The position numbers and the translations under genes are program-made. Positions 1-64,000 of a DNA stretch of 64,000 nucleotides are shown here, piece after piece. The stretch comes from Candidatus Sulfomarinibacteraceae bacterium. GTDB lineage: Bacteria; Acidobacteriota; Thermoanaerobaculia; Thermoanaerobaculales; Sulfomarinibacteraceae. The first letter of the stretch is position 1; the number at the start of each line of letters is the position of its first letter. The notes below the pieces were generated by a model. The model searched no databases, was not told the origin of the DNA, and was given only the letters and a program-made list of their open reading frames with translations. The DNA lies in the NCBI GenBank assembly GCA_963796455.1, contig CAWCLO010000001.1, positions 544,001 through 608,000 of the forward strand, in the 5' to 3' direction.

Positions 1-1
1 G

Positions 2-1045
2 CATCGGGGTCTGAAGCCCGCTCGTTTCGTCCCACCGGTTCATGAGATTTGCATTTTGAATTGCCTGGCCGGCCGCCCCTTTGACCAGATTGTCGATGGC
101 GGAGCACACCGAGACCACCCCGTCCCGGGCCACGATCGCGAGATCACACCTGTTACTCCCCCAGACATCGACCACCGCCGGCGGCTGATCGAGGATCCGG
201 ATGAAGGGGGCCCCTGCATAATAACTCCGGTATCGGTCGGAGACTCCCGCTGCATCAACTCCAGGATCGACAAAAAGGTGGCAGGATGCCGCAATTCCGC
301 GAACCAGGGGCGTTCGGTGCGGAACAAAGGAAATCGGGACCGACGAACCATCCCCAACTGATTGCCAGGTCTGGACGATTTCCGGCAGATGCTGGTGTTC
401 CAGGGGCCGGTAGGCCTCGATATTATGGGCGCGGCGCGGGTGGTGGGTGGTCGGTCCGGGTTTGACGCCGGCTCCCGACGAACCGGTCATACCATCCACC
501 GCAACGCATCGAACACCCCAACCGGCACCCGCGGCCGGCGCGAGGGCCAATCCGATGGCCGTGGCGAAACAGCCCGGATTGGCGACACGATCGGATCCGA
601 TGATCAGCGGGCGATTGACCTCCGCCAGCCCGTAGACGAATTCCGACAAGAGATCGGGGTGCGCATGCGGGCGGCCATAGGCCTGCTCGTATATGGAGTC
701 GTCCTGCAAACGAAAATCGCCGGAGAGATCGATGACCTGGAGATCACCAGCCCCCTCCATATCCACGAGTTGAGGCAGCCGTTTCATGGTGTCTCCGTGC
801 CCCATGGCCGAAAACACCGTCCACGAATCGCCGCCGAGAACATCCGGGTCCCAATCACCGAAAGATATGAACTGAAGATCGATCCAGGGATCGAGGTCGG
901 GATAAACGTCGCCGATCACTCTCCCGGCGCTGCTTTCCGAAACCGCCGCTGCGAGCTCGAGATGAGGGTGGGTGGCCAAAAGGCGGAGCAGCTCACCGCC
1001 GACAAATCCTCCGGCACCGAGGACGACTGCCTTACGCGTTGCCAT
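2..1045 (-). CDS. argC: N-acetyl-gamma-glutamyl-phosphate reductase (3' end runs off window; missing from ORF track)
   Basis: Manual translation from ATG at 1045 gives MATRKAVVLGAGGFVGGELLRLLATHPHLE..., and AIDNLVKGAAGQAIQNANLM near the window edge. Both are ArgC signatures; the gene lies in the arg operon. Confidence 0.95.
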   Translation of the reverse strand, partial: MATRKAVVLGAGGFVGGELLRLLATHPHLELAAAVSESSAGRVIGDVYPDLDPWIDLQFISFGDWDPDVLGGDSWTVFSAMGHGDTMKRLPQLVDMEGAGDLQVIDLSGDFRLQDDSIYEQAYGRPHAHPDLLSEFVYGLAEVNRPLIIGSDRVANPGCFATAIGLALAPAAGAGWGVRCVAVDGMTGSSGAGVKPGPTTHHPRRAHNIEAYRPLEHQHLPEIVQTWQSVGDGSSVPISFVPHRTPLVRGIAASCHLFVDPGVDAAGVSDRYRSYYAGAPFIRILDQPPAVVDVWGSNRCDLAIVARDGVVSVCSAIDNLVKGAAGQAIQNANLMNRWDETSGLQTPM

Positions 1046-2084
1046 CGAAGAGCCTTCCTGCAACAATTTCGACCAGGCGTTCGGGAGAGGTCAGGGCGTT
1101 GGCCGTCGGGATACCCAGGGAGGTCTCGACAAAGGAGCCGCCGACCTCGTTGTCGGTCGCAGGGCCGGTGATCACATCAGGCACCAGACCGTAGTCTTCG
1201 CTCAACAGCCTCGTGCCGCCCCACGCGCCCACCGGGTCGGTCGCACACAACACCACCGAACGGATCTGTTCGAGCAGATCCGGCGCTGACAGGATGGCCT
1301 GGACGCCATATTCCCCCAACAGGCCATCCCCGAGTTCGAGGATGATCACATCGGGTCGCGAGCGATTGAGCTGACCGATGATCCGCCGGGCCGCGTCGGG
1401 AGCCGTGGCGGCGTCGGTGGTGACGACGCCGGCGTCGATGAACGAAACGGCTTCTGCCGCACCGTGATCGAGCATCCCGAGCACATCGCGCTGCAAGGCG
1501 ACTCCGGTCAGTTTTCCCGCTGCAACCGCCCGTCCCTTGCGAGAGAGACCGTGGATGATCTCGCAGGTGGCGACCGTTTTACCGGAGTCCATACAGGTCC
1601 CGACCACAGCAACGATCGGCGCCGAGTGTTTCGAAGGCCCGTTGGACGTAATTCCATGATCCGCGATCGCCACCGGTTTGCCGATACGCTCACCGAGGAT
1701 CGGAAAGTGGAGGACCGCTCCGAGAAGCTCGACATCGAATGGCTTGCCGACATCCGGCGCGTAGGAGGAGCAGCGGCCGATCACGCCACCGAGGTTGAGT
1801 ACGTTGAGGGTGTCGCCGGGCTTGACCTGATCGGGAACATCACCGACATAGCCTCGCAAAGCGCGGCGGTGGCCGAGCACGCCGGCAATCACATCACCGG
1901 GTTTGAGCCGGGTCATCCGTCCCTCGACGTTTTCGAGCTGGTTGTAAACCGCTTTGTCGGTGAGGATCTTCACAGCCACCACGTAGCCCGCCTCCGCCAC
2001 CACTTCCGATGTGATGTAGGCGTCGTGGGTGATTGGAGCATTCTTCGCGGCCGATGCGATCTTGTCGAGCGTGATTCGTCTCAT
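1032..2084 (-). CDS. DUF1611/DgcN-like P-loop-containing protein
   Basis: Start MRRITLDKIAS at 2084 overlaps the argG stop (ATGA). Motifs VVGTCMDSGKT, GKLTG and ELGDGLLG resemble DUF1611-type proteins. Confidence 0.7.
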   Translation of the reverse strand: MRRITLDKIASAAKNAPITHDAYITSEVVAEAGYVVAVKILTDKAVYNQLENVEGRMTRLKPGDVIAGVLGHRRALRGYVGDVPDQVKPGDTLNVLNLGGVIGRCSSYAPDVGKPFDVELLGAVLHFPILGERIGKPVAIADHGITSNGPSKHSAPIVAVVGTCMDSGKTVATCEIIHGLSRKGRAVAAGKLTGVALQRDVLGMLDHGAAEAVSFIDAGVVTTDAATAPDAARRIIGQLNRSRPDVIILELGDGLLGEYGVQAILSAPDLLEQIRSVVLCATDPVGAWGGTRLLSEDYGLVPDVITGPATDNEVGGSFVETSLGIPTANALTSPERLVEIVAGRLFDGNA

Positions 2085-3307
2085 GAGCCCGAGCCCCTCG
2101 TCTCCATCCGCCGCCCGACCGCATGGGCCAGTGCGCCTTGCAGTCCGTAGATTCTGGTGAAGCCAGCCGCATCTTCGCCCGACCACAGCGACTGGGTTTC
2201 GCCGTATGTGGCTGCCACCTGGTCGACCAGGGAATTCGGGCTGCGAATCCCTTCGACCTCCACCCGGCCCTGACACAGATTCATTCGAACCGTTCCCTGA
2301 ACCCGTTGCTGGCTCGAAGAGACCATGGCCCCGATGTCGTCAAAGACTGGATCGTGCGCCATCGCCTCGTGAATGATCGTGCCGAGAAATCCGCTGACCT
2401 GGGTCTTCCAGAACTGCTGCCATCGGGTGAGCACGAGCTTTTCGAGCTCACGATGGCCCGGAATGAGCATCGCGGCCGCAGGCGCCTCGAAAGCGATCCG
2501 CCCTTTGATGCCGAGAATGGTGTCACCCAGGTGGACACCGCGACCGACAGCGTGGGCCGCGCCGAGGCGATTGAGCTTGGCGATCAACTCCGGACCGGAG
2601 AGGACCTCGCCGTCAAGGGCCACCGGTACGCCGGCCGCGAATTCGATCTCGATCGTTGTCCCTCCGACCGGCGCCTCGTCGGGTTTGACCACGTTTGGGT
2701 AAGCCTCATCGGGCACGGTGGACCAGGGATCGTGAATCTCACCGCCGCCAATGGTCAATCCCCACATTCCTGCGTTGACGGAGTAGGTCGTCGTGGTGGG
2801 CGCGACCTCGATGCCGTGATCGTGCAACCAGGACGATTCCTGTTCCCGGCTCAGAGCCTGTTCCCTGATCGGAGCCAAAACTTCGATTTCAGGAGCCAGG
2901 GTCCGGAAGGAAACATCAAAACGAACCTGGTCGTTCCCGGCACCGGTCGACCCATGTGCCACGGCCTCGGCACCCAGGCTCTTCGCCTCGCGAACGAGGA
3001 GCTCCGCCTGAATCAGACGTTCAGCCGAAACACACAGTGGATAGACGTCGCCGCGCAGGATGTTTCCCTGGATGATCCTGCTGATGACCCGGTCAAAGAC
3101 CTCGGTCCTGCCGTCAACGGTGAGATGGTGGTGCGCGCCGGCTCGCTTCGATGCGGCCTCGATCTCGACCAGTTCATCCACGTCAAAACCGCCGGTGTCC
3201 ACCGTCACGGTGATGACCTCGGCTCCAGTTGTTTCCCGCAGCCAGGCCGCGCAATAAGTAGTGTCCAGACCGCCGCTGAAGGCGACCACGATTTTCTTCG
3301 CTTTCAT
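2081..3307 (-). CDS. argG: argininosuccinate synthase
   Basis: AFSGGLDT, HGSTGAGNDQVRF, GIKGRIAFEAPAA motifs. Confidence 0.97.
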   Translation of the reverse strand: MKAKKIVVAFSGGLDTTYCAAWLRETTGAEVITVTVDTGGFDVDELVEIEAASKRAGAHHHLTVDGRTEVFDRVISRIIQGNILRGDVYPLCVSAERLIQAELLVREAKSLGAEAVAHGSTGAGNDQVRFDVSFRTLAPEIEVLAPIREQALSREQESSWLHDHGIEVAPTTTTYSVNAGMWGLTIGGGEIHDPWSTVPDEAYPNVVKPDEAPVGGTTIEIEFAAGVPVALDGEVLSGPELIAKLNRLGAAHAVGRGVHLGDTILGIKGRIAFEAPAAAMLIPGHRELEKLVLTRWQQFWKTQVSGFLGTIIHEAMAHDPVFDDIGAMVSSSQQRVQGTVRMNLCQGRVEVEGIRSPNSLVDQVAATYGETQSLWSGEDAAGFTRIYGLQGALAHAVGRRMETRGSGS

Positions 3308-3786
3308 GAGGACTTCTCCATGATGTGTTCGAGGGCCTCGATCATGCGTTCACCGGCATTTCGGTCGAGGACCGCCACAAAAAGCGTGTCATCTCCGGCA
3401 ACCGAGCCCACCACACCCGGCCAATCGATCCCGTCCACGTAGATGCCGATACTGTGCGCCGTTCCCGGCAGGGTCCTCACGACCACCAGGTGATCCCCTA
3501 CGGCAGTGGCGCTCTGCAGGAAAGCGGCGATGCTCGACGCAAAATCCACCAGATCCGGCACCGCTGCCGCCGCCTGCGGTTCGACATAGCGGCCACCGCG
3601 TTTGACCAGCCCGATCTCCCGAATATCCCGCGAAATGCTCGCCTGGGTGCACGAGACGCCGGCAGCATGCAGTCGCTCGACCAGAGCCGACTGGGTGTCG
3701 ACCCGGTTGTCAGCGACGATTTCCCGGATCAAGATTTGGCGATCGATCTTGGAAACCACCGCGGAAGACTGTGTAGATTTATTCAT
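3304..3786 (-). CDS. argR: arginine repressor
   Basis: TQASISRDIREIGLVK wHTH, RTLPGTA, GSVAGDDT arginine-binding motif. Confidence 0.96.
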   Translation of the reverse strand: MNKSTQSSAVVSKIDRQILIREIVADNRVDTQSALVERLHAAGVSCTQASISRDIREIGLVKRGGRYVEPQAAAAVPDLVDFASSIAAFLQSATAVGDHLVVVRTLPGTAHSIGIYVDGIDWPGVVGSVAGDDTLFVAVLDRNAGERMIEALEHIMEKSS

Positions 3787-3834
3787 TACTCAACCATTCT
3801 CGTTCGTTTGATCATTGGGAAATCATGAATAAGA

Positions 3835-3889
3835 ACTGAATATTTATTCATGATTTTTGAATATTATCCTCTTACATGGATTCTGTCAA
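3835..3889 (-). promoter_or_regulatory. sigma70-type promoter with overlapping ARG box
   Basis: Minus strand TTGACA(3889-3884)-17 bp-TAATAT(3866-3861). TGAATATTTATTCA at 3837-3850 fits the ArgR consensus TGAATwwwwATTCA; a weaker second box lies at 3856-3873. Confidence 0.85.
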
Positions 3890-3994
3890 ACATTGCTCGT
3901 CGAAAGAAAAAACTGGAACAAAAGGTGAAAAATTCGACGCTTCGCCGCAATTGAAGGGCCGCAGAAGCCTCTCGGTTGGTCAGAGCGTGTTTAC

Positions 3995-4846
3995 CTAGGG
4001 CAGGCGCTCCGGAGAATGGGCGCTCGAATCGACTCCCAATTCACGGGATCGTTCGTATGCGGCCCACACTGCTCTGGAAATGGCGGTGCGAAAGCCGGCC
4101 TTTTCGAGGTAATAGAGAGCTGCTGCCGAAGTGCCCCCCGGCGAAGTCACCTGATTTCTCAATCTCGCGAGGTGGCGTGGATCGTCGTCACTCGAATAAA
4201 AATCCACCGATCCGCGAAGGGTCTTTGCCACCAGGATTTCTGCCACCCGCCGCGAAAATCCGAGGTGGACGCCCGCATCAACCATCGCCTCCATGAAAAG
4301 GAAAACATAGGCAGGGCCGGTGCCGGAAAGCGCCGTGGCCATGTCGAGAAATCTCTCTTCCTCAACAAAGACCTCGTCACCAAATGCACCGAGAATCTTC
4401 TGCGCCGATTCCTGCTGTTCTTTGGAAACAGAAGGCGCTGCGGTCCAAACGGTAATCCCCTCGCCGATCTGGGCCGGTGTGTTGGGCATGGAACGCACCA
4501 CCTTGGTGTGATCCAACCCGCCGGAAATCTTGTCAACGGTGGCCCCGGCGATAATCGAGACCACCAGGGCGGAGGGCTTGATGACCCCATTCAGCTCCGC
4601 AAGCACGTGATCGAGACGTTGCGGTTTGACGGCGAGCACCACCACATCGGCATCGGTGACCGCCGCTACATTGTCGGTTGCCGTCCGGATCCCGTGACGT
4701 GCAACGAGATCAGCTCCCCGCGATTCGCTCGGCCCGGCTGCGACGATCGCCTCCGCAGGTACGACACCCTGCCCGATCAGACCGGCGATCATGGCCTCCG
4801 CCATCACACCGGGACCGACAAACGCAAGCTCAGTTCCATTCTTCAT
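3995..4846 (-). CDS. proC: pyrroline-5-carboxylate reductase
   Basis: GPGVMAEAM, VLAVKPQ, RSMPNTP, ALSGTGPAY, VTSPGGT. Confidence 0.96.
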   Translation of the reverse strand: MKNGTELAFVGPGVMAEAMIAGLIGQGVVPAEAIVAAGPSESRGADLVARHGIRTATDNVAAVTDADVVVLAVKPQRLDHVLAELNGVIKPSALVVSIIAGATVDKISGGLDHTKVVRSMPNTPAQIGEGITVWTAAPSVSKEQQESAQKILGAFGDEVFVEEERFLDMATALSGTGPAYVFLFMEAMVDAGVHLGFSRRVAEILVAKTLRGSVDFYSSDDDPRHLARLRNQVTSPGGTSAAALYYLEKAGFRTAISRAVWAAYERSRELGVDSSAHSPERLP

Positions 4847-4891
4847 ATTGATCTCTTTTCCTGTAGTGAAATGGGTTGCGGCCGGATACCC

Positions 4892-7535
<2,644 letters not shown>

Positions 7536-7555
<20 letters not shown>

Positions 7556-8030
7556 GGTTCTGGTTCTCCCGGGATGCCGCCAATTCGTCAACGGCGGCGA
7601 TCGCGATGTCTGTTTCGAAACCGCGAGTGATGAGGGAGCTTACCATCCGGGCTCGGCGCTGGCTATCCCGCCACCAGCCGTCGGGAGCACGCACCTGGAG
7701 CTTTCGCAGGGCGGTCCCCATGGCCTGTACCGCTTGATCGGGGGAGAGCCGCGCCAAACGTTCTGCAGCAAGGGAGTCGATCCCCCGATGTTTGAGTTCC
7801 GCGGCCAGCCGGTGAGGCCCCCAACCCCTGTCGACGGCCCGGATCTCGACAAATCGGCCGCCGACCCGTTCGTCGTCCACCAACCCGAGAGACTCACAGC
7901 GCCCGACCGCCTCATCGATCTCACCGGCCGGATACTCCTTCTTACGCAGCTTCTCCTCGAGCTCGCGCCGGAAGTGATCGCGGCGAGACAAAATATTGAG
8001 GGCCGTCTGATAGGCGGATCGTTTGCTCAT
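7536..8030 (-). CDS. recX: regulatory protein RecX
   Basis: ALNILSRRDHFRRELEEKL, GLVDDER, GPHRLAAELKHRGI; adjacent to alaS. Confidence 0.88.
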
Positions 8031-8068
8031 GCAAGTTGCCTACTGCAACAGATCGAGCGAAACCGAGC

Positions 8069-9250
8069 TTAACTTTCGCCGCCAAACTCGAAGGGCGATT
8101 CCTCGGAGAACGGATCGAGCTCGTTTTCGGTACCCAACTCGAGAACACCGTCCATCTCCTCGCGGGAAATATCGGCGGTCGACTGGATGCCCTGAATCTT
8201 GAGCTTGAACTCGTCGGGGTTGGTTGCCCGGCGGAGCGCCTCCTCGAGCGTGATGAGGCCGTTCTTGTACAAGAGGTAGAGGCTCTGGTCGAAGGTTTGC
8301 ATACCGTATTGACTGGTGCCCTGGTTGATCGCATCGCGGATGAGCTTGGTCTTCTCCTTGTTTTCGATACAGTCGCGGATATAGCCCGTCGAGATCAGGA
8401 TCTCGACTGCCGGAACCCGGCCGAGACCGTCGGCGCGAGGTAACAGGCGCATCGAGATGATCGCCTTCAAAACCGCTGAGAGCTGGATCCGGATCTGCTT
8501 CTGCTGGTGGGGTGGGAAGACCGAGATGATGCGGTTGACGGTTTCGGTGGCATCGACCGTATGCAATGTCGACAGCACCAGATGGCCGGTTTCGGCGGCC
8601 AGGAGTGCCGTTTCGATCGTCTCGTAGTCACGCATCTCACCAACCAGAATCACATCCGGATCCTGCCGCATCGCGGATCGTAATGCGGTCGAGAACTGTT
8701 TGGTGTCCACATCGACTTCACGCTGATTGATGATGCTCTTCTTGTCGCGGTGGAGAAACTCGATCGGGTCCTCGATGGTCATGATGTGCTCGATCCGTCG
8801 CGTATTGACGAAATCGATCATCGACGCCAGGGAGGTGGACTTTCCCGAACCGGTGGTGCCGGTCACGAGCACCAGACCGCGCTGCTCCTCGCAGATCTTT
8901 TCGAGCGTTCCCGGCAGCATCAATTCCTTGAAGGTCTGGATCCGCGCCGGAATCAGACGCAGAACGAGTCCCACCGAGCCCCGCTGTTGAAAGATATTGC
9001 AACGAAAACGACCCATTCCGGGCACCGAATACGCGATATCGGTTTCCAGAGTGTGTTTAAAGCGCTCCTTTTGACGCGACGACATCATCGAGAACGCCAT
9101 CGCGATGGTGTCCTCCTGCATCATGCGTTTGAACTCGGTCAAGACCTGGAGCCGGCCGTCGATGCGCAACACCGGATGGGCACCGACCTTGATGTGGACG
9201 TCTGACGCTTTTCGTTCAACGGCCACTTTGAGGACATCATTGATGTGCAT
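8069..9250 (-). CDS. pilT: type IV pilus retraction ATPase, PilT/PilU family
   Basis: ASDVHIKVG, Walker A GTTGSGKST, TIEDPIE, RQDPDVILVGEMRD, ETGHLVLSTLHT, GMQTFDQSL. Confidence 0.92.
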   Translation of the reverse strand: MHINDVLKVAVERKASDVHIKVGAHPVLRIDGRLQVLTEFKRMMQEDTIAMAFSMMSSRQKERFKHTLETDIAYSVPGMGRFRCNIFQQRGSVGLVLRLIPARIQTFKELMLPGTLEKICEEQRGLVLVTGTTGSGKSTSLASMIDFVNTRRIEHIMTIEDPIEFLHRDKKSIINQREVDVDTKQFSTALRSAMRQDPDVILVGEMRDYETIETALLAAETGHLVLSTLHTVDATETVNRIISVFPPHQQKQIRIQLSAVLKAIISMRLLPRADGLGRVPAVEILISTGYIRDCIENKEKTKLIRDAINQGTSQYGMQTFDQSLYLLYKNGLITLEEALRRATNPDEFKLKIQGIQSTADISREEMDGVLELGTENELDPFSEESPFEFGGES

Positions 9251-9381
9251 AGTTCCCCCTAAGAATCCTCTTCAAGTGTATCGCAACGGCACCTGCGTCA
9301 ATTTCCCTGCCCGGTTCTGTGTCCAATAAATCGAGTGCGAAGGCGCCACCGGGTGTCCCCAACAGCCGCCCGCGAACGCTT

Positions 9382-9485
9382 GGCTATGGGGCTATGGGGC
9401 TATGGGGCTATGGGTTTTCTAAAACGAGTTTCCTCCATAGCCTCACAGCCAGGCCGCGAAGCGGCCGAACAACGCCTCATAGCCA
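9382..9485. repeat. (GGCTATGG)x4 tandem repeat with partial inverted copies
   Basis: Four exact 8-mers at 9382-9413. Complementary units CCATAGCC/TCACAGCC at 9435-9450 and CTCATAGCC at ~9476. Confidence 0.85.
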
Positions 9486-9542
9486 TGTTGACCAAACCTC
9501 ATCGCACGATCTCTTCTCGCCCTCCCAGCTACACTGATCGCG

Positions 9543-10907
9543 ATGAATCATCTCGTCCTGATTCTCGTCATTCTCTATGCTGGGACGCTGGTCGCTCTTT
9601 CGGCCAGGCGGCGCGGTGGTGGTGGCGTTGACTACCTGCTCGCCGGCCGCAAGCTGACCCTCCCTGCGTTTGTCGCCACTCTCGTCACGACCTGGTATGG
9701 AGGCATCCTCGGAATCGGTGAGTACGCGTGGAGCTATGGCATCTCGACCTGGTTGGTATTCGGCATTCCCTACTATCTCGCGGCCGTGGTCTTCGCGTTG
9801 TGGCTGGCACCCCGTCTCCGCCGCACCGGCGCCATTACGATCCCCGATCTATTGAATCGCGCCTATGGCCGCAAGGCCTCATTGACCGGTGCGGCGGCGG
9901 TCTACGCATCGACGGTGCCGGTGGCCTACCTCCTGATGTTGGCGGTCCTCCTGCGCCAGGTGACCGGGTGGTCACTGCCTGCCTCCGTCGCGGCCGCTGC
10001 CGCATTTTCAGCCCTCTACGTCGGACTCTCCGGCTTCCGCGCCGTTGTTCGGACTGATGTACTGCAATTGTTCCTCATGTACGGGGGATTCTTCATTCTC
10101 CTCCCAGCCGCCCTGAATCACACGGGCGGATTCGGCGGATTGTGGTCTGCGCTGCCAGAGAGCCACCAGAGCTGGGACGGTGGCCTCGGCTGGCAGACCG
10201 TCCTCGTGTGGTACCTGATCGCGCTACAGACGGTGGTCGAGCCCGCCTTTTATCAACGGGTCTTTGCCGCGCGCGATCCGAAAACCGCCCGAACGGGTGT
10301 CCTGATCTCGGTTGGGATGTGGATTGTTTTTGACTTTTTCACCGTATTTTCGGGTCTCGCAGCCCGGGTCCTTTTACCCGATCTCACCGATCCGATGGCG
10401 GCCTATCCCGCCCTCGCCGATTTGGTGTTGTCGCCATGGGCCGCAGCAGTTTTCACCCTTGCCCTCTTCGCCACCGTCATGTCGACCCTCGACTCATATC
10501 TCTTCATCGCCGCCACCACCATCGGCCACGATCTCAGCCCGTCTCCGCAAAATCCCGAGCGCGAACGCCGGCAAACACGTTTCGGTCTTGCCGTCTCCGC
10601 CGTCCTGGCCGCCTTTGGGGCGCTGGTCTTCGACTCGGCGGTGGAGGTCTGGCACCACGTCGGATCGGTGGTGACCTCGACCCTGCTGTTGCCGGTGCTC
10701 GCCATTCATCTGCCGCGGGAGTGGAGGCCGAGCTCGGCTGGGGCTGTGAGCGCGATGGTGGCTGCCGCGGTGATTTCCAGCGGCTGGATCCTGACCGCCG
10801 ACAACAGCGGATATTTTTGGGGTCTCGAGCCACTGTTCCCGGCCCTCGGCGCGGCTGCAACCTGTCTCGTCTTTGACCGTATTTCATTCCATGTCTGGAA
10901 TCGATGA
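9543..10907 (+). CDS. sodium:solute symporter (SSS) family transporter
   Basis: DYLLAGRKL, TWYGG, GFRAVVRTDVLQ, YQRVFAARD, ATVMSTLDS; many TM helices. Confidence 0.92.
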   Translation: MNHLVLILVILYAGTLVALSARRRGGGGVDYLLAGRKLTLPAFVATLVTTWYGGILGIGEYAWSYGISTWLVFGIPYYLAAVVFALWLAPRLRRTGAITIPDLLNRAYGRKASLTGAAAVYASTVPVAYLLMLAVLLRQVTGWSLPASVAAAAAFSALYVGLSGFRAVVRTDVLQLFLMYGGFFILLPAALNHTGGFGGLWSALPESHQSWDGGLGWQTVLVWYLIALQTVVEPAFYQRVFAARDPKTARTGVLISVGMWIVFDFFTVFSGLAARVLLPDLTDPMAAYPALADLVLSPWAAAVFTLALFATVMSTLDSYLFIAATTIGHDLSPSPQNPERERRQTRFGLAVSAVLAAFGALVFDSAVEVWHHVGSVVTSTLLLPVLAIHLPREWRPSSAGAVSAMVAAAVISSGWILTADNSGYFWGLEPLFPALGAAATCLVFDRISFHVWNR

Positions 10908-11901
10908 AAACCCCACACTGAATCGCAGGTCGAATCACATCAAAACCAAAAGAAACGCCGTCGTTTCAGTCCTGGTGGCTCTGGTTCTCCTCACCTGCCC
11001 CTCATTTGCGCGTGCCCAGACTCAGCAACAGAATGTTGTCGGAACCGAGGCCCCCGGGTTGTCACCAAACGAGCAGTACGAGGGCTACCTCTTCCTGGAT
11101 GTGGACGGCCAACCGCTTCCGTACCAAAGCGATGAGAAAATCGAGAATTTCCTTGCCAACGCCCTCGTCCTCGCCTCCGAGAAAATCCCGGTGGGTGTCA
11201 CCAGCCCACAAAAACTCACGCTTGCCTATGGCGACATCCGTGCCAACGCCGCCTTCAAACACATCGATCGGACGGAGAGAAACGTCCGGACAAAGGTCGC
11301 CGGCAAGCAGCAAAACCACCGCGAATGGCGTGACTGGTACGGTTATGACATTGCAGCATACCGAGTCGATCGTTTGCTTGGCCTCTATCGTGTCCCGCCG
11401 ACCGTCGCCCGAAAAATCAAGCGCAACCGGGGTTCCGTCACAATCTGGATTCGAGATACGATACCCGAACGCGAGCGGCTGAAAAAAGCCTTCGAACCAC
11501 CCGACATCGCGCGATTCAACCAACAGCAACAAACCCTGCGCCTCTTCGAAAATCTGGTGGCGAACGAAGACAGCAATCTCGGAAACACCCTGATCGATGG
11601 GAACTGGCGTTTCTGGTTCATCGATTGTTCACGCTGTTTTGGAACCTCCAAGGACCTTCTTTATGCGGAAGCCATTCGACATTGTGACCGTGAGGTCTTG
11701 CAGGCATTACGAGACCTCGACCGGGACGAAGCAAAAGAGGCCCTGTCTGATTTTCTCAGCCGATACGAGATCAACGCCCTCTTCGAGCGCCGCGACAAGA
11801 TCATCGCCCATGTCGAAAAGCTGATCGCGGAACTGGGTGAAGAGATGGTGCTTTTCGATTCGAGGCCACCGACCGAACGCGCCCCATGGGTCACAGATTG
11901 A
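10891..11901 (+). CDS. secreted kinase-like protein (PI3/4-kinase/Fam20-like fold), paralog 1
   Basis: Signal-peptide-like hydrophobic stretch; AAFK, DIAAYRVDRLLGLYRVPPTV, NEDSNLGN, IDCSRCF. Start uncertain. Confidence 0.65.
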   Translation: MSGIDENPTLNRRSNHIKTKRNAVVSVLVALVLLTCPSFARAQTQQQNVVGTEAPGLSPNEQYEGYLFLDVDGQPLPYQSDEKIENFLANALVLASEKIPVGVTSPQKLTLAYGDIRANAAFKHIDRTERNVRTKVAGKQQNHREWRDWYGYDIAAYRVDRLLGLYRVPPTVARKIKRNRGSVTIWIRDTIPERERLKKAFEPPDIARFNQQQQTLRLFENLVANEDSNLGNTLIDGNWRFWFIDCSRCFGTSKDLLYAEAIRHCDREVLQALRDLDRDEAKEALSDFLSRYEINALFERRDKIIAHVEKLIAELGEEMVLFDSRPPTERAPWVTD

Positions 11902-12086
11902 GGCAACCCCCAAACAGCGACACAAACCGAGCCCGACAATAAAACCGTCATCAACCTCTCGGCAGCTCTCACCAGCCGCAATGATGTCGCTGGACCTCGC
12001 GCTGCGCCCTTTTTCATCGGGAACGAGGTATTCGAAACTCTCTGATCGTCTTGACACCGGGATCCGATATCTCTAGGTTGATATTC

Positions 12087-13043
12087 ATGACTCCGGACAA
12101 AATTAGTCGAGCGCTGTGTGCGGCCATGCTTCTCGCGATTTCGGTGATGCCGGCCGTCGCTGCAGGCCAACTCGAGGAACCTTCGGACTCCCAGTCGCTC
12201 GCCGACGACGATGCTCGATTCGATGGCTATCTCTTTTGCGACGCGAACGGCAGCCCACTGCCCTTCCAGACCGATGCCGAAATCGAAGAACTGCTCGCCG
12301 AGTCCCTGATCGTCTCGGTGCAGAAGATCCCGGTTGGCGTGACGAGCCCGCAGAAATTGGAACTCGCTCATGGCACCCTCCGATTCAATGCGGCATTCAA
12401 AAAAATCGATCGGAAACAGCAGAACGTCACGATCAAGACCGGCGGGAAACCCCGCCACTATCTCGAATGGCACGATTGGTACGGCTACGATATCGCCGCC
12501 TACAGGCTGGACCGGCTCCTCGGTCTCAACCGCGTGCCTCCGGTGGTCGAACGCAAAATCAAGCGCGACAAGGGCTCTGTCTCGGCCTGGCTCGAGGGCT
12601 CGATCACCGAGAAGGAGCGCCAGAAACGCGGGATGGACCCTCCCGATATTGCCCGTTTCAACCAACAGAAACAGACCCTGCGTTTGTTCGACAACCTGGT
12701 GGCAAATCAAGACAGCAATCTCGGAAACACCCTCATCGACGGCAATTGGACAATCTGGTTCATCGATTGTTCACGGTGTTTTGGAACTTCGAGCGAGTTG
12801 ATCTATCCGCAGGCCGTCACCCATTGCGATCGTGAGGTGCTCCAGGCGCTTCGTGATCTCGACATTGATGAGGCGACCGCCGCCCTGTCCGGTTTTCTCA
12901 GCCGGTCCGAAATCAAAGCCCTCTTCGAGCGCCGCGACAAGATCCTGGCTCACATCGATGCCCTGATCGAAAAAAGCAGCGAGGAGATGGTGCTCTTCGA
13001 CAGCCGCCCACCCACCGACCGGGCCCCCTGGGTCGAAGATTGA
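12087..13043 (+). CDS. secreted kinase-like protein, paralog 2
   Basis: Signal peptide ending AVAA; the same motifs as the upstream gene (DIAAYRLDRLLGL, NQDSNLGN, IDCSRCF, RPPTDRAPWV). Confidence 0.65.
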   Translation: MTPDKISRALCAAMLLAISVMPAVAAGQLEEPSDSQSLADDDARFDGYLFCDANGSPLPFQTDAEIEELLAESLIVSVQKIPVGVTSPQKLELAHGTLRFNAAFKKIDRKQQNVTIKTGGKPRHYLEWHDWYGYDIAAYRLDRLLGLNRVPPVVERKIKRDKGSVSAWLEGSITEKERQKRGMDPPDIARFNQQKQTLRLFDNLVANQDSNLGNTLIDGNWTIWFIDCSRCFGTSSELIYPQAVTHCDREVLQALRDLDIDEATAALSGFLSRSEIKALFERRDKILAHIDALIEKSSEEMVLFDSRPPTDRAPWVED

Positions 13044-15244
13044 CGGCGAAAACCGAGGCTGAGCCGTCACAATCCTCTTCGAGAGCGAAGAAAATGACCC
13101 TGTCACGGAAGATCGTTATCGGATTGACGGCGGGAATCGGCTGCGGCGTGGTTTTTGGCGAGTTGTGCGGTCGGCTTGAAATCGTTGGGCAGGCATTCAT
13201 CGCCCTCATGCAGATGACCGTGCTGCCCTACATCGTGCTCGCCCTGATCGTGAACATCGGCAGTCTCACCATTGAAACGGCGCGCCAGATCGCCGGACGG
13301 GCGGCGGCGGTTCTCCTGGGAATCTGGACTGTGGCCATCGCGGTCATTTTATTGCTCATGCTCGGACTTCCCGAGTGGAAGACCGGGGGCTTTTTCAGCG
13401 ACAGCCTGACGGCGCCACGCGAGCATGTCGACTTTGTCAGCCTCTACATTCCTTCGAATCCGTTTTATTCGCTGGCTCAGAACATCGTTCCAGGCGTCGT
13501 CCTATTCTCCATTTGCATCGGGGTCGCGCTGATCGGCCTCGAAAAAAAGGAGACGCTGATCCGTCCAGCCCGGGTTCTGCTCGATGCGATGACAAAGGTC
13601 ACCCACGCTGTCGCTCGACTCACGCCCTACGGTGTTTTCGCGATCGCGGCCAACGCCGCCGGTACCATCACATTGTCCGAGATCGACCGGCTCCAGGGCT
13701 ATATGATCATCTACGGAACAGCGACCATATTGCTCTCCTTCGTGGTCTTGCCTCTGGCTGTCGCGGTCGTGACACCCTTTTCGTACCGCGAGGTCTTGTC
13801 GGCCTCGCGCGGCCCCCTGCTCACAGCCTTCGCCGCCAACAACTACTTCATTGTCCTACCAATGCTGATCGAAAACCTCAAAGAACTCTTTCGCCGGCAC
13901 GATATCGGTGGCGACGACACCGATCGAACAATCGATATCGCACTGCCGATTGGATTTCCATTCCCGAACACCGGTCGCTTGCTGGCACTCATCTTCATTC
14001 CATTTGCAGCCTGGTACGTCGGCAGACCACTTCTCGCACTCGATTATCCAAAACTGGTCGTCGCCGGATTACCTAGCCTTTTCGCCAAGGTGACGATCGC
14101 CGTTCCATATCTTCTCGATCTGATGCGCCTACCCGCCGATCTCTTCCATCTGTTTCTCCTGACCGGCATTCTCAACGGCCATCTTTCATCGCTTGCCGGG
14201 GCAATGCATCTTTTCGCCTACACCGCCATCACCACCGCCGCCGTCACCGGCCATCTCAAATTCGCTCGCAAAAAAGCTATGGCCACCACGATCGTGACCA
14301 CCGCTCTCATCGCCATCTGCATTGCCGGGACCCACACCTACCTGAAGTGGACCCTCGATCAGTCGCAAGAAACAGGTCAAATCGTCCGCAAAATGGGCAT
14401 GATCTCGGCTCCCGCCCAGGTGACCATGCTCGACCGTGGGGAACCGAATCCCGAGGCGTTGAGTCCAGGACAGAGCCGCCTCGACAGAGTGCAGCAACGA
14501 GGAACGCTGCGCGTCTGCTATCTGAGGGACAACCTGCCCTTCTCCTATCTCAATCAAAACGGCGAACTGGTCGGCCTCGACATCGAAATGGCTCACCAGT
14601 TGGCCAACGATCTTGGAGCGAGTCTTGAACTCGTGCCGATATCCAGCCCGGAGAACACGCAGCAACATCTCGATGAAGACCATTGCGAAATAGCGATGTC
14701 GGGCTTTGCTGCGAGCGCCTCACACCTGTTGTCGATGACCCTGTCCACCGGCTATCTGGATCTCACACCGGGTCTCGTGGTGCCGGACCATCTGCGGAAC
14801 AGCCTCGACACCCTGAACGAGTTGTTGACGACACCGGATCTTCGGATCGGCGTCGTCAACGACCCCGACATCATCCGGATCGTGAACCACCGGTTGCCGG
14901 GTGCCCAAGCGATCCCCGTGCCTCGGGTGACGGATTTCTTCGGGGCTGATCCCGGCATCGCCGATGTGCTGGTGATCAGTGCCGAGGCCGGCTCGGCCTG
15001 GACCCTCGTCCATCCCGAATACCACGTCGTGGTCCCGTTCAGGGGAAACGTGAAGTGGCCGCTGACTTATCCGGTGGCCTCCGGCGATCCCGATCTTCTG
15101 CGTTTTGTGGATCTGTGGATCGCCATCAAGAAATCCGAAGGATTCATCTCCGATCTTCGTGATCACTGGATTCTCGGCAAGAACGCCGTACCGCGAACAC
15201 CGCGCTGGTCGGTCGCTCGAAACGTCCTGCACTGGATCGACTGA
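13040..15244 (+). CDS. dicarboxylate/amino acid:cation symporter fused to a C-terminal solute-binding domain
   Basis: N-terminal DAACS-type TM region (GQAFIALMQMTVLPY, YIPSNPF, TPYGVFAI). C-terminal RGTLRVCY..NLPFSY..GELVGLDIEMA is an SBP family-3 motif. Alternative start 13094. Confidence 0.88.
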   Translation: MTAKTEAEPSQSSSRAKKMTLSRKIVIGLTAGIGCGVVFGELCGRLEIVGQAFIALMQMTVLPYIVLALIVNIGSLTIETARQIAGRAAAVLLGIWTVAIAVILLLMLGLPEWKTGGFFSDSLTAPREHVDFVSLYIPSNPFYSLAQNIVPGVVLFSICIGVALIGLEKKETLIRPARVLLDAMTKVTHAVARLTPYGVFAIAANAAGTITLSEIDRLQGYMIIYGTATILLSFVVLPLAVAVVTPFSYREVLSASRGPLLTAFAANNYFIVLPMLIENLKELFRRHDIGGDDTDRTIDIALPIGFPFPNTGRLLALIFIPFAAWYVGRPLLALDYPKLVVAGLPSLFAKVTIAVPYLLDLMRLPADLFHLFLLTGILNGHLSSLAGAMHLFAYTAITTAAVTGHLKFARKKAMATTIVTTALIAICIAGTHTYLKWTLDQSQETGQIVRKMGMISAPAQVTMLDRGEPNPEALSPGQSRLDRVQQRGTLRVCYLRDNLPFSYLNQNGELVGLDIEMAHQLANDLGASLELVPISSPENTQQHLDEDHCEIAMSGFAASASHLLSMTLSTGYLDLTPGLVVPDHLRNSLDTLNELLTTPDLRIGVVNDPDIIRIVNHRLPGAQAIPVPRVTDFFGADPGIADVLVISAEAGSAWTLVHPEYHVVVPFRGNVKWPLTYPVASGDPDLLRFVDLWIAIKKSEGFISDLRDHWILGKNAVPRTPRWSVARNVLHWID

Positions 15245-15288
15245 CATCGACCGCTCTCTGCGGAGTACAATTCGAACGAGGAGTTCTT

Positions 15289-16827
15289 ATGCTGCCGGTG
15301 CTCGACAACGACGCGATGCGTGAAGCGGATCGACATACGATCGAAGACCTCGGGATGCCCGGTCTGGTCCTGATGGAAAACGCCGCAACCGGCGTCGTCG
15401 ATGCGCTTCGCGAAAGATTTCCCGATGTGCGGGAGATTCTGATCCTGTGCGGCGGTGGAAACAACGGTGGCGATGGACTCGCAGCCGCCCGCCATCTCGC
15501 GAACGGCGGCCACCGGGTCGAGGTATTGCTGTTTTCGGCACTCGAGAAGTTGAGCCCTGACGCCGCAAAAAACCTCGAGCTGGCGACAACCTATGGAGTC
15601 CCTCTCCAGGTCGTTGAAGGAGAGGATCTTGCGGCCCTGGATGGGGCGCTTGATCACAATCCGGACCTGATCGTCGACGCGCTCCTCGGCACCGGGATCG
15701 ATCGCCCCCTCGGTGGACGGTTTGCATCGATAGCGGAGAAGATCGCCAGTTCATCAACGCCTGTCGTTGCAGTCGATGTCCCCACCGGACTCAGCGGTTC
15801 GTCTCCCGGATTGCCCGGACCTGTCCTCCCCGCCGACCTCACAGTTACTTTCGCTGCACTCAAGATCTGTCATGTCCTGCCCCCAGCCTGCCTGCAATGT
15901 GGTGAAGTCGTGGTTGTCGACATCGGTATTCCGGCGTCAGCTTTGGAGACGAATTGCGCGATGCGGTGGCCTGAAAACACCGATATCTCGCTCATGCTGC
16001 CGAATCGTGCACTCGACGTTCACAAGGGGACCTTTGGCCACCTGCTGCTCATCGCCGGAGCACGAGGGCGGGCGGGAGCGGTCGCGATGGCGGGAAATGC
16101 AGCCGTCGCAGCCGGATCAGGTCTGGTCACCCTTGCCGTGCCCGCCCCGGCGGTGGAAGTGGTGGACGGTGCGTGTCTTGAGGCCATGACCCATGCTGCA
16201 GCGGCCTCCGAAGACGGAGAGTTCGCCGGGCCGGCAGGGCTCGACAGCCTGCTCGACCGCATGACAGCAGTCGCCGTCGGCCCGGGCATGGGCACCGGCA
16301 AGGGAGCTGCGAAGACTCTCGAGTGGGTTCTCGACACATGGAGTGGGCCATTGTTGCTCGACGCGGATGCCATCAATCTCCTCGCCGCCGACCCCGAGCG
16401 TCTGGCCGGCCGCGAGCAACCGCCGGTTCTGACCCCCCACCCGGGAGAGCTCGCCCGATTGCTGGGCCGCGAGACTGCCGAAGTTTCCTCCGACCGCGTG
16501 GCGGCGGCGCGTGAGGCCGCTGCCAGAAGCTCCTCGGTGGTGATCGCCAAGGGTTATCGTAGCGTTATCGCTGATCCCGAGGGCTCGGTGTGGATCAACC
16601 CGACCGGCGACTCGGGGCTGGCGACGGGCGGATCCGGTGACGTCCTCACCGGGACCATCGCCGCACTCCTCGCCCAGAGCCTCGACCCGGTCCGGGCGGC
16701 ACTGGTGGGAACCTGGCTCCATGGTCGAGCCGGAGAGCTCGGTGGTGAGCGGTGGCCTGCGGCGGTACCGGCGGCCTCCCTGCCCGAACTGGTCGCGCAG
16801 GCGTGGCTCGAACTCGAATCACAGTGA
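15289..16827 (+). CDS. nnr: bifunctional NAD(P)H-hydrate epimerase/dehydratase
   Basis: LMENAA, CGGGNNGGDG, DALLGTG, HKGTFGH, LTPHPGEL, LATGGSGDVLTG. Confidence 0.95.
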   Translation: MLPVLDNDAMREADRHTIEDLGMPGLVLMENAATGVVDALRERFPDVREILILCGGGNNGGDGLAAARHLANGGHRVEVLLFSALEKLSPDAAKNLELATTYGVPLQVVEGEDLAALDGALDHNPDLIVDALLGTGIDRPLGGRFASIAEKIASSSTPVVAVDVPTGLSGSSPGLPGPVLPADLTVTFAALKICHVLPPACLQCGEVVVVDIGIPASALETNCAMRWPENTDISLMLPNRALDVHKGTFGHLLLIAGARGRAGAVAMAGNAAVAAGSGLVTLAVPAPAVEVVDGACLEAMTHAAAASEDGEFAGPAGLDSLLDRMTAVAVGPGMGTGKGAAKTLEWVLDTWSGPLLLDADAINLLAADPERLAGREQPPVLTPHPGELARLLGRETAEVSSDRVAAAREAAARSSSVVIAKGYRSVIADPEGSVWINPTGDSGLATGGSGDVLTGTIAALLAQSLDPVRAALVGTWLHGRAGELGGERWPAAVPAASLPELVAQAWLELESQ

Positions 16828-17285
16828 CCGGATCAAGGCGCCACCCTAGCCCGTCCTCGAAGACGACCGAAGACTTCGGCCGAAGGCTCGCTCCCGATTT
16901 GTCGGCGGGCGATGTGGTTCTGCTGGAAGGAGATCTGGCCGCCGGGAAGACGGTGTTTGTCCGCGGGATCGTCGCCGGTCTCGGAGGCGACCCGGAATTC
17001 GTGTCGTCTCCGACCTTTGTATTGCTGCAGACCTACGACTGTGACGTCCGCGGGATCGTCCGTTTCCACCACGTCGATCTCTACCGCCTCGCGGATCGTC
17101 TCGCGGACCTGCGAGAGATAGGCATCGAAGACGTGCTCTCAGACCCCCTTGCCGTGGTCGCGGTCGAATGGCCGAAAGACACTCTCGCGACCTGGTTAGC
17201 GGCCGATTCGCGGGTCTGGCGGGTTTCGATATCCACGCAAGACGACGAATCCCGTTTGATCGAGATCATTTCACCCGGCGACTGA
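16824..17285 (+). CDS. tsaE: tRNA threonylcarbamoyladenosine biosynthesis ATPase
   Basis: GDLAAGKT, VSSPTF, HVDLYRL, VEWP. GTG start overlaps the nnr stop. Confidence 0.93.
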   Translation: MTGSRRHPSPSSKTTEDFGRRLAPDLSAGDVVLLEGDLAAGKTVFVRGIVAGLGGDPEFVSSPTFVLLQTYDCDVRGIVRFHHVDLYRLADRLADLREIGIEDVLSDPLAVVAVEWPKDTLATWLAADSRVWRVSISTQDDESRLIEIISPGD

Positions 17286-17406
17286 AACCGAAATCTGTTT
17301 CGACGGAAAGATGCCCGGGTAGCTCCCTGCATCTTGCGTCTCCAGTGACCAGCGCCAGCGACAGGGAACAGCGGTCAGCGATCAACGGCCGGGGCAGCGA
17401 CTGCAA

Positions 17407-17760
17407 TCACATCTTCGGGTTCAACAGCCGCCAGGTCATCGCACGAACCTGATCGAAGGCGTTCATCCCGTCACGGGCGGCTGTCGCCCTGATCGCCCCG
17501 GCGTGCACGAGGAGCTTCAAGTGGCTGTCGACTTCTTTGGCCGATGCGTAGGCGATTCTCCAGTGATTCGATCGGTCTCTTCCGAACCGGCCGTGCCCTT
17601 CTGCCAGGTTCGCAGGGACTGAACTTGCCGAACGGATTACCTGATCGGCTATGGACTTCAGCGGCGATGGAACCCTCATTACAAGCTTGATCGCGATTCC
17701 TGCTGCTTCGAGGGCTTTCGAGTGGGCGACGAGGTTGGTGTTCGTGGCGGCTGAGGACAT
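17407..17760 (-). CDS. four helix bundle protein (23S rRNA IVP/bAvd-like), copy 1, 117 aa
   Basis: DQVIRSASSVPANLAEGHGR and IAYASAKEV signature; ATG at 17760 preceded by GGAGGTGA. Confidence 0.9.
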   Translation of the reverse strand: MSSAATNTNLVAHSKALEAAGIAIKLVMRVPSPLKSIADQVIRSASSVPANLAEGHGRFGRDRSNHWRIAYASAKEVDSHLKLLVHAGAIRATAARDGMNAFDQVRAMTWRLLNPKM

Positions 17761-17896
17761 GGTCACCTCCGGGTCGTTCATGCCCATTCCCACAAGCCGG
17801 TGTGGTGGCCGATGTCAAGGATGCCCTGCACCCTGCCTGTCCTCGACATCGGCCGCCCACCGGCTACCCCTTCTTTTGAACGACCCGGAGGCGGCC
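17761..17896 (-). promoter_or_regulatory. conserved two-tier leader hairpin covering the RBS, copy 1
   Basis: 17761-17780 pairs with 17877-17896, and 17795-17821 pairs with 17840-17865. Confidence 0.75.
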
Positions 17897-18151
17897 ACAT
17901 CGTCGCCTGTACTCCTGATCGCTGCCGCAGTCCTCTGTCGCTGTTCCCTGACGCTGTTGCCTGTCGCTGACGCTGGACACTGACGCTGGACACTGCCGCT
18001 GCCGCTGCATTTCGGCCACAGACGCGGACACGGGCACGGGCAACCGCGAACCGAATATTCTAAAAACCAACCCGTAAAGCACGTATTGTCAGGTGGGTAA
18101 CTTCACGACAATCTGTTTTGGACAACAGATATCCTGCATCCTGGATCCTGC

Positions 18152-18892
18152 CTACCCCGCCATGACTCCGCCATCCACCGGAATCACCGTGCCCGTCATC
18201 CACGACGAGTTGCTCGACAGCAGGAAACTGATCATCAATGCCACATCTGACGGCCGGCCGACCCGGCCCATCGGGTGGAACGCACTCATCTCGGCAACCT
18301 GCTCCGGGGTCATGCCGCGCCCCGCGTGAATGGGGGTGTCGATCACCGCCGGCATCACCGCATTGACCCGGATCTCGGGCGCCCATTCGAGGGCCAGGGA
18401 ACGGGTCAGCTGGTTGAGTGCGGCCTTCGAGGCGTTGTAGGCGGCCATCCCGGGTATCGCCTTTTCGGCAAGGGTCGAGGACACATTGACCACCGCCGGT
18501 GAAGAGCCCTTTCCGAGGAGGCCTGCAAGCTCACGACAAAGCAGGAAGGGGCCTCGAACATTGATAGCAAAGGTCTCGTCCCAGAGTTCGTCGGTGCTCT
18601 CCAGGAGGGAGGCCATTGGGGCGACGCCGGCGTTGTTGACCAGACCATCAACTGCTCCCCAATGGGACCCGGCCTTTTCGGCGACCGCACGAACGGCCCC
18701 TGCATCCGACACATCGCACGACCATCCGACCGCCTTTTCGCCAAGTTCGGCAACGGCGGTCTGCAGGGATTCTGCCCTTCGACCGAGGAGTGCAACCTCG
18801 GCCCCCTCCGAAACCAGAATTCTCGCCGTTTCCAGGCCGATCCCGGATCCGCCACCCGAAATAACGATCCGTTTGTCGCGTAGTCCAAACAT
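18152..18892 (-). CDS. SDR family oxidoreductase
   Basis: SGGGSGIG, NNAG, YNASK, VDGG. Confidence 0.95.
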   Translation of the reverse strand: MFGLRDKRIVISGGGSGIGLETARILVSEGAEVALLGRRAESLQTAVAELGEKAVGWSCDVSDAGAVRAVAEKAGSHWGAVDGLVNNAGVAPMASLLESTDELWDETFAINVRGPFLLCRELAGLLGKGSSPAVVNVSSTLAEKAIPGMAAYNASKAALNQLTRSLALEWAPEIRVNAVMPAVIDTPIHAGRGMTPEQVAEMSAFHPMGRVGRPSDVALMISFLLSSNSSWMTGTVIPVDGGVMAG

Positions 18893-18958
18893 GTGCTTCT
18901 CCCCATCCGGTTATTTGTCACAGGCCAGTCTCGACGGCGCGGCTATTATGGACATACG

Positions 18959-19225
18959 ATGAACGACCATCCTTCACCCCATGTTGAGCACCGCCGCCTC
19001 GTACAACAGATCGTCGACGGGGGCATTCCAACCGGCAAGGACTTCGATGCCTGTCGCGAAATACTCCGAACCGACAGCGACGATGATGCCGTTTTCCAGG
19101 CGCTCTTCACGCTCCTTCAGGGCGCCCTGGCAGACCCGTTCTTCGGTATCGAAGACACCCGAAGGGTGGTGCCAGTGCTGAAGGCCCTTGCCCGCGGCGA
19201 AGTGACTCCCGGGAAGCTCATGTGA
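18959..19225 (+). CDS. small hypothetical protein
   Basis: 88-aa ORF whose stop overlaps the next start (GTGA). Confidence 0.55.
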   Translation: MNDHPSPHVEHRRLVQQIVDGGIPTGKDFDACREILRTDSDDDAVFQALFTLLQGALADPFFGIEDTRRVVPVLKALARGEVTPGKLM

Positions 19226-21252
19226 CAACCGCCTGGTCACTTTTCTCGCTCGCGGTACCGCCGGTCGCCGCGGTCCTGTCGGCCGTCTTTCTCCGGCCGA
19301 AGAAACCCGGGCCGGAGATCGTCATTGCCCTGAACACTCTGGTCCCCGGTTCCGGGCTCGCGGCCGGCGGCCGGCCAACCGTCGAGGTCGTCCTCGGCGT
19401 TCTCTTTGCAGTGGTCAGTCTGGTTTTGGCCGGCGGCGTCAACAACGCCGGAATGTTAGTCCCCAGCATGCTGGTCGGAGGCTTGTGGGCCTCGTTCCAT
19501 ACCCCGCTCAACCCATTCAAAATGCTTGCCGAAGCCGATCGGAGAAAGACCGAAGCTCGCTGGCAAAAAAACCGATCCGGCGAACAACCGGTGGTTGCGA
19601 CTGCAAAGGCGAAGCTCGCAATCGATACCAGCGGCAGCGACGAAGACGAAACGGTCGTCGAGAACCACTACTGCGTCGAGGTCCGGTGTACCGAATGCGG
19701 TGCCGCCCTGCCGGTTCCCGTCCTCCACCACATGGCCCACTGTTCGTTTTGCAGCAGCGACCACTTGGTCGTCGGTCACGAAGAAACTCTCTTCGTCACC
19801 CTGCCCGAACGAATCTATGATGCAAACGTTCTCCGTGAAGCGGTCCTCGACCACTATCGATACCAGCACTATCTCAAGCTCTACCACCGGACCGTTGCGC
19901 CGCTGGCGCGCCAGACGACAGACGCCAGTCCCACCGGGGCTCTGATTGATCGTGGTGAATTCGACGTCGCAGCGGCGGCGGCCGAGGTTGCGGTTTCGCG
20001 CAAGGCGGATGCTTACCGGACAAAACTGGCGGAGAGCCTCCTGGTTGGCAAGACATTCCACTTCCTGACGCCATACCGCCACGGCATGGGCACGCTCTAT
20101 CAGGCCTCGTTTGGGCGATCAACCAGAGACCACGAGAAGCTCCTGCGTTTCGATGTGGGGACAATCGAGGCGGCCGTCGGAGCCTCGAACCAGGTGGACC
20201 TCCCTCCGATGGGCAAGCTCTCCTACCTCCGGGCACTCCATCCCGCGGTCAATTGCGCCGAGGGTCTTCAAACCCTACCGATCGAGGGAGACGACGAGGA
20301 TCTCCATCGCGCCTTCGGAGATCTCGACCGAAAACGACTGGTGCGGGACATCCAGATCATCCGTCTCGGATCCAGATTTACCCGCGAGGTCACAGCAATC
20401 GTGTGGCGACCGTGGTGGATCGCCGAAGTCCGCGGCCCCGAAATCGACGAGACGGTGCTTCTCGACAGCGCGTCAGGCTCGGTGGTCGGCCCAGCGCCCA
20501 TATTCGATCCGGAGATCCTCGTTGATCTTCCCCAAACCGCACGGGACCCGGGCACCGGTCTTCGCTTCGTGCCGATGGAGTGCCCGACCTGCGGCCACGA
20601 ATTTCAATTCGACCCGGATGCAGTGCTTCATTTCTGTCACAACTGTCACCGCGTGTGCGGGGTGAACAATGGCCGCAAAGAGCACGTCGAATACGGTCAC
20701 ATTCCGCTTCCGGACGAGTCCGGATGGGATTTGATCCCGTTTTGGAGGTTTCCGCTCCGGCTTCGCACCGGTGGCGGCGAATTCATCACCGACCTGATGC
20801 GGCTCAAGGACGGTATCGACGGCGTCTTTGACCAGATCGGCGACGACGCCCCTGATCGACAGCACCTTTTCTACGTGCCCGCCATTCGCTGCATCAATCC
20901 ACGCCTGATGGCCAACGCCTTCAACCGGCTTTTTCTCTACGCCATCCGCAACCGCCCGCCAAAGGTCATGAAGAGGTTCGAGCTCGACGATCACCCGCAG
21001 CCCTGGACGGTCAGCCTGGCCGAGAACGAGGCCCGAAATCTCGCCCCGCTCTACCTCGCAAACGTATTCAGTCGCAGGGACATCGCCAAGGTCAACATCC
21101 ACCAGGTCGCGTCTTGGCTCTTCGAAGCCTCGCAGGAAGCGGAAGGACACCTGATGTACGTCCCGGTGCCTCAGCCGGTGACCGAGCCCTTTCGGCGCCA
21201 CGTCGGGCGTTTCCGCGATGACGCAGTCCACCATGTCACGGGAAAGGCTTGA
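19222..21252 (+). CDS. membrane-anchored protein with two zinc-ribbon modules
   Basis: N-terminal hydrophobic helices; CTEC..CSFC and CPTC..CHNC. Confidence 0.75.
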   Translation: MTTAWSLFSLAVPPVAAVLSAVFLRPKKPGPEIVIALNTLVPGSGLAAGGRPTVEVVLGVLFAVVSLVLAGGVNNAGMLVPSMLVGGLWASFHTPLNPFKMLAEADRRKTEARWQKNRSGEQPVVATAKAKLAIDTSGSDEDETVVENHYCVEVRCTECGAALPVPVLHHMAHCSFCSSDHLVVGHEETLFVTLPERIYDANVLREAVLDHYRYQHYLKLYHRTVAPLARQTTDASPTGALIDRGEFDVAAAAAEVAVSRKADAYRTKLAESLLVGKTFHFLTPYRHGMGTLYQASFGRSTRDHEKLLRFDVGTIEAAVGASNQVDLPPMGKLSYLRALHPAVNCAEGLQTLPIEGDDEDLHRAFGDLDRKRLVRDIQIIRLGSRFTREVTAIVWRPWWIAEVRGPEIDETVLLDSASGSVVGPAPIFDPEILVDLPQTARDPGTGLRFVPMECPTCGHEFQFDPDAVLHFCHNCHRVCGVNNGRKEHVEYGHIPLPDESGWDLIPFWRFPLRLRTGGGEFITDLMRLKDGIDGVFDQIGDDAPDRQHLFYVPAIRCINPRLMANAFNRLFLYAIRNRPPKVMKRFELDDHPQPWTVSLAENEARNLAPLYLANVFSRRDIAKVNIHQVASWLFEASQEAEGHLMYVPVPQPVTEPFRRHVGRFRDDAVHHVTGKA

Positions 21253-21273
21253 GTTTCGAGTTCCGGCCACTCA

Positions 21274-21563
21274 CATCTCACAACCGCAGATCACGCAGAT
21301 GGACGCAGATTGTCGGCCCGTCAATTGAATAGCATCGGTGTATCCGAAACCGCATTCTTGCTTGGAAGGGGTTGAAAACGCAAAGACGCAAAGACGCAAA
21401 GACGACGCTAATTTTTGAGTTCGGTTCGATCGAAATGTCTGCGTTCTGCGCGTCTTCGCAGTTCCAAAACCGACAATTCTCGTTCGAGAATCGATCGGCG
21501 CTCCGTCGTTCAGGGCCCGGTTCCGCTAATCTGCGGCCATCTGCGTGATCTGCGGTTTCTCCG
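21274..21563 (+). repeat. ~290-bp MITE-like unit, copy A
   Basis: 30-bp terminal inverted repeats at 21282-21311 and 21528-21557 (one mismatch) built of CGCAGAT units; internal (ACGCAAAG)x3. Confidence 0.8.
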
Positions 21564-21737
21564 TTTCGTATACCCCGGGCAGTCTGCCGACAAGGTCACA
21601 GGCTTCAGGAAACAGGTCTGAGGCCTCGAGCCCGTGAGAGACGGGTACAAGCCCCAGGTCCCAAGCGCCAAGCCTTTCCCGCTTGAGAGGGGCTCCAGGC
21701 TCGGCTATCCTTACGGTCGACAAACAACGGAGGACAC

Positions 21738-22166
21738 ATGGCAGCCGAAATCTTCACCGATGACTGGGCACAGCTCTGGAACGACAGCATCAACTCCAAC
21801 GAGGAGTACAAGAAGGCCGCCACCAAGTGGGAGGGGGCCATCGGCATGGTGATGACCGCCGACGCCGAGATGGGTATCAGCGAAGAACGCATCGTCATCG
21901 CGGACCTGTGGCACGGCGACTGTCGCAATGCCAAGGCCGCCGGCCACTCCGATCTCGAGGACACCCCATACCTGATCAAGGCCAACCCGGCGGCCTGGAA
22001 GAGCGTCCTCGCCGGCAAGACCGACCCCATCGTCGGTCTCATGGGCGGTAAACTCAAGCTCGCAAAGGGCAGCCTCTTTGCCTTACTGCCCTACGCCAAG
22101 GCCGCTAAGGAACTCGTTCAATCGGCGATTTCGGTCGATACGTCCTACCCGGACGGCTGGGACTGA
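21738..22166 (+). CDS. SCP2 sterol/lipid-binding domain protein
   Basis: INSNEEYKKAATKWEG, DLWHGDC, DPIVGLMGGKLKLAKG; GGAGG RBS. Confidence 0.85.
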   Translation: MAAEIFTDDWAQLWNDSINSNEEYKKAATKWEGAIGMVMTADAEMGISEERIVIADLWHGDCRNAKAAGHSDLEDTPYLIKANPAAWKSVLAGKTDPIVGLMGGKLKLAKGSLFALLPYAKAAKELVQSAISVDTSYPDGWD

Positions 22167-22283
22167 ACGATCTGTTTGCCGCGAAGCGGCAAGGCCTAGA
22201 CCTTCAAAAAGCCTGAATTTCAGGAATGTTTCCCACTCGAGAGAATTAATAATCCTCTATCTATCAATGGTTTATGAAATTTA

Positions 22284-22357
22284 TGCCGCAAAGCGGCAAA
22301 AAACCCTTGACACTCATGCCGCAGCGCGTTACATTCTCTCTATGCCGCAAAGCGGCA
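22284..22357 (+). promoter_or_regulatory. sigma70 promoter bracketed by palindromic operators
   Basis: TTGACA(22307)-17 bp-TACATT(22330); TGCCGCAAAGCGGCA at 22284-22298 and 22343-22357. Confidence 0.85.
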
Positions 22358-22412
22358 AAATACTTCGAAACGGCACACGGCTACGACGCCGACTCACGCC
22401 AAGGAGGCAGAA

Positions 22413-22886
22413 ATGACCGCAAAAAAGAAAAGCAATGTGATCAAAGACGACATCATGGATTCGGCCCACAAGGTGTGGCTCGCCGGTCTCGGCGCTGTCG
22501 CCATGGCTGAGCAAGAGGGCGGCAAGTTCTTCTCCAACCTCGTAAAAAAGGGTGAGAAGCTCGAGGACAAAAGCAAGGACAAAGTTGAAGACAAGGTCGA
22601 GCAGGCGAAGGGCACCGTGTTGGGTATGAAGACCGTCGCGGAGAGCTATTGGGAAACCTTTGGCCGAACCATCGACGACCAGGTCACTGCGGTGATCCAC
22701 CGCATCGGCGTACCGACAAAGGACGAGATCAGCACCCTGACCAAAAAGGTCGAGGAGCTCACCGTTGCCGTCGACAAACTCCGCACCAAGGGGGCCACCA
22801 AGCCACCCGCCGCCGCGAAAAAGCCCGCCGCGAAAAAAGCACCCGCCAAGAAGGCACCCGCCAAGACAGCGCCGGTAGCGAAATAA
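22413..22886 (+). CDS. phasin family (PhaF/PhaI-like) granule-associated protein with AAKK tail
   Basis: SAHKVWLAGLGA, EGGKFFSNLVKKGE, RIGVPTKDEI, C-terminal AAKKPAAKKAPAKK. Confidence 0.9.
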   Translation: MTAKKKSNVIKDDIMDSAHKVWLAGLGAVAMAEQEGGKFFSNLVKKGEKLEDKSKDKVEDKVEQAKGTVLGMKTVAESYWETFGRTIDDQVTAVIHRIGVPTKDEISTLTKKVEELTVAVDKLRTKGATKPPAAAKKPAAKKAPAKKAPAKTAPVAK

Positions 22887-22910
22887 GCGCGAACCAAATA
22901 CAACCACCAC

Positions 22911-22940
22911 AACGGCGCCGCGAATGCGGCGCCGTTTTTT
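22911..22940 (+). terminator. intrinsic terminator
   Basis: AACGGCGCCGC-GAAT-GCGGCGCCGTT followed by a T run. Confidence 0.85.
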
Positions 22941-22962
22941 CCTGCCTGCAGGTTGCACGACA

Positions 22963-23232
22963 CGGGGAAACCGCAGATCACGCAGATGACCGCAGATACC
23001 GGAACCGTAGCTTGAACGAAGGACCGGAGATCGACTCTCAAACGGTCATTGTCGATGTGGAACCGCGAAGACGCGAAGTCCGCAACGATTTCTTACAAAC
23101 CGGAATCGAAAAACTTTGCGTCTTTGCGTTTTCAACCCCTGCAAGCAAGAAGGCGGTTTCCGATTCACCGATACCGTTCAATTGACGGCCCGACAATCTG
23201 CGCCCATCTGCGTTATCTGCAGTTGTGAGATG
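22963..23232 (-). repeat. ~270-bp MITE-like unit, copy B (inverted relative to A)
   Basis: Its reverse complement aligns end to end with 21274-21563. Confidence 0.8.
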
Positions 23233-23331
23233 CGGGCGGGCGGTTCGCCGTCAAGCCTGGACTCCGACCATCCAGGCCTCCCCGACGTAGATTTCGTTGC
23301 GATCCCGTAAGCAGTCGGATACGCTCGATTG

Positions 23332-24048
23332 ATGAGTGAACGAATTGCTGTCGTCGAAGACGAAGAGAACATCCGCGACAACGTGGCCTTTGCCCTCGAG
23401 CGCGAGGGCTACCGGGTGGAGACGTACGGCGACGGAGCGGCAGCGTGGGAGGCCTTTCAGCAGGATCTTCCCGAACTCCTGATCCTCGACATCATCATGC
23501 CCCGACTGGATGGCCTCGAGCTCTGTCGAAAAGTCCGGACGATCTCGGAGAATGTGCCGATCATTTTTCTGACCTCACGGGACGAAGAATTTGATCGGGT
23601 GCTGGGGCTCGAACTCGGTGCCGATGACTATCTCTGCAAACCGTTTTCGATGCGGGAACTTCTGGCTCGAATCAAAGTCCTTTTTCGCCGGATCGCTCTC
23701 GGTAGGGTAGCTGCCGCCGGGCCCGAAGAGGAGCTTCTGCGAATTGGACGCCTCGAACTCGATCTCCGGCGTTATACCGCACGCTGGAACGAAACCACAG
23801 TCGCCTTGACGGTGACCGAATTCATGATCCTGCACGCCCTGGTGCGCCGTCCGGGCCACGTCAAGACCCGAGAGCAGCTGATGAACGAGGGCTACCCTCA
23901 CGACACCTATGTGTCGGACCGGACGATCGACTCGCACATCAAGCGTATCCGAAAGAAGTTCGCCGAGATCGATCAAAACTTCGACGGAGTGGAAACGGTG
24001 TATGGGCTCGGATACCGATACACCGAGGACTCAAACCCGGGTTCATGA
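23332..24048 (+). CDS. OmpR-family response regulator, ChvI-like
   Basis: VVEDE, LDIIMP, GADDYLCKPFS, SDRTIDSHIKRIRKKF, ETVYGLGY. Confidence 0.93.
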   Translation: MSERIAVVEDEENIRDNVAFALEREGYRVETYGDGAAAWEAFQQDLPELLILDIIMPRLDGLELCRKVRTISENVPIIFLTSRDEEFDRVLGLELGADDYLCKPFSMRELLARIKVLFRRIALGRVAAAGPEEELLRIGRLELDLRRYTARWNETTVALTVTEFMILHALVRRPGHVKTREQLMNEGYPHDTYVSDRTIDSHIKRIRKKFAEIDQNFDGVETVYGLGYRYTEDSNPGS

Positions 24049-25607
24049 AGCTCAAACTTCCGTCCCGAATTTCCCTTCGTCTGCTCGCATTCAACGTTTT
24101 ATTGGTCTTTCTCCCGGTCGGAGGCGTGCTCTTTCTCGACACCTATGAACGCCACCTGCTGTCAGCCCAGGAACGCACCATGGCCCAGGAGGGACGGCTG
24201 CTCGCCGCGGCGATCGAAGCGCGCGACCAACTCGATCGAGATGACGCCCAACGAATCCTCATCCAACTGGATCAACGGCAACTGGCTCGGCTGCGGGTGG
24301 TCAATTCCAATGGCGTGGTGATCGCCGACTCCGCGCTGCTCGGCCCCAGACTCGAACCCGGGGATGAACTCGGTACAAATGCTTCGCCGGCATCGGTCAG
24401 CGAACGAAGCTTTCTCTACCGCCTCGGTTCCCTCCCATTCAGGCTTTTTCGCGGCCGGACCGACGACTCCACTGCGGACGATGAAACCGACTCCTCAGGA
24501 GATCTCCTGCAACGGTCCGAGATCCTCAACGCCCTCGAGGGCAGGTATGGTGCGGCCACCCGCATCAATCCCGGACCACGACGATCGGTGACGCTCCACA
24601 TCGCCATTCCGGTGCGCGTCGAAGGCGCGGTCGAGGGTGCCGTATTGGTTTCTCAATCGACCGGCCGTATTCTGCTGGCACTGGATGCCGTCCGTCTCGA
24701 CGTCTTCAAAGTCTTTCTCCTCAGCCTCGGCGCCGCGGTCATCTTGAGTCTGATTGCAGCAACGACGATCGCCCGTCCTCTCGCCAACCTGAGGCGTCGC
24801 GCCGGGGCCATCCTCGATCGAAGGGGGCGCCTGCGCGGTTCATTCACCACCAGCGTCAGGCGCGACGAGATCGGCGATCTGGAACGGGCACTGGCCGAGC
24901 TGACGCGACAACTCCAGGTGCACGTCCGATCGACCGAGGCCTTCGCCGCCGATGTCTCGCACGAATTCAAAAACCCTCTCGCCTCAATCCGAACTGCAAC
25001 CGACATGGCACTGGAGGATGTGGAACCCGGACAGCGCCGCCGCTTTCTCGAGATGATCCAAAAAGACGTGGCCCGCATGGAGCGGCTGCTCAACGAGGCC
25101 CGCGAGATTTCTCGGATCGATGCACACCTGGACGACGAAGAGACTGATGAGGTGATTCTCGACGAACTTCTGCCGGCGCTCGTCGAGAGCTTCCGGCTGC
25201 GAACAGCCGACGCGGATCTTCACTTCGACCTCGCGGTGGCCGACGCCGATATCGTGATCGATGCCTCGGCCGATCGACTGACCCAGGTCTTCGAGAATCT
25301 CATTGACAATGCCGTCAGCTTCTCTCCCCCGGGAGGGAGGGTCACGATCTCGCTGAACAGCAGCGGCAAAACAGCCGAAGTCACCATCGCCGATCAGGGA
25401 CCGGGGGTCCCGGATGAGCACCTGGATCGGATATTCAACCGTTTCTTCAGTTATCGCCCGGATGATGCCTCGAGATCCGGCCACACCGGCCTCGGTCTGG
25501 CTCTGGTCCGGGCGATCGTGGAGTCCTACGGAGGATCGGTATCGGTCGAGCCCAGGGGCGGCGGCGGGACAAAAATGGTGGTACTCCTGCCGACCGTCAA
25601 TTCCTGA
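24045..25607 (+). CDS. sensor histidine kinase, ChvG-like
   Basis: Two TM segments, HAMP RRDEIGDL, H-box ADVSHEFKNPLASI, NLIDNA, DQGPG, GLGL. Confidence 0.93.
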   Translation: MKLKLPSRISLRLLAFNVLLVFLPVGGVLFLDTYERHLLSAQERTMAQEGRLLAAAIEARDQLDRDDAQRILIQLDQRQLARLRVVNSNGVVIADSALLGPRLEPGDELGTNASPASVSERSFLYRLGSLPFRLFRGRTDDSTADDETDSSGDLLQRSEILNALEGRYGAATRINPGPRRSVTLHIAIPVRVEGAVEGAVLVSQSTGRILLALDAVRLDVFKVFLLSLGAAVILSLIAATTIARPLANLRRRAGAILDRRGRLRGSFTTSVRRDEIGDLERALAELTRQLQVHVRSTEAFAADVSHEFKNPLASIRTATDMALEDVEPGQRRRFLEMIQKDVARMERLLNEAREISRIDAHLDDEETDEVILDELLPALVESFRLRTADADLHFDLAVADADIVIDASADRLTQVFENLIDNAVSFSPPGGRVTISLNSSGKTAEVTIADQGPGVPDEHLDRIFNRFFSYRPDDASRSGHTGLGLALVRAIVESYGGSVSVEPRGGGGTKMVVLLPTVNS

Positions 25608-25858
25608 AGACGCCCTGGTCAGCGGTGCACCGACTGCCTTTGGAAACTGCTGAACAGCCTCCCCGACGGCGACCCGGCGACCACAGCCAATGAGCTTGTG
25701 AAGATTTTTGCAAGAAGTCTTTAACTCGGTTAATGAAAGTGGTAGCATCCTGCGACGGTAATTGTCGGAAAGGGCTCCTCCCCAAACGACACACCTCAAT
25801 TTTGGAGCGTGGCCGCGGGCCACATAGGGTCCGGCCACGGAGGAAGGGACGGACGCCT

Positions 25859-27028
25859 ATGATCGTCGGAATCGTCAAGGAGAGCTTCCCGGACGAAGCC
25901 CGAGTCGCGATGGTTCCCGCTCTCGTACCCCAGCTGGCGAAGGCCGGTATGGATGTGGTCATCGAGAGTGGAGCCGGCACCGAAGCAGGTTTTTTGGACG
26001 AGGAGTACAGCGCCAAGGGAGCCACCGTGCTCGCTTCGCGCGCTGAAGTTTTTCAAAAGGCCGATCTGATTGCACAGGTACGGGCACTTGGGGCCAACCC
26101 GGAAGCGGGAAAGGCGGATCTCGAACTGATCCGCGACGGTCAAACGATCGTCGGGACCTGCGAGCCCCTCACGGAGCACGCATCGAACACGGCGATCGCG
26201 GAAAAGGGCGCAACTCTGTTCTCGATGGAGATGATGCCCCGCATCACCCGCGCCCAGAGCATGGACGTGCTGTCGTCGATGGCCACCATCGCCGGCTACA
26301 AGGCAGTGCTGCTCGCCGCCAACGCCCTACCGAAGATGTTCCCGATGATGATGACCGCCGCCGGCACCCTCGCACCGGCCAGGGTCTTTGTGGTCGGCGC
26401 GGGCGTCGCCGGTTTGCAGGCCATTGCCTCGGCCAAAAAACTCGGCGCCATCGTCGAGGCCTACGACGTGCGACCCGCCGTCAAGGAACAGGTCGAGAGC
26501 CTCGGCGGAAAGTTCGTCGAATTCGAACTCGAGACCGACACCGCTGAAGATGCGGGCGGCTATGCCAAAGAACTCGGTGAAGATTTCTATAAAAAACAAC
26601 GAGAGATGATGCTCGCGGTCGTGGCGGCAAGTGATGTCGTCATAACCACCGCGGCCATCCCCGGTAAAAAGGCGCCGATCCTCGTGACCACCGAAATGGT
26701 CGAAGGAATGCACCCGGGTTCGGTGATCGTCGATCTCGCCGCCGAACGCGGCGGCAACTGCGAACTCACCAAGGCCGGCGAGGACGTCGTGGTCGGTGGG
26801 GTCAAGATCATCGGCCCCATCAACATCCCGACGGCCATCCCGTACCACGCCAGCCAGATGTACGCCAAGAACGTGGCGACCTTCCTGCTCCACCTTGTCG
26901 AAGACGGCAAGCTCAAAATGGATATGGAAGACGAAATCACGGTCGGCACCCTGATCACCAAGGGTGGAAAGATCGTCCACGAGAGAGTCCTCGAGGCCGC
27001 GGGCGCCTCGAGCGAAGGGGGCGAATAA
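25859..27028 (+). CDS. pntAA: NAD(P) transhydrogenase subunit alpha part 1
   Basis: RITRAQSMDVLSS, GAGVAGLQA, TTAAIPG, DLAAERGGNCE. Confidence 0.96.
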   Translation: MIVGIVKESFPDEARVAMVPALVPQLAKAGMDVVIESGAGTEAGFLDEEYSAKGATVLASRAEVFQKADLIAQVRALGANPEAGKADLELIRDGQTIVGTCEPLTEHASNTAIAEKGATLFSMEMMPRITRAQSMDVLSSMATIAGYKAVLLAANALPKMFPMMMTAAGTLAPARVFVVGAGVAGLQAIASAKKLGAIVEAYDVRPAVKEQVESLGGKFVEFELETDTAEDAGGYAKELGEDFYKKQREMMLAVVAASDVVITTAAIPGKKAPILVTTEMVEGMHPGSVIVDLAAERGGNCELTKAGEDVVVGGVKIIGPINIPTAIPYHASQMYAKNVATFLLHLVEDGKLKMDMEDEITVGTLITKGGKIVHERVLEAAGASSEGGE

Positions 27029-27029
27029 C

Positions 27030-27323
27030 ATGAGTGGCCTGGTCATGCTCATTACGGTCTTCGTGCTGGCGGTTTTCGTCGGCTTTGAAATCATCACCAA
27101 AGTGCCGCCGACGCTGCACACCCCGTTGATGTCGGGTTCGAACGCAATCTCCGGCATCACGATCATCGGCGCTCTGATCCTGGCTGGAGTATTGGACGAT
27201 CAAGCCGGATTCAGTCAAATCGGGAAATATATGGCCTTCCTGGCCGTGATATTCGCATCCATCAATGTGGTTGGCGGGTTTTTGGTGACCGGCCGCATGT
27301 TGAAGATGTTCCAACGGAAGTAG
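27030..27323 (+). CDS. pntAB: NAD(P) transhydrogenase subunit alpha part 2
   Basis: VPPTLHTPLMSGSNAISG, NVVGGFLVTGRMLKMF. Confidence 0.96.
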   Translation: MSGLVMLITVFVLAVFVGFEIITKVPPTLHTPLMSGSNAISGITIIGALILAGVLDDQAGFSQIGKYMAFLAVIFASINVVGGFLVTGRMLKMFQRK

Positions 27324-27336
27324 GCGGGGGATTGAC

Positions 27337-28890
27337 ATGGTAGATCAAAACATCGTCAACATCGTCTATCTCATTGCAGCGATCTTCTTTATCCTCGACC
27401 TGAAGATGCTCGCCCACCCGCGAACTGCGGTGCGCGGCAACCAACTCGGCGCTTTCGGCATGGTGCTGGCTATCATCGCCACCCTGGCCAGCGGCACCTG
27501 GGACTGGACCTACATCATTCTCGGCATCGGCATCGGCTCCTTCATCGGGGCGGTGGCGGCGCTCAGGGTGAAAATGACATCGATGCCGGAACTCGTCGGT
27601 CTGTTCAACGGTTTCGGCGGCATCGCTTCTGTTCTCGTCGCCGGTTCGGCCCTGGTGGCGACCTTTAACGCCGTTGGCGCGGGCCTCCCCGATAACAGTA
27701 TGCAGATGAAGGTTGCCACCGTCTTGTCGGGCCTCATCGGTTCGGTCACCTTCTTCGGGTCGTACGTGGCCTTCGGCAAGTTGGCCGAGTTCCTGTGCGT
27801 CAAGTGGAAGCTCCATACATGGCAGAAGATCGTCAAGTACGGCTTCTCGCTGGCCGTCGCCGCCACAGGTGTCTGGTACGGCTTCACCATGGAATTCATC
27901 CCGCTGTCCATCGTCGTCATGGTGTCGGCGCTGCTGATCGGCGGTCTGTTGCTTCCCAAGAAAGACCGATTCCCCGGGATGGACATCCTCAAGGGGTTGT
28001 CGGCTATTGCCTCGGTCGCACTTGGCGTGATGTTGGTTCTCGATCCATCGAACACCCCCCTCTTCTGGGCGCTAGTGGCGGTTGCCGGCGTACTTGGAGT
28101 CATCCTGACGCTGTCGATCGGCGGCGCCGACATGCCGGTCGTCATCGCGCTCCTGAATTCCTATTCGGGTCTCGCCGCCGCAGCTACCGGCTTTGTCATC
28201 AGCAACACCGTGTTGATCATCGCCGGTGCGCTGGTTGGGGCCTCGGGTCTCATTCTGACCAAGATCATGTGCAAGGCCATGAACCGCTCCCTGACCAATG
28301 TGCTCTTCGGCACCATGGGCCCCACCGCCGACACGCCCGACGCGGACGAGGTCTACAAGACCGTCAAGGCAGCATCGGCGGACGAGGTTGCCATGACCCT
28401 CGAAGTGGCGCAGAAGGTCCTCATCGTTCCCGGTTACGGTATGGCGGTGGCACAGGCGCAGCACGCGGTGCGCGACATCGCGACCTTCCTCGAGGACAAG
28501 GGCATCGAGGTCGAGTACGGAATCCACCCGGTGGCAGGCCGCATGCCAGGCCACATGAATGTGCTGCTGGCCGAGGCCGACGTGGCCTACGACAAGCTCA
28601 AGGAGATGGACGAAGTCAACGCGACCATGGAACAGGTCGACGTGGTCATCGTTCTCGGAGCCAACGATGTGGTCAACCCGGTCGCCCGGACCGACCCCGG
28701 CAGTCCGATCGCGGGCATGCCCATCATCGATGTCGACAAGGCGCGAACTGTTGTCGTCGTCAAACGCAGCCTGAGCCCGGGTTTCGCCGGAATCCCCAAT
28801 CCCCTCTTCGCCGCCGACAACACGCTGATGTTTTTCTCCGACGGCAAGAAAGCGATGCTCGAGCTATTGGCGGCGCTCAAAGACACTTAG
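27337..28890 (+). CDS. pntB: NAD(P) transhydrogenase subunit beta
   Basis: MTSMPELV, IGGADMPVVIALLNSYSG, PGYGMAVAQAQH, HPVAGRMPGHMNVLLAE, GANDVVNP. Confidence 0.97.
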   Translation: MVDQNIVNIVYLIAAIFFILDLKMLAHPRTAVRGNQLGAFGMVLAIIATLASGTWDWTYIILGIGIGSFIGAVAALRVKMTSMPELVGLFNGFGGIASVLVAGSALVATFNAVGAGLPDNSMQMKVATVLSGLIGSVTFFGSYVAFGKLAEFLCVKWKLHTWQKIVKYGFSLAVAATGVWYGFTMEFIPLSIVVMVSALLIGGLLLPKKDRFPGMDILKGLSAIASVALGVMLVLDPSNTPLFWALVAVAGVLGVILTLSIGGADMPVVIALLNSYSGLAAAATGFVISNTVLIIAGALVGASGLILTKIMCKAMNRSLTNVLFGTMGPTADTPDADEVYKTVKAASADEVAMTLEVAQKVLIVPGYGMAVAQAQHAVRDIATFLEDKGIEVEYGIHPVAGRMPGHMNVLLAEADVAYDKLKEMDEVNATMEQVDVVIVLGANDVVNPVARTDPGSPIAGMPIIDVDKARTVVVVKRSLSPGFAGIPNPLFAADNTLMFFSDGKKAMLELLAALKDT

Positions 28891-28912
28891 AGCCGCCGTT
28901 CACCAAAAAATG

Positions 28913-28942
28913 AACCGCCCGCCAATTGGCGGGCGGTTTTTT
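28913..28942 (+). terminator. intrinsic terminator
   Basis: AACCGCCCGCCAATTGGCGGGCGGTT followed by T run. Confidence 0.85.
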
Positions 28943-28977
28943 GTCCCAGATCGTTCGGCATCGGTAGAATCTCTTCT

Positions 28978-30936
28978 ATGCTCCGTGCCATCCTCGTCGT
29001 TTTCTGCAGCATCCTGCTCCTCCAGTCTTCGCTGGTCGAGGCGAAGGAACGAGTTGTTGTCGTAATCGATGTCTCTGCCGAGATGTGGCACACGCTCGAC
29101 CAGGCGACGCCGAGAATCGTGGCGTTCCGATCGGCCTTCGATGCATTTCTCGACTCACCCGATCTCCACCGTCATGACATCGAAATCGGCCTCAGGACAA
29201 TGGGCGGGAATCGCAACCTGATCGATGACGGAGTCTGTGACGACACCGAGATGCGGATTGCCGTCGGAGAGATCGACCCCAATGTTTGGCGGGTCACCCT
29301 CGATCAGTTCGAACCTGCAGGCAAACGGCCCCTTGCTGAAGCCATTGTGGCCGCCGCAGCCGAGTTGAGGGCGGCCGGCGGAGGGCTGATCGTCGTTGTG
29401 ACATCCGGGGCCGACACCTGCGACGGCGACATCCCGTCGGCGCTGGAATTTGCTGCCGCCATCGAACCGAAAATCGATGCAAAGATCATCGGTCTAGCTC
29501 TCGATCAGGAAGCGGCAACCTCGGCGGCACAGCTGGTGCCGACCAAGAACGTGTCCGATCCGTTGCAGCTCTACCAGGCACTCGAGTGGGCAGTCCTGCC
29601 AAACGAGCCAAAGGCACCCAAGGCCCCGTTGACCGAATTCTTATTTTCACGTGGTGGGATACCGATCGACGACTCCCGCGTATCATTCCGACGCTATCTT
29701 GGACAGGAGATCACGACGACCACCCTGACGGGCGACCGTATGCGCCTCCGGATCGAGCCCGGCAGATACCATGCCACGATCGGCAATGACCTTCAGCCTC
29801 AGATCGAGATCACAGGGATTTCCGTCGAGCCGGCTGGTGGGCTGATCGAGATCGATCTCCCGGCCGCCCCCGCTGCAACTCTCGCAGTCAACCCCGACGA
29901 GCCGTTGGACGGCGAAACGATTTACGTCGAGTTCTGGGGCGCACCCACCGTCAACAGCTGGATTGCCGTTGCCGTGTCCGGGGCCCCTGCCAACGAATAT
30001 CTGACTCGCGTCCCGGTCTCCTCAATCGATGGCGAGGCGGGGTTGCATCTGCCACCCGGAAGCTCGCAGACGCTCGAAGCACGGTTGCTTTCCGACCTCG
30101 GCGGCGGCGTCACCCTGGTCTCCGGACAGGCGCCCTTTAGCGTCCGTACCGCCAGGGCAACCCTCCATGTCCCTGCAACCGCAAAATCCCGTGCGCCGAT
30201 CACCATTGAGTGGAAAGGACCGAGTATCCCGGGAGACCACGTGGTGATCACCCCAAAAGACGACACCATTGTCGGTCACCAAACCTGCGTTCTTGCAACA
30301 GCCGGGGGTGTCGAAATCCGTGCCCCTGTGGTGCCGGGGGTCTACACGGTCCGCTATCTCTCGTCGATGGGTCAGACACGGGCCCGCGCCGATCTCGAGG
30401 TCTTCGAGGTCTTGGCGAGCGTGTCGGGACCGAAGGTCGTCGTGCCCCAGGTCGAAATGGCGGTGGAATGGACCGGACCGGGGCAGAAACAGGATTTTGT
30501 GACCGTGGCACGACTCGATTCTCCACCGGACAAATACATCCATTGGGTGCCGGTCAGCTCCGGAAATCCTGTTCTTCTCCGCGCTCCCTACGCACCCGGA
30601 GATTTTGAGCTTCGATATATCCGAGCGACCGATGGGTTGGTCCTTGCCAGCACGCCGCTCGAGGTGATCATGGAGAGGGTCCTGGTCAGCGTCCCACAGA
30701 AGGTCGAGTCGGGGACCCGTTTTCAGGTCCATTGGACGGGCACACCCGAAAAAAACGACATCATTGCGCTCGCCGAGATCGATTCGGCCCCACATGTCTA
30801 TATCGATTGGTCTTACATGTCCGGCGGCAGCCCGGTGATCCTGGCGGCACCTTTCGAAGCCGGAGAGTACGTCGTGCGATACCTCGGAGGACAGAAGCTC
30901 GAAATACGACATCACAAGAGGATTCGAATTGAATAA
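28978..30936 (+). CDS. secreted VWA-like domain protein with repeated Ig-like modules
   Basis: Signal peptide; VVIDVSAEM, TSGADTC; repeated W-x-GP...AP..PG.Y..RY modules. Confidence 0.75.
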   Translation: MLRAILVVFCSILLLQSSLVEAKERVVVVIDVSAEMWHTLDQATPRIVAFRSAFDAFLDSPDLHRHDIEIGLRTMGGNRNLIDDGVCDDTEMRIAVGEIDPNVWRVTLDQFEPAGKRPLAEAIVAAAAELRAAGGGLIVVVTSGADTCDGDIPSALEFAAAIEPKIDAKIIGLALDQEAATSAAQLVPTKNVSDPLQLYQALEWAVLPNEPKAPKAPLTEFLFSRGGIPIDDSRVSFRRYLGQEITTTTLTGDRMRLRIEPGRYHATIGNDLQPQIEITGISVEPAGGLIEIDLPAAPAATLAVNPDEPLDGETIYVEFWGAPTVNSWIAVAVSGAPANEYLTRVPVSSIDGEAGLHLPPGSSQTLEARLLSDLGGGVTLVSGQAPFSVRTARATLHVPATAKSRAPITIEWKGPSIPGDHVVITPKDDTIVGHQTCVLATAGGVEIRAPVVPGVYTVRYLSSMGQTRARADLEVFEVLASVSGPKVVVPQVEMAVEWTGPGQKQDFVTVARLDSPPDKYIHWVPVSSGNPVLLRAPYAPGDFELRYIRATDGLVLASTPLEVIMERVLVSVPQKVESGTRFQVHWTGTPEKNDIIALAEIDSAPHVYIDWSYMSGGSPVILAAPFEAGEYVVRYLGGQKLEIRHHKRIRIE

Positions 30937-31081
30937 GAAAAACCATGGCTCGAAAATACATCTTGAGTTGTGATGGTTGACCATTGGAGAGGATCTTGCT
31001 TAAGCATTTCGGTGGTAACCGACGTGCTGAGTCGATCGTAGGAACAATGACGAAATTCTGTGACCAATCCGAGGAGCATTC

Positions 31082-32866
31082 ATGAAATCGAAACTCGCGG
31101 CGACCCTCATCGCCCTTCTTGCTGCCGGCGCCTCTTTCGCCCAGGTGACACCCATTGCTCTGTTGGCCCACGTCGAAACTCTCGGCAGAGGGGCCGACGG
31201 GACGGTGGTCGGAGCCGTGCTCCAGATTGCACCCGAAGACCGGGGACGCGCCGGCGACCGGGTTCGGGTCGTGACAACTCTGCTCCAGGAAGGGAAGATC
31301 ATCGACCGGCAGAGCGGCGTGGTCAGCATTGAAGCCGATGGTTCGGCGATGTTGTACCGAGAATGGGATCCGGGCTCCTACGAGCTGCAAATCGGGATCT
31401 CCGCTCTCAGCGGAACCTCGGGTGGCGTGTGGATCGGCGACATCGTCGTCGAGGAAGCGACTGAGCCCTTCCAGGCCCCCGAAGGGGCGCCCATCGATGC
31501 CATCGCTCTCGATCTCATGCAGCCGAGCGAAGGCGTGGTTCATTTCCTTCCTCCGCCAAACCTCGGTGGACTCGGCGCCGTGCAGTTGGAGGTCGAAGCA
31601 CCTGAGGGAGCCGCATCGGTCGAGTTTTTTTCTGAAGACAACACGCTGGGCCGCCGCAACCGACCCCCCTGGACCGTTTCTATACCGCTCGGCGACATCA
31701 TCCGACGCACCCAGGTACGAGCAGTGGCATATGATGCCGACGGCAACTACCTGGGAGAGGACGCGATCGTCCTCAACAACCCGTCCGGCCAGATCGGCGT
31801 CGAGATCCTTCTCGCCCCCGAGTCCTCGATCAGAAACGGAAAACGAGCGGTCACGGTTGCGGTGAGCGGAGGCAAGAATATTGAACAGGTGCAGCTGAGT
31901 CTCGACGCAGATGTGGTGGCCCGATGGGCGTCCTGTCCCTGCGTCGCCGAGCTCTCGGTGGCCACGTTGCAACAGGCATCAGTGCTCTCTGCCGAAGTTG
32001 AAGACTCCAAAGGAACCCGCGGTGATGCCGTCATCACCCTCGGCGGCGTCGGTGGTTTTGTCGGATCGGTACGGGTCGAACTCGTCGAATTACCGGTTGT
32101 AGTGCTCGACGAACAGGGCGTACCCTTGGTAGGACTGGAAGAATCCGTATTCAGTGTCCGCGAGGACGCATCCGAGGTGGAGGTCGAAGGATTCGGCACC
32201 ACCGAAGATTTGCCGTTGTCGCTGGCAATCGCCGTCGACACCTCGGGCTCGATGATCGAGGATTTTCCCAAGGTTCGGACCGCGGTTCGCGGCTTCACGG
32301 ACCAATTGCTCAAACCCGGCGACCAGGCGGTCCTCATCCGCTTTTCGTGGGACGCCAATGTCCAGGTCTCGTGGACCGACAACATCCAGGCGCTGGTCGG
32401 CACCCTCGACACCGTGCGACCGGACGGTGGCACATCGCTGCATGATGCCGTCGTGCGCTCGCTCGAACAGTTTCGCGGCCGCCGCGGCCGCCAGGCCGTC
32501 GTGCTCCTGACCGACGGAGAAGACACAACATCACGGACCGGTTGGCAGGTGGCCGAGCGATTCGCGCACACGATGCGCATCCCGATCTTTTCGATCGGTC
32601 TCGGTGTCGGCAAGCTCGATTTCGGGAGCCGCCGGGTACTCAAGGCCCTGGCGACAGAAACCGGCGGCGAGGCCTTTTTTCCAAAAACCGTCGATGAGCT
32701 CCCCGCGGTTTATGACCGTATCGCCGAGTTGCTCCGGTCGCAATACCTCCTGTGGTACACCTCACCGTCAGACAAGCCCTATGAGCAGTTCCGGACAGTC
32801 GAAGTAACAGTCGACAAACCTGGAGTCACCGTGAGGACGATTACGGGCTACTACCCGGGTAAATGA
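31082..32866 (+). CDS. secreted VWA domain protein (acidobacterial VWFA type)
   Basis: Signal peptide; VELVELPVVVLD, DTSGSM, GTSLHDAV, LLTDGED, LRSQYLLWY. Confidence 0.9.
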   Translation: MKSKLAATLIALLAAGASFAQVTPIALLAHVETLGRGADGTVVGAVLQIAPEDRGRAGDRVRVVTTLLQEGKIIDRQSGVVSIEADGSAMLYREWDPGSYELQIGISALSGTSGGVWIGDIVVEEATEPFQAPEGAPIDAIALDLMQPSEGVVHFLPPPNLGGLGAVQLEVEAPEGAASVEFFSEDNTLGRRNRPPWTVSIPLGDIIRRTQVRAVAYDADGNYLGEDAIVLNNPSGQIGVEILLAPESSIRNGKRAVTVAVSGGKNIEQVQLSLDADVVARWASCPCVAELSVATLQQASVLSAEVEDSKGTRGDAVITLGGVGGFVGSVRVELVELPVVVLDEQGVPLVGLEESVFSVREDASEVEVEGFGTTEDLPLSLAIAVDTSGSMIEDFPKVRTAVRGFTDQLLKPGDQAVLIRFSWDANVQVSWTDNIQALVGTLDTVRPDGGTSLHDAVVRSLEQFRGRRGRQAVVLLTDGEDTTSRTGWQVAERFAHTMRIPIFSIGLGVGKLDFGSRRVLKALATETGGEAFFPKTVDELPAVYDRIAELLRSQYLLWYTSPSDKPYEQFRTVEVTVDKPGVTVRTITGYYPGK

Positions 32867-32872
32867 AATGAC

Positions 32873-32987
32873 GACGGGCCAGCAGAGCTGGCCCAGTCGG
32901 AATTTCATCCTGAGCGAGGGAGGTACGACCGAGTCGAAGGATCTCTCTTGACGGGCCAGCAGAGCTGGCCCAGTCGGAATTTCATCC
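32873..32987. repeat. two identical 38-bp direct repeats with internal hairpin, 39-bp spacer
   Basis: GACGGGCCAGCAGAGCTGGCCCAGTCGGAATTTCATCC at 32873-32910 and 32950-32987. Confidence 0.9.
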
Positions 32988-33060
32988 CAGGATTTCGCCG
33001 AAACGTGTTGATCAGTCGATCAGGGTGACACGCTTCACGGTCGAAGCGATTGCGATGTTC

Positions 33061-33095
33061 TATCTGCGTCCATCTGCGTGATCTGCGGTTTCTCC
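33061..33095. repeat. solo terminal repeat of the MITE-like unit
   Basis: ATCTGCGTCCATCTGCGTGATCTGCGGTTTCTCC matches the right end of copy A. Confidence 0.8.
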
Positions 33096-33205
33096 TCGCG
33101 TCGGTCGTATACGGCTCAGCCTTCGGGCCTTGGCGAAACCATCACACCTGTCTTGGACCGATTCCGGGGGTGGGAATTCCTAATTCCCAATCCCTGATTC
33201 CTAAT

Positions 33206-36088
33206 TCAGAATCGCACCCCAATCCAGAAGTTCGTCTGGAAGCCGGTCAGCTGCTCTGAGAAGTCCCAGATTTTGACCCAATCCCAGTGCAAGGGGAGTC
33301 CAAAGAGGTTGAGGTCGAGACCAAAACCGTAGGACGACACACCATCCACCAGTCGCCAGTCCTCCATGAAGACATAAGGCGCACCGAACTGGTTGAATTT
33401 GTCACCATTGTCGTTTTCAAACCAGGCGCCACCGACATCGAGGAAGATACGGCCGCGGATCCCGCCCAACCTCAGGAAGGCGAAATCAACCCGATCGATG
33501 AGTGGGAAGCGCCACTCGAGATTGGTGAACCAGGTTCTGTTACCGGAAAGTGCGCGGGTAGGATATCCGCGAAGGGTGTCGAGACCACCAAAGGCGTAAA
33601 TCCACGGCTGGTTGCCGGCGGCCATTCCGACCCAGGCCCGGAAAGCGAACTCGCTACGTTGTGAGGTCGGTACATAGGCGCGGGCATCGATTTCGACGTT
33701 CTGAGTCAGGGTGCCGCCCTGGTCCATATCGTATCCGTAGTAATAACGGGCTTCCCAACGGGCCCCCTTGTGAGGTCCGTAGTTGTTCCAGAAGGTGGTA
33801 TCGCCGCTGGCTCCAACGCCGATATATGGGCTCTGGTTCTGGGTCGTCTGGAATTCGATCTCACCGGTGAAGGGGTTCTGTATCGGTTGATCATAACGTC
33901 GATCGAGATAGCCGCCGCGGGCCGACAATCGGTAATAGGTGCTCAGGGGATACTGAATCGTGAATTCCCCGGCGGTAAAGCGATAGAGCTGCTCCTTTCC
34001 AGTCACCCGGAACGTCAACGGATCGTATCCCGTGATGTAGTACGAGCGGCTGTCATAGATCGACGCTCCCCATTTGAGCCGCGGTTCGAGGTTGAAATAA
34101 CTGACCGCAAAATTCGAAAAGGTGTCGATGCTGTCGAGGAATATCTGGATTCGGCGGTCCCCGTACTGATCGGAGAGCGTGATATAGGCCTGACCCAGGA
34201 TCTGGCTGGCCGTGTCGACGCCGATATATGCCCCGGCGTCCTCGAGGAAGAACTTCCGTCCCTTGAGCTTTTCGCCCTTCTCCGGATCGACAGCGATGCT
34301 CACCGCCGGTACGAACTCAGCGAGCTCGATTGTCTCGGACGGTGGTTCGGAGATACCGACGCTCTCACCTTGGTTGGCGTCGGTGCCGTACAGGCCCCAG
34401 ATGCCGTTCGAATAGGCCTGAAATCCGATCCGCTCACCCTCGGGTGATGTCCCGACCACCGGGTTCATCGCGGCCCCGATCACATATGTCATCCGAGTCA
34501 TCTCGCGGGTGTCGATGTCGAGGCGATAAATGTCGTAGACGCCGCCCTCACGATCCGAGGAGAAATACAGTCGATTCCCGTCGGGAGAGAAGACCGCACC
34601 TTCGTCCTGGCCCGGGCCGAAGGTCAGCTGTTCGCGCTTCGATGGATCTGCCATATTGAGCCCGATCAACTTACCCGCCCCGCCGCGAGCCGAGGTGTAG
34701 ACCATCTGGGTTCCGTCCGGAGAGAATGCCGGGGAAGCGTCGTATTCGGGATCGTTGGTGAAATTCCTGACCTCGCCGGTCTCGAGATCGAGGAAGTAAA
34801 TATCGAATTGGCCGTTAGACACCGCGTGAAAGGCCACATGTCGGCCGTCAGGGGTAAAGGCCGGTTGCGACGGCTGATCGACCGGCATTTCGATCGGAAA
34901 TTTGCGGTAGATTCCACCTTTTCGAACATCAAGCAACAGGAGAGATCTCACCCTCTCGGTCCGGGCAAAGACGGCGACATAGTTGCCATCGGGCGAAAAA
35001 GCGAGGTCGCGTCCCTCCGATGGTGCAGTCGTCAGCCCCTGGGCGACCAGGTACTGATACTTGGTGGTCATTCCTTTGGTGAGGTTTTTGTACAGGGTCC
35101 GGTCCGGAATCCCGAAAATAGCCACATCCACGTCCCGCTTGTAGGTGGTGAATGCGGCGACAAGATCGCCGGATGGAGAAATCGCCGGCGAGGTCTGATT
35201 CGAGTTCACAAAGCCCGGCACGCGGAACTTCTGTCCGAACTCACCCGGCACTCCGCGATCGGCGTAGTCCTTGTACCTCCTTCTCAACCAGGTCCTGAAG
35301 GCGGCGTCGAATTCCTCGGGATTCATGTTGAGGACCTTGTCGAGAGGTTTGCCGACCTGCCCGCCGAAATTGCCGCGGAAAGAAAAGACGAAGTCCCTTA
35401 CGACATCTTCGCCCCATTCCTCTTCGATGAACTCGAAGACCTTGTGGCCGTACCGATACGCGAGGAAACCGTTTGGCGCTCTGTGGATGGAGGGCACCTG
35501 GTCCGACATCGCGGCATCCCGAAGATAGATCTCGTCCCGCGTCGTTTCATCGTCTCCATAATAGGACGCCATGCCCTCCATGAACCACAGTGGCGGCCGC
35601 GCATAGATGGCTCGGCCTCTCCTGCCGCCAAAAAAGATTTCGTACTGAAAAATATGGGTCAGCTCGTGCTGAATAAGCGCCTGGAGCTCGCGATCCGGCA
35701 GGTCGACGGGCAACACCATTCGATTCCGGACCGGTGTTGCAAAAGCACCCACACCCTCAGGGATGAAACCAACGATGATATTCGTCTGTTCGAACTCGGC
35801 ATGGTTCGCATAGATGATCATCGGAACCGGTTTCAGGATCTGGTAGTTCAGCTTCCGGGCGATGTCGTCATAGGCGCTCTCCGCGTAGGATGCCACCTTT
35901 TCCAACATCGGCACAGTCCGGTCGTAATAAGAGATCTTGAAATGCGGCGTGGTGTATATGTACCAGTCGAACTTGTCCCACCGAACTTTGTTCTTGCCAC
36001 CTACATAGGGGTTGTAGGGATTCAACTGGGCCGCCACCGGCAAAGCGGCAAACAGCACGGCCACAAGGATTTTCAACCACAGTCTCAT
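33206..36088 (-). CDS. outer-membrane protein: zincin/peptidase MA-like + TolB/PD40 propeller + Omp85 (BamA/TamA)-like barrel
   Basis: Signal peptide; HELTH and WFMEGMA; repeated P(A/S)FSPDG; GGLDTLRGY, NLEWRFP, C-terminal FWIGVRF. Confidence 0.88.
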   Translation of the reverse strand: MRLWLKILVAVLFAALPVAAQLNPYNPYVGGKNKVRWDKFDWYIYTTPHFKISYYDRTVPMLEKVASYAESAYDDIARKLNYQILKPVPMIIYANHAEFEQTNIIVGFIPEGVGAFATPVRNRMVLPVDLPDRELQALIQHELTHIFQYEIFFGGRRGRAIYARPPLWFMEGMASYYGDDETTRDEIYLRDAAMSDQVPSIHRAPNGFLAYRYGHKVFEFIEEEWGEDVVRDFVFSFRGNFGGQVGKPLDKVLNMNPEEFDAAFRTWLRRRYKDYADRGVPGEFGQKFRVPGFVNSNQTSPAISPSGDLVAAFTTYKRDVDVAIFGIPDRTLYKNLTKGMTTKYQYLVAQGLTTAPSEGRDLAFSPDGNYVAVFARTERVRSLLLLDVRKGGIYRKFPIEMPVDQPSQPAFTPDGRHVAFHAVSNGQFDIYFLDLETGEVRNFTNDPEYDASPAFSPDGTQMVYTSARGGAGKLIGLNMADPSKREQLTFGPGQDEGAVFSPDGNRLYFSSDREGGVYDIYRLDIDTREMTRMTYVIGAAMNPVVGTSPEGERIGFQAYSNGIWGLYGTDANQGESVGISEPPSETIELAEFVPAVSIAVDPEKGEKLKGRKFFLEDAGAYIGVDTASQILGQAYITLSDQYGDRRIQIFLDSIDTFSNFAVSYFNLEPRLKWGASIYDSRSYYITGYDPLTFRVTGKEQLYRFTAGEFTIQYPLSTYYRLSARGGYLDRRYDQPIQNPFTGEIEFQTTQNQSPYIGVGASGDTTFWNNYGPHKGARWEARYYYGYDMDQGGTLTQNVEIDARAYVPTSQRSEFAFRAWVGMAAGNQPWIYAFGGLDTLRGYPTRALSGNRTWFTNLEWRFPLIDRVDFAFLRLGGIRGRIFLDVGGAWFENDNGDKFNQFGAPYVFMEDWRLVDGVSSYGFGLDLNLFGLPLHWDWVKIWDFSEQLTGFQTNFWIGVRF

Positions 36089-36179
36089 ATCTTTCCTCCA
36101 CCTCGTCCCGGTGTTTGTTCCGGAAAACGGGGCCGGCCCAAACGATCCATCGATCCGATCTCCTCAACCATCGATCGTC

Positions 36180-36872
36180 TCAATTGGTATATAGGGATCG
36201 TTTGACCTGCACCGATCGCGGCACGAAGATCCCAATCAGTCGATTCTGCAGGGTATAGAGGTCGGTGAACATATCCGTGTATTCCTCGAGTTTACGTTCG
36301 TTCTCGGGTTTGAAATCGGTGATCTGCTCACGGTGAATCACGTCGCCCGTCGAGCCTTCGACCACAACCAAAAGAATGTCGTAATTGAAGCCCGTTTCTT
36401 CCACCAGAACCTGCCTGAAGTAGGTCTTGCCATCCTGTGGAGACACGTACTCCTCGGTCGTATATCCGGCCCGATCCAGGACCTTGACGTCGATCGAGGC
36501 CGCAACGATGAGGTCGGCATTCGTGCTGTCGTGGATACCGATCCAAAAATCCGATTGTTCGGTCAGGGCACCGAGATGTTCAGTCGGTGCCTGGATATCG
36601 TCGCTCTTTGGCAACAAACGCAGTTCGGCCTCACGGCGCAGCACTTTTCGGAGATAGATCTCGAATTCGCGGGCGGCTGTCAAATCCACCGATTGGATGT
36701 CCTCGCCCTCTCGTGGTTCGATCAGAATCGGCCCGACGTAGATCGACTCGGTGCCATCCACGGGAAGTTCCGGTTTGAGTTTCAAAACCATCCGGACTTC
36801 CCGAGCGCCGGCACCGCAAACCGAGGCGACGACGAGGGCGATAAAAAAGAACTGAAATGCCTTACTGCGCAT
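36180..36872 (-). CDS. exported hypothetical protein
   Basis: Signal-peptide-like N-terminus; overlaps the upstream TPR gene. Confidence 0.7.
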   Translation of the reverse strand: MRSKAFQFFFIALVVASVCGAGAREVRMVLKLKPELPVDGTESIYVGPILIEPREGEDIQSVDLTAAREFEIYLRKVLRREAELRLLPKSDDIQAPTEHLGALTEQSDFWIGIHDSTNADLIVAASIDVKVLDRAGYTTEEYVSPQDGKTYFRQVLVEETGFNYDILLVVVEGSTGDVIHREQITDFKPENERKLEEYTDMFTDLYTLQNRLIGIFVPRSVQVKRSLYTN

Positions 36873-37266
36873 CTTCCACCTCCTCGTCCTCCTTGGCCTC
36901 CTTGATTTCTATTTCTTCCGGAGGGGCGACGTAGGCGGAATAGAACTCCTGAAATCGCGCATAGTTTCGCTGCAGCGACCCGTTACCAGGGGCAAGCGTA
37001 AGCCCGGTCTGATAGGTCAGCAGCGCCTGTTCAAATAACCCGAGAGCCTCTTGCGCGACCGCGATGTTGTTGAGGATCCGTGGTTGATCCGGGGTCAGTT
37101 CGTTGGCGTGCTCAAATCTCATGAGGGCCTCCTGCCAATAGCCGCGCCTGGCGGCTTTGTACCCCCACTCCATATCTGCCTCGGCCTCCTTCGCTGACCC
37201 GTCACCTGCAACCGCCGTGCCAAAAGCCGCTATCGCGAAGAAAATGATGGTTGCAACTTTCAACAT
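36862..37266 (-). CDS. exported tetratricopeptide repeat protein
   Basis: Signal peptide; GYWQEALMRFEHA..PRILNNIAVAQEALGLFEQA..Y. Confidence 0.85.
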   Translation of the reverse strand: MLKVATIIFFAIAAFGTAVAGDGSAKEAEADMEWGYKAARRGYWQEALMRFEHANELTPDQPRILNNIAVAQEALGLFEQALLTYQTGLTLAPGNGSLQRNYARFQEFYSAYVAPPEEIEIKEAKEDEEVEDAQ

Positions 37267-37340
37267 TGATATCTTTCGTCCGCCCACGGGGCACTCCCTC
37301 TCGGTTTCTTGTCCGTGGTCTATTCCACGGCGATGTTGAT

Positions 37341-39962
37341 TCATTTTCCCGCCGGATAGTAACCGGAAATGGTGCGCACCTTGACGCCCTTTCGGTCGAC
37401 TTCGACCTTGATCTTGCGTAACTGATCTGCAGGTTGTTCGGAATTCGAGGTGTAGGCGATCAGATACTGAGTTCTCAGTTCACCATTGATCTCTTCGTAA
37501 ATTGCATCGAGCTCGGATTTCTCCGAGACAAAGAAGGCCTTCCCTCCGGTGGCGCCCGCCAACTTGTTGAATTGATACCTGGTGGTGACATTCGTGACCG
37601 GAATATCGATTCCGATCGTATAGATGGTCACACCCATCCGTTGCGCGTAGCCGAGAGCATCCGAAAACTCGTTTTCGGAAACCGTGTCTTCACCGTCGCT
37701 CAGCAAGACCATCGCCCTTCGCCCGGTAACGCCTGAAAACTGGAACAACCCCATGATGATCGCGTCATAGAGCGCAGTCTCACGATCGGCATACAACGCA
37801 AGCAGCGCATTTTCAATGATCGTCAAATCGGCAGTGAAGCCCGCCAGCATGTCGGGGCGATCAGAAAAGGTCTCGATATACGCACGATCTCGCGGTCTGA
37901 GAAGGTCGCGCAGAAAGCCCATCACCACTCGTTGAACGGTTGGCAGCGTCGCAGTCATCGAACCCGAAGTGTCAATCACGATCCCCATGCGCACCGGGAG
38001 ATCGCGGTGCAGCGAGAAGTGCGAAATCTCCTGTTGAACCTTGTTTTCCAGGATCGTGAAATCGTCCGCCGTCAAATCCGTTACCGGACGACCCTGGCGA
38101 TCGAGCACCGTCACCGGCAATTCGACCGCCGTGACCTCGACCACGGTGCCGAACTGAGGCGAGTTGACAAACTGGATATCCTCCGCCTGCGCATCGTTTT
38201 CCAAGGTGGCGAGGGCACGAAGATAACCAAATTGTTCGGTCGTGTTCAGCACCACCGACATTTCGTACGGAGCATCGTGAATCGTCGCCAGCGGTTCGTC
38301 ATTCCAATAGAACTCGAGCCGGTCGAGTTTTTCATCGGAGGGAATGTTGAGTTCAGCAGCCACCCGGACGCGACCGGCTCCCTGGTCCTCGGCGGGAGTG
38401 ATAGGTTTGAGCTTGACGTAAAACCGCTCCCTGCCGACGTTGACCGTGTAGCCGTCCCGGGCGATCTCCTGCCCGTCTTCGTCGTAACCGATGACTGTGA
38501 CTGCTGTCAGCTTCGGCAGCGGTCCGAGATTGATGTCGATGTCGAAAGGCGGTCGATTCTTGGTCAGAACCAACTCACTATCGAGGAAGAACATCACTTT
38601 CTGAACCTCGGGGCGCGCCAGGGCCTCGAAGCGATGGATCCCGCTGACCGCATCGCCTTCCGGGCCGACCAACTGAAGGGTCGGTCGTTCCTCCTCGACC
38701 TCCGGCTCGTAGGTCAGACCGGAGTCGTTTGCCACCATCATGCCCGCACCGTATTCGGCTTCGAATTCTTCGTAGTCGTCATCGGCCTCGATCGCCGCCA
38801 ACGATCGATCGACTGTGAAATTGAATTCCTCGATGGACCCGTGCTTGGAGTGCACATCCTCCACCTTCAGTCGCAGACGATAGTCTCCCGGCCTCACAAA
38901 ACGATCGAGCAACAGACCGACCCGATCCCCCGCATGCGGCACCGAGAAGAGATAACGAAAACGATCGACCATGATTTCCGCGCCGCTGGTGATTTCTCCA
39001 ACAACATCCAGTTGCACCACCTCGATGTCACCAACAGGGGTCGTGCCAAGCCCCTCCACATCGACATCGATCGCGAATCCGACCTCGACCAGGCCGCCGC
39101 GAGCCGCACGTGCGCTGTTCTCGATCTCAAAAGCCAGCGGCTCGGCGTCATCATCAAGCAACGCCGAAAACTCCATGAATCTGGCCGATGTGGATTCCAT
39201 GCCCATGCGTTCGTCGGTCTGGACGTGGTGCATATAACGAAGGTAATTGGGCTCCCTGCTCCAGATCTCCGCCGCCTTCAACAAGCGCATGGTCACATCG
39301 CCATTCGGACAGCGGTACTGAGGCGTTTCGAGAATATTATCCGGTCGATACTGGCCGATTCCATAGCGGCTTTCCGCGCCGACGCTGTTGTACAACCTCT
39401 GAATGCCATCCATGTCGGTCCACATCCGCCATCGATTGAGCATCATGGGCTCGAAGAAAAGCACCACGACATCTTCACCGATACCTTCGATATACGGCCA
39501 GATCCAGAAATCCATATTAGTGAAAATGGATCTGCAGTTGGGGTCGTGGCGACCGGCCGGCGGCCCATGCAACAGCAGCACCCGCGCCCGGTCCTCCATG
39601 GTGTTTCCGAACTCCGAACGCGCGATTGCAAGGCGGTCTTCATACATGTTGCGGAACGAGCCACCAAATCCCGATTGCCGTCCCCACAAAATCCACAAGC
39701 GCTCCGCAAAGGCCTTGCGTTGCGAATCGGTTTCGAGGGACAGAAAAGCCTGTCGTTGTTCCTTGGTGATGAGCGGGTAGACCTCTTCCTCCAACCAGAC
39801 GTGCCAGTGCAGGGGGAGGTGAGCCAGTTGCTCGGATTGTTCCTGTTTCTTGCTCTTCTTTTTATTCTTGTCGCTTGCGTCGGAAACGCTCCCAAAAATG
39901 AGCATGAGAGTCAGAGCAACTGCGGTGATCCGAATCATCCGTGCTCTTCTCTTCTTTGTCAC
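37341..39962 (-). CDS. secreted GWxTD-like + VWA domain protein
   Basis: GTG start with GGAGG; WLEEEVYPLITKEQRQAFL and EDRARVLLLHGPP (GWxTD-like); DTSGSM, TALYDAI, LLSDGED. Confidence 0.85.
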   Translation of the reverse strand: MTKKRRARMIRITAVALTLMLIFGSVSDASDKNKKKSKKQEQSEQLAHLPLHWHVWLEEEVYPLITKEQRQAFLSLETDSQRKAFAERLWILWGRQSGFGGSFRNMYEDRLAIARSEFGNTMEDRARVLLLHGPPAGRHDPNCRSIFTNMDFWIWPYIEGIGEDVVVLFFEPMMLNRWRMWTDMDGIQRLYNSVGAESRYGIGQYRPDNILETPQYRCPNGDVTMRLLKAAEIWSREPNYLRYMHHVQTDERMGMESTSARFMEFSALLDDDAEPLAFEIENSARAARGGLVEVGFAIDVDVEGLGTTPVGDIEVVQLDVVGEITSGAEIMVDRFRYLFSVPHAGDRVGLLLDRFVRPGDYRLRLKVEDVHSKHGSIEEFNFTVDRSLAAIEADDDYEEFEAEYGAGMMVANDSGLTYEPEVEEERPTLQLVGPEGDAVSGIHRFEALARPEVQKVMFFLDSELVLTKNRPPFDIDINLGPLPKLTAVTVIGYDEDGQEIARDGYTVNVGRERFYVKLKPITPAEDQGAGRVRVAAELNIPSDEKLDRLEFYWNDEPLATIHDAPYEMSVVLNTTEQFGYLRALATLENDAQAEDIQFVNSPQFGTVVEVTAVELPVTVLDRQGRPVTDLTADDFTILENKVQQEISHFSLHRDLPVRMGIVIDTSGSMTATLPTVQRVVMGFLRDLLRPRDRAYIETFSDRPDMLAGFTADLTIIENALLALYADRETALYDAIIMGLFQFSGVTGRRAMVLLSDGEDTVSENEFSDALGYAQRMGVTIYTIGIDIPVTNVTTRYQFNKLAGATGGKAFFVSEKSELDAIYEEINGELRTQYLIAYTSNSEQPADQLRKIKVEVDRKGVKVRTISGYYPAGK

Positions 39963-40264
39963 GACCGCCTCCTGCGGTCGGCAAAATGGACTCGGAGAGA
40001 TCGATTCATTTGACGACATTCCCTGGATCACCTCAATAGGGTAGCGCGGATTGCAGCACCGTCCAGTAGGTGCGCCGCATCTGTTGGTTACGCGACTCGT
40101 GTCCACCTTTCGAAATGCACTTTCCATGCCTCTCCGCATCCCGTTGGTCTCGAATATGCAACATCAAAATGGCCGGTTACCTTTCCACTTCTCTAATAGT
40201 ACGGACACCATAACGCGAAGTTGTCTCGAAATTGTCCCAGAAGTGTCGCGAGTTGTCATGGAAA

Positions 40265-40298
40265 GGGGCTTGGGGCTTGGGGCTGGGGCTTGGGGCTT
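40265..40298. repeat. (GGGGCTT)n heptamer tract
   Basis: Five units, one lacking a base. A related complementary tract lies at 21649-21674. Confidence 0.8.
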
Positions 40299-40392
40299 CA
40301 AAGGACCGCCACCGAGTCGGTGGAGGTCAAGTCCCAGGCATCACCCCTCAAGCCGAAGCGACACGGTACCAGGCGTTGCCTGGCCGTCGCTT

Positions 40393-42060
40393 TCAGGTCT
40401 GGAGCACCCCTACCTTGAAATCGGGGATATCCGGTTGATTCGCCGAGGCGGCGATCGCGCGGGCCAGGCAATCGCGGGTGTCGCGCGGATCGATGATCTC
40501 GTCGACCCACATTCTGGCCGCAGCGTAGCGAGGGTCATTGGTCGCGTCATACCGTGCCTGGATCTCGGCAAGCAGTTTGCCACGCTCCTCCTCGGAGACA
40601 TCCTTGCCGCGGTTTTTGAGCTGAATGGCAAGGAGAGTCTCGGAGGCTTGCTGCCCCCCCATCACCGCGATCGTTGCCGACGGCCAGGCAAAGTAGAACC
40701 TCGCGCCATAGGCGCGACCGCACATGGCGTAGTTGCCTGCGCCGAAGGAGTTGCCGACAAAAACTGTGAATTTCGGCACCACCGAGTTGGCCACAACGTT
40801 GACCATTTTTGCGCCGTCCTTGATGATCCCGTCGCGTTCGGATTTGGACCCCACCATGAAACCGGTGACATCCTGGAGAAAGACGATCGGAATCCCCTTC
40901 TGGTTCATCAGCTCGACGAAGCGCGCGCCTTTGTCGGCGGAATCGGAGTAGATCACTCCACCGATCTGGGTTTCCTGCTCGTTGTCCGCCAGACCACGCC
41001 GACGTTTCACGATCTGGCGTTGATTGGCCACGACGCCGACCGCCCAGCCATCGATACGGCCTGTGCCGCATATCAGCGTCTTCCCGTAGGTCGCCTTGTA
41101 CTCGGTGAACTCGGACCCGTCGAGCAACACCGCGATCAGATCGCGCATGTCATAGGGGCGAGCACGGTCGGCCGGAAGCAGACCGAGCAGATCTTCGGGC
41201 TCACCCAGCGGAGGCCGCGCCTCGACGCGATCGAAGGGCGCTCTGGCGGGCCGCGCCAGCTCGCCGATCCGAGAGCGGATGTGATCGATGGCCGCCTCGT
41301 CGTCGGGGAAACGGTCATCGACCACCCCGGAAATATCCACCTGGACCTCGGCACCACCCAGTTCCTGGTTGTCCATTCGCTCACCGATCGCCGCCTGGAC
41401 CAGATGAGCCCCGGCCAGAAAAATTGTCCCGTTGCCCTCGACGATAAGTGCCTCATCGGACATGATCGGGAGGTAGGCACCGCCGGCGACGCAGGACCCG
41501 AGGATGGCGGAGATCTGATAGATGCCCTGGGCGGAGAGACGGGCGTTGTTGTAGAACACACGACCAAAATGCTCGCGATCGGGGAAAATCTCATCCTGCA
41601 TCGGCAGAAAAACACCGGCCGAGTCCACCAGGTAGATCAATGGGAGCCGGTTCTCCATCGCGATCTCCTGGGCCCGGAGGATTTTTTTGCAGGTAATCGG
41701 AAACCAGGCACCGGCTTTGACCGTTGCGTCATTGGCGACCACCATGCATTCGCGCCCACGCACCATGCCGAGGCCGACGACAACTCCCGCCGATGGAGCA
41801 CCGCCCCACTCTTCGTACATCTCCCAACCCGCAAAGGCACCGATTTCCAGCAACCTCGTCCCGTCGTCGATCAAGACCTCGATTCGTTCCCGGGCCAGGA
41901 GTTTGCCCTTCTTTTTCTGTTTTTCTGCCGCCTTTTCGCCACCGCCCACGGCGATGCCCTTTTTCTGGGCCTCGAGAATCCGCAACTCGTTGCGCCAGTG
42001 ATCGCGGTTGGTCTCGAAGGCGATATTCTTATTCGGTGTGTGATCGAGGACCTTGGACAT
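40393..42060 (-). CDS. acyl-CoA carboxylase carboxyltransferase subunit (methylcrotonyl-CoA carboxylase beta-like)
   Basis: GKLLARERI, ANDATVKAGA, GSCVAGGAY, QDVTGFMVG, GAGNYAMCGRAY. Confidence 0.93.
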   Translation of the reverse strand: MSKVLDHTPNKNIAFETNRDHWRNELRILEAQKKGIAVGGGEKAAEKQKKKGKLLARERIEVLIDDGTRLLEIGAFAGWEMYEEWGGAPSAGVVVGLGMVRGRECMVVANDATVKAGAWFPITCKKILRAQEIAMENRLPLIYLVDSAGVFLPMQDEIFPDREHFGRVFYNNARLSAQGIYQISAILGSCVAGGAYLPIMSDEALIVEGNGTIFLAGAHLVQAAIGERMDNQELGGAEVQVDISGVVDDRFPDDEAAIDHIRSRIGELARPARAPFDRVEARPPLGEPEDLLGLLPADRARPYDMRDLIAVLLDGSEFTEYKATYGKTLICGTGRIDGWAVGVVANQRQIVKRRRGLADNEQETQIGGVIYSDSADKGARFVELMNQKGIPIVFLQDVTGFMVGSKSERDGIIKDGAKMVNVVANSVVPKFTVFVGNSFGAGNYAMCGRAYGARFYFAWPSATIAVMGGQQASETLLAIQLKNRGKDVSEEERGKLLAEIQARYDATNDPRYAAARMWVDEIIDPRDTRDCLARAIAASANQPDIPDFKVGVLQT

Positions 42061-42135
42061 GGGCACTCCTTGTTTCGGTATTGTACGCCTACTCCGAGTA
42101 CGCGGCAGCCAGGACGCAGTACTCAGGGCGTGAGT

Positions 42136-42228
42136 TCGCTATCGCAATCGCTATCGGAATCGCTATCGAAAAATTGGACGATCAACCTCACCGCCGATAG
42201 CGATAGCGATCCCGATAGCGATAGCGAT
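42136..42228. repeat. inverted hexamer tracts (ATCGCT)n...(AGCGAT)n
   Basis: 42136-42168 and 42195-42228 are mutually complementary. Confidence 0.85.
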
Positions 42229-42340
42229 TTCCAGTTCCGGTATATCTGCGATATCTACGGAGAGCCCAGGGCCGACCTTTTCACGGCGTAGTGCGTAGCA
42301 CGAAGCCGGATGGTAAACTCCCCCTTCGATCGGAGATCTC

Positions 42341-43264
42341 ATGGCAAGAATCAAGGTACGGCGGATCCACCGCGAAGAGCTTCCCGGAATCGCCATTCTG
42401 CGCGACGCGGTTGCTGCGGATCTGGCGGCCTTTCCCGCAAACCACGGCGTACTCGACCTCGATATGGAGGTCGACCCCAATCTTCGCCATCTCATCAAAA
42501 ACGATCCGGATGGTATCTTCACCGCCTACGAGGGCAGTGAAACCCTTGGATTCGGCGCCGCCACCATCCGTTCGCGGCAGTGCATTCTGTCGGAGTTATG
42601 GGTCCTTCCGCAGCACCAGGGCCGGGGAGCCGGCGGCGCTCTCATGAACCGTCTATTGGCCTATGGCGTGCAGTCCGGGGCTCGCGAGTTCCTCGCCCTG
42701 GCACCGACCGAGACCAGTATTCAAGCGATGCTCCTGGGACACGGAATGGCACCGATGGTGCCGGTTTTCCTCTTCAGTCTGGCCGTCGAGGACGCCGCCC
42801 AGCTCGCCCAGGCACTGGTTCGCCTTTTGCCCGGAGCTGAGGTCACATCCGATTTGATGATCCGCCGAGGTCAGGCGGACGTCGACCGCATCGATCAATT
42901 GACACGAAACATCGTCCGCGGCGTCGATCATGATTTCTGGCTCAAACAACGCGGCCATCGCGCAGCTTTTGTGCGCCAGGGCGAGCGAAACGCAGCCTAC
43001 GCGTACGGCAGCGCCGACCAGGTGGGTCCGGTCGCAGGGAGTACCCAGGACGCGGCCCTGTCGGCCCTCGGTTGGGCCATTCAACTCGCCGTCGACTCGG
43101 AGGCACCGGGCCCCCTGGAAATTCGGGTCCCGGCACCATTCAAGCCGGCCATAGAGGCTCTGTTGGAGAGCAACGCACGATTGCAGGCAACCATGATGCT
43201 GTATGGCAAGGACTCTTCCCTGGCCTTTGACCGTCTGGTCTTCGGGCTCCCCTGCCTGCCATGA
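42341..43264 (+). CDS. GNAT family N-acetyltransferase
   Basis: LWVLPQHQGRGAGGALM acetyl-CoA-binding motif. Confidence 0.85.
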   Translation: MARIKVRRIHREELPGIAILRDAVAADLAAFPANHGVLDLDMEVDPNLRHLIKNDPDGIFTAYEGSETLGFGAATIRSRQCILSELWVLPQHQGRGAGGALMNRLLAYGVQSGAREFLALAPTETSIQAMLLGHGMAPMVPVFLFSLAVEDAAQLAQALVRLLPGAEVTSDLMIRRGQADVDRIDQLTRNIVRGVDHDFWLKQRGHRAAFVRQGERNAAYAYGSADQVGPVAGSTQDAALSALGWAIQLAVDSEAPGPLEIRVPAPFKPAIEALLESNARLQATMMLYGKDSSLAFDRLVFGLPCLP

Positions 43265-45327
43265 GCAAGGGGTTGCGCCGGCCCGAAGACGGCCGCTACC
43301 GCGTTCACTATGAAAGTGAACTGAACGAACAACAACTCGAAATCGTAATGCATCCGGGAGGACCGATGTTGGCCCTCGCCGGCGCCGGCACGGGCAAGAC
43401 CCGCGCCCTGGTCTACCGCACCTGCCGGCTCATCGAAGACGGTGTGCCGCCGTCGCGAATCCTGCTCCTCACCTTCACCAACAAGGCGGCAAAGGAAATG
43501 ATGGGCCGGGTCGATCAGCTGGTTGAACGCGGCACTTCCCGAGTCACCGGAGGCACCTTTCACTCGGCAGGACACCGCATCCTGCGCCGCTACGCGGATC
43601 TTCTGGGGTATTCGACACGTTTTTCGATTCTTGACCGGGAGGATGCGACCGAACTGATGGGCGCCGCGTTGGCCGACGTCAGCCCGGAGGTTCCGAGCCG
43701 CCGGTTGCCGAGGTCGCGACTCCTGGTGGACACCTACAGCTTCATCATCAACACCGGACGCGACATTGAACAGGTGCTGACCGAGCGCAGTCCTCAGTTT
43801 TTCGACCAGGCCGAGCTGATTGCCACGGTCTTCAAACGATATCTCGAGCGCAAACGCGCGGCCGATCTGATGGACTTCGACGATCTGCTGCTCAACTGGC
43901 TTCTGTTGTTGACCAGGTTCCCCCGTGCGCGCGCCGAGCTCCGTGAGCGATTCAGTCACGTCCTGGTTGATGAGTACCAGGACACCAATCGACTGCAGGC
44001 CGATATCGTCGATGCCATGTTGGGGCCGGAACGCAATGTGATGGTGGTAGGTGATGACGCCCAGTCGATCTACGCGTTCCGTGGAGCCGATTTCGAGAAC
44101 ATCATCGGTTTCCCCGAGCGCCACCCCGATTGCAAAGTCTTCCGTCTCGAAACCAATTACCGCTCGGTGCCGCCGATCCTCGAGCTTGCCAACGCTTCGA
44201 TCTCTCACAATCAGCGGCAATTTGAAAAGAATCTCCGTCCCGTACGGTCCGGCGACGAAAAACCTATCGAAGTCGCGGTTCCCTCTCCTGAGGCCCAGGG
44301 TGAGTATGTTGCCGACCGTATTCTGGAGCTTCGCGAGGAGGGCTTCGAGTTGGAGGACATGGCGGTCCTCTATCGTAATCATGCGCACTCCCTTGATCTG
44401 CAGGTGGAACTCGCCCGCCGAAATATCCCATTCAGGGTTCGGTCTGGGCTTCGATTCTTCGAAAATCGCCACGTCAAGGACGCTTTGGCCCACCTCCGGT
44501 TTCTGGATAATCCCCGCGATGAAATCGCTTTCGCTCGTCTGATCAAGCTTCGTGATGGATTCGGGCCTCGACTGGCAAACAGGGTCTGGGATCGATTGAA
44601 GGGCACGGACCCACTCCGATGCCTGCTCGAGCTCGAGATCGGAGTTCTGGGGCTGCCGCGCGGCGCGAGTTCGTCGATGCAGGAGGTGCAGACTCTGATG
44701 GCGGAAATCGCTTCCCCAAAGATCTTGAGCCAACCGGGGGAAGCGATCCGCAGCGTGGTGGAGTCCTTCTACAAATCCTGGGCTCGATCGCACCTCGAGA
44801 ACGCGGGTTCACGACTCGAAGATCTGGAGCAACTGGCCCTTTTTGCAGACGGATACCCTGACGTCAATACCTTTCTTTCCGAGGTGACCCTTCTCAACGA
44901 TCTTTCGGGCGAGGACGCGACCGCCGGCCCGCCGGACGAAATGGTAACCCTCTCGACGGTCCATCAGGCCAAGGGCATTGAATGGCGCGCCGTGTTTATC
45001 ATCTGGCTCGCCGAGGGGCGTTTCCCGACATTTCGAATGGATGACGAGGAGGAAGAGCGCCGCCTCTTCTACGTGGCCGCCACGAGGGCCGGCGACCGCC
45101 TCGAGTTGATTCGTCCCGAGCTCGCGCGTGATCGATATCGTGTCGATACGATCGTCGAGCCATCCCGATTTCTCAGCGAACTGCCGCAGGACGTTCGAGA
45201 GCTGGTTGTTCTCTCCGAAGATCGCTTGTCCGATGGCATCGATGCCCTGCAGGGCGGCGGCCGTTATCAGCTTCCAGCCTTTCTCGAAGAGAGCAGCGAC
45301 CCGGACGGCGACGACGAGGTCAACTGA
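43261..45327 (+). CDS. UvrD/PcrA-family ATP-dependent helicase
   Basis: AGAGTGKT, TFTNKAA, VDEYQDTN, GDDAQSIY, NYRS, STVHQAKGIE, EERRLFYVA. Confidence 0.96.
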   Translation: MSKGLRRPEDGRYRVHYESELNEQQLEIVMHPGGPMLALAGAGTGKTRALVYRTCRLIEDGVPPSRILLLTFTNKAAKEMMGRVDQLVERGTSRVTGGTFHSAGHRILRRYADLLGYSTRFSILDREDATELMGAALADVSPEVPSRRLPRSRLLVDTYSFIINTGRDIEQVLTERSPQFFDQAELIATVFKRYLERKRAADLMDFDDLLLNWLLLLTRFPRARAELRERFSHVLVDEYQDTNRLQADIVDAMLGPERNVMVVGDDAQSIYAFRGADFENIIGFPERHPDCKVFRLETNYRSVPPILELANASISHNQRQFEKNLRPVRSGDEKPIEVAVPSPEAQGEYVADRILELREEGFELEDMAVLYRNHAHSLDLQVELARRNIPFRVRSGLRFFENRHVKDALAHLRFLDNPRDEIAFARLIKLRDGFGPRLANRVWDRLKGTDPLRCLLELEIGVLGLPRGASSSMQEVQTLMAEIASPKILSQPGEAIRSVVESFYKSWARSHLENAGSRLEDLEQLALFADGYPDVNTFLSEVTLLNDLSGEDATAGPPDEMVTLSTVHQAKGIEWRAVFIIWLAEGRFPTFRMDDEEEERRLFYVAATRAGDRLELIRPELARDRYRVDTIVEPSRFLSELPQDVRELVVLSEDRLSDGIDALQGGGRYQLPAFLEESSDPDGDDEVN

Positions 45328-45349
45328 TTCGGTAACCTGAGACCTCAGG

Positions 45350-45378
45350 TTGACAAAAAGATATCAATATATTAGAAT
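45350..45378 (+). promoter_or_regulatory. sigma70 promoter
   Basis: TTGACA-17 bp-TAGAAT. Confidence 0.8.
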
Positions 45379-45421
45379 ATTCTTGAATGGTTATGTATGA
45401 ATTTCAACAAAGGAGATCAAC

Positions 45422-45799
45422 ATGGCAGTCACACAATTGACTCAACAGAACATCGACGAAACCATCAACAACAACGACATTGTCGTGATCGACTTCTGGG
45501 CCCCCTGGTGCGGACCGTGTAAAGCATTCAAACCTGTGTTCGAAGAGGCTTCGGAGCGGCACACCAACATAACTTTTGCAGCCTGCAACACCGAGGAGCA
45601 GGTGGAACTCGCCTCGAGCTTCAGGATCCAGTCCATTCCAACTCTCGTGGTTTTTCGCGAAGGCATCGGGATCTTCGGGCAGCCGGGAATGCTCCCGGCC
45701 GAGGCCCTGGATGAGCTGGTCGAAAAGGTCCGCGCATTGGATATGGCTGAGGTTCGGGCGGAAGTCGAGAAGCAGCAGGCCGAGACTGTCGAAGCCTGA
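45422..45799 (+). CDS. trxA: thioredoxin
   Basis: DFWAPWCGPC, SIPTL; AAGGAG RBS. Confidence 0.93.
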   Translation: MAVTQLTQQNIDETINNNDIVVIDFWAPWCGPCKAFKPVFEEASERHTNITFAACNTEEQVELASSFRIQSIPTLVVFREGIGIFGQPGMLPAEALDELVEKVRALDMAEVRAEVEKQQAETVEA

Positions 45800-45824
45800 G
45801 CGACTGATGATTTTTTAATTCATT

Positions 45825-45852
45825 GCCGGGGTCCATTGGACCCCGGCGTTTT
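45825..45852 (+). terminator. intrinsic terminator
   Basis: GCCGGGGTCC-ATT-GGACCCCGGC followed by GTTTT. Confidence 0.75.
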
Positions 45853-45922
45853 CGTGCCGGACTAACGGCGTCCACCCGCCATCCAGTGCTCTCTGTTATA
45901 GTCCGCCACCGGGCGTGCTGTG

Positions 45923-47191
45923 ATGTCGACACACCATCTGAATGCATCCGATTCGAAGACCACCTCCTATTTGGGCTGGTCTGTGTTGGCCCTCGCCATG
46001 TCAATTCCCCTGTACCGACCGTGGGTCGGCATGGCGGCAGTGCTCATCTTGATCATCTGGATATTCGGTGGTGGCGTCCGCCGACGGCTCCACGATCTGA
46101 CGACCAGCCGGTTGAACCTCGCCGTCCTCGTCTTCATCGGCGTCAACCTGCTGTCCCTCGCGTGGTCCGCCTTTCCAGGAGACGGTTTTCGATATACCAG
46201 AAAATACTGGTACCTCTTGCTGATTCCGGTACTCGCGAGCGCCGTCACCCCCGTTTTTCGTCGCGCCGCCGTCACCGTCTTTGCCTTTGCGGCCGCAGCA
46301 TCCTCAGCGGTTTCGATCGCAATATTTTGTGGTCTTTTCCGTTTTGGCGGCGCCCATCCGGGCAACCCCTCTCCGCTGATGCACCACATCGATTTCAGCC
46401 TCATCCTGGCCCTCGCGGCGCTGTTGATTCTCAACCGCCTGCTCCACGGAGATCTCACCTCTACCCGACGCACCGTGTGGATTGTCCTCTTCTCGGTCGT
46501 AGTTTGTGGCCTGCTCGTGAATATCGGCCGTAGCGGCCACCTCGCGTTCATCGGTGGACTTGCGGCTCTCTTGGGATTCTGGGCCCTCGGCCGCTCCAAA
46601 AGAACCCTTGCGACAGCAGCAGCCGTCCTCCTGATTGGCCTGGCCGCCACGTGGTACGGCATGCCAAGGGTTCGAGATCGAGTGCAGGAGGGCACGGGAC
46701 AGATACGCGCAGCCGTGGTTGACAAACAATTTCAAGGCTCGCTTGGCGGCAGGGTGGCCGCGACGCTCGTGGCGGGAGAAATCATCCGCGCCCACCCCCT
46801 CCTCGGAACCGGTGTCGGGGCCAATATGCCCGAATTCAGACGGATCCTCGAATCTGAATACCCGGAATTCTCATTCGCCATTTCCTGGTATCCGCATTTT
46901 CACAACCAATACACTCAGATCGCCACCGAGCTGGGTCTGCTCGGTCTGTTGTCTCTTGCCTGGATTTTCTTCGAACTGGTGCGCGGCCCGATACATAATC
47001 GGGAGTTCAAAGCTACGGCGATCATTCTGGCGACCGTCTACCTCCTCGGATTCATCGGCGAGCCCTTCCTCCACAAACAGCTCACCCTGGTCGCCTTCGC
47101 CCTGTTTGCCGGGCTGATCGCCGGAGAGCAACTGGATTCCAGCGATCGGGGACAGCGACGGGGAACGGCAGACAGCGTCAGCCAACAGTAG
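45923..47191 (+). CDS. O-antigen ligase family (Wzy_C) membrane protein
   Basis: Multiple TM helices; GRSG, HPLLGTGVG, HFHNQYTQIATELGLLG. Confidence 0.9.
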   Translation: MSTHHLNASDSKTTSYLGWSVLALAMSIPLYRPWVGMAAVLILIIWIFGGGVRRRLHDLTTSRLNLAVLVFIGVNLLSLAWSAFPGDGFRYTRKYWYLLLIPVLASAVTPVFRRAAVTVFAFAAAASSAVSIAIFCGLFRFGGAHPGNPSPLMHHIDFSLILALAALLILNRLLHGDLTSTRRTVWIVLFSVVVCGLLVNIGRSGHLAFIGGLAALLGFWALGRSKRTLATAAAVLLIGLAATWYGMPRVRDRVQEGTGQIRAAVVDKQFQGSLGGRVAATLVAGEIIRAHPLLGTGVGANMPEFRRILESEYPEFSFAISWYPHFHNQYTQIATELGLLGLLSLAWIFFELVRGPIHNREFKATAIILATVYLLGFIGEPFLHKQLTLVAFALFAGLIAGEQLDSSDRGQRRGTADSVSQQ

Positions 47192-47940
47192 ACAGGGGCA
47201 GCGATCAGTCTGACTGGTACGGAGACCTGCAATCAAGACTTTGGGTTGAGCAAACGCCAGGTCATGGCACGGACCTGATCGAAGGCCTTCATCGCTTCAC
47301 TGGCTCCATTCCGGCTGATCGCCCCGGTGTGCGCGAGGAGCTCCAAGTGGCTGTCGACCTCTTTCGCCGAGGCGTAGGCGATTCTCCAGTGGTTCGAACG
47401 GTCTCTACCAACTCGGCCGTGCCCTTCTGCCAGGTTCGCAGGGACTGAACTCGCCGACCGGATTACCTGATCGGCAATAGGCTTCAGCGGAGCTGAAACC
47501 CTCATCACGAGCTTGATCGCGATTCCTGCTGCTTCGAGGGCTTTCGAGTGGGCAACGAGGTTGGTGGTCGTGGCGGCGTTGGACATGGTCACCTCCGGGT
47601 CGTTCATGCCCATACCCACAAGCCGGTGTGGCGGCCGATGTCAAGGATGCCCTGCACCCTGCCTGTCCTTGACATCGGCCGCCCACCGGCTACCCCCTTC
47701 TCTTGAACGACCCGGAGATGGCCACTTCGTCGCCTGTACTGCTGACCGCTGCCGCTGAACACTGATCACTGTTTGCTGTCCCTGTCGCTGCTAACTGTCG
47801 CTGACGCTGGACACTGTCGCTGCCACTGCAATACGGGCGTGGACGCGAACTCGGACTCGCACGCGGGCACGGGGAAACCGCAAACCGGATATGCCAAAAA
47901 GCAATCCCTAAACCTCGGGTGGTCAGGTGGGCAACTTTAT
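47140..47940 (-). mobile_element. repeated four-helix-bundle cassette, copy 2 (boundaries approximate)
   Basis: Same architecture as copies 1 and 3; shares GTCAGGTGGG(C/T)AACTT near its right end with copy 1. Confidence 0.6.
47233..47586 (-). CDS. four helix bundle protein, copy 2, 117 aa
   Basis: Same signature and length as copy 1; leader hairpin at 47587-47723. Confidence 0.9.
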   Translation of the reverse strand: MSNAATTTNLVAHSKALEAAGIAIKLVMRVSAPLKPIADQVIRSASSVPANLAEGHGRVGRDRSNHWRIAYASAKEVDSHLELLAHTGAISRNGASEAMKAFDQVRAMTWRLLNPKS

Positions 47941-47978
47941 CGACGAATTGCAGGGCAAAAAGCGACGTAAAAAAGGGC

Positions 47979-48866
47979 TCAGTCCGCGCCTTCTTTGTCC
48001 TCACCCTCGCCCTGATCCGCGAGTTCTTTCAAACCCTGCCAGGTCTTCTCGTCCTCGTCGAACTCGGGAAGCGTCGGAGGGACCCCTCGATCATCGTTGA
48101 CCTGCCAGCCCCACAGGATGGCGAATTTCATGTAGGTGCTGTAGGCCTGCAGGAGGCAGAACACAATTCCGAGGGAGCCATCGAGGATCCCGAGTTGAAG
48201 AAAATAGGTTCTGAAGAAACGCCACATCGGTCGAAAGAGGACCTCGAGGGCGCTGGTGCGGACTCCGTCCCGCCAACACTGCGCAGCATTCCAATAACCG
48301 TATTTTGCGAGGCGAAAGGCGTACTCGTCGAAACTCCGATCCACCATGTAATGGTCGATAGCATTCTTCAGGATCGGCGTCTCTCCGGTTGTATGCAGAA
48401 CCGAGTGAACCCGCCGGTTCTCGTAGAAGGCGGTTCCATTGCGAAACAACCGCGCCACCCGATCATGTTGCCAACCGGAAAACCTGATTCGCCGGCCGAG
48501 AATGAAAACGCTCCGGTTCATCATGTACGCATCGTGCTTCGGGCCAGCCAAAAGGATGGATTCGACCTCCTGTCGGAGTTTGGGGGTACACCGTTCGTCC
48601 GAATCGAGAAGGAAGATCCAATCACTCTTCACGTGCTGTAGCGCCCAGTTCTTCTGCGCACCGGCACCGAAGTACCTGCGCTGGAAGAAGCGAACCTTGT
48701 CGTAGCTCTGAGCGATTTCGGGGGTGCGATCCGACGAAAAGGAATCGACCACGATGATCTCGTCGCACCATTCGAGCGACTCGATGCAGTCGGCAATGTT
48801 GTGTTCTTCGTTGAACGAGGTGATGACTCCGCTCACCGCTGGACGTTTCTTTTCATCGCTAGCCAA
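47979..48866 (-). CDS. glycosyltransferase family 2 (WaaE/KdtX-like)
   Basis: FNEEHNI, VDSFSSDRT, QKNWAL, LDSDER. Confidence 0.92.
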   Translation of the reverse strand: MASDEKKRPAVSGVITSFNEEHNIADCIESLEWCDEIIVVDSFSSDRTPEIAQSYDKVRFFQRRYFGAGAQKNWALQHVKSDWIFLLDSDERCTPKLRQEVESILLAGPKHDAYMMNRSVFILGRRIRFSGWQHDRVARLFRNGTAFYENRRVHSVLHTTGETPILKNAIDHYMVDRSFDEYAFRLAKYGYWNAAQCWRDGVRTSALEVLFRPMWRFFRTYFLQLGILDGSLGIVFCLLQAYSTYMKFAILWGWQVNDDRGVPPTLPEFDEDEKTWQGLKELADQGEGEDKEGAD

Positions 48867-49038
48867 TGCCTGTGCCTCCGGGGTAAGGAATCCTCACACG
48901 ATCAAGGGATCCGACTCTCGATCCAAGGCCACGACCGGGACGGCTCCACGGCCTGATTCGAGACGGTGGGATCGTAGCACAAAGCAAACATCACCCAAGT
49001 GATGGTGGGGTCTTCGCAGCATTTCGAGTTATCATGGA

Positions 49039-49752
49039 GTGATGGTCGAGAACCGGCAACACGTGCTTGTAGTCGGCGGCAAAGAGGACGGTCTCAATCG
49101 AGTCGCACCCATGCTGCGCAGGGCGGAATTCAGCGTCCACACGGTGGACGAGTCGCCGTTTCTCCTCGATCTCGTGTTGAGTACCGCCTTCGAACTCGTG
49201 GTCGTCAACTATCCAATGGACAACCTGTCGATCGACGATCTCCTCGAGACCGTTCGTGAGGAAGGGTCCGCCTGCCACGGTGCCGGGATTCTCCTCCTCA
49301 CAGACCCGACCATGCTCGACGACGCACAGGCGCTCGTGGATGTGGGCGCAAACCGTGCGATCTGCACCGACTGGAACGAGGCTCGCCTCTGGCAGGCAGT
49401 CGGAGATCTGCTCGATATCGCTCCGAGAATCTTCATGAGGGTGTTGCTTCACGCCGAGGTCGAGGTTCAGACACCGGGAACCAAAACGGTCTTTCAGACT
49501 GTCAACGTGTCGGTCACTGGAGCACTCTTGCAGGGTTCCGAAATGATTGACCCCGGTGCGACCTTCGATTTCCTCTTCCGCCTTCCGGGCGGCGGACTCG
49601 TCGAAGGGACCGCAGAGGCTGTCCGTCAGACAAACACCCTCCGCGAGGGCGTGAACGGAATCGGGACCCGTTTCGTGGGTTTTCGCGGCGACAGCGAGGA
49701 GCGTCTCCTCAGCCACGTCAGACGCCAGGTCTACCTCGGCAACAGGAGATAG
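49039..49752 (+). CDS. degenerate receiver domain + PilZ domain protein
   Basis: C-terminal APRIFMR..NVSVTGALL PilZ-like motif; receiver-like N-terminus lacking canonical acidic residues. Confidence 0.7.
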   Translation: MMVENRQHVLVVGGKEDGLNRVAPMLRRAEFSVHTVDESPFLLDLVLSTAFELVVVNYPMDNLSIDDLLETVREEGSACHGAGILLLTDPTMLDDAQALVDVGANRAICTDWNEARLWQAVGDLLDIAPRIFMRVLLHAEVEVQTPGTKTVFQTVNVSVTGALLQGSEMIDPGATFDFLFRLPGGGLVEGTAEAVRQTNTLREGVNGIGTRFVGFRGDSEERLLSHVRRQVYLGNRR

Positions 49753-50948
49753 AACCGGCCGTCATTTTTCATCCGGCCGGCTATCGCTGCGGCTTCATCG
49801 CCGGCACCGACAAAGAGATCAACTCTCCCCGGCCCTCGGATCGCACCACCGGTGTCCTGATTCACCGAGAAGCGCGCAAATTCCACCTCGCCCCCATCGT
49901 CGCTGGGCATCGTACCTTCGATCCACGCCATCACCGGTGCCGGAAACAGCCGCCGATCGGTGGCAATGGATCGCCCAGCTGTAACAGGCACGCCATAACA
50001 ACCGAGGGGGCCGTCGGTGGTATCGAGCGGACGGAAGAAGACATAGGACGGATTGTAGGAAAGAACCCTCCGCACCTCTTCCGGGTTCTCTGCGAGGAAG
50101 GTCCGAATCGCCTGCATCGACATCTCTTCACGGCTCACGAGGCCCTCGTCGATCAAGAGCTTTCCGATCGATTTGTAGGGATGTCCGTTCGCGACTGCAA
50201 AACCGGCGCGCTTCCGCGAACCGTCTTCAAAAACCAGGGTTCCAGAGCCCTGGATCTGCAGAAAAAAAAGATCCACAGGATCCGCCACATATCCGAGTAC
50301 CGGCGCGGCGGCCGCGAGACCCTCACCAAAGTCGATTGCCGCACGATCCGGATACGGCACCAGATCATGTCCATCGACCCGGCCTACCAGACTTCGTGAG
50401 GCTGGATCGAGTCCGAAATCGCGCAGGTCGATCTTGACGAGATCGTCGGGGATGCCCCGGACCGGAACCGTGTATCCAGGCTCCTCCTCGAGGCGGGCAT
50501 CGAGCAGCGGTTCGTAATATCCCGTGAAGAGCACTTCGCCTCGCCTATTTCGCCCGACCGATCGCAGGAGGATGAAGTCTTCCTGCAACAGGCGGGTTCG
50601 AAGCGCCGGATCACCTTCGGTTTGCATGATTTCCCGGAATCGACGCACCCCGTCGGCGAGTTGGGCGGCGCTTCGATCCAGGGGCCCGAAGCTGAAGACC
50701 CGTTCGGGAGGGACGCGCTCGAGATAGCTCAGCGAGTGATCGCAGGCCGCCAGCAGGGACTCAACCGGAAGATCGTCTGCCAGGACGGGCCACCGGTTGG
50801 CGGAAACCTCTTTCAAGGGCCGTTTGGAACGAGCCGTAACGGAACTTCCGGTCGAGCAACCCAGCGAAATCACACACAGAGCCACCACGAAGCAGCGGAC
50901 GGAAAACGGCACGCTCAACGGACGAGAACCAGGGACAACCACGGCCAA
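49731..50948 (-). CDS. mltA: membrane-bound lytic murein transglycosylase A
   Basis: Lipobox-like SLGC; FTGYYEP, FFLQIQGSG, NPSYVFFR, QDTGGAIRG..RVDLF. Confidence 0.93.
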   Translation of the reverse strand: MAVVVPGSRPLSVPFSVRCFVVALCVISLGCSTGSSVTARSKRPLKEVSANRWPVLADDLPVESLLAACDHSLSYLERVPPERVFSFGPLDRSAAQLADGVRRFREIMQTEGDPALRTRLLQEDFILLRSVGRNRRGEVLFTGYYEPLLDARLEEEPGYTVPVRGIPDDLVKIDLRDFGLDPASRSLVGRVDGHDLVPYPDRAAIDFGEGLAAAAPVLGYVADPVDLFFLQIQGSGTLVFEDGSRKRAGFAVANGHPYKSIGKLLIDEGLVSREEMSMQAIRTFLAENPEEVRRVLSYNPSYVFFRPLDTTDGPLGCYGVPVTAGRSIATDRRLFPAPVMAWIEGTMPSDDGGEVEFARFSVNQDTGGAIRGPGRVDLFVGAGDEAAAIAGRMKNDGRFYLLLPR

Positions 50949-52177
50949 TAAGTGATGATCAGAACCGTTACAAAAAGAATAAGGAGGAAGGGCATGGCGG
51001 CCCGGTAGAGCGTCACGATCGGCCGGTCGAAACGATAGCTCGCGATGAAAAGGTTCATCCCGACAGGAGGCGTGCAGTAGCCGATCTGCATGTTGGCGAG
51101 GAAGATCATCCCCAGGTGAATCGGATCAACACCATAACCGGCAGCGATCGGAAGGATCAGGGGAACCACGAGGACGAGGGCTGAGAAAATATCGAGCATC
51201 ATCCCGAGTGCGAGCAGAAAAACATTGAGCAGGATGAGAAAACTCAGTTTCGAGGAGACGTGGGTCGTGACGAACTCGAAAAGCCGGGTCGGCACCTCCT
51301 GGTCGATCATCAGATTTGTCGACGCAAGCGACGCTCCGAGAATGATGAGGATCCCGCCCACCAAAACCATCGAATCACGCATCACGCCCGGGATCCGTTT
51401 GAAGGGAATGTCGCGATAGATCAGGACCTCGACAACAAAAACATAGACCACGGTGACCACAGCGGCCTCGGAGACCGCGAAAAATCCACTGTAAACGCCA
51501 CCTAGAACGATGATTGGAAGCGGGATCTCCCAGGCCGACTCCCTCACCGCGGCGACACTTTCCCGCCAATTGAATCGGTGTCGATTGACCCTGTTTCGAA
51601 CGAAGGTGCCCTCGCGCATGCAATAGAGAGACAGCAGCAACAACATGAACAAACCGGGTAGAATCCCCGCGACAAAAAGATCATCCACCGACTGCTCGGC
51701 AATGATGGCGTAGAGGATCAACGGCAGCGACGGCGCGAAGAGGAGGCCCAGGCTTCCAGAAGTCGTAATCAAACCGAGATTGAACCGTTCGCGATAGCCC
51801 GCCTCGGCGATCGCCGGGTAGAGCAGGGCTCCCATGGCGATGATCGTCACCCCGGACGCACCGGTGAATGCGGTAAAGAGCGCACAGACGAAAAGGGCGA
51901 CAACGGCGAGTCCTCCCGGCATCCATCCGAGGAGGACGTTGGTGACCCGGACCAGCCGTTTCGGGGCCTGGCTTTCGCCGAGCAGGTATCCGGCAAAGGT
52001 GAAGAGCGGGATGGCGATCAGGACCGGAATCTCGGAGACCCGAAAGAACTCCATGGGCACGATCATGAGATCGATGTCGGCCCGCGCAAAACCGATCAAG
52101 GCGCTCGCGGCGATGATCGCAAACAAGGGGGCGCCGAGAATCGCGAGCAGAATCAATGCGATGCCGATGAGGATCAA
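50915..52177 (-). CDS. dctM: TRAP transporter large permease
   Basis: LIAIPLFTFAG, FTGASG, SGSLGLLFAPSLP, TPPVGMNLF. TTG start overlaps the dctQ stop. Confidence 0.93.
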   Translation of the reverse strand: MILIGIALILLAILGAPLFAIIAASALIGFARADIDLMIVPMEFFRVSEIPVLIAIPLFTFAGYLLGESQAPKRLVRVTNVLLGWMPGGLAVVALFVCALFTAFTGASGVTIIAMGALLYPAIAEAGYRERFNLGLITTSGSLGLLFAPSLPLILYAIIAEQSVDDLFVAGILPGLFMLLLLSLYCMREGTFVRNRVNRHRFNWRESVAAVRESAWEIPLPIIVLGGVYSGFFAVSEAAVVTVVYVFVVEVLIYRDIPFKRIPGVMRDSMVLVGGILIILGASLASTNLMIDQEVPTRLFEFVTTHVSSKLSFLILLNVFLLALGMMLDIFSALVLVVPLILPIAAGYGVDPIHLGMIFLANMQIGYCTPPVGMNLFIASYRFDRPIVTLYRAAMPFLLILFVTVLIITYWPWLSLVLVR

Positions 52178-52692
52178 AACAACTCCTCCTCGGCAATGCC
52201 CTGTCTGAGATGTTTGACGGCGTAGAGCAGGTAGCGCAGCGCGATGACCGCAAAACCGACCGGCAGAACCGCCTCGCAGACCCAGACCGGAGCAAACCCG
52301 ATCGACATGCCGCCAGCCGCTCGATCTTCCATCATCAGCCGATAGGCGCTCCACGCAACCACTGAAGACACAACGGCTGTGAAGAGATCCGTCACGACCC
52401 GGAGGCGGGCTTTCCATTGTTCCGGAAGGAACCGCGAGAGCGCATCGACGGAGATCTGTTTGTCATGGCGGGTCGCCACCATCGCACCGATCATTCCAAT
52501 CCACAAAACCGAAACCCGCAGCAGCGGGTCGGCCCACAACAAGGCACCATCGAAAAGATTGCGGAGAATAATCTGTGTCCCGGCCACCACGACCATGGAG
52601 GTCAGGAGCAGCACGAGCAAGGCGTCTTCGAAGACAGCGATCGCCCACAGGAGTCGAGCGACAGACGACTTGGATTCGGTCTCTGTTGTCAC
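52174..52692 (-). CDS. dctQ: TRAP transporter small permease
   Basis: Four TM helices; QIILRN, WADPLLR, LWIGMIGA. Confidence 0.9.
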   Translation of the reverse strand: MTTETESKSSVARLLWAIAVFEDALLVLLLTSMVVVAGTQIILRNLFDGALLWADPLLRVSVLWIGMIGAMVATRHDKQISVDALSRFLPEQWKARLRVVTDLFTAVVSSVVAWSAYRLMMEDRAAGGMSIGFAPVWVCEAVLPVGFAVIALRYLLYAVKHLRQGIAEEELF

Positions 52693-53705
52693 TCGTCGGT
52701 GGCCCGTTCCCGAGCACGGTAGGCCCCGAGGATCTCGTCGATCTCGGACAGCACACGCTCGTCATATTTGCGGAAATCCACCAGGATCTTTGTCGCCTCG
52801 GCGGCGATGACGGTCCATTGCGCTCGCGCCTCATCGGTCGGATCGACAAAGGTCACGCCCTGGGCCGTCAACGCGGCGCGGGCTTCCTGATTGTCCACCC
52901 GGGTGCGCTTGTCGAGCCTGGCGTTGGATTCGAGCAGCACTTCACGCATGATCGCCTGATCACCGGGGCTCAGCTTGTCAAAGGACTTTTTGGTGACTGC
53001 AAGGGCTCCATAGACGTAGGTGATCGGCAGGTCTGTGACGTAGGGCGCCTTGGTAAACCACTGCAGCGCGATCGCCCCGACCGGCGGAGCTGCGATGGTA
53101 TCGATCAGACCGGTCTGCAAACCGGTCAGAACATCCGATATCGGAAGTGGAACCGGCGATAATCCGGCCGCCTCGACAATTGCCAGGGAGACGGGATCAC
53201 CCTGTGGAATCCACGCCTTGCGGCCCTTCAGGTCTTCAAAATTTCGCGTCGGTTCGGCCGACATGAGGTAGGTAAACCCGGTTTCGGTCAGCCCGAATGC
53301 GATGTAGCCGGCCTCTTCGAGACCGTCGATCAGATTCTGATCCATCCGTTGACGAACGTGATCCACCTCGTCATATGATTGGAAGAGCAGTGGAATGTTG
53401 TAGACCTCGACCTCCGGATCCGCATCGGCAAGACCACCCGAAAGAAAGACCCCGCCCTGGAGCTGGCCGATTCTCATCTTGCGGATGATCGCCAGATCCG
53501 AGCCCATGGTCCCACCGGGATAAAACCGCAGACTGACCCGACCCTCGGTCCGTTCGTTCAACTCATCGGCCGATCTTTTGAACTCGTTCATCCAGTACGA
53601 ACCGTCCGGCGCCATGGTGGCGATCTTGAAGCGGTGATTCTGTGCTCCGGCCGGGACCGCCGCAATCGTCAGGACGGCAAGAAAGAAGATCATCCTTCGG
53701 TACAT
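52689..53705 (-). CDS. dctP: TRAP transporter substrate-binding protein
   Basis: KIATMAPDGS, YPGGTMG, GLQTGLID. Confidence 0.92.
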   Translation of the reverse strand: MYRRMIFFLAVLTIAAVPAGAQNHRFKIATMAPDGSYWMNEFKRSADELNERTEGRVSLRFYPGGTMGSDLAIIRKMRIGQLQGGVFLSGGLADADPEVEVYNIPLLFQSYDEVDHVRQRMDQNLIDGLEEAGYIAFGLTETGFTYLMSAEPTRNFEDLKGRKAWIPQGDPVSLAIVEAAGLSPVPLPISDVLTGLQTGLIDTIAAPPVGAIALQWFTKAPYVTDLPITYVYGALAVTKKSFDKLSPGDQAIMREVLLESNARLDKRTRVDNQEARAALTAQGVTFVDPTDEARAQWTVIAAEATKILVDFRKYDERVLSEIDEILGAYRARERATDE

Positions 53706-53706
53706 T

Positions 53707-54588
53707 TCAGTCTCCAAAATAGTCTTCGGAATCGGCCAGCAGCCTGCCCGCCTCTTCCTGTGCAATCGTATTGATCAAAGTGAGGCCCGGGGACACCGGG
53801 TCCGCCTCGATGACCTCGCGGCAGAGCCGGTCGTGAAGATCACGATCAAAGATCAATCGAGCGTATGAATCTGCCAGCAGGACCTTGGCCATCAAATTGC
53901 GACCATCCGAGAGCTCGATAACACGCTCGAAGCTCTCCCTGCCCTTCTCCGGTTGGCCACCCATTGCTTCGGGGAGGATTGTCGCGAGGATCCCGAGATA
54001 GAGGTGGGCGGCTCCGTCGTCATACTCCGGATCGAGGGCGACTACCCGCTGCATGACGGCATCGACCCGGGCCTTGTCGCCGATCGCTTTCCAATCCGCC
54101 CTGTTGGCCTGGACCCACGTCGCCCAGGCGGCACCGGCGCCGAACAGAACCCCTACGTTTTTCGCTTTCCAGCCGTCAATCACAGTTTCGAAATCAGCAT
54201 AGGGAGCACTCCAGCTATCGCAAGCCGAAGTATTGGTTCGACACATCGCCCTCCAACCGTAGTCACGACCCTTGACGGCAAGCTTCGAGGCACGGTCGTT
54301 ATCGTTGACAAAGGCACCGGCATAGCTCGAGTAGAGTTGGGCCCCTGCCAGCAGCAGACTGACATTCTCCGGGTCGTCCGCAATCAAACCGTCGATCAGA
54401 AGCAGATAGGCCGGTGCTCCCTGGCGAACGGTTTCAGGATCGTTTTGATCGAGCACCGCCGTCGTCAGGCTGTCGGCAAGACCGCTGGTCGCCGATGACA
54501 TGATGGAAGAACATCCCATAGACAGTGACGCCATGGCCACCGCGGCCAGGGGAAGGAAGAATCTCTGTCGTCGTCTCTGGTCAATCAT
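53707..54588 (-). CDS. TRAP transporter TatT (T) component lipoprotein
   Basis: Lipobox SMGC; DPETVRQGAPAYLLLIDGL, GAAHLYLG..GGQPEK; directly upstream of dctP. Confidence 0.85.
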   Translation of the reverse strand: MIDQRRRQRFFLPLAAVAMASLSMGCSSIMSSATSGLADSLTTAVLDQNDPETVRQGAPAYLLLIDGLIADDPENVSLLLAGAQLYSSYAGAFVNDNDRASKLAVKGRDYGWRAMCRTNTSACDSWSAPYADFETVIDGWKAKNVGVLFGAGAAWATWVQANRADWKAIGDKARVDAVMQRVVALDPEYDDGAAHLYLGILATILPEAMGGQPEKGRESFERVIELSDGRNLMAKVLLADSYARLIFDRDLHDRLCREVIEADPVSPGLTLINTIAQEEAGRLLADSEDYFGD

Positions 54589-54676
54589 ACTTTACAACTC
54601 ACTGATGAAAATACCGATGGGAATGGCTCGCTCAGTATGAGTTGATTGTACGGTATTTTGCGCTCGGGTGAGGTCT

Positions 54677-55312
54677 TTATCGCGTCGATCCGAATCCACC
54701 CCGCAACGGGCCGTCGCTCAGGCCTGAGGAACCATTTGCCGAGACGTTCGTGATCACTGTGGTGCCATTTCCGTCCCTGGTCATTCGCACGGGCACAGCG
54801 CGGTAGGATTTTGCGTAACGGTACGGCCGGCCCGTATACAGGGTCATGATCTTGGAGACATACGAGCGGGTTTCCGCGTAGGGCGGAATGCCGCGATAAC
54901 GGGCCACGGCGCCTTCGCCGGCATTATACGCGGCGAGAGCGAACTGCAGATTACCGGAATAGCGCTCGATCAAACGGGAAAACTCGCGAACGCCGCCCCG
55001 GATATTTTGCTCCGGATCGAAGGGGTCGTTGACACGCAGCCGTTTTGCCGTCTCCGGCATCAGTTGCATCAGACCCATGGCTCCCTTTTTGCTGACGGCC
55101 TTCGGATCGTAGGCGGATTCGACCCTGACCAGAGCGTCCACCAACTTGGGATCCACACCGTGTTCACGACTCACCTGATCGACAAGACTCCGAAGATCGT
55201 TCCGCGTGCCCGAGGCAGAGATCTCCACCGACGGAGCAGCTCCGTGCGCGCCAATCGGCGCCAAGGCGAGCAGGACCCCAAGCCCCACGACACAGGCCAT
55301 TCGTAGACTCAC
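54677..55312 (-). CDS. SLT-domain lytic transglycosylase
   Basis: VES, GAMGLMQLMP, ALAAYNAG, PYAETRSYV. Confidence 0.93.
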   Translation of the reverse strand: MSLRMACVVGLGVLLALAPIGAHGAAPSVEISASGTRNDLRSLVDQVSREHGVDPKLVDALVRVESAYDPKAVSKKGAMGLMQLMPETAKRLRVNDPFDPEQNIRGGVREFSRLIERYSGNLQFALAAYNAGEGAVARYRGIPPYAETRSYVSKIMTLYTGRPYRYAKSYRAVPVRMTRDGNGTTVITNVSANGSSGLSDGPLRGGFGSTR

Positions 55313-55331
55313 GGTACTATTATGACAGCAT

Positions 55332-56762
55332 TTGCCGCGAAAGGAGGGTCATTTGCAGGAAAAACCCGTCGAAGTCGATCCTTTCCAACTATTTGCACAC
55401 CGAATGTCGACGGCAGGCCTGAGTCGGCCGGCGATTGATTCCTTCCATTTTCACTTTGACCGACTGCACGAAGGAGACGACGGACTGCTTGCCGAAAAAG
55501 ACATCGACGCGGTTGCGAGTCTTCCCGCCGCCAGCGACCTGGAGGATTGTCGCGAGTCGGGAAAGGCGGCGCTGGAGAGAACCGTAGTCATCAAACTCAA
55601 CGGCGGTCTCGGCACAGGCATGGGGCTCGACGAGGCGAAATCGTTGCTTATGGTTCGCGATGGACTCAGCTTTCTCGATCTGATCGCTCGCCAGGTTCTC
55701 TCGCTCCGCAGCAATTACGGGGCGCAGGTTCCTCTCATTCTGATGAACAGTTTTCGAACCAATGAGCAATCAACAAAAGCCCTCGATCATTATCCAACAT
55801 TGGAGATTGCGGACATCCCCACGGGATTTCTTCAAAACAAGGTTCCCAAGATCCTCGCGAAGGGTCTGCTCCCCGCCGAGAGCCCAGAACGAGGCGATCT
55901 CGAATGGTGCCCGCCCGGACACGGCGATCTCTATACCGCGATCGCCGGTACCGGGTTGTTGCCTCGGTTGATCGACCGCGGCATCGAGTACGCCTTCGTG
56001 TCCAACGCCGACAATCTCGGCGCGGTGGTCGACACCGCCCTCCTCGGATATATGGTCGAAGACCGGATTGATTTCATGCTCGAGGCTGCGGTCCGCACGA
56101 GGGCGGATCGAAAGGGCGGCCACCTGTGTCGCCTCGCCAACGGCCGACTCGCGCTCCGCGAATCCGCGCAATGCCCGCCGGAAGCCCGATCGGCATTTCA
56201 GGACATCGAACGCTACTCGTTTTTCAACAGCAATAATCTGTGGATCCATCTGCCATCCCTGGCGGCGGTCCTCGAAGCAAGCGGGGGCTTCTTGCCACTG
56301 TCGACAATCGTCAACCGGAAGAACCTCGATCCCCGTGACCCCTCATCCCCGGCGGTCCTGCAATTGGAAACGGCCATGGGCTCCGCCATCTCCCTCTTCG
56401 AAAAGGCCACCGCGGTCATCGTCCCGAGGCAACGTTTCTCGCCGGTGAAGAACACCAACGACCTTCTCGCAACCCGCTCGGACGCCTACGATCTCACCGA
56501 AGATTCACGGGTAGTGCTCCACTCCGAGAGGAGTTCACCTCCCGTCATCTCTTTAGATGACCGATATTTCAAGATGATCGACGACTTCGAAACCAGGTTT
56601 CCGAATGGACCGCCATCCCTTCGTCGCTGCGACCTCTTCGAGGTCGAAGGAGACGTGACCTTTGGCGCCGGAGTGGTGGCCGAGGGTGCTGTCACGATTC
56701 GCGCCGACGGCCCGGCCCGGGTGCCCGACGGCACCGTGATCGATCGGGCCGTCGATCTCTAG
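55332..56762 (+). CDS. UTP--glucose-1-phosphate uridylyltransferase, eukaryote-type (UDPGP family)
   Basis: KLNGGLGTGMG..AKS, WCPPGHGD, SNADNLGA, KGG, QLETAMG, RFSPVK. Start may be 55353. Confidence 0.92.
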   Translation: MPRKEGHLQEKPVEVDPFQLFAHRMSTAGLSRPAIDSFHFHFDRLHEGDDGLLAEKDIDAVASLPAASDLEDCRESGKAALERTVVIKLNGGLGTGMGLDEAKSLLMVRDGLSFLDLIARQVLSLRSNYGAQVPLILMNSFRTNEQSTKALDHYPTLEIADIPTGFLQNKVPKILAKGLLPAESPERGDLEWCPPGHGDLYTAIAGTGLLPRLIDRGIEYAFVSNADNLGAVVDTALLGYMVEDRIDFMLEAAVRTRADRKGGHLCRLANGRLALRESAQCPPEARSAFQDIERYSFFNSNNLWIHLPSLAAVLEASGGFLPLSTIVNRKNLDPRDPSSPAVLQLETAMGSAISLFEKATAVIVPRQRFSPVKNTNDLLATRSDAYDLTEDSRVVLHSERSSPPVISLDDRYFKMIDDFETRFPNGPPSLRRCDLFEVEGDVTFGAGVVAEGAVTIRADGPARVPDGTVIDRAVDL

Positions 56763-56871
56763 CCCGTCTCTCAATTTGCCCGAGTGTGATTTGGTGCCGG
56801 TCACTTCATGACGACACGATAGAATCTCCAACACTCGAGAACGCGGAAATCTTGAAAGGAAAAACCAATCG

Positions 56872-58479
56872 ATGACTGACAGCCCACACCCCGAGGCGAA
56901 AAAATCCCCCGGTGAAGTCGTCCGCGACGCGTTTCTGGAACTCGGCTCGACCCTGGTGGCATTCATCAAGGCGCCAAAGGCCCTGTGGGGCGTCAACATC
57001 CCCTATGTGGTCGAAGGACTCGTCTACTTCGGCATCCTGACCATCCTCGGCAAGTTCTGTTCAGAAAATGTCGGGCTCAGCGACCTGCAGGCGGGATGGG
57101 TCTATTCATTGGTCACCGCCGGCATCACCTTCGCCATGCTCTTCCTCGGCGGGGTGAGCGACAAGATCGGCATTCCACGAACACTCGCCCTCTCATTTGT
57201 GTTATTTGTTGTCGGACGCGGGCTGATCGCATTTTCTGGCACTGTCGATCTCGGACAGGGGCTGGCATCGCCAATGTTCATGACCCTGGCCCTGGGTCTT
57301 CTGATCATGGTGGTGGCCTACGGTCTGTACCAACCCGCCGCCTATGCCGGAGTCAAGCGCTACACCAACCCGAAAACCGCCGCCATGGCCTACGCGGTGG
57401 TCTATGGATTGATGAACCTGGGCGCATTTTTCTCAGGTTTTGTCTCACCTCTGGTCCGCCACCGATTCGTCGGTGTTTTTCCACCCAATGGTCTGACCGC
57501 GGTCTTCTGGACCTACACCTTCCTGTGCGTCATCGCGCTCGTACTCACCCTGCTCATTTTGACGCGCAAGACGGACGCGGCGGCAGTCGAGCGTGTCGCC
57601 CGCGAAACGGCTGAACTCAGCGCTGGGGACGGCTTGTCGGAAAACACGAAGCAAGAAGAACAAGAGCTCATTGAAACGACCCCGAAGACCGACAACCGGC
57701 GTTTCATCGTCTTATTCTCCCTCGCCGTGATCGCGATCGGCGCCGCAGCGGCAGCCGCTACGGGACGCCTGAACATCGCGCCCTGGATCACCTTCGTTGC
57801 CGCCGCAGGCCTCGCCGCCCTCGCGGTTTTTGAATACCTCAGGGCCCGGCCTGATCACCCCTTCCGCGACGGTCGATTCACCTTCTTCATCTTCATCTTG
57901 ATACCGGTGCAGACCTTGTTCGCCCATACCTGGCTGACCGTTCCCTACTATCTCGACCGCGCCTTTCGCGGCTCGATGGTCAGCGACTATTTCGAGTTCT
58001 TTTCGAACATCAACCCGATTCTGATCTTTGTTCTGGCGCCGATCGTTGCCGGTCTGACGGCCCGCGCCAACATCTACACGATGATGATCATCGGCACGCT
58101 CGTCATGGCGCTGCCCACCTTCCTGCTCGTGATCGGCCCTCATCTTGTTCCGTTTCTTGCCTACATCGTGTTGATGTCGATCGGCGAAGCAATGTGGCAA
58201 CCGCGTTTCCTGCAATGGATTGCCGAGGTCGCACCCCCCGGCAAGACGGGGCTTTATATGGGGATCGGCCAGTTCCCATGGTTTCTCACCAAGTTTCTGA
58301 CCGGTCTCTACTCGGGCTATTTCGTGGCGACCTATGTTCCACGGCCTGAGTCGGGGCTGCCGATCAATTCAGAGTTCATGTGGCTGATCTACGGTTTGAT
58401 CGCCATGATTTCGCCGGTGGCACTGATCCTCACCCGAAAATGGATGATGGCGGGGATGAAGGAAAAGCACGAAGGTTGA
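56872..58479 (+). CDS. MFS transporter (POT/peptide-like)
   Basis: GGVSDKIG, MNLGAF, MSIGEAMWQPR; many TM helices. Confidence 0.85.
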   Translation: MTDSPHPEAKKSPGEVVRDAFLELGSTLVAFIKAPKALWGVNIPYVVEGLVYFGILTILGKFCSENVGLSDLQAGWVYSLVTAGITFAMLFLGGVSDKIGIPRTLALSFVLFVVGRGLIAFSGTVDLGQGLASPMFMTLALGLLIMVVAYGLYQPAAYAGVKRYTNPKTAAMAYAVVYGLMNLGAFFSGFVSPLVRHRFVGVFPPNGLTAVFWTYTFLCVIALVLTLLILTRKTDAAAVERVARETAELSAGDGLSENTKQEEQELIETTPKTDNRRFIVLFSLAVIAIGAAAAAATGRLNIAPWITFVAAAGLAALAVFEYLRARPDHPFRDGRFTFFIFILIPVQTLFAHTWLTVPYYLDRAFRGSMVSDYFEFFSNINPILIFVLAPIVAGLTARANIYTMMIIGTLVMALPTFLLVIGPHLVPFLAYIVLMSIGEAMWQPRFLQWIAEVAPPGKTGLYMGIGQFPWFLTKFLTGLYSGYFVATYVPRPESGLPINSEFMWLIYGLIAMISPVALILTRKWMMAGMKEKHEG

Positions 58480-58504
58480 CACGAAGGGCGACGATTGTTA
58501 GATT
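58476..58504 (+). promoter_or_regulatory. tRNA-Gly promoter
   Basis: TTGACA-17 bp-TAGATT. Confidence 0.7.
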
Positions 58505-58527
58505 GTCGCTCCCTTCGGGGACGTTGA

Positions 58528-58602
<75 letters not shown>

Positions 58603-58684
58603 TAAAACTCATTTGAAGCCCGGCTCACCGCCGGGCCTTTTCTTTGCCGGTGCGAGCGGATTGACCCGTCGTCGGGGGGCAATC

Positions 58685-58713
58685 TTGACCGTCGCCGAGG
58701 CGTGGACTAAACT
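58685..58713 (+). promoter_or_regulatory. tRNA-Cys promoter
   Basis: TTGACC-17 bp-TAAACT. Confidence 0.7.
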
Positions 58714-58725
58714 ACCGGCCCTGAA

Positions 58726-58800
58726 GGCGACGTGGCCAAGTGGTAAGGCAGGGGCCTGCAAAGCCCTTATCCCCCGGTTCGAATCCGGGCGTCGCCTCCA
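58726..58800 (+). tRNA. tRNA-Cys(GCA)
   Basis: GGCGACG/CGTCGCC acceptor stem, CTGCAAA anticodon loop, TTCGAAT T-loop, CCA end. Confidence 0.98.
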
Positions 58801-58818
58801 ATTCAATCCCCAATACAA

Positions 58819-58892
58819 GATGCTCGTTGCTCGATGCTGGATGCTGGATGCTGGATGCTGGATAAGTTTTGTCCGAGACAGTGTCTCGGACA
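58819..58892. repeat. (GATGCTG)n heptamer tract followed by a perfect 11-bp inverted repeat
   Basis: Six units at 58819-58860; TGTCCGAGACA-G-TGTCTCGGACA at 58870-58892. Confidence 0.85.
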
Positions 58893-59600
58893 GCGTTCAG
58901 GGACAGCAACGGCGGCAGCGGCAGCAAACAGTAGTCAGCGGCAGCATTCAGTCATCAGCGACAGCAAACGGCCCTCATATTCTCGGGTTCAATAGCCGCC
59001 AGGTCATCGCACGGACATGATCGAAGGCCTTCATTGCTTCACTGGCTCCGTCCCGGCTGATCGCACCGGCGTGGGCGAGGAGTTCCAAGTGGCTGTCGAC
59101 CTCTTTCGCCGAGGCGTAGGCGATTCTCCAGTGGTTCGACCGGTCTCTACCGACTCGGCCGTGCCCTTCCGCCAAGTTAGCAGGGACAGAACTTGCCGAC
59201 CGGATCACCTGATCGGCTATGGACTTCAGAGGAGCTGGAACCCTCATCACGAGTTTGATAGCGATTCCTGCTGCTTCCAGGGCTTTCGAGTGGGCAACGA
59301 GGTTGGTGTTCGTGGCGGCGTTGGACATGGTCACCTCCGGGTCGTTCATGCCCCATACCCACCAGCCGGTGTGGTGGCCGATGTCAAGGATGCCCCGCAC
59401 CCTGCCTGTCCTTGACATCGGCCGCCCACCGGCTACCCCTTCCTTGGAACGACCCGGAGGTGGCCACTTCGCCGACTGGAATCCTGATCGCTGCCGCTGG
59501 ATACTGACCGCTGGCCCTGTTCGCTGTTGCCTGTCGCTGTCGCTGGACGCTGCCGCTGCAATACGGGCACGGACGCGGACTCGGCGTAACGGCGAACCGG
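58890..59600 (-). mobile_element. repeated four-helix-bundle cassette, copy 3 (boundaries approximate)
   Basis: Same architecture as copies 1 and 2; leader hairpin at 59329-59465. Confidence 0.6.
58975..59328 (-). CDS. four helix bundle protein, copy 3, 117 aa
   Basis: Same signature and length as copies 1 and 2. Confidence 0.9.
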   Translation of the reverse strand: MSNAATNTNLVAHSKALEAAGIAIKLVMRVPAPLKSIADQVIRSASSVPANLAEGHGRVGRDRSNHWRIAYASAKEVDSHLELLAHAGAISRDGASEAMKAFDHVRAMTWRLLNPRI

Positions 59601-59604
59601 AAAT

Positions 59605-59636
59605 AAAAAAACCCGGCGCCGCAGCGCCGGGTTTTT
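59605..59636. terminator. bidirectional intrinsic terminator
   Basis: A7-CCCGGCGC-CGCA-GCGCCGGG-T5. Confidence 0.88.
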
Positions 59637-59651
59637 GCTGATTGCAATCAA

Positions 59652-61166
59652 CTATTCCTCTTTTTTCTTTGCCGGTGCCTTCTTCTTTGCCGGCGCCTTT
59701 TTCTTCTTAGCTGGCGTCTCTTTCTTCTTTGCCGGCGCCTTTTTCTTTTTTGCCGGCGCCTTTTTCTTGGTCGTGCCGAGGGCCGCCTGGAGCTGAGCGC
59801 CGAAACCGGTCAGACCGGGTTCCGAGCCACCCTGGGTATCCATATGTTTCAGATACTCCTGCCGCTCCTTGTCCTTGACGAGGGCGTTCACCGACAGGCT
59901 GATACGCCGCCGCTCCGGATCCAGCGTCATCAACATGACCTGGATCTTTTCACCGGGCTTGAAGACGGTCCGCGGATCGATGTCCTTCTCCATCCCCAAC
60001 TCGGAGATCGGAATCAAGCCACTGAGACCCGGCTCCAACTCGACAAAGACACCGAAATCGGCACCGTTTTCGACAGTCCCTTCGACCGGCGACCCTTCGC
60101 GATACCTCATGGTGATGTTTTCCCACGGATCACGGTCGGGCACCTGGCGCATCGTCAGGCTGATGCGGCGGTTTTCGAGATCGATCTCGCGAACCCAACC
60201 GTGCACGGCCTGGTCCATTTCGAGCGTGTTGAGTTCGAGGCCCGGCTTCAACTGGCTGACGTGCAGGAGCCCGTCGATTCCCTGTTCGAGCTCTACAAAG
60301 GCACCAAAATCGGCCTTGCGGACGATCTTGCCGTCAAAGGAACTGCCTACCGGATAGCGCTCTTCGACCGCGCTCCAGGGATCATCCTGCAGAGCTTTCA
60401 TGCTGAGCGAGATCCGGTCCTTTTCGCGATCGAGCTCGAGAACCTTGACTCGGATCTCATCACCCTCGCCGAGAACGTCGCGGGGATGGCCGATCCGGTG
60501 GTGAGCGATTTCAGTTACATGGACCAGGCCGTCAACGCCACCAAGGTCAACGAATGCCCCGAAATCGGTCAGCGAGCGAACCCGGCCCTCAATTTCGCTC
60601 CCCGCCTCGAGTGTCGCCCAGGCCTCTGCCCGGAGTTTTTCTTTCTCCACACGAAGAAGCGCCGCACGAGAAACCACCAGGCGCTGTCCATCGGCTTCGT
60701 ATTCGAGCACTTTGAATGTGTAAGTCTGGCCGAGAAAGCTATCGACGTCATCGGTCCTCAGATCGGAAATATGGGACAGAGGGCAGAATCCGCGAACACC
60801 GGAAACGGTCACGTCGAAGCCGCCCTTCCGTCGTCCCATGACCTTTCCCTCGACCGGCTCGCCGGATTTGGCGGCGGCCTCGAGCTTTTCCTTGAGCTTG
60901 GCCTCGAGAGCCATTCTTCGCGAAACCCGAATCTCTTCTCCCGCCGAAATGACGACAACTTCAACCGGATCTCCGGTTCCGAGGTCGTCGAGTTCCGAAC
61001 GGTCGAGAACAGCTTCCGATTTTCCCGACACATCCACCAGCGCGACGTCCCCTTTGATGACAACAATGGTGCCCTCGATGACGTCTCCCGGTTTCAGGTC
61101 CTCTGCTTCGAAACTCTCGCGCAGAGCGAGTTCAAATTCGTTGGCGGTGTTTGATTCCTCGGTCAT
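59652..61166 (-). CDS. ribosomal protein S1-like protein (five S1 domains) with basic KKKAPA tail
   Basis: Repeated (D)FGAFV(D/E)L..G(I/V)DGL(L/V)H motifs; start MTEESNT at 61166. Confidence 0.88.
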   Translation of the reverse strand: MTEESNTANEFELALRESFEAEDLKPGDVIEGTIVVIKGDVALVDVSGKSEAVLDRSELDDLGTGDPVEVVVISAGEEIRVSRRMALEAKLKEKLEAAAKSGEPVEGKVMGRRKGGFDVTVSGVRGFCPLSHISDLRTDDVDSFLGQTYTFKVLEYEADGQRLVVSRAALLRVEKEKLRAEAWATLEAGSEIEGRVRSLTDFGAFVDLGGVDGLVHVTEIAHHRIGHPRDVLGEGDEIRVKVLELDREKDRISLSMKALQDDPWSAVEERYPVGSSFDGKIVRKADFGAFVELEQGIDGLLHVSQLKPGLELNTLEMDQAVHGWVREIDLENRRISLTMRQVPDRDPWENITMRYREGSPVEGTVENGADFGVFVELEPGLSGLIPISELGMEKDIDPRTVFKPGEKIQVMLMTLDPERRRISLSVNALVKDKERQEYLKHMDTQGGSEPGLTGFGAQLQAALGTTKKKAPAKKKKAPAKKKETPAKKKKAPAKKKAPAKKKEE

Positions 61167-61238
61167 GGTAGGCCTCACAGTAGAATCCCATGTACGATCC
61201 TCGCACGGGGAGCAGGAGAATAACACAAACGAAATGGT

Positions 61239-61410
61239 ATTTCGGATTCGGAATTTCGGATTTCGGATTTCTGAAACGGCATGTTGCAACGGGAACCGGG
61301 CGGCGATGCTGTGGTGCGCCCTTCAGGCGGTCGAAACCGGGCCACTCACATGATTGGACTCCACAAGATAGGCTGTCAAATTCGAAATCCGAAATTCGAA
61401 ATCCGAAATC
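61239..61410. repeat. inverted heptamer tracts (ATTTCGG)n...(AAAT[T/C]CG)n
   Basis: 61239-61273 and 61378-61410 are complementary, around a ~105-bp core. Confidence 0.85.
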
Positions 61411-62704
61411 ACTTTTTGCCGGCCTGCCAGACGATGTCGCCGCCGACTATGGTCGCCGCCGGCCAGCCCTTGAGGCGCATACCTTCGAATGGTGTATTAC
61501 GAGATTTCGAACGAAATCTGGCCGACTCGACTGTCCGCAGGGCTCGCAAATCGAGGATCGTGACATCCGCCGGCGATCCTTCCTTGAGACTGCCGCCGGG
61601 CAGGTTGTAGGCCTCTGCAGGACCCGTCGACAAAAGGCGAACCAACTGCGTCAGACCGACGACCCGTCCATGCAGCAGGCGATCGATCGCCAAGGGAACC
61701 GTGGTCTCCAGACCCACGATCCCGAATGGTGCATCGGCAAAGTCGAATTCCTTTTCGTCGGCGTGGTGTGGTTCGTGCTTGGATACGATCGCATCCACCG
61801 TTCCATCGTAGATCGCCTGGAGGAGGGCCTCGACCTCGTTCGATCCTCGCAACGGAGGATTGGTCTTCCAGTTTGGATCGTAGTTGGCTCCCGCCACATC
61901 CTCGTCGGTCAGGACAAACTGGTGTGCCGCAACCGCGCAACTCACGGCCACATTCCTTTGTTTACCGACCCGGATCAAATCGAGAGCCGTCGGCGTTGAA
62001 ACGTGGCATATATGGAGGCGCCCCTTGGTGAGCTCCGCCAGCAGAACATCCCGGGCCACCATCACATCCTCGGCCGAGGTCGGCATGCCGCGCAAACCGA
62101 TTCTGGTGGAGACAAGACCCTCGTGCATCGAGCCCGCGTCCGAGAGGTTGAGATCCTCTTCGTGGACCGCGACAGGAATCTCGAAACTCCGCGCATATTC
62201 GAGGGCCCGCCTCGCCAGCAGGGCATTCGATATCGGGTGCGGGCAATCCGACACCGCAACCGCACCGGCCTTGGCCATCTCGCCGATCTCGGCCAGCTCC
62301 TGACCCGCAAGGCCCTTCGAAACCGCACCCACCGGATAAACACGAGCAAGCCCGACCTCGCGGGCCTTGTCCAGGATATAGCCGGTCACCGACGGATCGT
62401 CGTGGACGGGCTCGGTGTCCGGCATCGCACATATTGCGGTGAATCCACCCGCCACCGCCGCCCTGCAGCCGGTTGCGATCGTCTCTTTGTACTCAAAGCC
62501 AGGCTCACGAAGATGGCATTGGAGATCGATGAATCCCGGCGCGACCACGAGGCCCGCGGCGTCCAGGATCTTGGTCCTCGCCGGCGCTTCGACACGCTCC
62601 CCAATCTTCGAGATCTGGCCGTCTTCGATCAGAACATCCATGCCCTGATCGAGACCCTGCGACGGGTCGATGACTCTTCCGTTACGAATCAGAAGCCGCT
62701 TCAC
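61409..62704 (-). CDS. pyrC: dihydroorotase
   Basis: [40 protein letters not shown] start with GGAGG. Confidence 0.9.
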
Positions 62705-63641
62705 TGCGTCCTCCGGCGAGAAGGTAAAGGATGGCCATTCGAATGGCGACACCGTTGGTCACCTGATCCAAGATCACACTCTGATCGCCATCCGCGACCA
62801 GTGAGTCGATCTCGACACCTCTGTTCATCGGGCCCGGGTGCATCACGACCGCGTGATCGTCTGCGAGCCGAAGGCGGTCCGGAGTCAGCGCGAAAAAATC
62901 GTAATATTCGCGCATCGACGGGAAGTTGATCTTTTTCTGTCGCTCCAACTGGATTCGCAGCATCATCACCACATCGGCACCCTCGAGGGCAGGTTCGATG
63001 CGGTGGAACGCCTCGACCCCCAACTCCTCGACGTGGAGCGGCAACAACGATGCCGGGGCCACAAAACGGACCTCCGCACCCATCTTTGACAACAAAAAGG
63101 CGTTTGATCGTGCGACCCGCGAATGGCGGATATCGCCTGCAATCACCACCTTGAGGCCATCGAGCCTGCCAAAACGACGATTCATCGTGAAGGCGTCGAG
63201 CAGCGCCTGGGTCGGGTGTTCGTTGATTCCGTCACCGGCATTGATTACCGACGCGCTGACCACCCCGGCGAGACGGTGGGGGGCTCCGGAGTGAGGATGA
63301 CGGATCACGATGAAATCAGGCGCCATCGCCATCAGATTGCGGGCTGTATCGAAGAGTGTTTCGCCTTTGCTGACCGACGAACTCGATGCCGAAAAGTTCA
63401 GGGTATCCGCCGACAGTCTTTTTTCGGCCACTTCGAAGCTGAACCGGGTCCTTGTCGAGGGCTCCATGAAGAGATTGACGACCGTGGATCCGCGCAGAGC
63501 CGGAACCTTCTTGATGGGTCGGCGTGCCACATCGAGGAGTTCTTCCGCGGTATCGAGGATGAGTTGTATCTCCGGCGCAGCGAGTTGATCGATACCGACA
63601 AGATCCTTGCCGGACAAGGCGGCAGCGGGCTCAATCGGCAT
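62682..63641 (-). CDS. pyrB: aspartate carbamoyltransferase catalytic subunit
   Basis: [32 protein letters not shown]. Confidence 0.97.
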
Positions 63642-64000
63642 CCGCAACCTCCCTCCCGATCCATATTCCATCAACCTCGTCCACCTCTTTCAGTCGCACC
63701 TGAACATCCTCGTCACGGGTGGTGTCGACCACCTTGCCCACGACATCGGCCGCAATCGGCAGCTCGCGATGACCACGATCCACCAGCACCGCCAACCGAA
63801 CGGCCAGCGGACGTCCCCAGTCGACCAGCGTATCGAGCGCGGCTCGAATCGTTCGACCGGTAAAGAGCACGTCATCTACGAGGTAGATCACGCAGCCGTC
63901 TATCTTTGTCGGGAGAAAGGTTTCCTTGAGGACGGGTTGTTGGTGGGCCGGACGCCACGGTCCGATATCGTCCCGGTACAGAGTGATATCGAGGCGACCA
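63631..64000 (-). CDS. pyrR: pyrimidine operon regulator/uracil phosphoribosyltransferase (5' part outside window)
   Basis: [31 protein letters not shown]. Confidence 0.95.

Follow-up and report, generated by a model that had tools for sequence, protein, structure and literature searches.

A dispersed four-helix-bundle gene cassette in a Sulfomarinibacteraceae genome is probably a passenger-carrying, non-autonomous derivative of an IS4-family insertion sequence

Mobile insertion cassettes such as MIC231 are derivatives of IS4-family elements that carry a passenger gene instead of a transposase and are moved in trans. A different kind of small unit is the ORF-bearing intervening sequence (IVS) of 23S and 16S rRNA genes (Coxiella S23p, Leptospira, CPR), whose protein belongs to PF05635/TIGR02436, to our knowledge a very large family with a function known only in DGRs. 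In Xanthomonas and Nostoc, dispersed inverted intergenic arrays of 7-nt units occur, often as facing pairs, and no general link of these arrays to mobile elements has been reported (PMC4692102). Here, we describe a cassette that combines such arrays with a gene of the IVS family, and we conclude that it probably derives from an IS4-family (IS4Sa-like) insertion sequence, as a non-autonomous element with a passenger. It shares with MIC231 and other IS4-family non-autonomous derivatives and MITEs its IS4-family terminal repeats, its target duplication, a passenger replacing the transposase and, probably, movement in trans. Unlike MIC231, it has IS4Sa-like rather than IS231 ends, reaches dozens of copies per genome and targets heptamer arrays; furthermore, its passenger also occurs within ISL3 ends, comes with arms and a hairpin of its own, and shows mosaicism between copies. 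In the literature searched, we found no published description of the IS4 form, the ISL3 form or the repeat arms.

The window, that is, the whole 64-kb stretch analyzed, contains the three intact 354-bp ORFs reported in a preliminary description, each encoding 117 amino acids (Table 1). Recounting gave the same differences of 8 residues (copy 2 versus 3) and 16 (copy 1 versus 3), with 18 between copies 1 and 2. Likewise, the homology claimed for the flanks was seen, as the copies are alike at the DNA level over 586 to 717 bp (85 to 87% identity), and the neighboring genes are indeed unrelated: tsaE/SDR for copy 1, O-antigen ligase/glycosyltransferase for copy 2 and tRNA-Cys/rpsA for copy 3. All window copies are intergenic, none inside an rRNA gene; a convergent O-antigen ligase ORF (45920-47191, +) runs into the copy 2 downstream arm, where it has its stop codon. 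As described, the window has no recognizable transposase, integrase or reverse transcriptase (RT), with none among the 27 window ORFs scanned (297 listed), and neither the genome's one DDE_Tnp_1 match and six Y1_Tnp matches nor an RVT_1 search placed anything there. Rfam returned only sub-threshold miRNA hairpin matches on copy 2 and two tRNAs in the window; no sigma-70 promoter or terminator match was found at 17250-18200. Terminal repeats had been missed in the preliminary description, since no window copy has both ends intact, one or both being absent or degraded in each of the three.

Table 1. Parts of the three cassette copies and an adjoining array, in window positions
Feature	Position	Strand	Remark or basis
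Copy 1 left terminal inverted repeat	18113..18130	-	IS4-type, first three bases degenerate; adjoins GGATGCA-type heptamer array
Copy 1 unique head with short hexamer run, internal to left end	18000..18112	-	inner bound approximate
Copy 1 upstream arm, imperfect CAG-led 6-7-nt units	17900..18000	-	bounds approximate
Copy 1 nested hairpin	17761..17896	-	GGAGGT ribosome-binding site in 3' outer strand, adjoining ATG
Copy 1 four-helix-bundle ORF, 117 aa	17407..17760	-	PF05635/TIGR02436 profile matches
Copy 1 downstream complementary arm	17340..17406	-	without right terminal repeat; in convergent tsaE-SDR gap
Copy 2 partial head and upstream arm	47724..47937	-	without left terminal repeat
Copy 2 nested hairpin	47587..47723	-	folded with flanks: -102 kcal/mol, z -9.1
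Copy 2 four-helix-bundle ORF, 117 aa	47233..47586	-	PF05635/TIGR02436 profile matches
Copy 2 downstream arm	47140..47232	-	without right terminal repeat
Copy 3 truncated head and upstream arm	59466..59604	-	begins right after rpsA terminator; without left terminal repeat
Copy 3 nested hairpin	59329..59465	-	sequence
Copy 3 four-helix-bundle ORF, 117 aa	58975..59328	-	PF05635/TIGR02436 profile matches
Copy 3 downstream arm	58864..58974	-	ends in degenerate right terminal repeat (58864-58881)
ATCCAGC heptamer array, usual target of cassette family	58826..58863	-	just before tRNA-Cys; outer bound approximate

The source assembly (G000; other G numbers denote congeners) is 90.5% complete. In it, the proposed dispersed, high-copy, transposase-free element was confirmed, with 58 intact copies and dozens that are broken or ORF-less. 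Full copies measure ~780 to 890 bp and have terminal inverted repeats (TIRs) of 18 to 24 bp and 9-bp target duplications. TIR-like sites number 250 genome-wide, and contig C1 has 86 compared with 1 after shuffling. Using 65 TIR pairs spaced 300 to 1000 bp and shuffled partners as the control, we found identical 9-bp flanks in 20 pairs and at most one mismatch in 35 (shuffled, 1.7 and 6.8); 30 of the 65 duplications had at least two mismatched bases. A 2-bp duplication in a heptamer array can mimic 9 bp. This was ruled out by the shuffled partners, by targets without periodicity (9 of 20 still had at most one mismatch) and by junction-spanning 7-mer matches in 21 of 65 pairs versus 11 and 13 for adjacent array units. 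Both ends are kept in 33 of the 58 intact copies and neither in 6. No transposase lies inside the G000 copies, and an IS4 transposase was not found in G000 (best tblastn E 0.37) or in G006; therefore, we infer the mover. With neither an IS4 transposase nor an RT found in G000, a DDE transposase acting in trans is the most likely mover of the cassette. The sole DDE_Tnp_1 match in G000 was rejected as the mover, since its ends differ from those of the cassette.

Intact IS4-family elements with ends matching the cassette exist elsewhere, one of them in a congener. In other lineages, we found elements of 1.37 to 1.41 kb with cassette-type ends, five with exact 9-bp duplications, and the two ORFs scanned from such elements matched NF033592 at E ~1e-80. 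Table 1 of PMC2266710 gives IS4Sa ends as CA------T with 8- to 10-bp duplications, in agreement with the cassette. G006 holds a young burst of the cassette, with 8 of 13 duplications exact. Around the same core in G005, G008, G014 and G016, we observed ISL3-type ends and 8-bp duplications (13 of 18 with at most one mismatch). The congener G017, a 740-contig assembly whose IS contigs could be misbinned, has both an intact IS4 with cassette-type ends, sited within a heptamer array, and an intact ISL3 with the ISL3-type ends of those congener cores, ~260 bp from a core. Among 26 metagenome copies, 18 were without an IS4 or ISL3 shell and 23 retained the upstream CAG arm; DDE transposition accounts for the shell-less copies only if their ends eroded. 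AU tests rejected a single clade for IS4-ended cores (p 0.008) and for ISL3-ended cores (p 1e-42), using eight IS4-labeled rows, two of them one-ended, and trees weakened by recombination among copies. The cargo (CAG-repeat arm, hairpin over the ribosome-binding site, ORF and complementary arm) looks older than its ends.

In relatives, the sites that correspond to those of the window copies were without the ORF or independently filled, so the syntenic fixation considered in the preliminary description was not seen. The ORF was absent from site 1 (the tsaE-SDR gap) in 5/5 relatives and from site 3 in the 7 relatives having rpsA near tRNA-Cys, and site 2 was empty in 3/5 relatives with different inserts in 2. 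Because these relatives are only ~70% identical, there is no base-exact empty site. In G004, a decayed core follows rpsA and is oriented like copy 3; thus, the copy 3 site may be old or a hotspot. A phylum search with a single protein (E 1e-15) was positive in 1 of 200 other genomes, only 2 of which belonged to the family.

The structured element that had been proposed is present upstream of the ORF as a strongly conserved 137-nt nested hairpin over the ribosome-binding site. At the foot of its middle stem is a GTAG/ATAG motif; the hairpin-foot motif had no exact match in viral contigs. Structure prediction for one full copy, made without a shuffle control, pairs the upstream and downstream arms on either strand. 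On the strand antisense to the ORF, mismatches favor G-U (92 versus 13 cells, but 20 versus 10 events, p 0.10), and, of 25 gaps between co-directional genes, 18 have the ORF running against host transcription (p 0.04 with crude gene calls); this bias and orientation are no more than suggestive of folding on the opposite strand. Two RNA libraries contained small shares (0.07 and 0.04) and contigs over the ORF, and such contigs reveal neither strand nor transcription. Complementary ends able to form a stem around the ORF, and short tandem repeats before the start codon, are also features of the rRNA IVSs treated in section 16 of PMC4990558 and in part of PMC11270868. Unlike these IVSs, the cassette is intergenic (none of the 20 metagenome loci scanned contained rRNA) and has IS ends, duplications and the additional hairpin. 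In contrast to the Xanthomonas and Nostoc arrays, the arrays here serve IS4 and ISL3 as targets and flank small genes as arms. Across the phylum, 16 of 26 distant TIGR02436 genes are flanked on both sides by inverted arrays with a short period, each gene having its own repeat unit (shuffled partners, 1.0; shifted controls, 4/101). By eye, the four other four-helix-bundle genes and the three GxxExxY loci of G000 are likewise placed between inverted arrays.

The three window ORFs match PF05635 (E ~1e-14) and TIGR02436 (E ~1e-15) with scores of 55 to 58 bits (cut-offs, 33.8 and 24). The protein also resembles XCC0516 (PDB 2GSC, E 7e-11) and 2RLD (E 2e-8), each entry with five chains, as a sequence-profile match only. 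Except for its G, the GxxRxxxSxxxNxxE motif (PMC3936711) is retained. Unlike DGR Avd, the cassette has no sequence match to an Avd structure, no RT found and no A-specific mutagenesis. The suggested dN/dS analysis gave 0.14 overall, indicating purifying selection on the protein, whereas the Coxiella IVS ORF is reported as decaying. Variants shared among copies had a dN/dS of ~0.15 (0.10 to 0.24) versus ~0.6 (0.63) for private ones (Fisher p 2e-8); the copies are mosaic, with linkage decaying within ~60 bp. ORF-less derivatives have also spread, 66 of them REP-bearing, plus 9 deletion-bearing copies. Because these 66 spread, the protein is not needed in cis, and a strict cis requirement, drawn from the dN/dS split, was dropped. 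We tentatively suggest that the protein may be an Avd-like homo-oligomer, which would act from a shared pool and bind stem structures of the element itself. A toxin or addiction role found no support; according to section 16 of PMC4990558, the Coxiella homolog did not slow E. coli.

Could the arm-hairpin-ORF core itself be selfish and spread by a non-DDE route of its own, such as homing-like conversion that places it in repeat arrays by way of a protein-bound RNA or single-stranded DNA intermediate, the IS ends being later vehicles? We regard this as possible, if somewhat improbable, and as compatible with the IS4-derivative reading for end-less copies. Such copies are the majority outside G000 and G006 (18/26), most copies there keep the upstream CAG arm (23/26), distant TIGR02436 genes lie between inverted arrays of their own unit, and the private-versus-shared dN/dS split and the linkage decay within ~60 bp point the same way, as do the heptamer repeats ahead of the same gene family that section 16 of PMC4990558 gives for the Coxiella rRNA IVS. 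However, by eye, end-less copies have no sharp boundaries or duplications, end erosion is plainly common in G000, and the protein was absent in cis when the 66 REP-bearing and 9 deletion-bearing copies spread. Nor does RT track copy number: RVT_1 is present in 11 of 25 genus genomes, none was found in G000 or G004, and G001, whose cassette matches amount to one weak match, has three. The same result weighs against a DGR-like or retro-element in which an Avd-like protein and hairpin RNA work with an RT. PF05635 resembles Avd in the portion of PMC10053308 concerned, the hairpin is strong, and the mosaic copies could reflect template switching. Nevertheless, the check for a co-occurring RT revealed none linked and no RVT_1 in G000 at 90.5% completeness, variation in the ORF columns is not biased toward adenine (per site, A had 0.88 distinct alleles, C 0.99, G 0.89 and T 0.59), and duplications are 9 bp long with IS4 ends but 8 bp with ISL3 ends. 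This highly improbable reading is largely refuted for G000. Of the suggestion that the unit is self-propagating or trans-mobilized, trans-mobilization is favored, with IS4-family DDE ends and 9-bp duplications, and self-propagation via an RNA or RT is not supported.

Mobilization of a REP-like element by HUH/RAYT enzymes is very improbable as well. In its favor are six Y1_Tnp matches in G000, the GTAG/ATAG motif at the middle-stem foot and the 66 derivatives in which hairpin and ORF have given way to a REP doublet resembling one RAYT's arms. Yet the G000 RAYT genes have their own arms rather than cassette ends, REP is confined to one derivative subfamily, and REP-bearing derivatives with both IS4 ends show 9-bp duplications (13 of 22 with at most one mismatch), which HUH enzymes are not known to produce. 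Ordinary host paralogs retained for their dosage would agree with the overall dN/dS of 0.14, but that reading, like an assembly artifact, is hardly credible and already refuted: cassette matches range from 0 to 98 over 19 genus genomes, copies cluster by genome, and relatives' sites are without the ORF. No two of the three window copies are identical, and in 3 of 3 independent public runs, contigs aligned to copy 2 span parts of the ORF, making the artifact that had been envisaged unlikely.

Taken together, IS4-type ends, 9-bp duplications, a heptamer-array preference, empty sites in relatives and intact same-ended IS4 elements elsewhere were observed. On the IS4-derivative reading, an IS4 transposase, later lost or unassembled, would have moved the cassette in trans many times; ends would have eroded afterwards, as seen in each of the window copies, and recombination would have gone on swapping short tracts between copies. 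The passenger, made up of CAG arm, hairpin, four-helix-bundle ORF and complementary arm, would be older than its ends and packaged in those of IS4, of ISL3 or in none, presumably because the core lies among short-period arrays that both IS types use as insertion sites. With a putative shared-pool oligomer, gene loss would be tolerated and missense subunits purged, and the hairpin would hold translation low.

More speculatively, and doubtfully, the core may belong to a class of selfish units without earlier description, a phylum-wide free-living form of ORF-bearing rRNA IVSs with a different arm repeat each time, whose putative Avd-like protein would bind its own stem, promote copying or conversion into short-repeat arrays and let the unit take over IS4 or ISL3 ends. 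If so, the dispersed heptamer arrays of bacterial genomes would partly be empty arms of this core. Mobility of ORF-bearing rRNA IVSs is treated in part of PMC4990558 as an old, unproven idea. As a test system, the cassette is simple: its ends are defined, a single congener has intact partner transposases from two families, and numerous natural alleles carrying a clear selection signal are available, as are controls without the ORF. It also ties unexplained intergenic heptamer arrays to mobile DNA, both as targets and as arms.

The cassette is a real mobile element, a nonautonomous IS derivative with a passenger gene. The three intact ORFs that the preliminary description had placed in the window are there, all on the minus strand, with 117 residues each and pairwise differences of 8, 16, and 18. 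In a profile search, each exceeded the cutoffs of PF05635 and TIGR02436. A profile from 50 homologs matched XCC0516 (2GSC; E 7e-11) and 2RLD (E 2e-8) and, in a structure-sequence search, no chain of the DGR accessory protein Avd. In the protein database, 4068 clusters among 4119 candidates matched at E 1e-10 or better. The high copy number that had been suspected was borne out by a search of the whole assembly (5.02 Mb in 10 contigs, 90.5% complete; the window is C1:544001-608000), which gave 98 tblastn matches, 58 full length and uninterrupted and 40 partial, broken, or distant. DNA identity among the 58 intact copies was 84 to 99% (mean, 89.5%), with a single pair at 99% or more; 18 further genomes of the genus gave 0 to 54 tblastn matches. 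By crude gene calls, convergent gaps held 23 of the 58 copies and made up 455 of all 2334 gaps (P = 6e-4).

The hairpin has a predicted fold of -102 kcal/mol (z -9.1), and the GGAGGT site directly upstream of the start codon is paired in its predicted outer stem. This stem was found in 57 of the 58 intact copies and is nearly unchanged across 12 sequences from nine genomes, in which two-sided changes occur at 10 of 49 predicted pairs, mainly in the inner stem. In a subfamily from the congener G006 (loci L010, L187, L188, and L195), the outer stem still covers the ribosome-binding site, and the hairpin interior is different and longer. Both ends were retained in 33 intact copies, the left in 39, the right in 46, and neither in 6. 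All three copies in the window are eroded. Only a degenerate left end remains in copy 1 and only a degenerate right end in copy 3; copy 2 has lost both, with the stop of the convergent O-antigen ligase ORF now inside its arm. Two copies elsewhere in the assembly have rearranged interiors, probably through recombination between the element's inverted arms.

Parts of a full copy, read along the ORF, and coordinates of associated features (G000, the assembly under study; C, contig; L, fetched locus)
Feature	Position or sequence	Remarks
Left terminal repeat	CACTGCTGTCCAAAACAG	First element
Unique head	After left terminal repeat	~100 bp
Upstream arm	Between head and hairpin	Imperfect CAG-led 6-7-nt units
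Nested hairpin	Between upstream arm and ORF	~137 nt
Complementary arm	Downstream of ORF, before right terminal repeat	
Right terminal repeat	CACTCTTGTCCAAGACAG when read inward	Last element
O-antigen ligase ORF	window:45920-47191	Final codons apparently substituted by copy 2 arm; stop inside element
Rearranged copies	G000 C1:390883-391606, C7:133820-134343	Swapped or inverted internal segments
ORF-less miniatures	L053-L055, L060, L065, L070, L112, L127	311-409 bp; same IS4 ends; other named acidobacterial genomes
ISL3 and adjacent core	L204:948-3186 (G017:C613)	Intact ISL3; possible 2.2-kb composite bounded by ISL3 ends
GxxExxY loci (three, one split)	G000 C1:453837-454322, C1:750056-750499, C1:748272 onward	Inverted arrays, different 6-9-nt unit each
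Divergent four-helix-bundle genes (four)	G000 C4:1278079, C1:983116, C9:2705, C10:733016	Inverted arrays, different 6-9-nt unit each
Facing noncoding elements (two)	window:21263-21569, 22957-23243 (inverted)	~300 bp; 77% identical
Tandem paralogs	window:10873-11901, 12051-13043	70% DNA identity; 330-342 aa; no Pfam match
676-aa ORF	window:19222-21252	No Pfam match at E 0.01

The assembly contains 250 sites resembling the terminal inverted repeat (TIR), and contig C1 has 86 compared with 1 when shuffled. Target duplications were found: among 65 TIR pairs spaced 300 to 1000 bp apart, 20 had identical 9-bp flanks and 35 had flanks that differed at no more than one base, against 1.7 (maximum, 6) and 6.8 (maximum, 18) with shuffled partners. 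The targets are mostly ATCCAGC-type heptamer arrays, and 9 of 20 nonperiodic targets still match within one base. The cassette has IS4-type ends with duplications, targets arrays, and is amplified in a lineage-specific manner. A left-end scan of GTDB contigs gave at least 113 loci, 80 with long flanks. Named records of Ca. Sulfomarinibacteraceae are among the carriers of these ends, and the host accordingly looks acidobacterial. Among the matches listed, several elements of 1.37 to 1.41 kb have both ends, at least five with exact 9-bp duplications, and the two ORFs scanned from them are NF033592 IS4 transposases. An intact IS4 element with the cassette's ends lies within a heptamer array in the congener G017. 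The ends and duplication length agree with subgroup IS4Sa as listed in Table 1 of PMC2266710. Most of the ORF-less miniatures also have 9-bp duplications within one mismatch.

Sites without the ORF, which the preliminary description had proposed to look for, exist in relatives; no base-exact empty site was found because the flanking genes are only ~70% identical there. At the copy 1 site (the tsaE-SDR gap), the ORF is absent from all five relatives, and facing heptamer arrays are present in most. The copy 2 gap is empty in three of five; G033 has an ISL3-type miniature element at this position, and G006 has a full cassette that faces the other way. At the copy 3 site, 7 of 22 loci behind rpsA in relatives (among them G006, read in the wrong frame) reach tRNA-Cys within 408 bp with no ORF; the neighbors at the others are mostly different, and in G004 a decayed core occupies the site.

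We compared 40 regions from six congeners. G006 copies have IS4 ends, exact duplications in 8 of 13, and very short branches. Copies in G005, G008, and G014 and most of those in G016 have another type of end, GGYTCATCCGGAATT, and lie in AACGTT-type arrays with an 8-bp duplication that is exact in 7 of 18 and off by at most one base in 13 of 18 (counting two rows with a wrongly called right end). These are ISL3 ends, since in G017 an intact 1.3-kb ISL3 that carries them has a core ~260 bp away. There, the left 8-mer is matched within one base by both candidate right flanks, and therefore the locus may be a capture intermediate. In a 43-ORF tree, blurred by recombination, IS4-ended, ISL3-ended, and end-less states are intermingled. 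AU tests rejected a single clade for IS4-ended (P = 0.008) and ISL3-ended (P = 1e-42) cores, with G000 rows called IS4 by family, two IS4 rows one ended, and end-less rows possibly eroded. One core sits in two kinds of IS ends, and the cargo looks older than its ends.

The mean dN/dS over the 58 intact copies was 0.14, and the cassette gene is under purifying selection. Variants private to one copy had a dN/dS of 0.63 (39 synonymous and 67 nonsynonymous; 0.56 to 0.67 across transition weights), a value lowered because copies with stops or frameshifts were left out. Shared variant classes had values of 0.24, 0.10, 0.11, and 0.22 (Fisher P = 2e-8 versus private). Linkage (r2) was 0.13 for sites within 10 bp and 0.02 for those more than 60 bp apart, a decay reached in 0 of 1000 permutations; the copies are therefore mosaics. 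A derivative with a RAYT-type REP doublet in place of the hairpin and ORF has 66 copies, with duplications within one mismatch in 13 of the 22 that have both ends, and a deletion form has 9. Because ORF-less derivatives spread and shared dN/dS is low, absence of the gene is tolerated and missense changes seldom spread. This pattern could arise if an oligomeric protein is drawn from a shared pool in which some subunits act as poison, or if selection acts on a few donor copies.

Given its ends and duplications, the cassette is very probably moved in trans by an IS4 transposase. An IS4 transposase of this kind was not detected in either G000 (best E 0.37) or G006, and the NF033592 cutoff was passed in just 2 of the 25 genomes of the genus. 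The REP doublet invites a RAYT route of spread; to our knowledge, HUH enzymes make no target duplications of the 9-bp kind, and we consider this route highly improbable. Spread through a reverse transcriptase is, if anything, still less credible, and variants among copies showed no adenine bias. The core might additionally move by a route of its own. The hairpin-foot motif found 120 metagenome loci, 26 with the ORF and long flanks; 18 of these had neither end, 7 an ISL3 end, and 1 an IS4 end, and 23 retained the upstream CAG arm. We regard such a route as rather doubtful beside mobilization by IS4 in trans. For the protein, we tentatively propose that it may form Avd-like oligomers and bind the stems of the element itself.

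Short-repeat arms also occur beyond the cassette. Among distant TIGR02436 genes of the phylum, 16 of 26 have inverted arrays of a short unit of their own on both sides; shuffled partners gave 1.0, arrays in direct orientation were seen at 5, and shifted controls gave 4 of 101. The 26 are what is left of 30 loci after removal of G000's own, one with a short flank, and two from genomes that are not published. By eye, G000 has this layout at three GxxExxY loci and at its four other four-helix-bundle genes. In the window, the two facing ~300-bp elements, the only long copies detected in G000, enclose a 1.4-kb block with a phasin gene, and a fragment lies near 33060-33095. They have nested inverted short-repeat arms, CGCAGAT type outside and GACGCAAA type inside, and units of both types also flank GxxExxY genes elsewhere in G000. 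By eye, the tandem paralogs have a signal-like N terminus and a kinase-like DLVAN..D.N...IDCSR motif.

In the literature searched, mostly open-access main texts, we found neither this cassette described nor any four-helix-bundle gene with repeat arms outside rRNA. For S23p, section 16 of PMC4990558 mentions heptamer repeats preceding the start and unaffected E. coli growth, and the same source discusses old mobility hypotheses; further background is in parts of PMC4692102, PMC10053308, PMC11270868, PMC3936711, PMC8700078, and PMC5524665. In itself, the passenger may represent a more widespread selfish unit that has not been described before.

Follow-up and report, generated by a model that had tools for sequence, protein, structure and literature searches.

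The window analysed here, a stretch of 64,000 nucleotides from the genome of a Candidatus Sulfomarinibacteraceae bacterium, contains three copies of a unit in which a long hairpin lies directly upstream of a minus-strand gene for a four-helix-bundle protein (Table 1). In the first copy the ATG of this gene is at position 17760, and the 117-aa protein also matches PDB entry 2gsc weakly (E 0.0013). Gene and leader can be aligned across all three copies. On either strand of each copy the predicted fold has an outer and an inner stem, separated by an internal loop and closed by an apical loop. Free energies of -89.6 to -95.8 kcal/mol and z scores of -8.6 to -12.4, with 0 of 200 shuffled sequences folding equally well, together with the alignment bear out the two-tier hairpin that an earlier note on this DNA had described in all three copies. 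The conserved loop of about 18 nt described in the same place does not extend outside this genome, where relatives have loops of 24-38 nt. At one further locus (L028) the apical loop runs opposite to that of its sister copies, an inversion that template switching in a palindrome would be expected to produce. The Rfam check proposed in the earlier note connected the hairpin with no known family: the scan of the window returned two tRNAs only and no match to the hairpin, and related hairpins gave only sub-threshold matches of the miRNA type. An identity of the window copies as rRNA intervening sequences was considered and rejected, because Rfam detected no rRNA in the window and the three copies sit between protein or tRNA genes. 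The third copy is located between rpsA and two tRNA genes (58528-58797), and at 59657-59768 a 21-bp tandem repeat encodes a lysine/alanine-rich tail on ribosomal protein S1.

Table 1. Features of the hairpin-gene unit in the window and of related loci that differ from it (promoter terms refer to the proposed reading).
Feature	Position	Strand	Basis or remark
Four-helix-bundle gene, 117 aa, PF05635 / TIGR02436 (23S-IVS protein and Avd-like family)	17407..17760	-	Both profiles over cut-off
Outer stem, gene-side arm; template strand of predicted downstream duplex	17760..17780	+	Sense strand carries SD and in-frame 7-codon extension
Shine-Dalgarno-like GGAGG of 117-aa form	17766..17770	-	Sequence
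Conserved upstream in-frame ATG at bubble edge, predicted +1 to +3	17779..17781	-	Possible leaderless start
Template side of putative pre-opened bubble	17781..17794	+	From folds; inferred start site ~17783-17781, transcribing leftward
Inner stem, gene-side arm = template strand of -35 box and spacer	17795..17822	+	As duplex DNA without A(-11)
Apical loop, short here; two mini-hairpins in most relatives	17823..17839	.	Folds
Non-template -35 box, TCGACA in window copy 1	17843..17848	+	TTGACA in 65/68 copies
16-bp spacer, paired, sequence free	17849..17864	+	Alignment, covariation
T(-12) paired, A(-11) unpaired, then non-template bubble side; no conserved T(-7)	17865..17876	+	Alignment
Outer stem, upstream arm	17877..17897	+	Folds
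Hexamer-type repeat arm, complementary to arm after stop codon (~17330-17406)	17900..18010	.	Limits approximate
Worn terminal inverted repeat of cassette, IS4-type	18110..18130	-	Sequence
Second window copy	47233..47724	-	ORF 47233-47586; + strand -35 at 47669-47674, TA at 47691-47692
Third window copy	58975..59466	-	ORF 58975-59328; + strand -35 at 59412-59417, TA at 59434-59435; worn terminal repeat ~58864
Nine deletion loci	G000 C1:1000025, 1137370, 470291, 391131, 368265, 661794; C3:98137, 14069; C10:438295
Inner-module-swapped loci	L080:1300-1503, L054, L063, L070, L072-L074, L077, L079, L081

Throughout the genome 68 full hairpins are present, 58 of them with an intact ORF, scattered over nine of the ten contigs and in both orientations. 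A generic scan of the genome for TGTCAA/TTGACA stems gave 69 sites, which are the 68 known copies and one gene-deleted copy. The copy at 17761 is slightly worn, and among the 68 it alone has TCGACA at the TTGACA site of the upstream arm. Leader copies are 3.4% and ORF copies 7.0% divergent from the consensus (ORF codon positions 1 and 2, 3.6%), so that the leader is, as had been claimed, at least as conserved as the ORF. The ratio of nonsynonymous to synonymous variants in the ORF is 0.20, indicating that the ORF is under purifying selection. The hairpin-gene unit was found in 23 of the 41 genomes searched, close relatives belonging to Ca. Sulfomarinibacteraceae, Holophagae or Thermoanaerobaculia; in a draw of 201 genomes from the phylum, three contained matches at E 1e-12, and no relatives of the 117-aa protein were detected in the PLSDB plasmids or viral contigs searched. 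A distant homologue from another class (L134 in G166, 44% identity) has a worn hairpin and an SD downstream of the outer stem.

Hairpin and gene are flanked by hexamer-repeat arms complementary to each other and by terminal inverted repeats, with no transposase in between. Among 60 inward-facing pairs of terminal repeats, the flanking repeat is 7 bp long in 16 and 14 bp long in four and is missing in 28; many of the 7-bp flanking repeats fall in heptamer arrays and three are unique 7-mers. Heptamer arrays are seen at 58819-58863 of the window and at many cassette-end flanks, their unit having the length of the 7-bp target duplication, and might have been built by repeated insertion and excision or might be preferred targets. 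In a relative, locus L311 has a DUF4372+DDE_Tnp_1 gene between ends that match those of the cassette, and of 23 transposase loci of the genus that were checked this is the only one with both cassette ends. The sole IS4-superfamily transposase of the present genome (L131, G000 C7:289607-293101) was considered as the mobiliser of the cassette and rejected, since its own terminal repeats are, by eye, unlike the cassette ends; it is a separate DDE_Tnp_1 element. From terminal repeats, target duplication and a matching transposase element, the vehicle is predicted to be a non-autonomous IS4 cassette, which we take to be a derivative of the MITE or mobile insertion cassette kind. With such derivatives it shares terminal inverted repeats, a short target duplication, a passenger gene and a matching autonomous IS4 element in a relative. 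The likeness concerns the vehicle and not the hairpin, and in the related family f2 the hairpin-gene module occurs without IS4 ends (none of 26 loci scanned matched cassette ends).

The earlier note had also offered the hairpin as the cis-acting recognition site of the element. Such a site would be comparable to the DNA sites that mobilising proteins of IS200/IS605 or REP hairpins use, and a conserved hairpin of DNA type in an element with many copies would agree with this role. Nine dispersed loci share, however, one deletion of most of the hairpin, in which the upstream arm is joined to about codon 57 via a short microhomology, and ten near-identical loci in relatives keep the outer stem and have, as inner part, an unrelated hairpin module without TTGACA. 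Since the cassette is bounded by terminal repeats of its own, which match those of an IS4 transposon from a relative, together with 7-bp duplications, and since copies with the hairpin deleted or its module swapped are dispersed too, the claim is weakened and we regard a mobilisation site as extremely improbable. Just upstream of one of the swapped hairpins (L080:1231-1277) there is an Rfam match to Acido-Lenti-1 (37.2 bits, cut-off 37).

The strand of the hairpin that is the template for the gene displays a promoter-like arrangement. TTGACA, 16-17 nt and TA follow each other on this strand in 67 of the 68 copies of the genome and in 89 of the 94 relatives that were parsed out of 101 unique sequences (seven were not parsed), TTGACA being exact in 81 of the 94 in this BLAST-derived genus set. 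A metagenome scan with a pattern composed of the two -35 halves (TTGAC) and ATGAAC, in which TA, spacer and spacer pairing were outside the pattern, yielded at least 121 loci and at least 117 distinct matches; the 117 matches listed comprise 59 loci with stem and gene, 24 with the stem only (some of them reverse readings or cut genes) and 34 without stem. For the 59 stem-and-gene loci among the matches listed, TA is present in 54, at a spacer of 16 (17 loci) or 17 (37 loci), and absent in five, and none of the 59 has TA at a spacer of 15-18 on the gene-side arm; TA at -12/-11 never occurs on the gene-side arm of own or genus copies either. In these 59 listed loci T(-12) is found in 55, A(-11) in 58 and T(-7) in eight, the discriminator is C-rich, and 57 have an ATG 12-14 nt downstream of -12, although the scan pattern permitted about 10-22 nt. 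A set of 35 diverse metagenomic loci among the matches listed, picked for distinct spacers and with the -35 box built into the pattern behind them, gave strong covariation: 96.9% of cells are paired, double changes occur at 31 of 46 pairs and spacer pairs vary freely. None of 500 shuffles reached this level and slid controls were 31-48% paired. The covariation analysis proposed in the earlier note thus strongly favours the stem.

From these data the layout of the template strand is evident: TTGACA, a stem of 16-17 bp, T(-12)A(-11), about 12-14 unpaired nt forming a bubble, and a downstream duplex of about 20 bp, the bubble ending at a conserved in-frame ATG. The stem contains a -35 box whose distance from the -10 position fits sigma70. 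A canonical -10 hexamer is not formed, as T(-12)A(-11) is kept and T(-7) mostly absent. Judged by sequence only, the duplex form would be a poor promoter, the gene-side arm having no TA. The host itself uses TTGACA-N16-18-TANNNT promoters, a pattern with 76 matches in its genome and 21 for the reversed control. In the part of the literature consulted on the sigma70 open complex (PMC7057261), a 16-19 bp spacer, a bubble from -11 to +2 and an A(-11) flipped out by sigma are described, and the layout predicted for the hairpin is that of this complex.

In one subfamily of f2 the outer arm is inside the coding sequence and the stem contains neither SD nor second ATG; here the gene-side -35 is disrupted and TTGACA-17/18-TA is kept on the template strand. 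This subfamily indicates that the common element is the promoter geometry with its ATG at the bubble edge and not the SD. Two paralogous modules are arranged in convergent pairs, one per strand, on five contigs of relative G040 (loci L301 and L305, contigs C393, C411 and C500). Convergent pairs of four-helix modules, each with its own hairpin, also exist in G036 (L285/L292), and G040 has 43 TIGR02436 matches. Hairpins of similar layout without a four-helix gene were seen in metagenomic (L360, L403, L420, L376, L366, L401, L411) and viral (L204, L274) contigs; they share a paired TTGAC, about 17 bp, mostly TA, a bubble and an outer stem, and Pfam found only transposase, integrase, PIN and terminase pieces beside them. 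Such gene-less hairpins are possibly members of a wider family of single-stranded DNA promoters or origins.

The earlier note had seen no clear strand preference in the wobble positions of the stems, and with more copies this no longer holds, the template strand of the gene being favoured. Counted as G.T on the template strand and G.U on the mRNA, the wobbles are 49 vs 1 in the inner and 65 vs 5 in the outer stem of the genome's own copies, 38 vs 11 and 47 vs 8 in the genus set, and 26 vs 7 and 27 vs 4 in metagenomic loci among the matches listed, where the counts include inherited changes and, as copies are related, overstate independence. Distinct wobble classes also favour the template strand, with 15 vs 5 in the own genome and 25 vs 14 in the genus; for the 15 vs 5 classes p is 0.04 against 50:50 and 0.001 against a hand-derived mutation expectation of 0.615. 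Rare ORF variants show sense C>T in 33 cases and G>A in 14, so that mutation bias would oppose the excess of template wobbles. The better fold is on the template strand in 61 of the 68 copies; the fold of the sense strand is slightly better in window copy 1, and for copy 2 the DNA folds of the two strands tie. GNA triloops are a stable motif specific to DNA. In the apical mini-hairpins, C-GNA-G triloops are found 25 times on the template and never on the sense strand in family f2, and 24 times on the template and four times on the sense strand in metagenomic loci among the matches listed, and GNA triloops of the genus set are evenly divided (12 template, 14 sense). RNA tetraloops are nearly absent (1/20, 2/34 and 1/38). 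The sense-strand G.U wobbles and RNA loops expected of an mRNA leader that sequesters an SD are thus not what was found, and the conserved features suggest, as far as sequence can tell, a folded DNA template strand rather than an mRNA.

Part of this evidence would also be compatible with an ordinary promoter that points outward from the upstream arm, or with an antisense RNA mimicking an open promoter in the manner of a 6S decoy, as the antisense strand of the upstream arm carries TTGACA-17-TA in the duplex and the observed wobble bias would likewise follow from an antisense RNA. An outward promoter would nevertheless be without T(-7), which is part of the duplex promoter pattern of the host, and would leave the paired inner stem without a reason, and Rfam gave no 6S match; to our knowledge, 6S RNAs use no sequence-specific -35 box. 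Little credence is therefore given to either form of this explanation.

The arm of the outer stem next to the gene includes the SD of the 117-aa form, and an upstream in-frame ATG precedes the second start by 21 nt in 67 of the 68 copies. Of the metagenomic stem-and-gene loci among the matches listed, 57 of 59 have the SD within the outer stem and 56 of 59 the second ATG at +21. The predicted probability that GGAGG is unpaired is 0.0 in a read-through RNA and 0.32-0.40 in an RNA starting in the bubble, and the SD is accordingly paired in the sense RNA, as expected for a leader that sequesters it. That the hairpin hides the SD and keeps translation off, which is how the earlier note had understood it, is thus predicted for read-through RNA and leaves the promoter-like features unexplained. 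As an mRNA leader, the hairpin would bury SD and start codon either as a guard against host read-through or as an autoregulation site for the Avd-like protein, and the very stable sense-strand fold agrees with this. A similar protection of the ribosome-binding site occurs in IS10 and IS50. In the sections available of the respective papers, a stem-loop occluding the ribosome-binding site is described for IS200 (PMC3196728), and Avd, which PF05635 proteins resemble, is essential for retrohoming (PMC10053308). What the hairpin has in common with these IS stem-loops is that the SD is predicted to be buried in RNA read through from outside and not in RNA with an inner start. The stem-loops of IS200, IS10 and IS50 act as RNA, however, whereas here it is the template DNA strand to which the conserved signals point. 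In three sets the wobbles lean to the strand opposite the mRNA, and do so against mutation bias, RNA tetraloops are scarce, and one f2 subfamily does without an SD in the stem. Burial of the SD as the sole role explains too little, because the invariant -35, the 16-17 bp spacer, TA on one arm, the template wobbles and the triloops of DNA type are left unaccounted for, and an explanation as mRNA leader is judged unlikely. As a second role of the hairpin, the predicted silencing of read-through RNA is plausible, since SD and second ATG are in place in nearly all listed loci, and a leader role of this kind can hold beside the fold-back promoter proposed below.

We consider it probable, from sequence and predicted structure, that the hairpin is a fold-back promoter. 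Once single-stranded, the template strand would take on the form of a sigma70 open complex, and only then would host RNA polymerase transcribe the gene from it. The polymerase would bind the -35 box and A(-11) with no melting of DNA required, and the pre-opened bubble, by sparing the melting step, would remove the need for T(-7). Transcription would start at or just before the upstream ATG, and the resulting RNA would lack the upstream arm, so that translation would be leaderless or would begin from the SD thus set free. A start inside the hairpin, which the earlier note had listed among the findings that would speak against its reading, is predicted by this geometry. As the gene-side arm has no A(-11), the promoter would be dead in the duplex; in read-through RNA the fold would hide the SD, and in this way the 68 chromosomal copies would be kept quiet. 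In assembled contigs from RNA runs of relatives, six pieces were found, two of which extend past the predicted start into the inner stem; such contigs are blind to starts and strand and may be DNA, and they are given no weight here. Several observations are counted against a fold-back promoter, namely the absence of T(-7), the C-rich discriminator, the even split of triloops in the genus, the module-swapped loci, the IS4 ends, the lack of a lagging bias and of a reverse transcriptase (see below), the presence of SD and second ATG in the stem in 56-57 of the 59 listed loci, and the folds of window copies 1 and 2.

The geometry and the strand evidence would be identical for a single-strand origin of the sso/ssi type, on which a primer RNA made on the hairpin would convert a single-stranded cassette or its carrier to duplex, with gene expression being secondary. 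Promoters of the Frpo type also yield primers according to the portions available of two sources (PMC12672017; 10.64898/2026.01.09.698686), and similar hairpins without the four-helix gene exist in metagenomic and viral contigs. Against an origin speak the conserved in-frame ATG at which the bubble ends, the purifying selection on the ORF and the dispersal of copies that lack the hairpin. We know of no single-stranded form of the cassette, and an origin as the main role appears very unlikely.

A fold-back promoter has a precedent in the single-stranded DNA promoters of plasmids, which, in the parts consulted of PMC9849209, PMC11541004 and PMC12672017, comprise Frpo1/2 and ssi1-3 (class 1), klcA/ardA including F ssp2 (class 2) and M.EcoGIX (class 3), with a further source in 10.64898/2026.01.09.698686. 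These promoters are alike in being long single-stranded stem-loops upstream of a gene that rebuild -35 and -10 positions and are expected to be inactive in the duplex, and in the present case, too, the stem-loop of the template strand is directly upstream of the gene. They differ in that the hairpin described here is chromosomal, exists in dozens of copies of a transposase-less cassette without a demonstrated oriT or leading region, keeps only T(-12)A(-11) of the -10, and has a full pre-opened bubble and a coding downstream duplex. The copies do not map to a conjugative leading region: they are dispersed, and relatives of the protein are absent from the PLSDB and viral contigs searched. A comparison by blastn of the hairpin against PLSDB gave two short matches at E 0.4 and no homologous plasmid hairpin. 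Class 2 and class 3 promoters were compared by their text descriptions, and a similar bubble could already be known there. The hairpin likely works like the plasmid promoters and is a putative member of their group. The 23S rRNA intervening sequences with an S23p ORF in Coxiella and Leptospira are alike in protein family and in having the gene within complementary arms, as far as the available part of PMC4990558 describes them; the window copies differ by lying outside rRNA. In Coxiella, cutting by RNase III removes the SD region and the protein is probably not made, and that part of the paper describes no promoter-like hairpin (PMC4990558). A literature search of titles and abstract beginnings, covering few subscription journals, gave no paper that links the PF05635 gene family to a single-stranded DNA promoter.

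The weakest step of the proposed mechanism is its trigger, which would most likely be DNA entering single-stranded by transformation or conjugation, or otherwise replication or repair gaps; a trigger by entering DNA is speculative. Cut-and-paste transposition of the IS4 type has no single-stranded stage. A DGR-like or retro route was considered and has no support, as no reverse transcriptase was found in the genome (90.5% complete) and rare variants are not adenine-biased. The orientation of the copies shows no bias towards the lagging template (40 leading, 28 lagging). A gene with a ComEC-type Competence domain is present in the genome, which would allow DNA uptake. More tentatively, and as a proposal that we hold to be doubtful, the unit may be a chromosomal sensor of single-stranded DNA, that is, a mobile module with an open-complex promoter formed only in single-stranded DNA and a burst of IVS/Avd-like protein on entry or damage, which would perhaps help the cassette to survive or integrate. 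The opposite-strand module pairs in one relative would cover either entering strand.

Single-stranded DNA promoters are known mainly from conjugative plasmids, where those of the leading region time anti-defence genes. If the fold-back promoter proposed here is true, the single-strand promoter device would be extended to transposon cargo, with dozens of chromosomal copies and the start codon at the start site. It would also provide a natural part that reports single-stranded DNA, and for the long-unexplained PF05635 protein it would give the timing of its synthesis and make its function testable.
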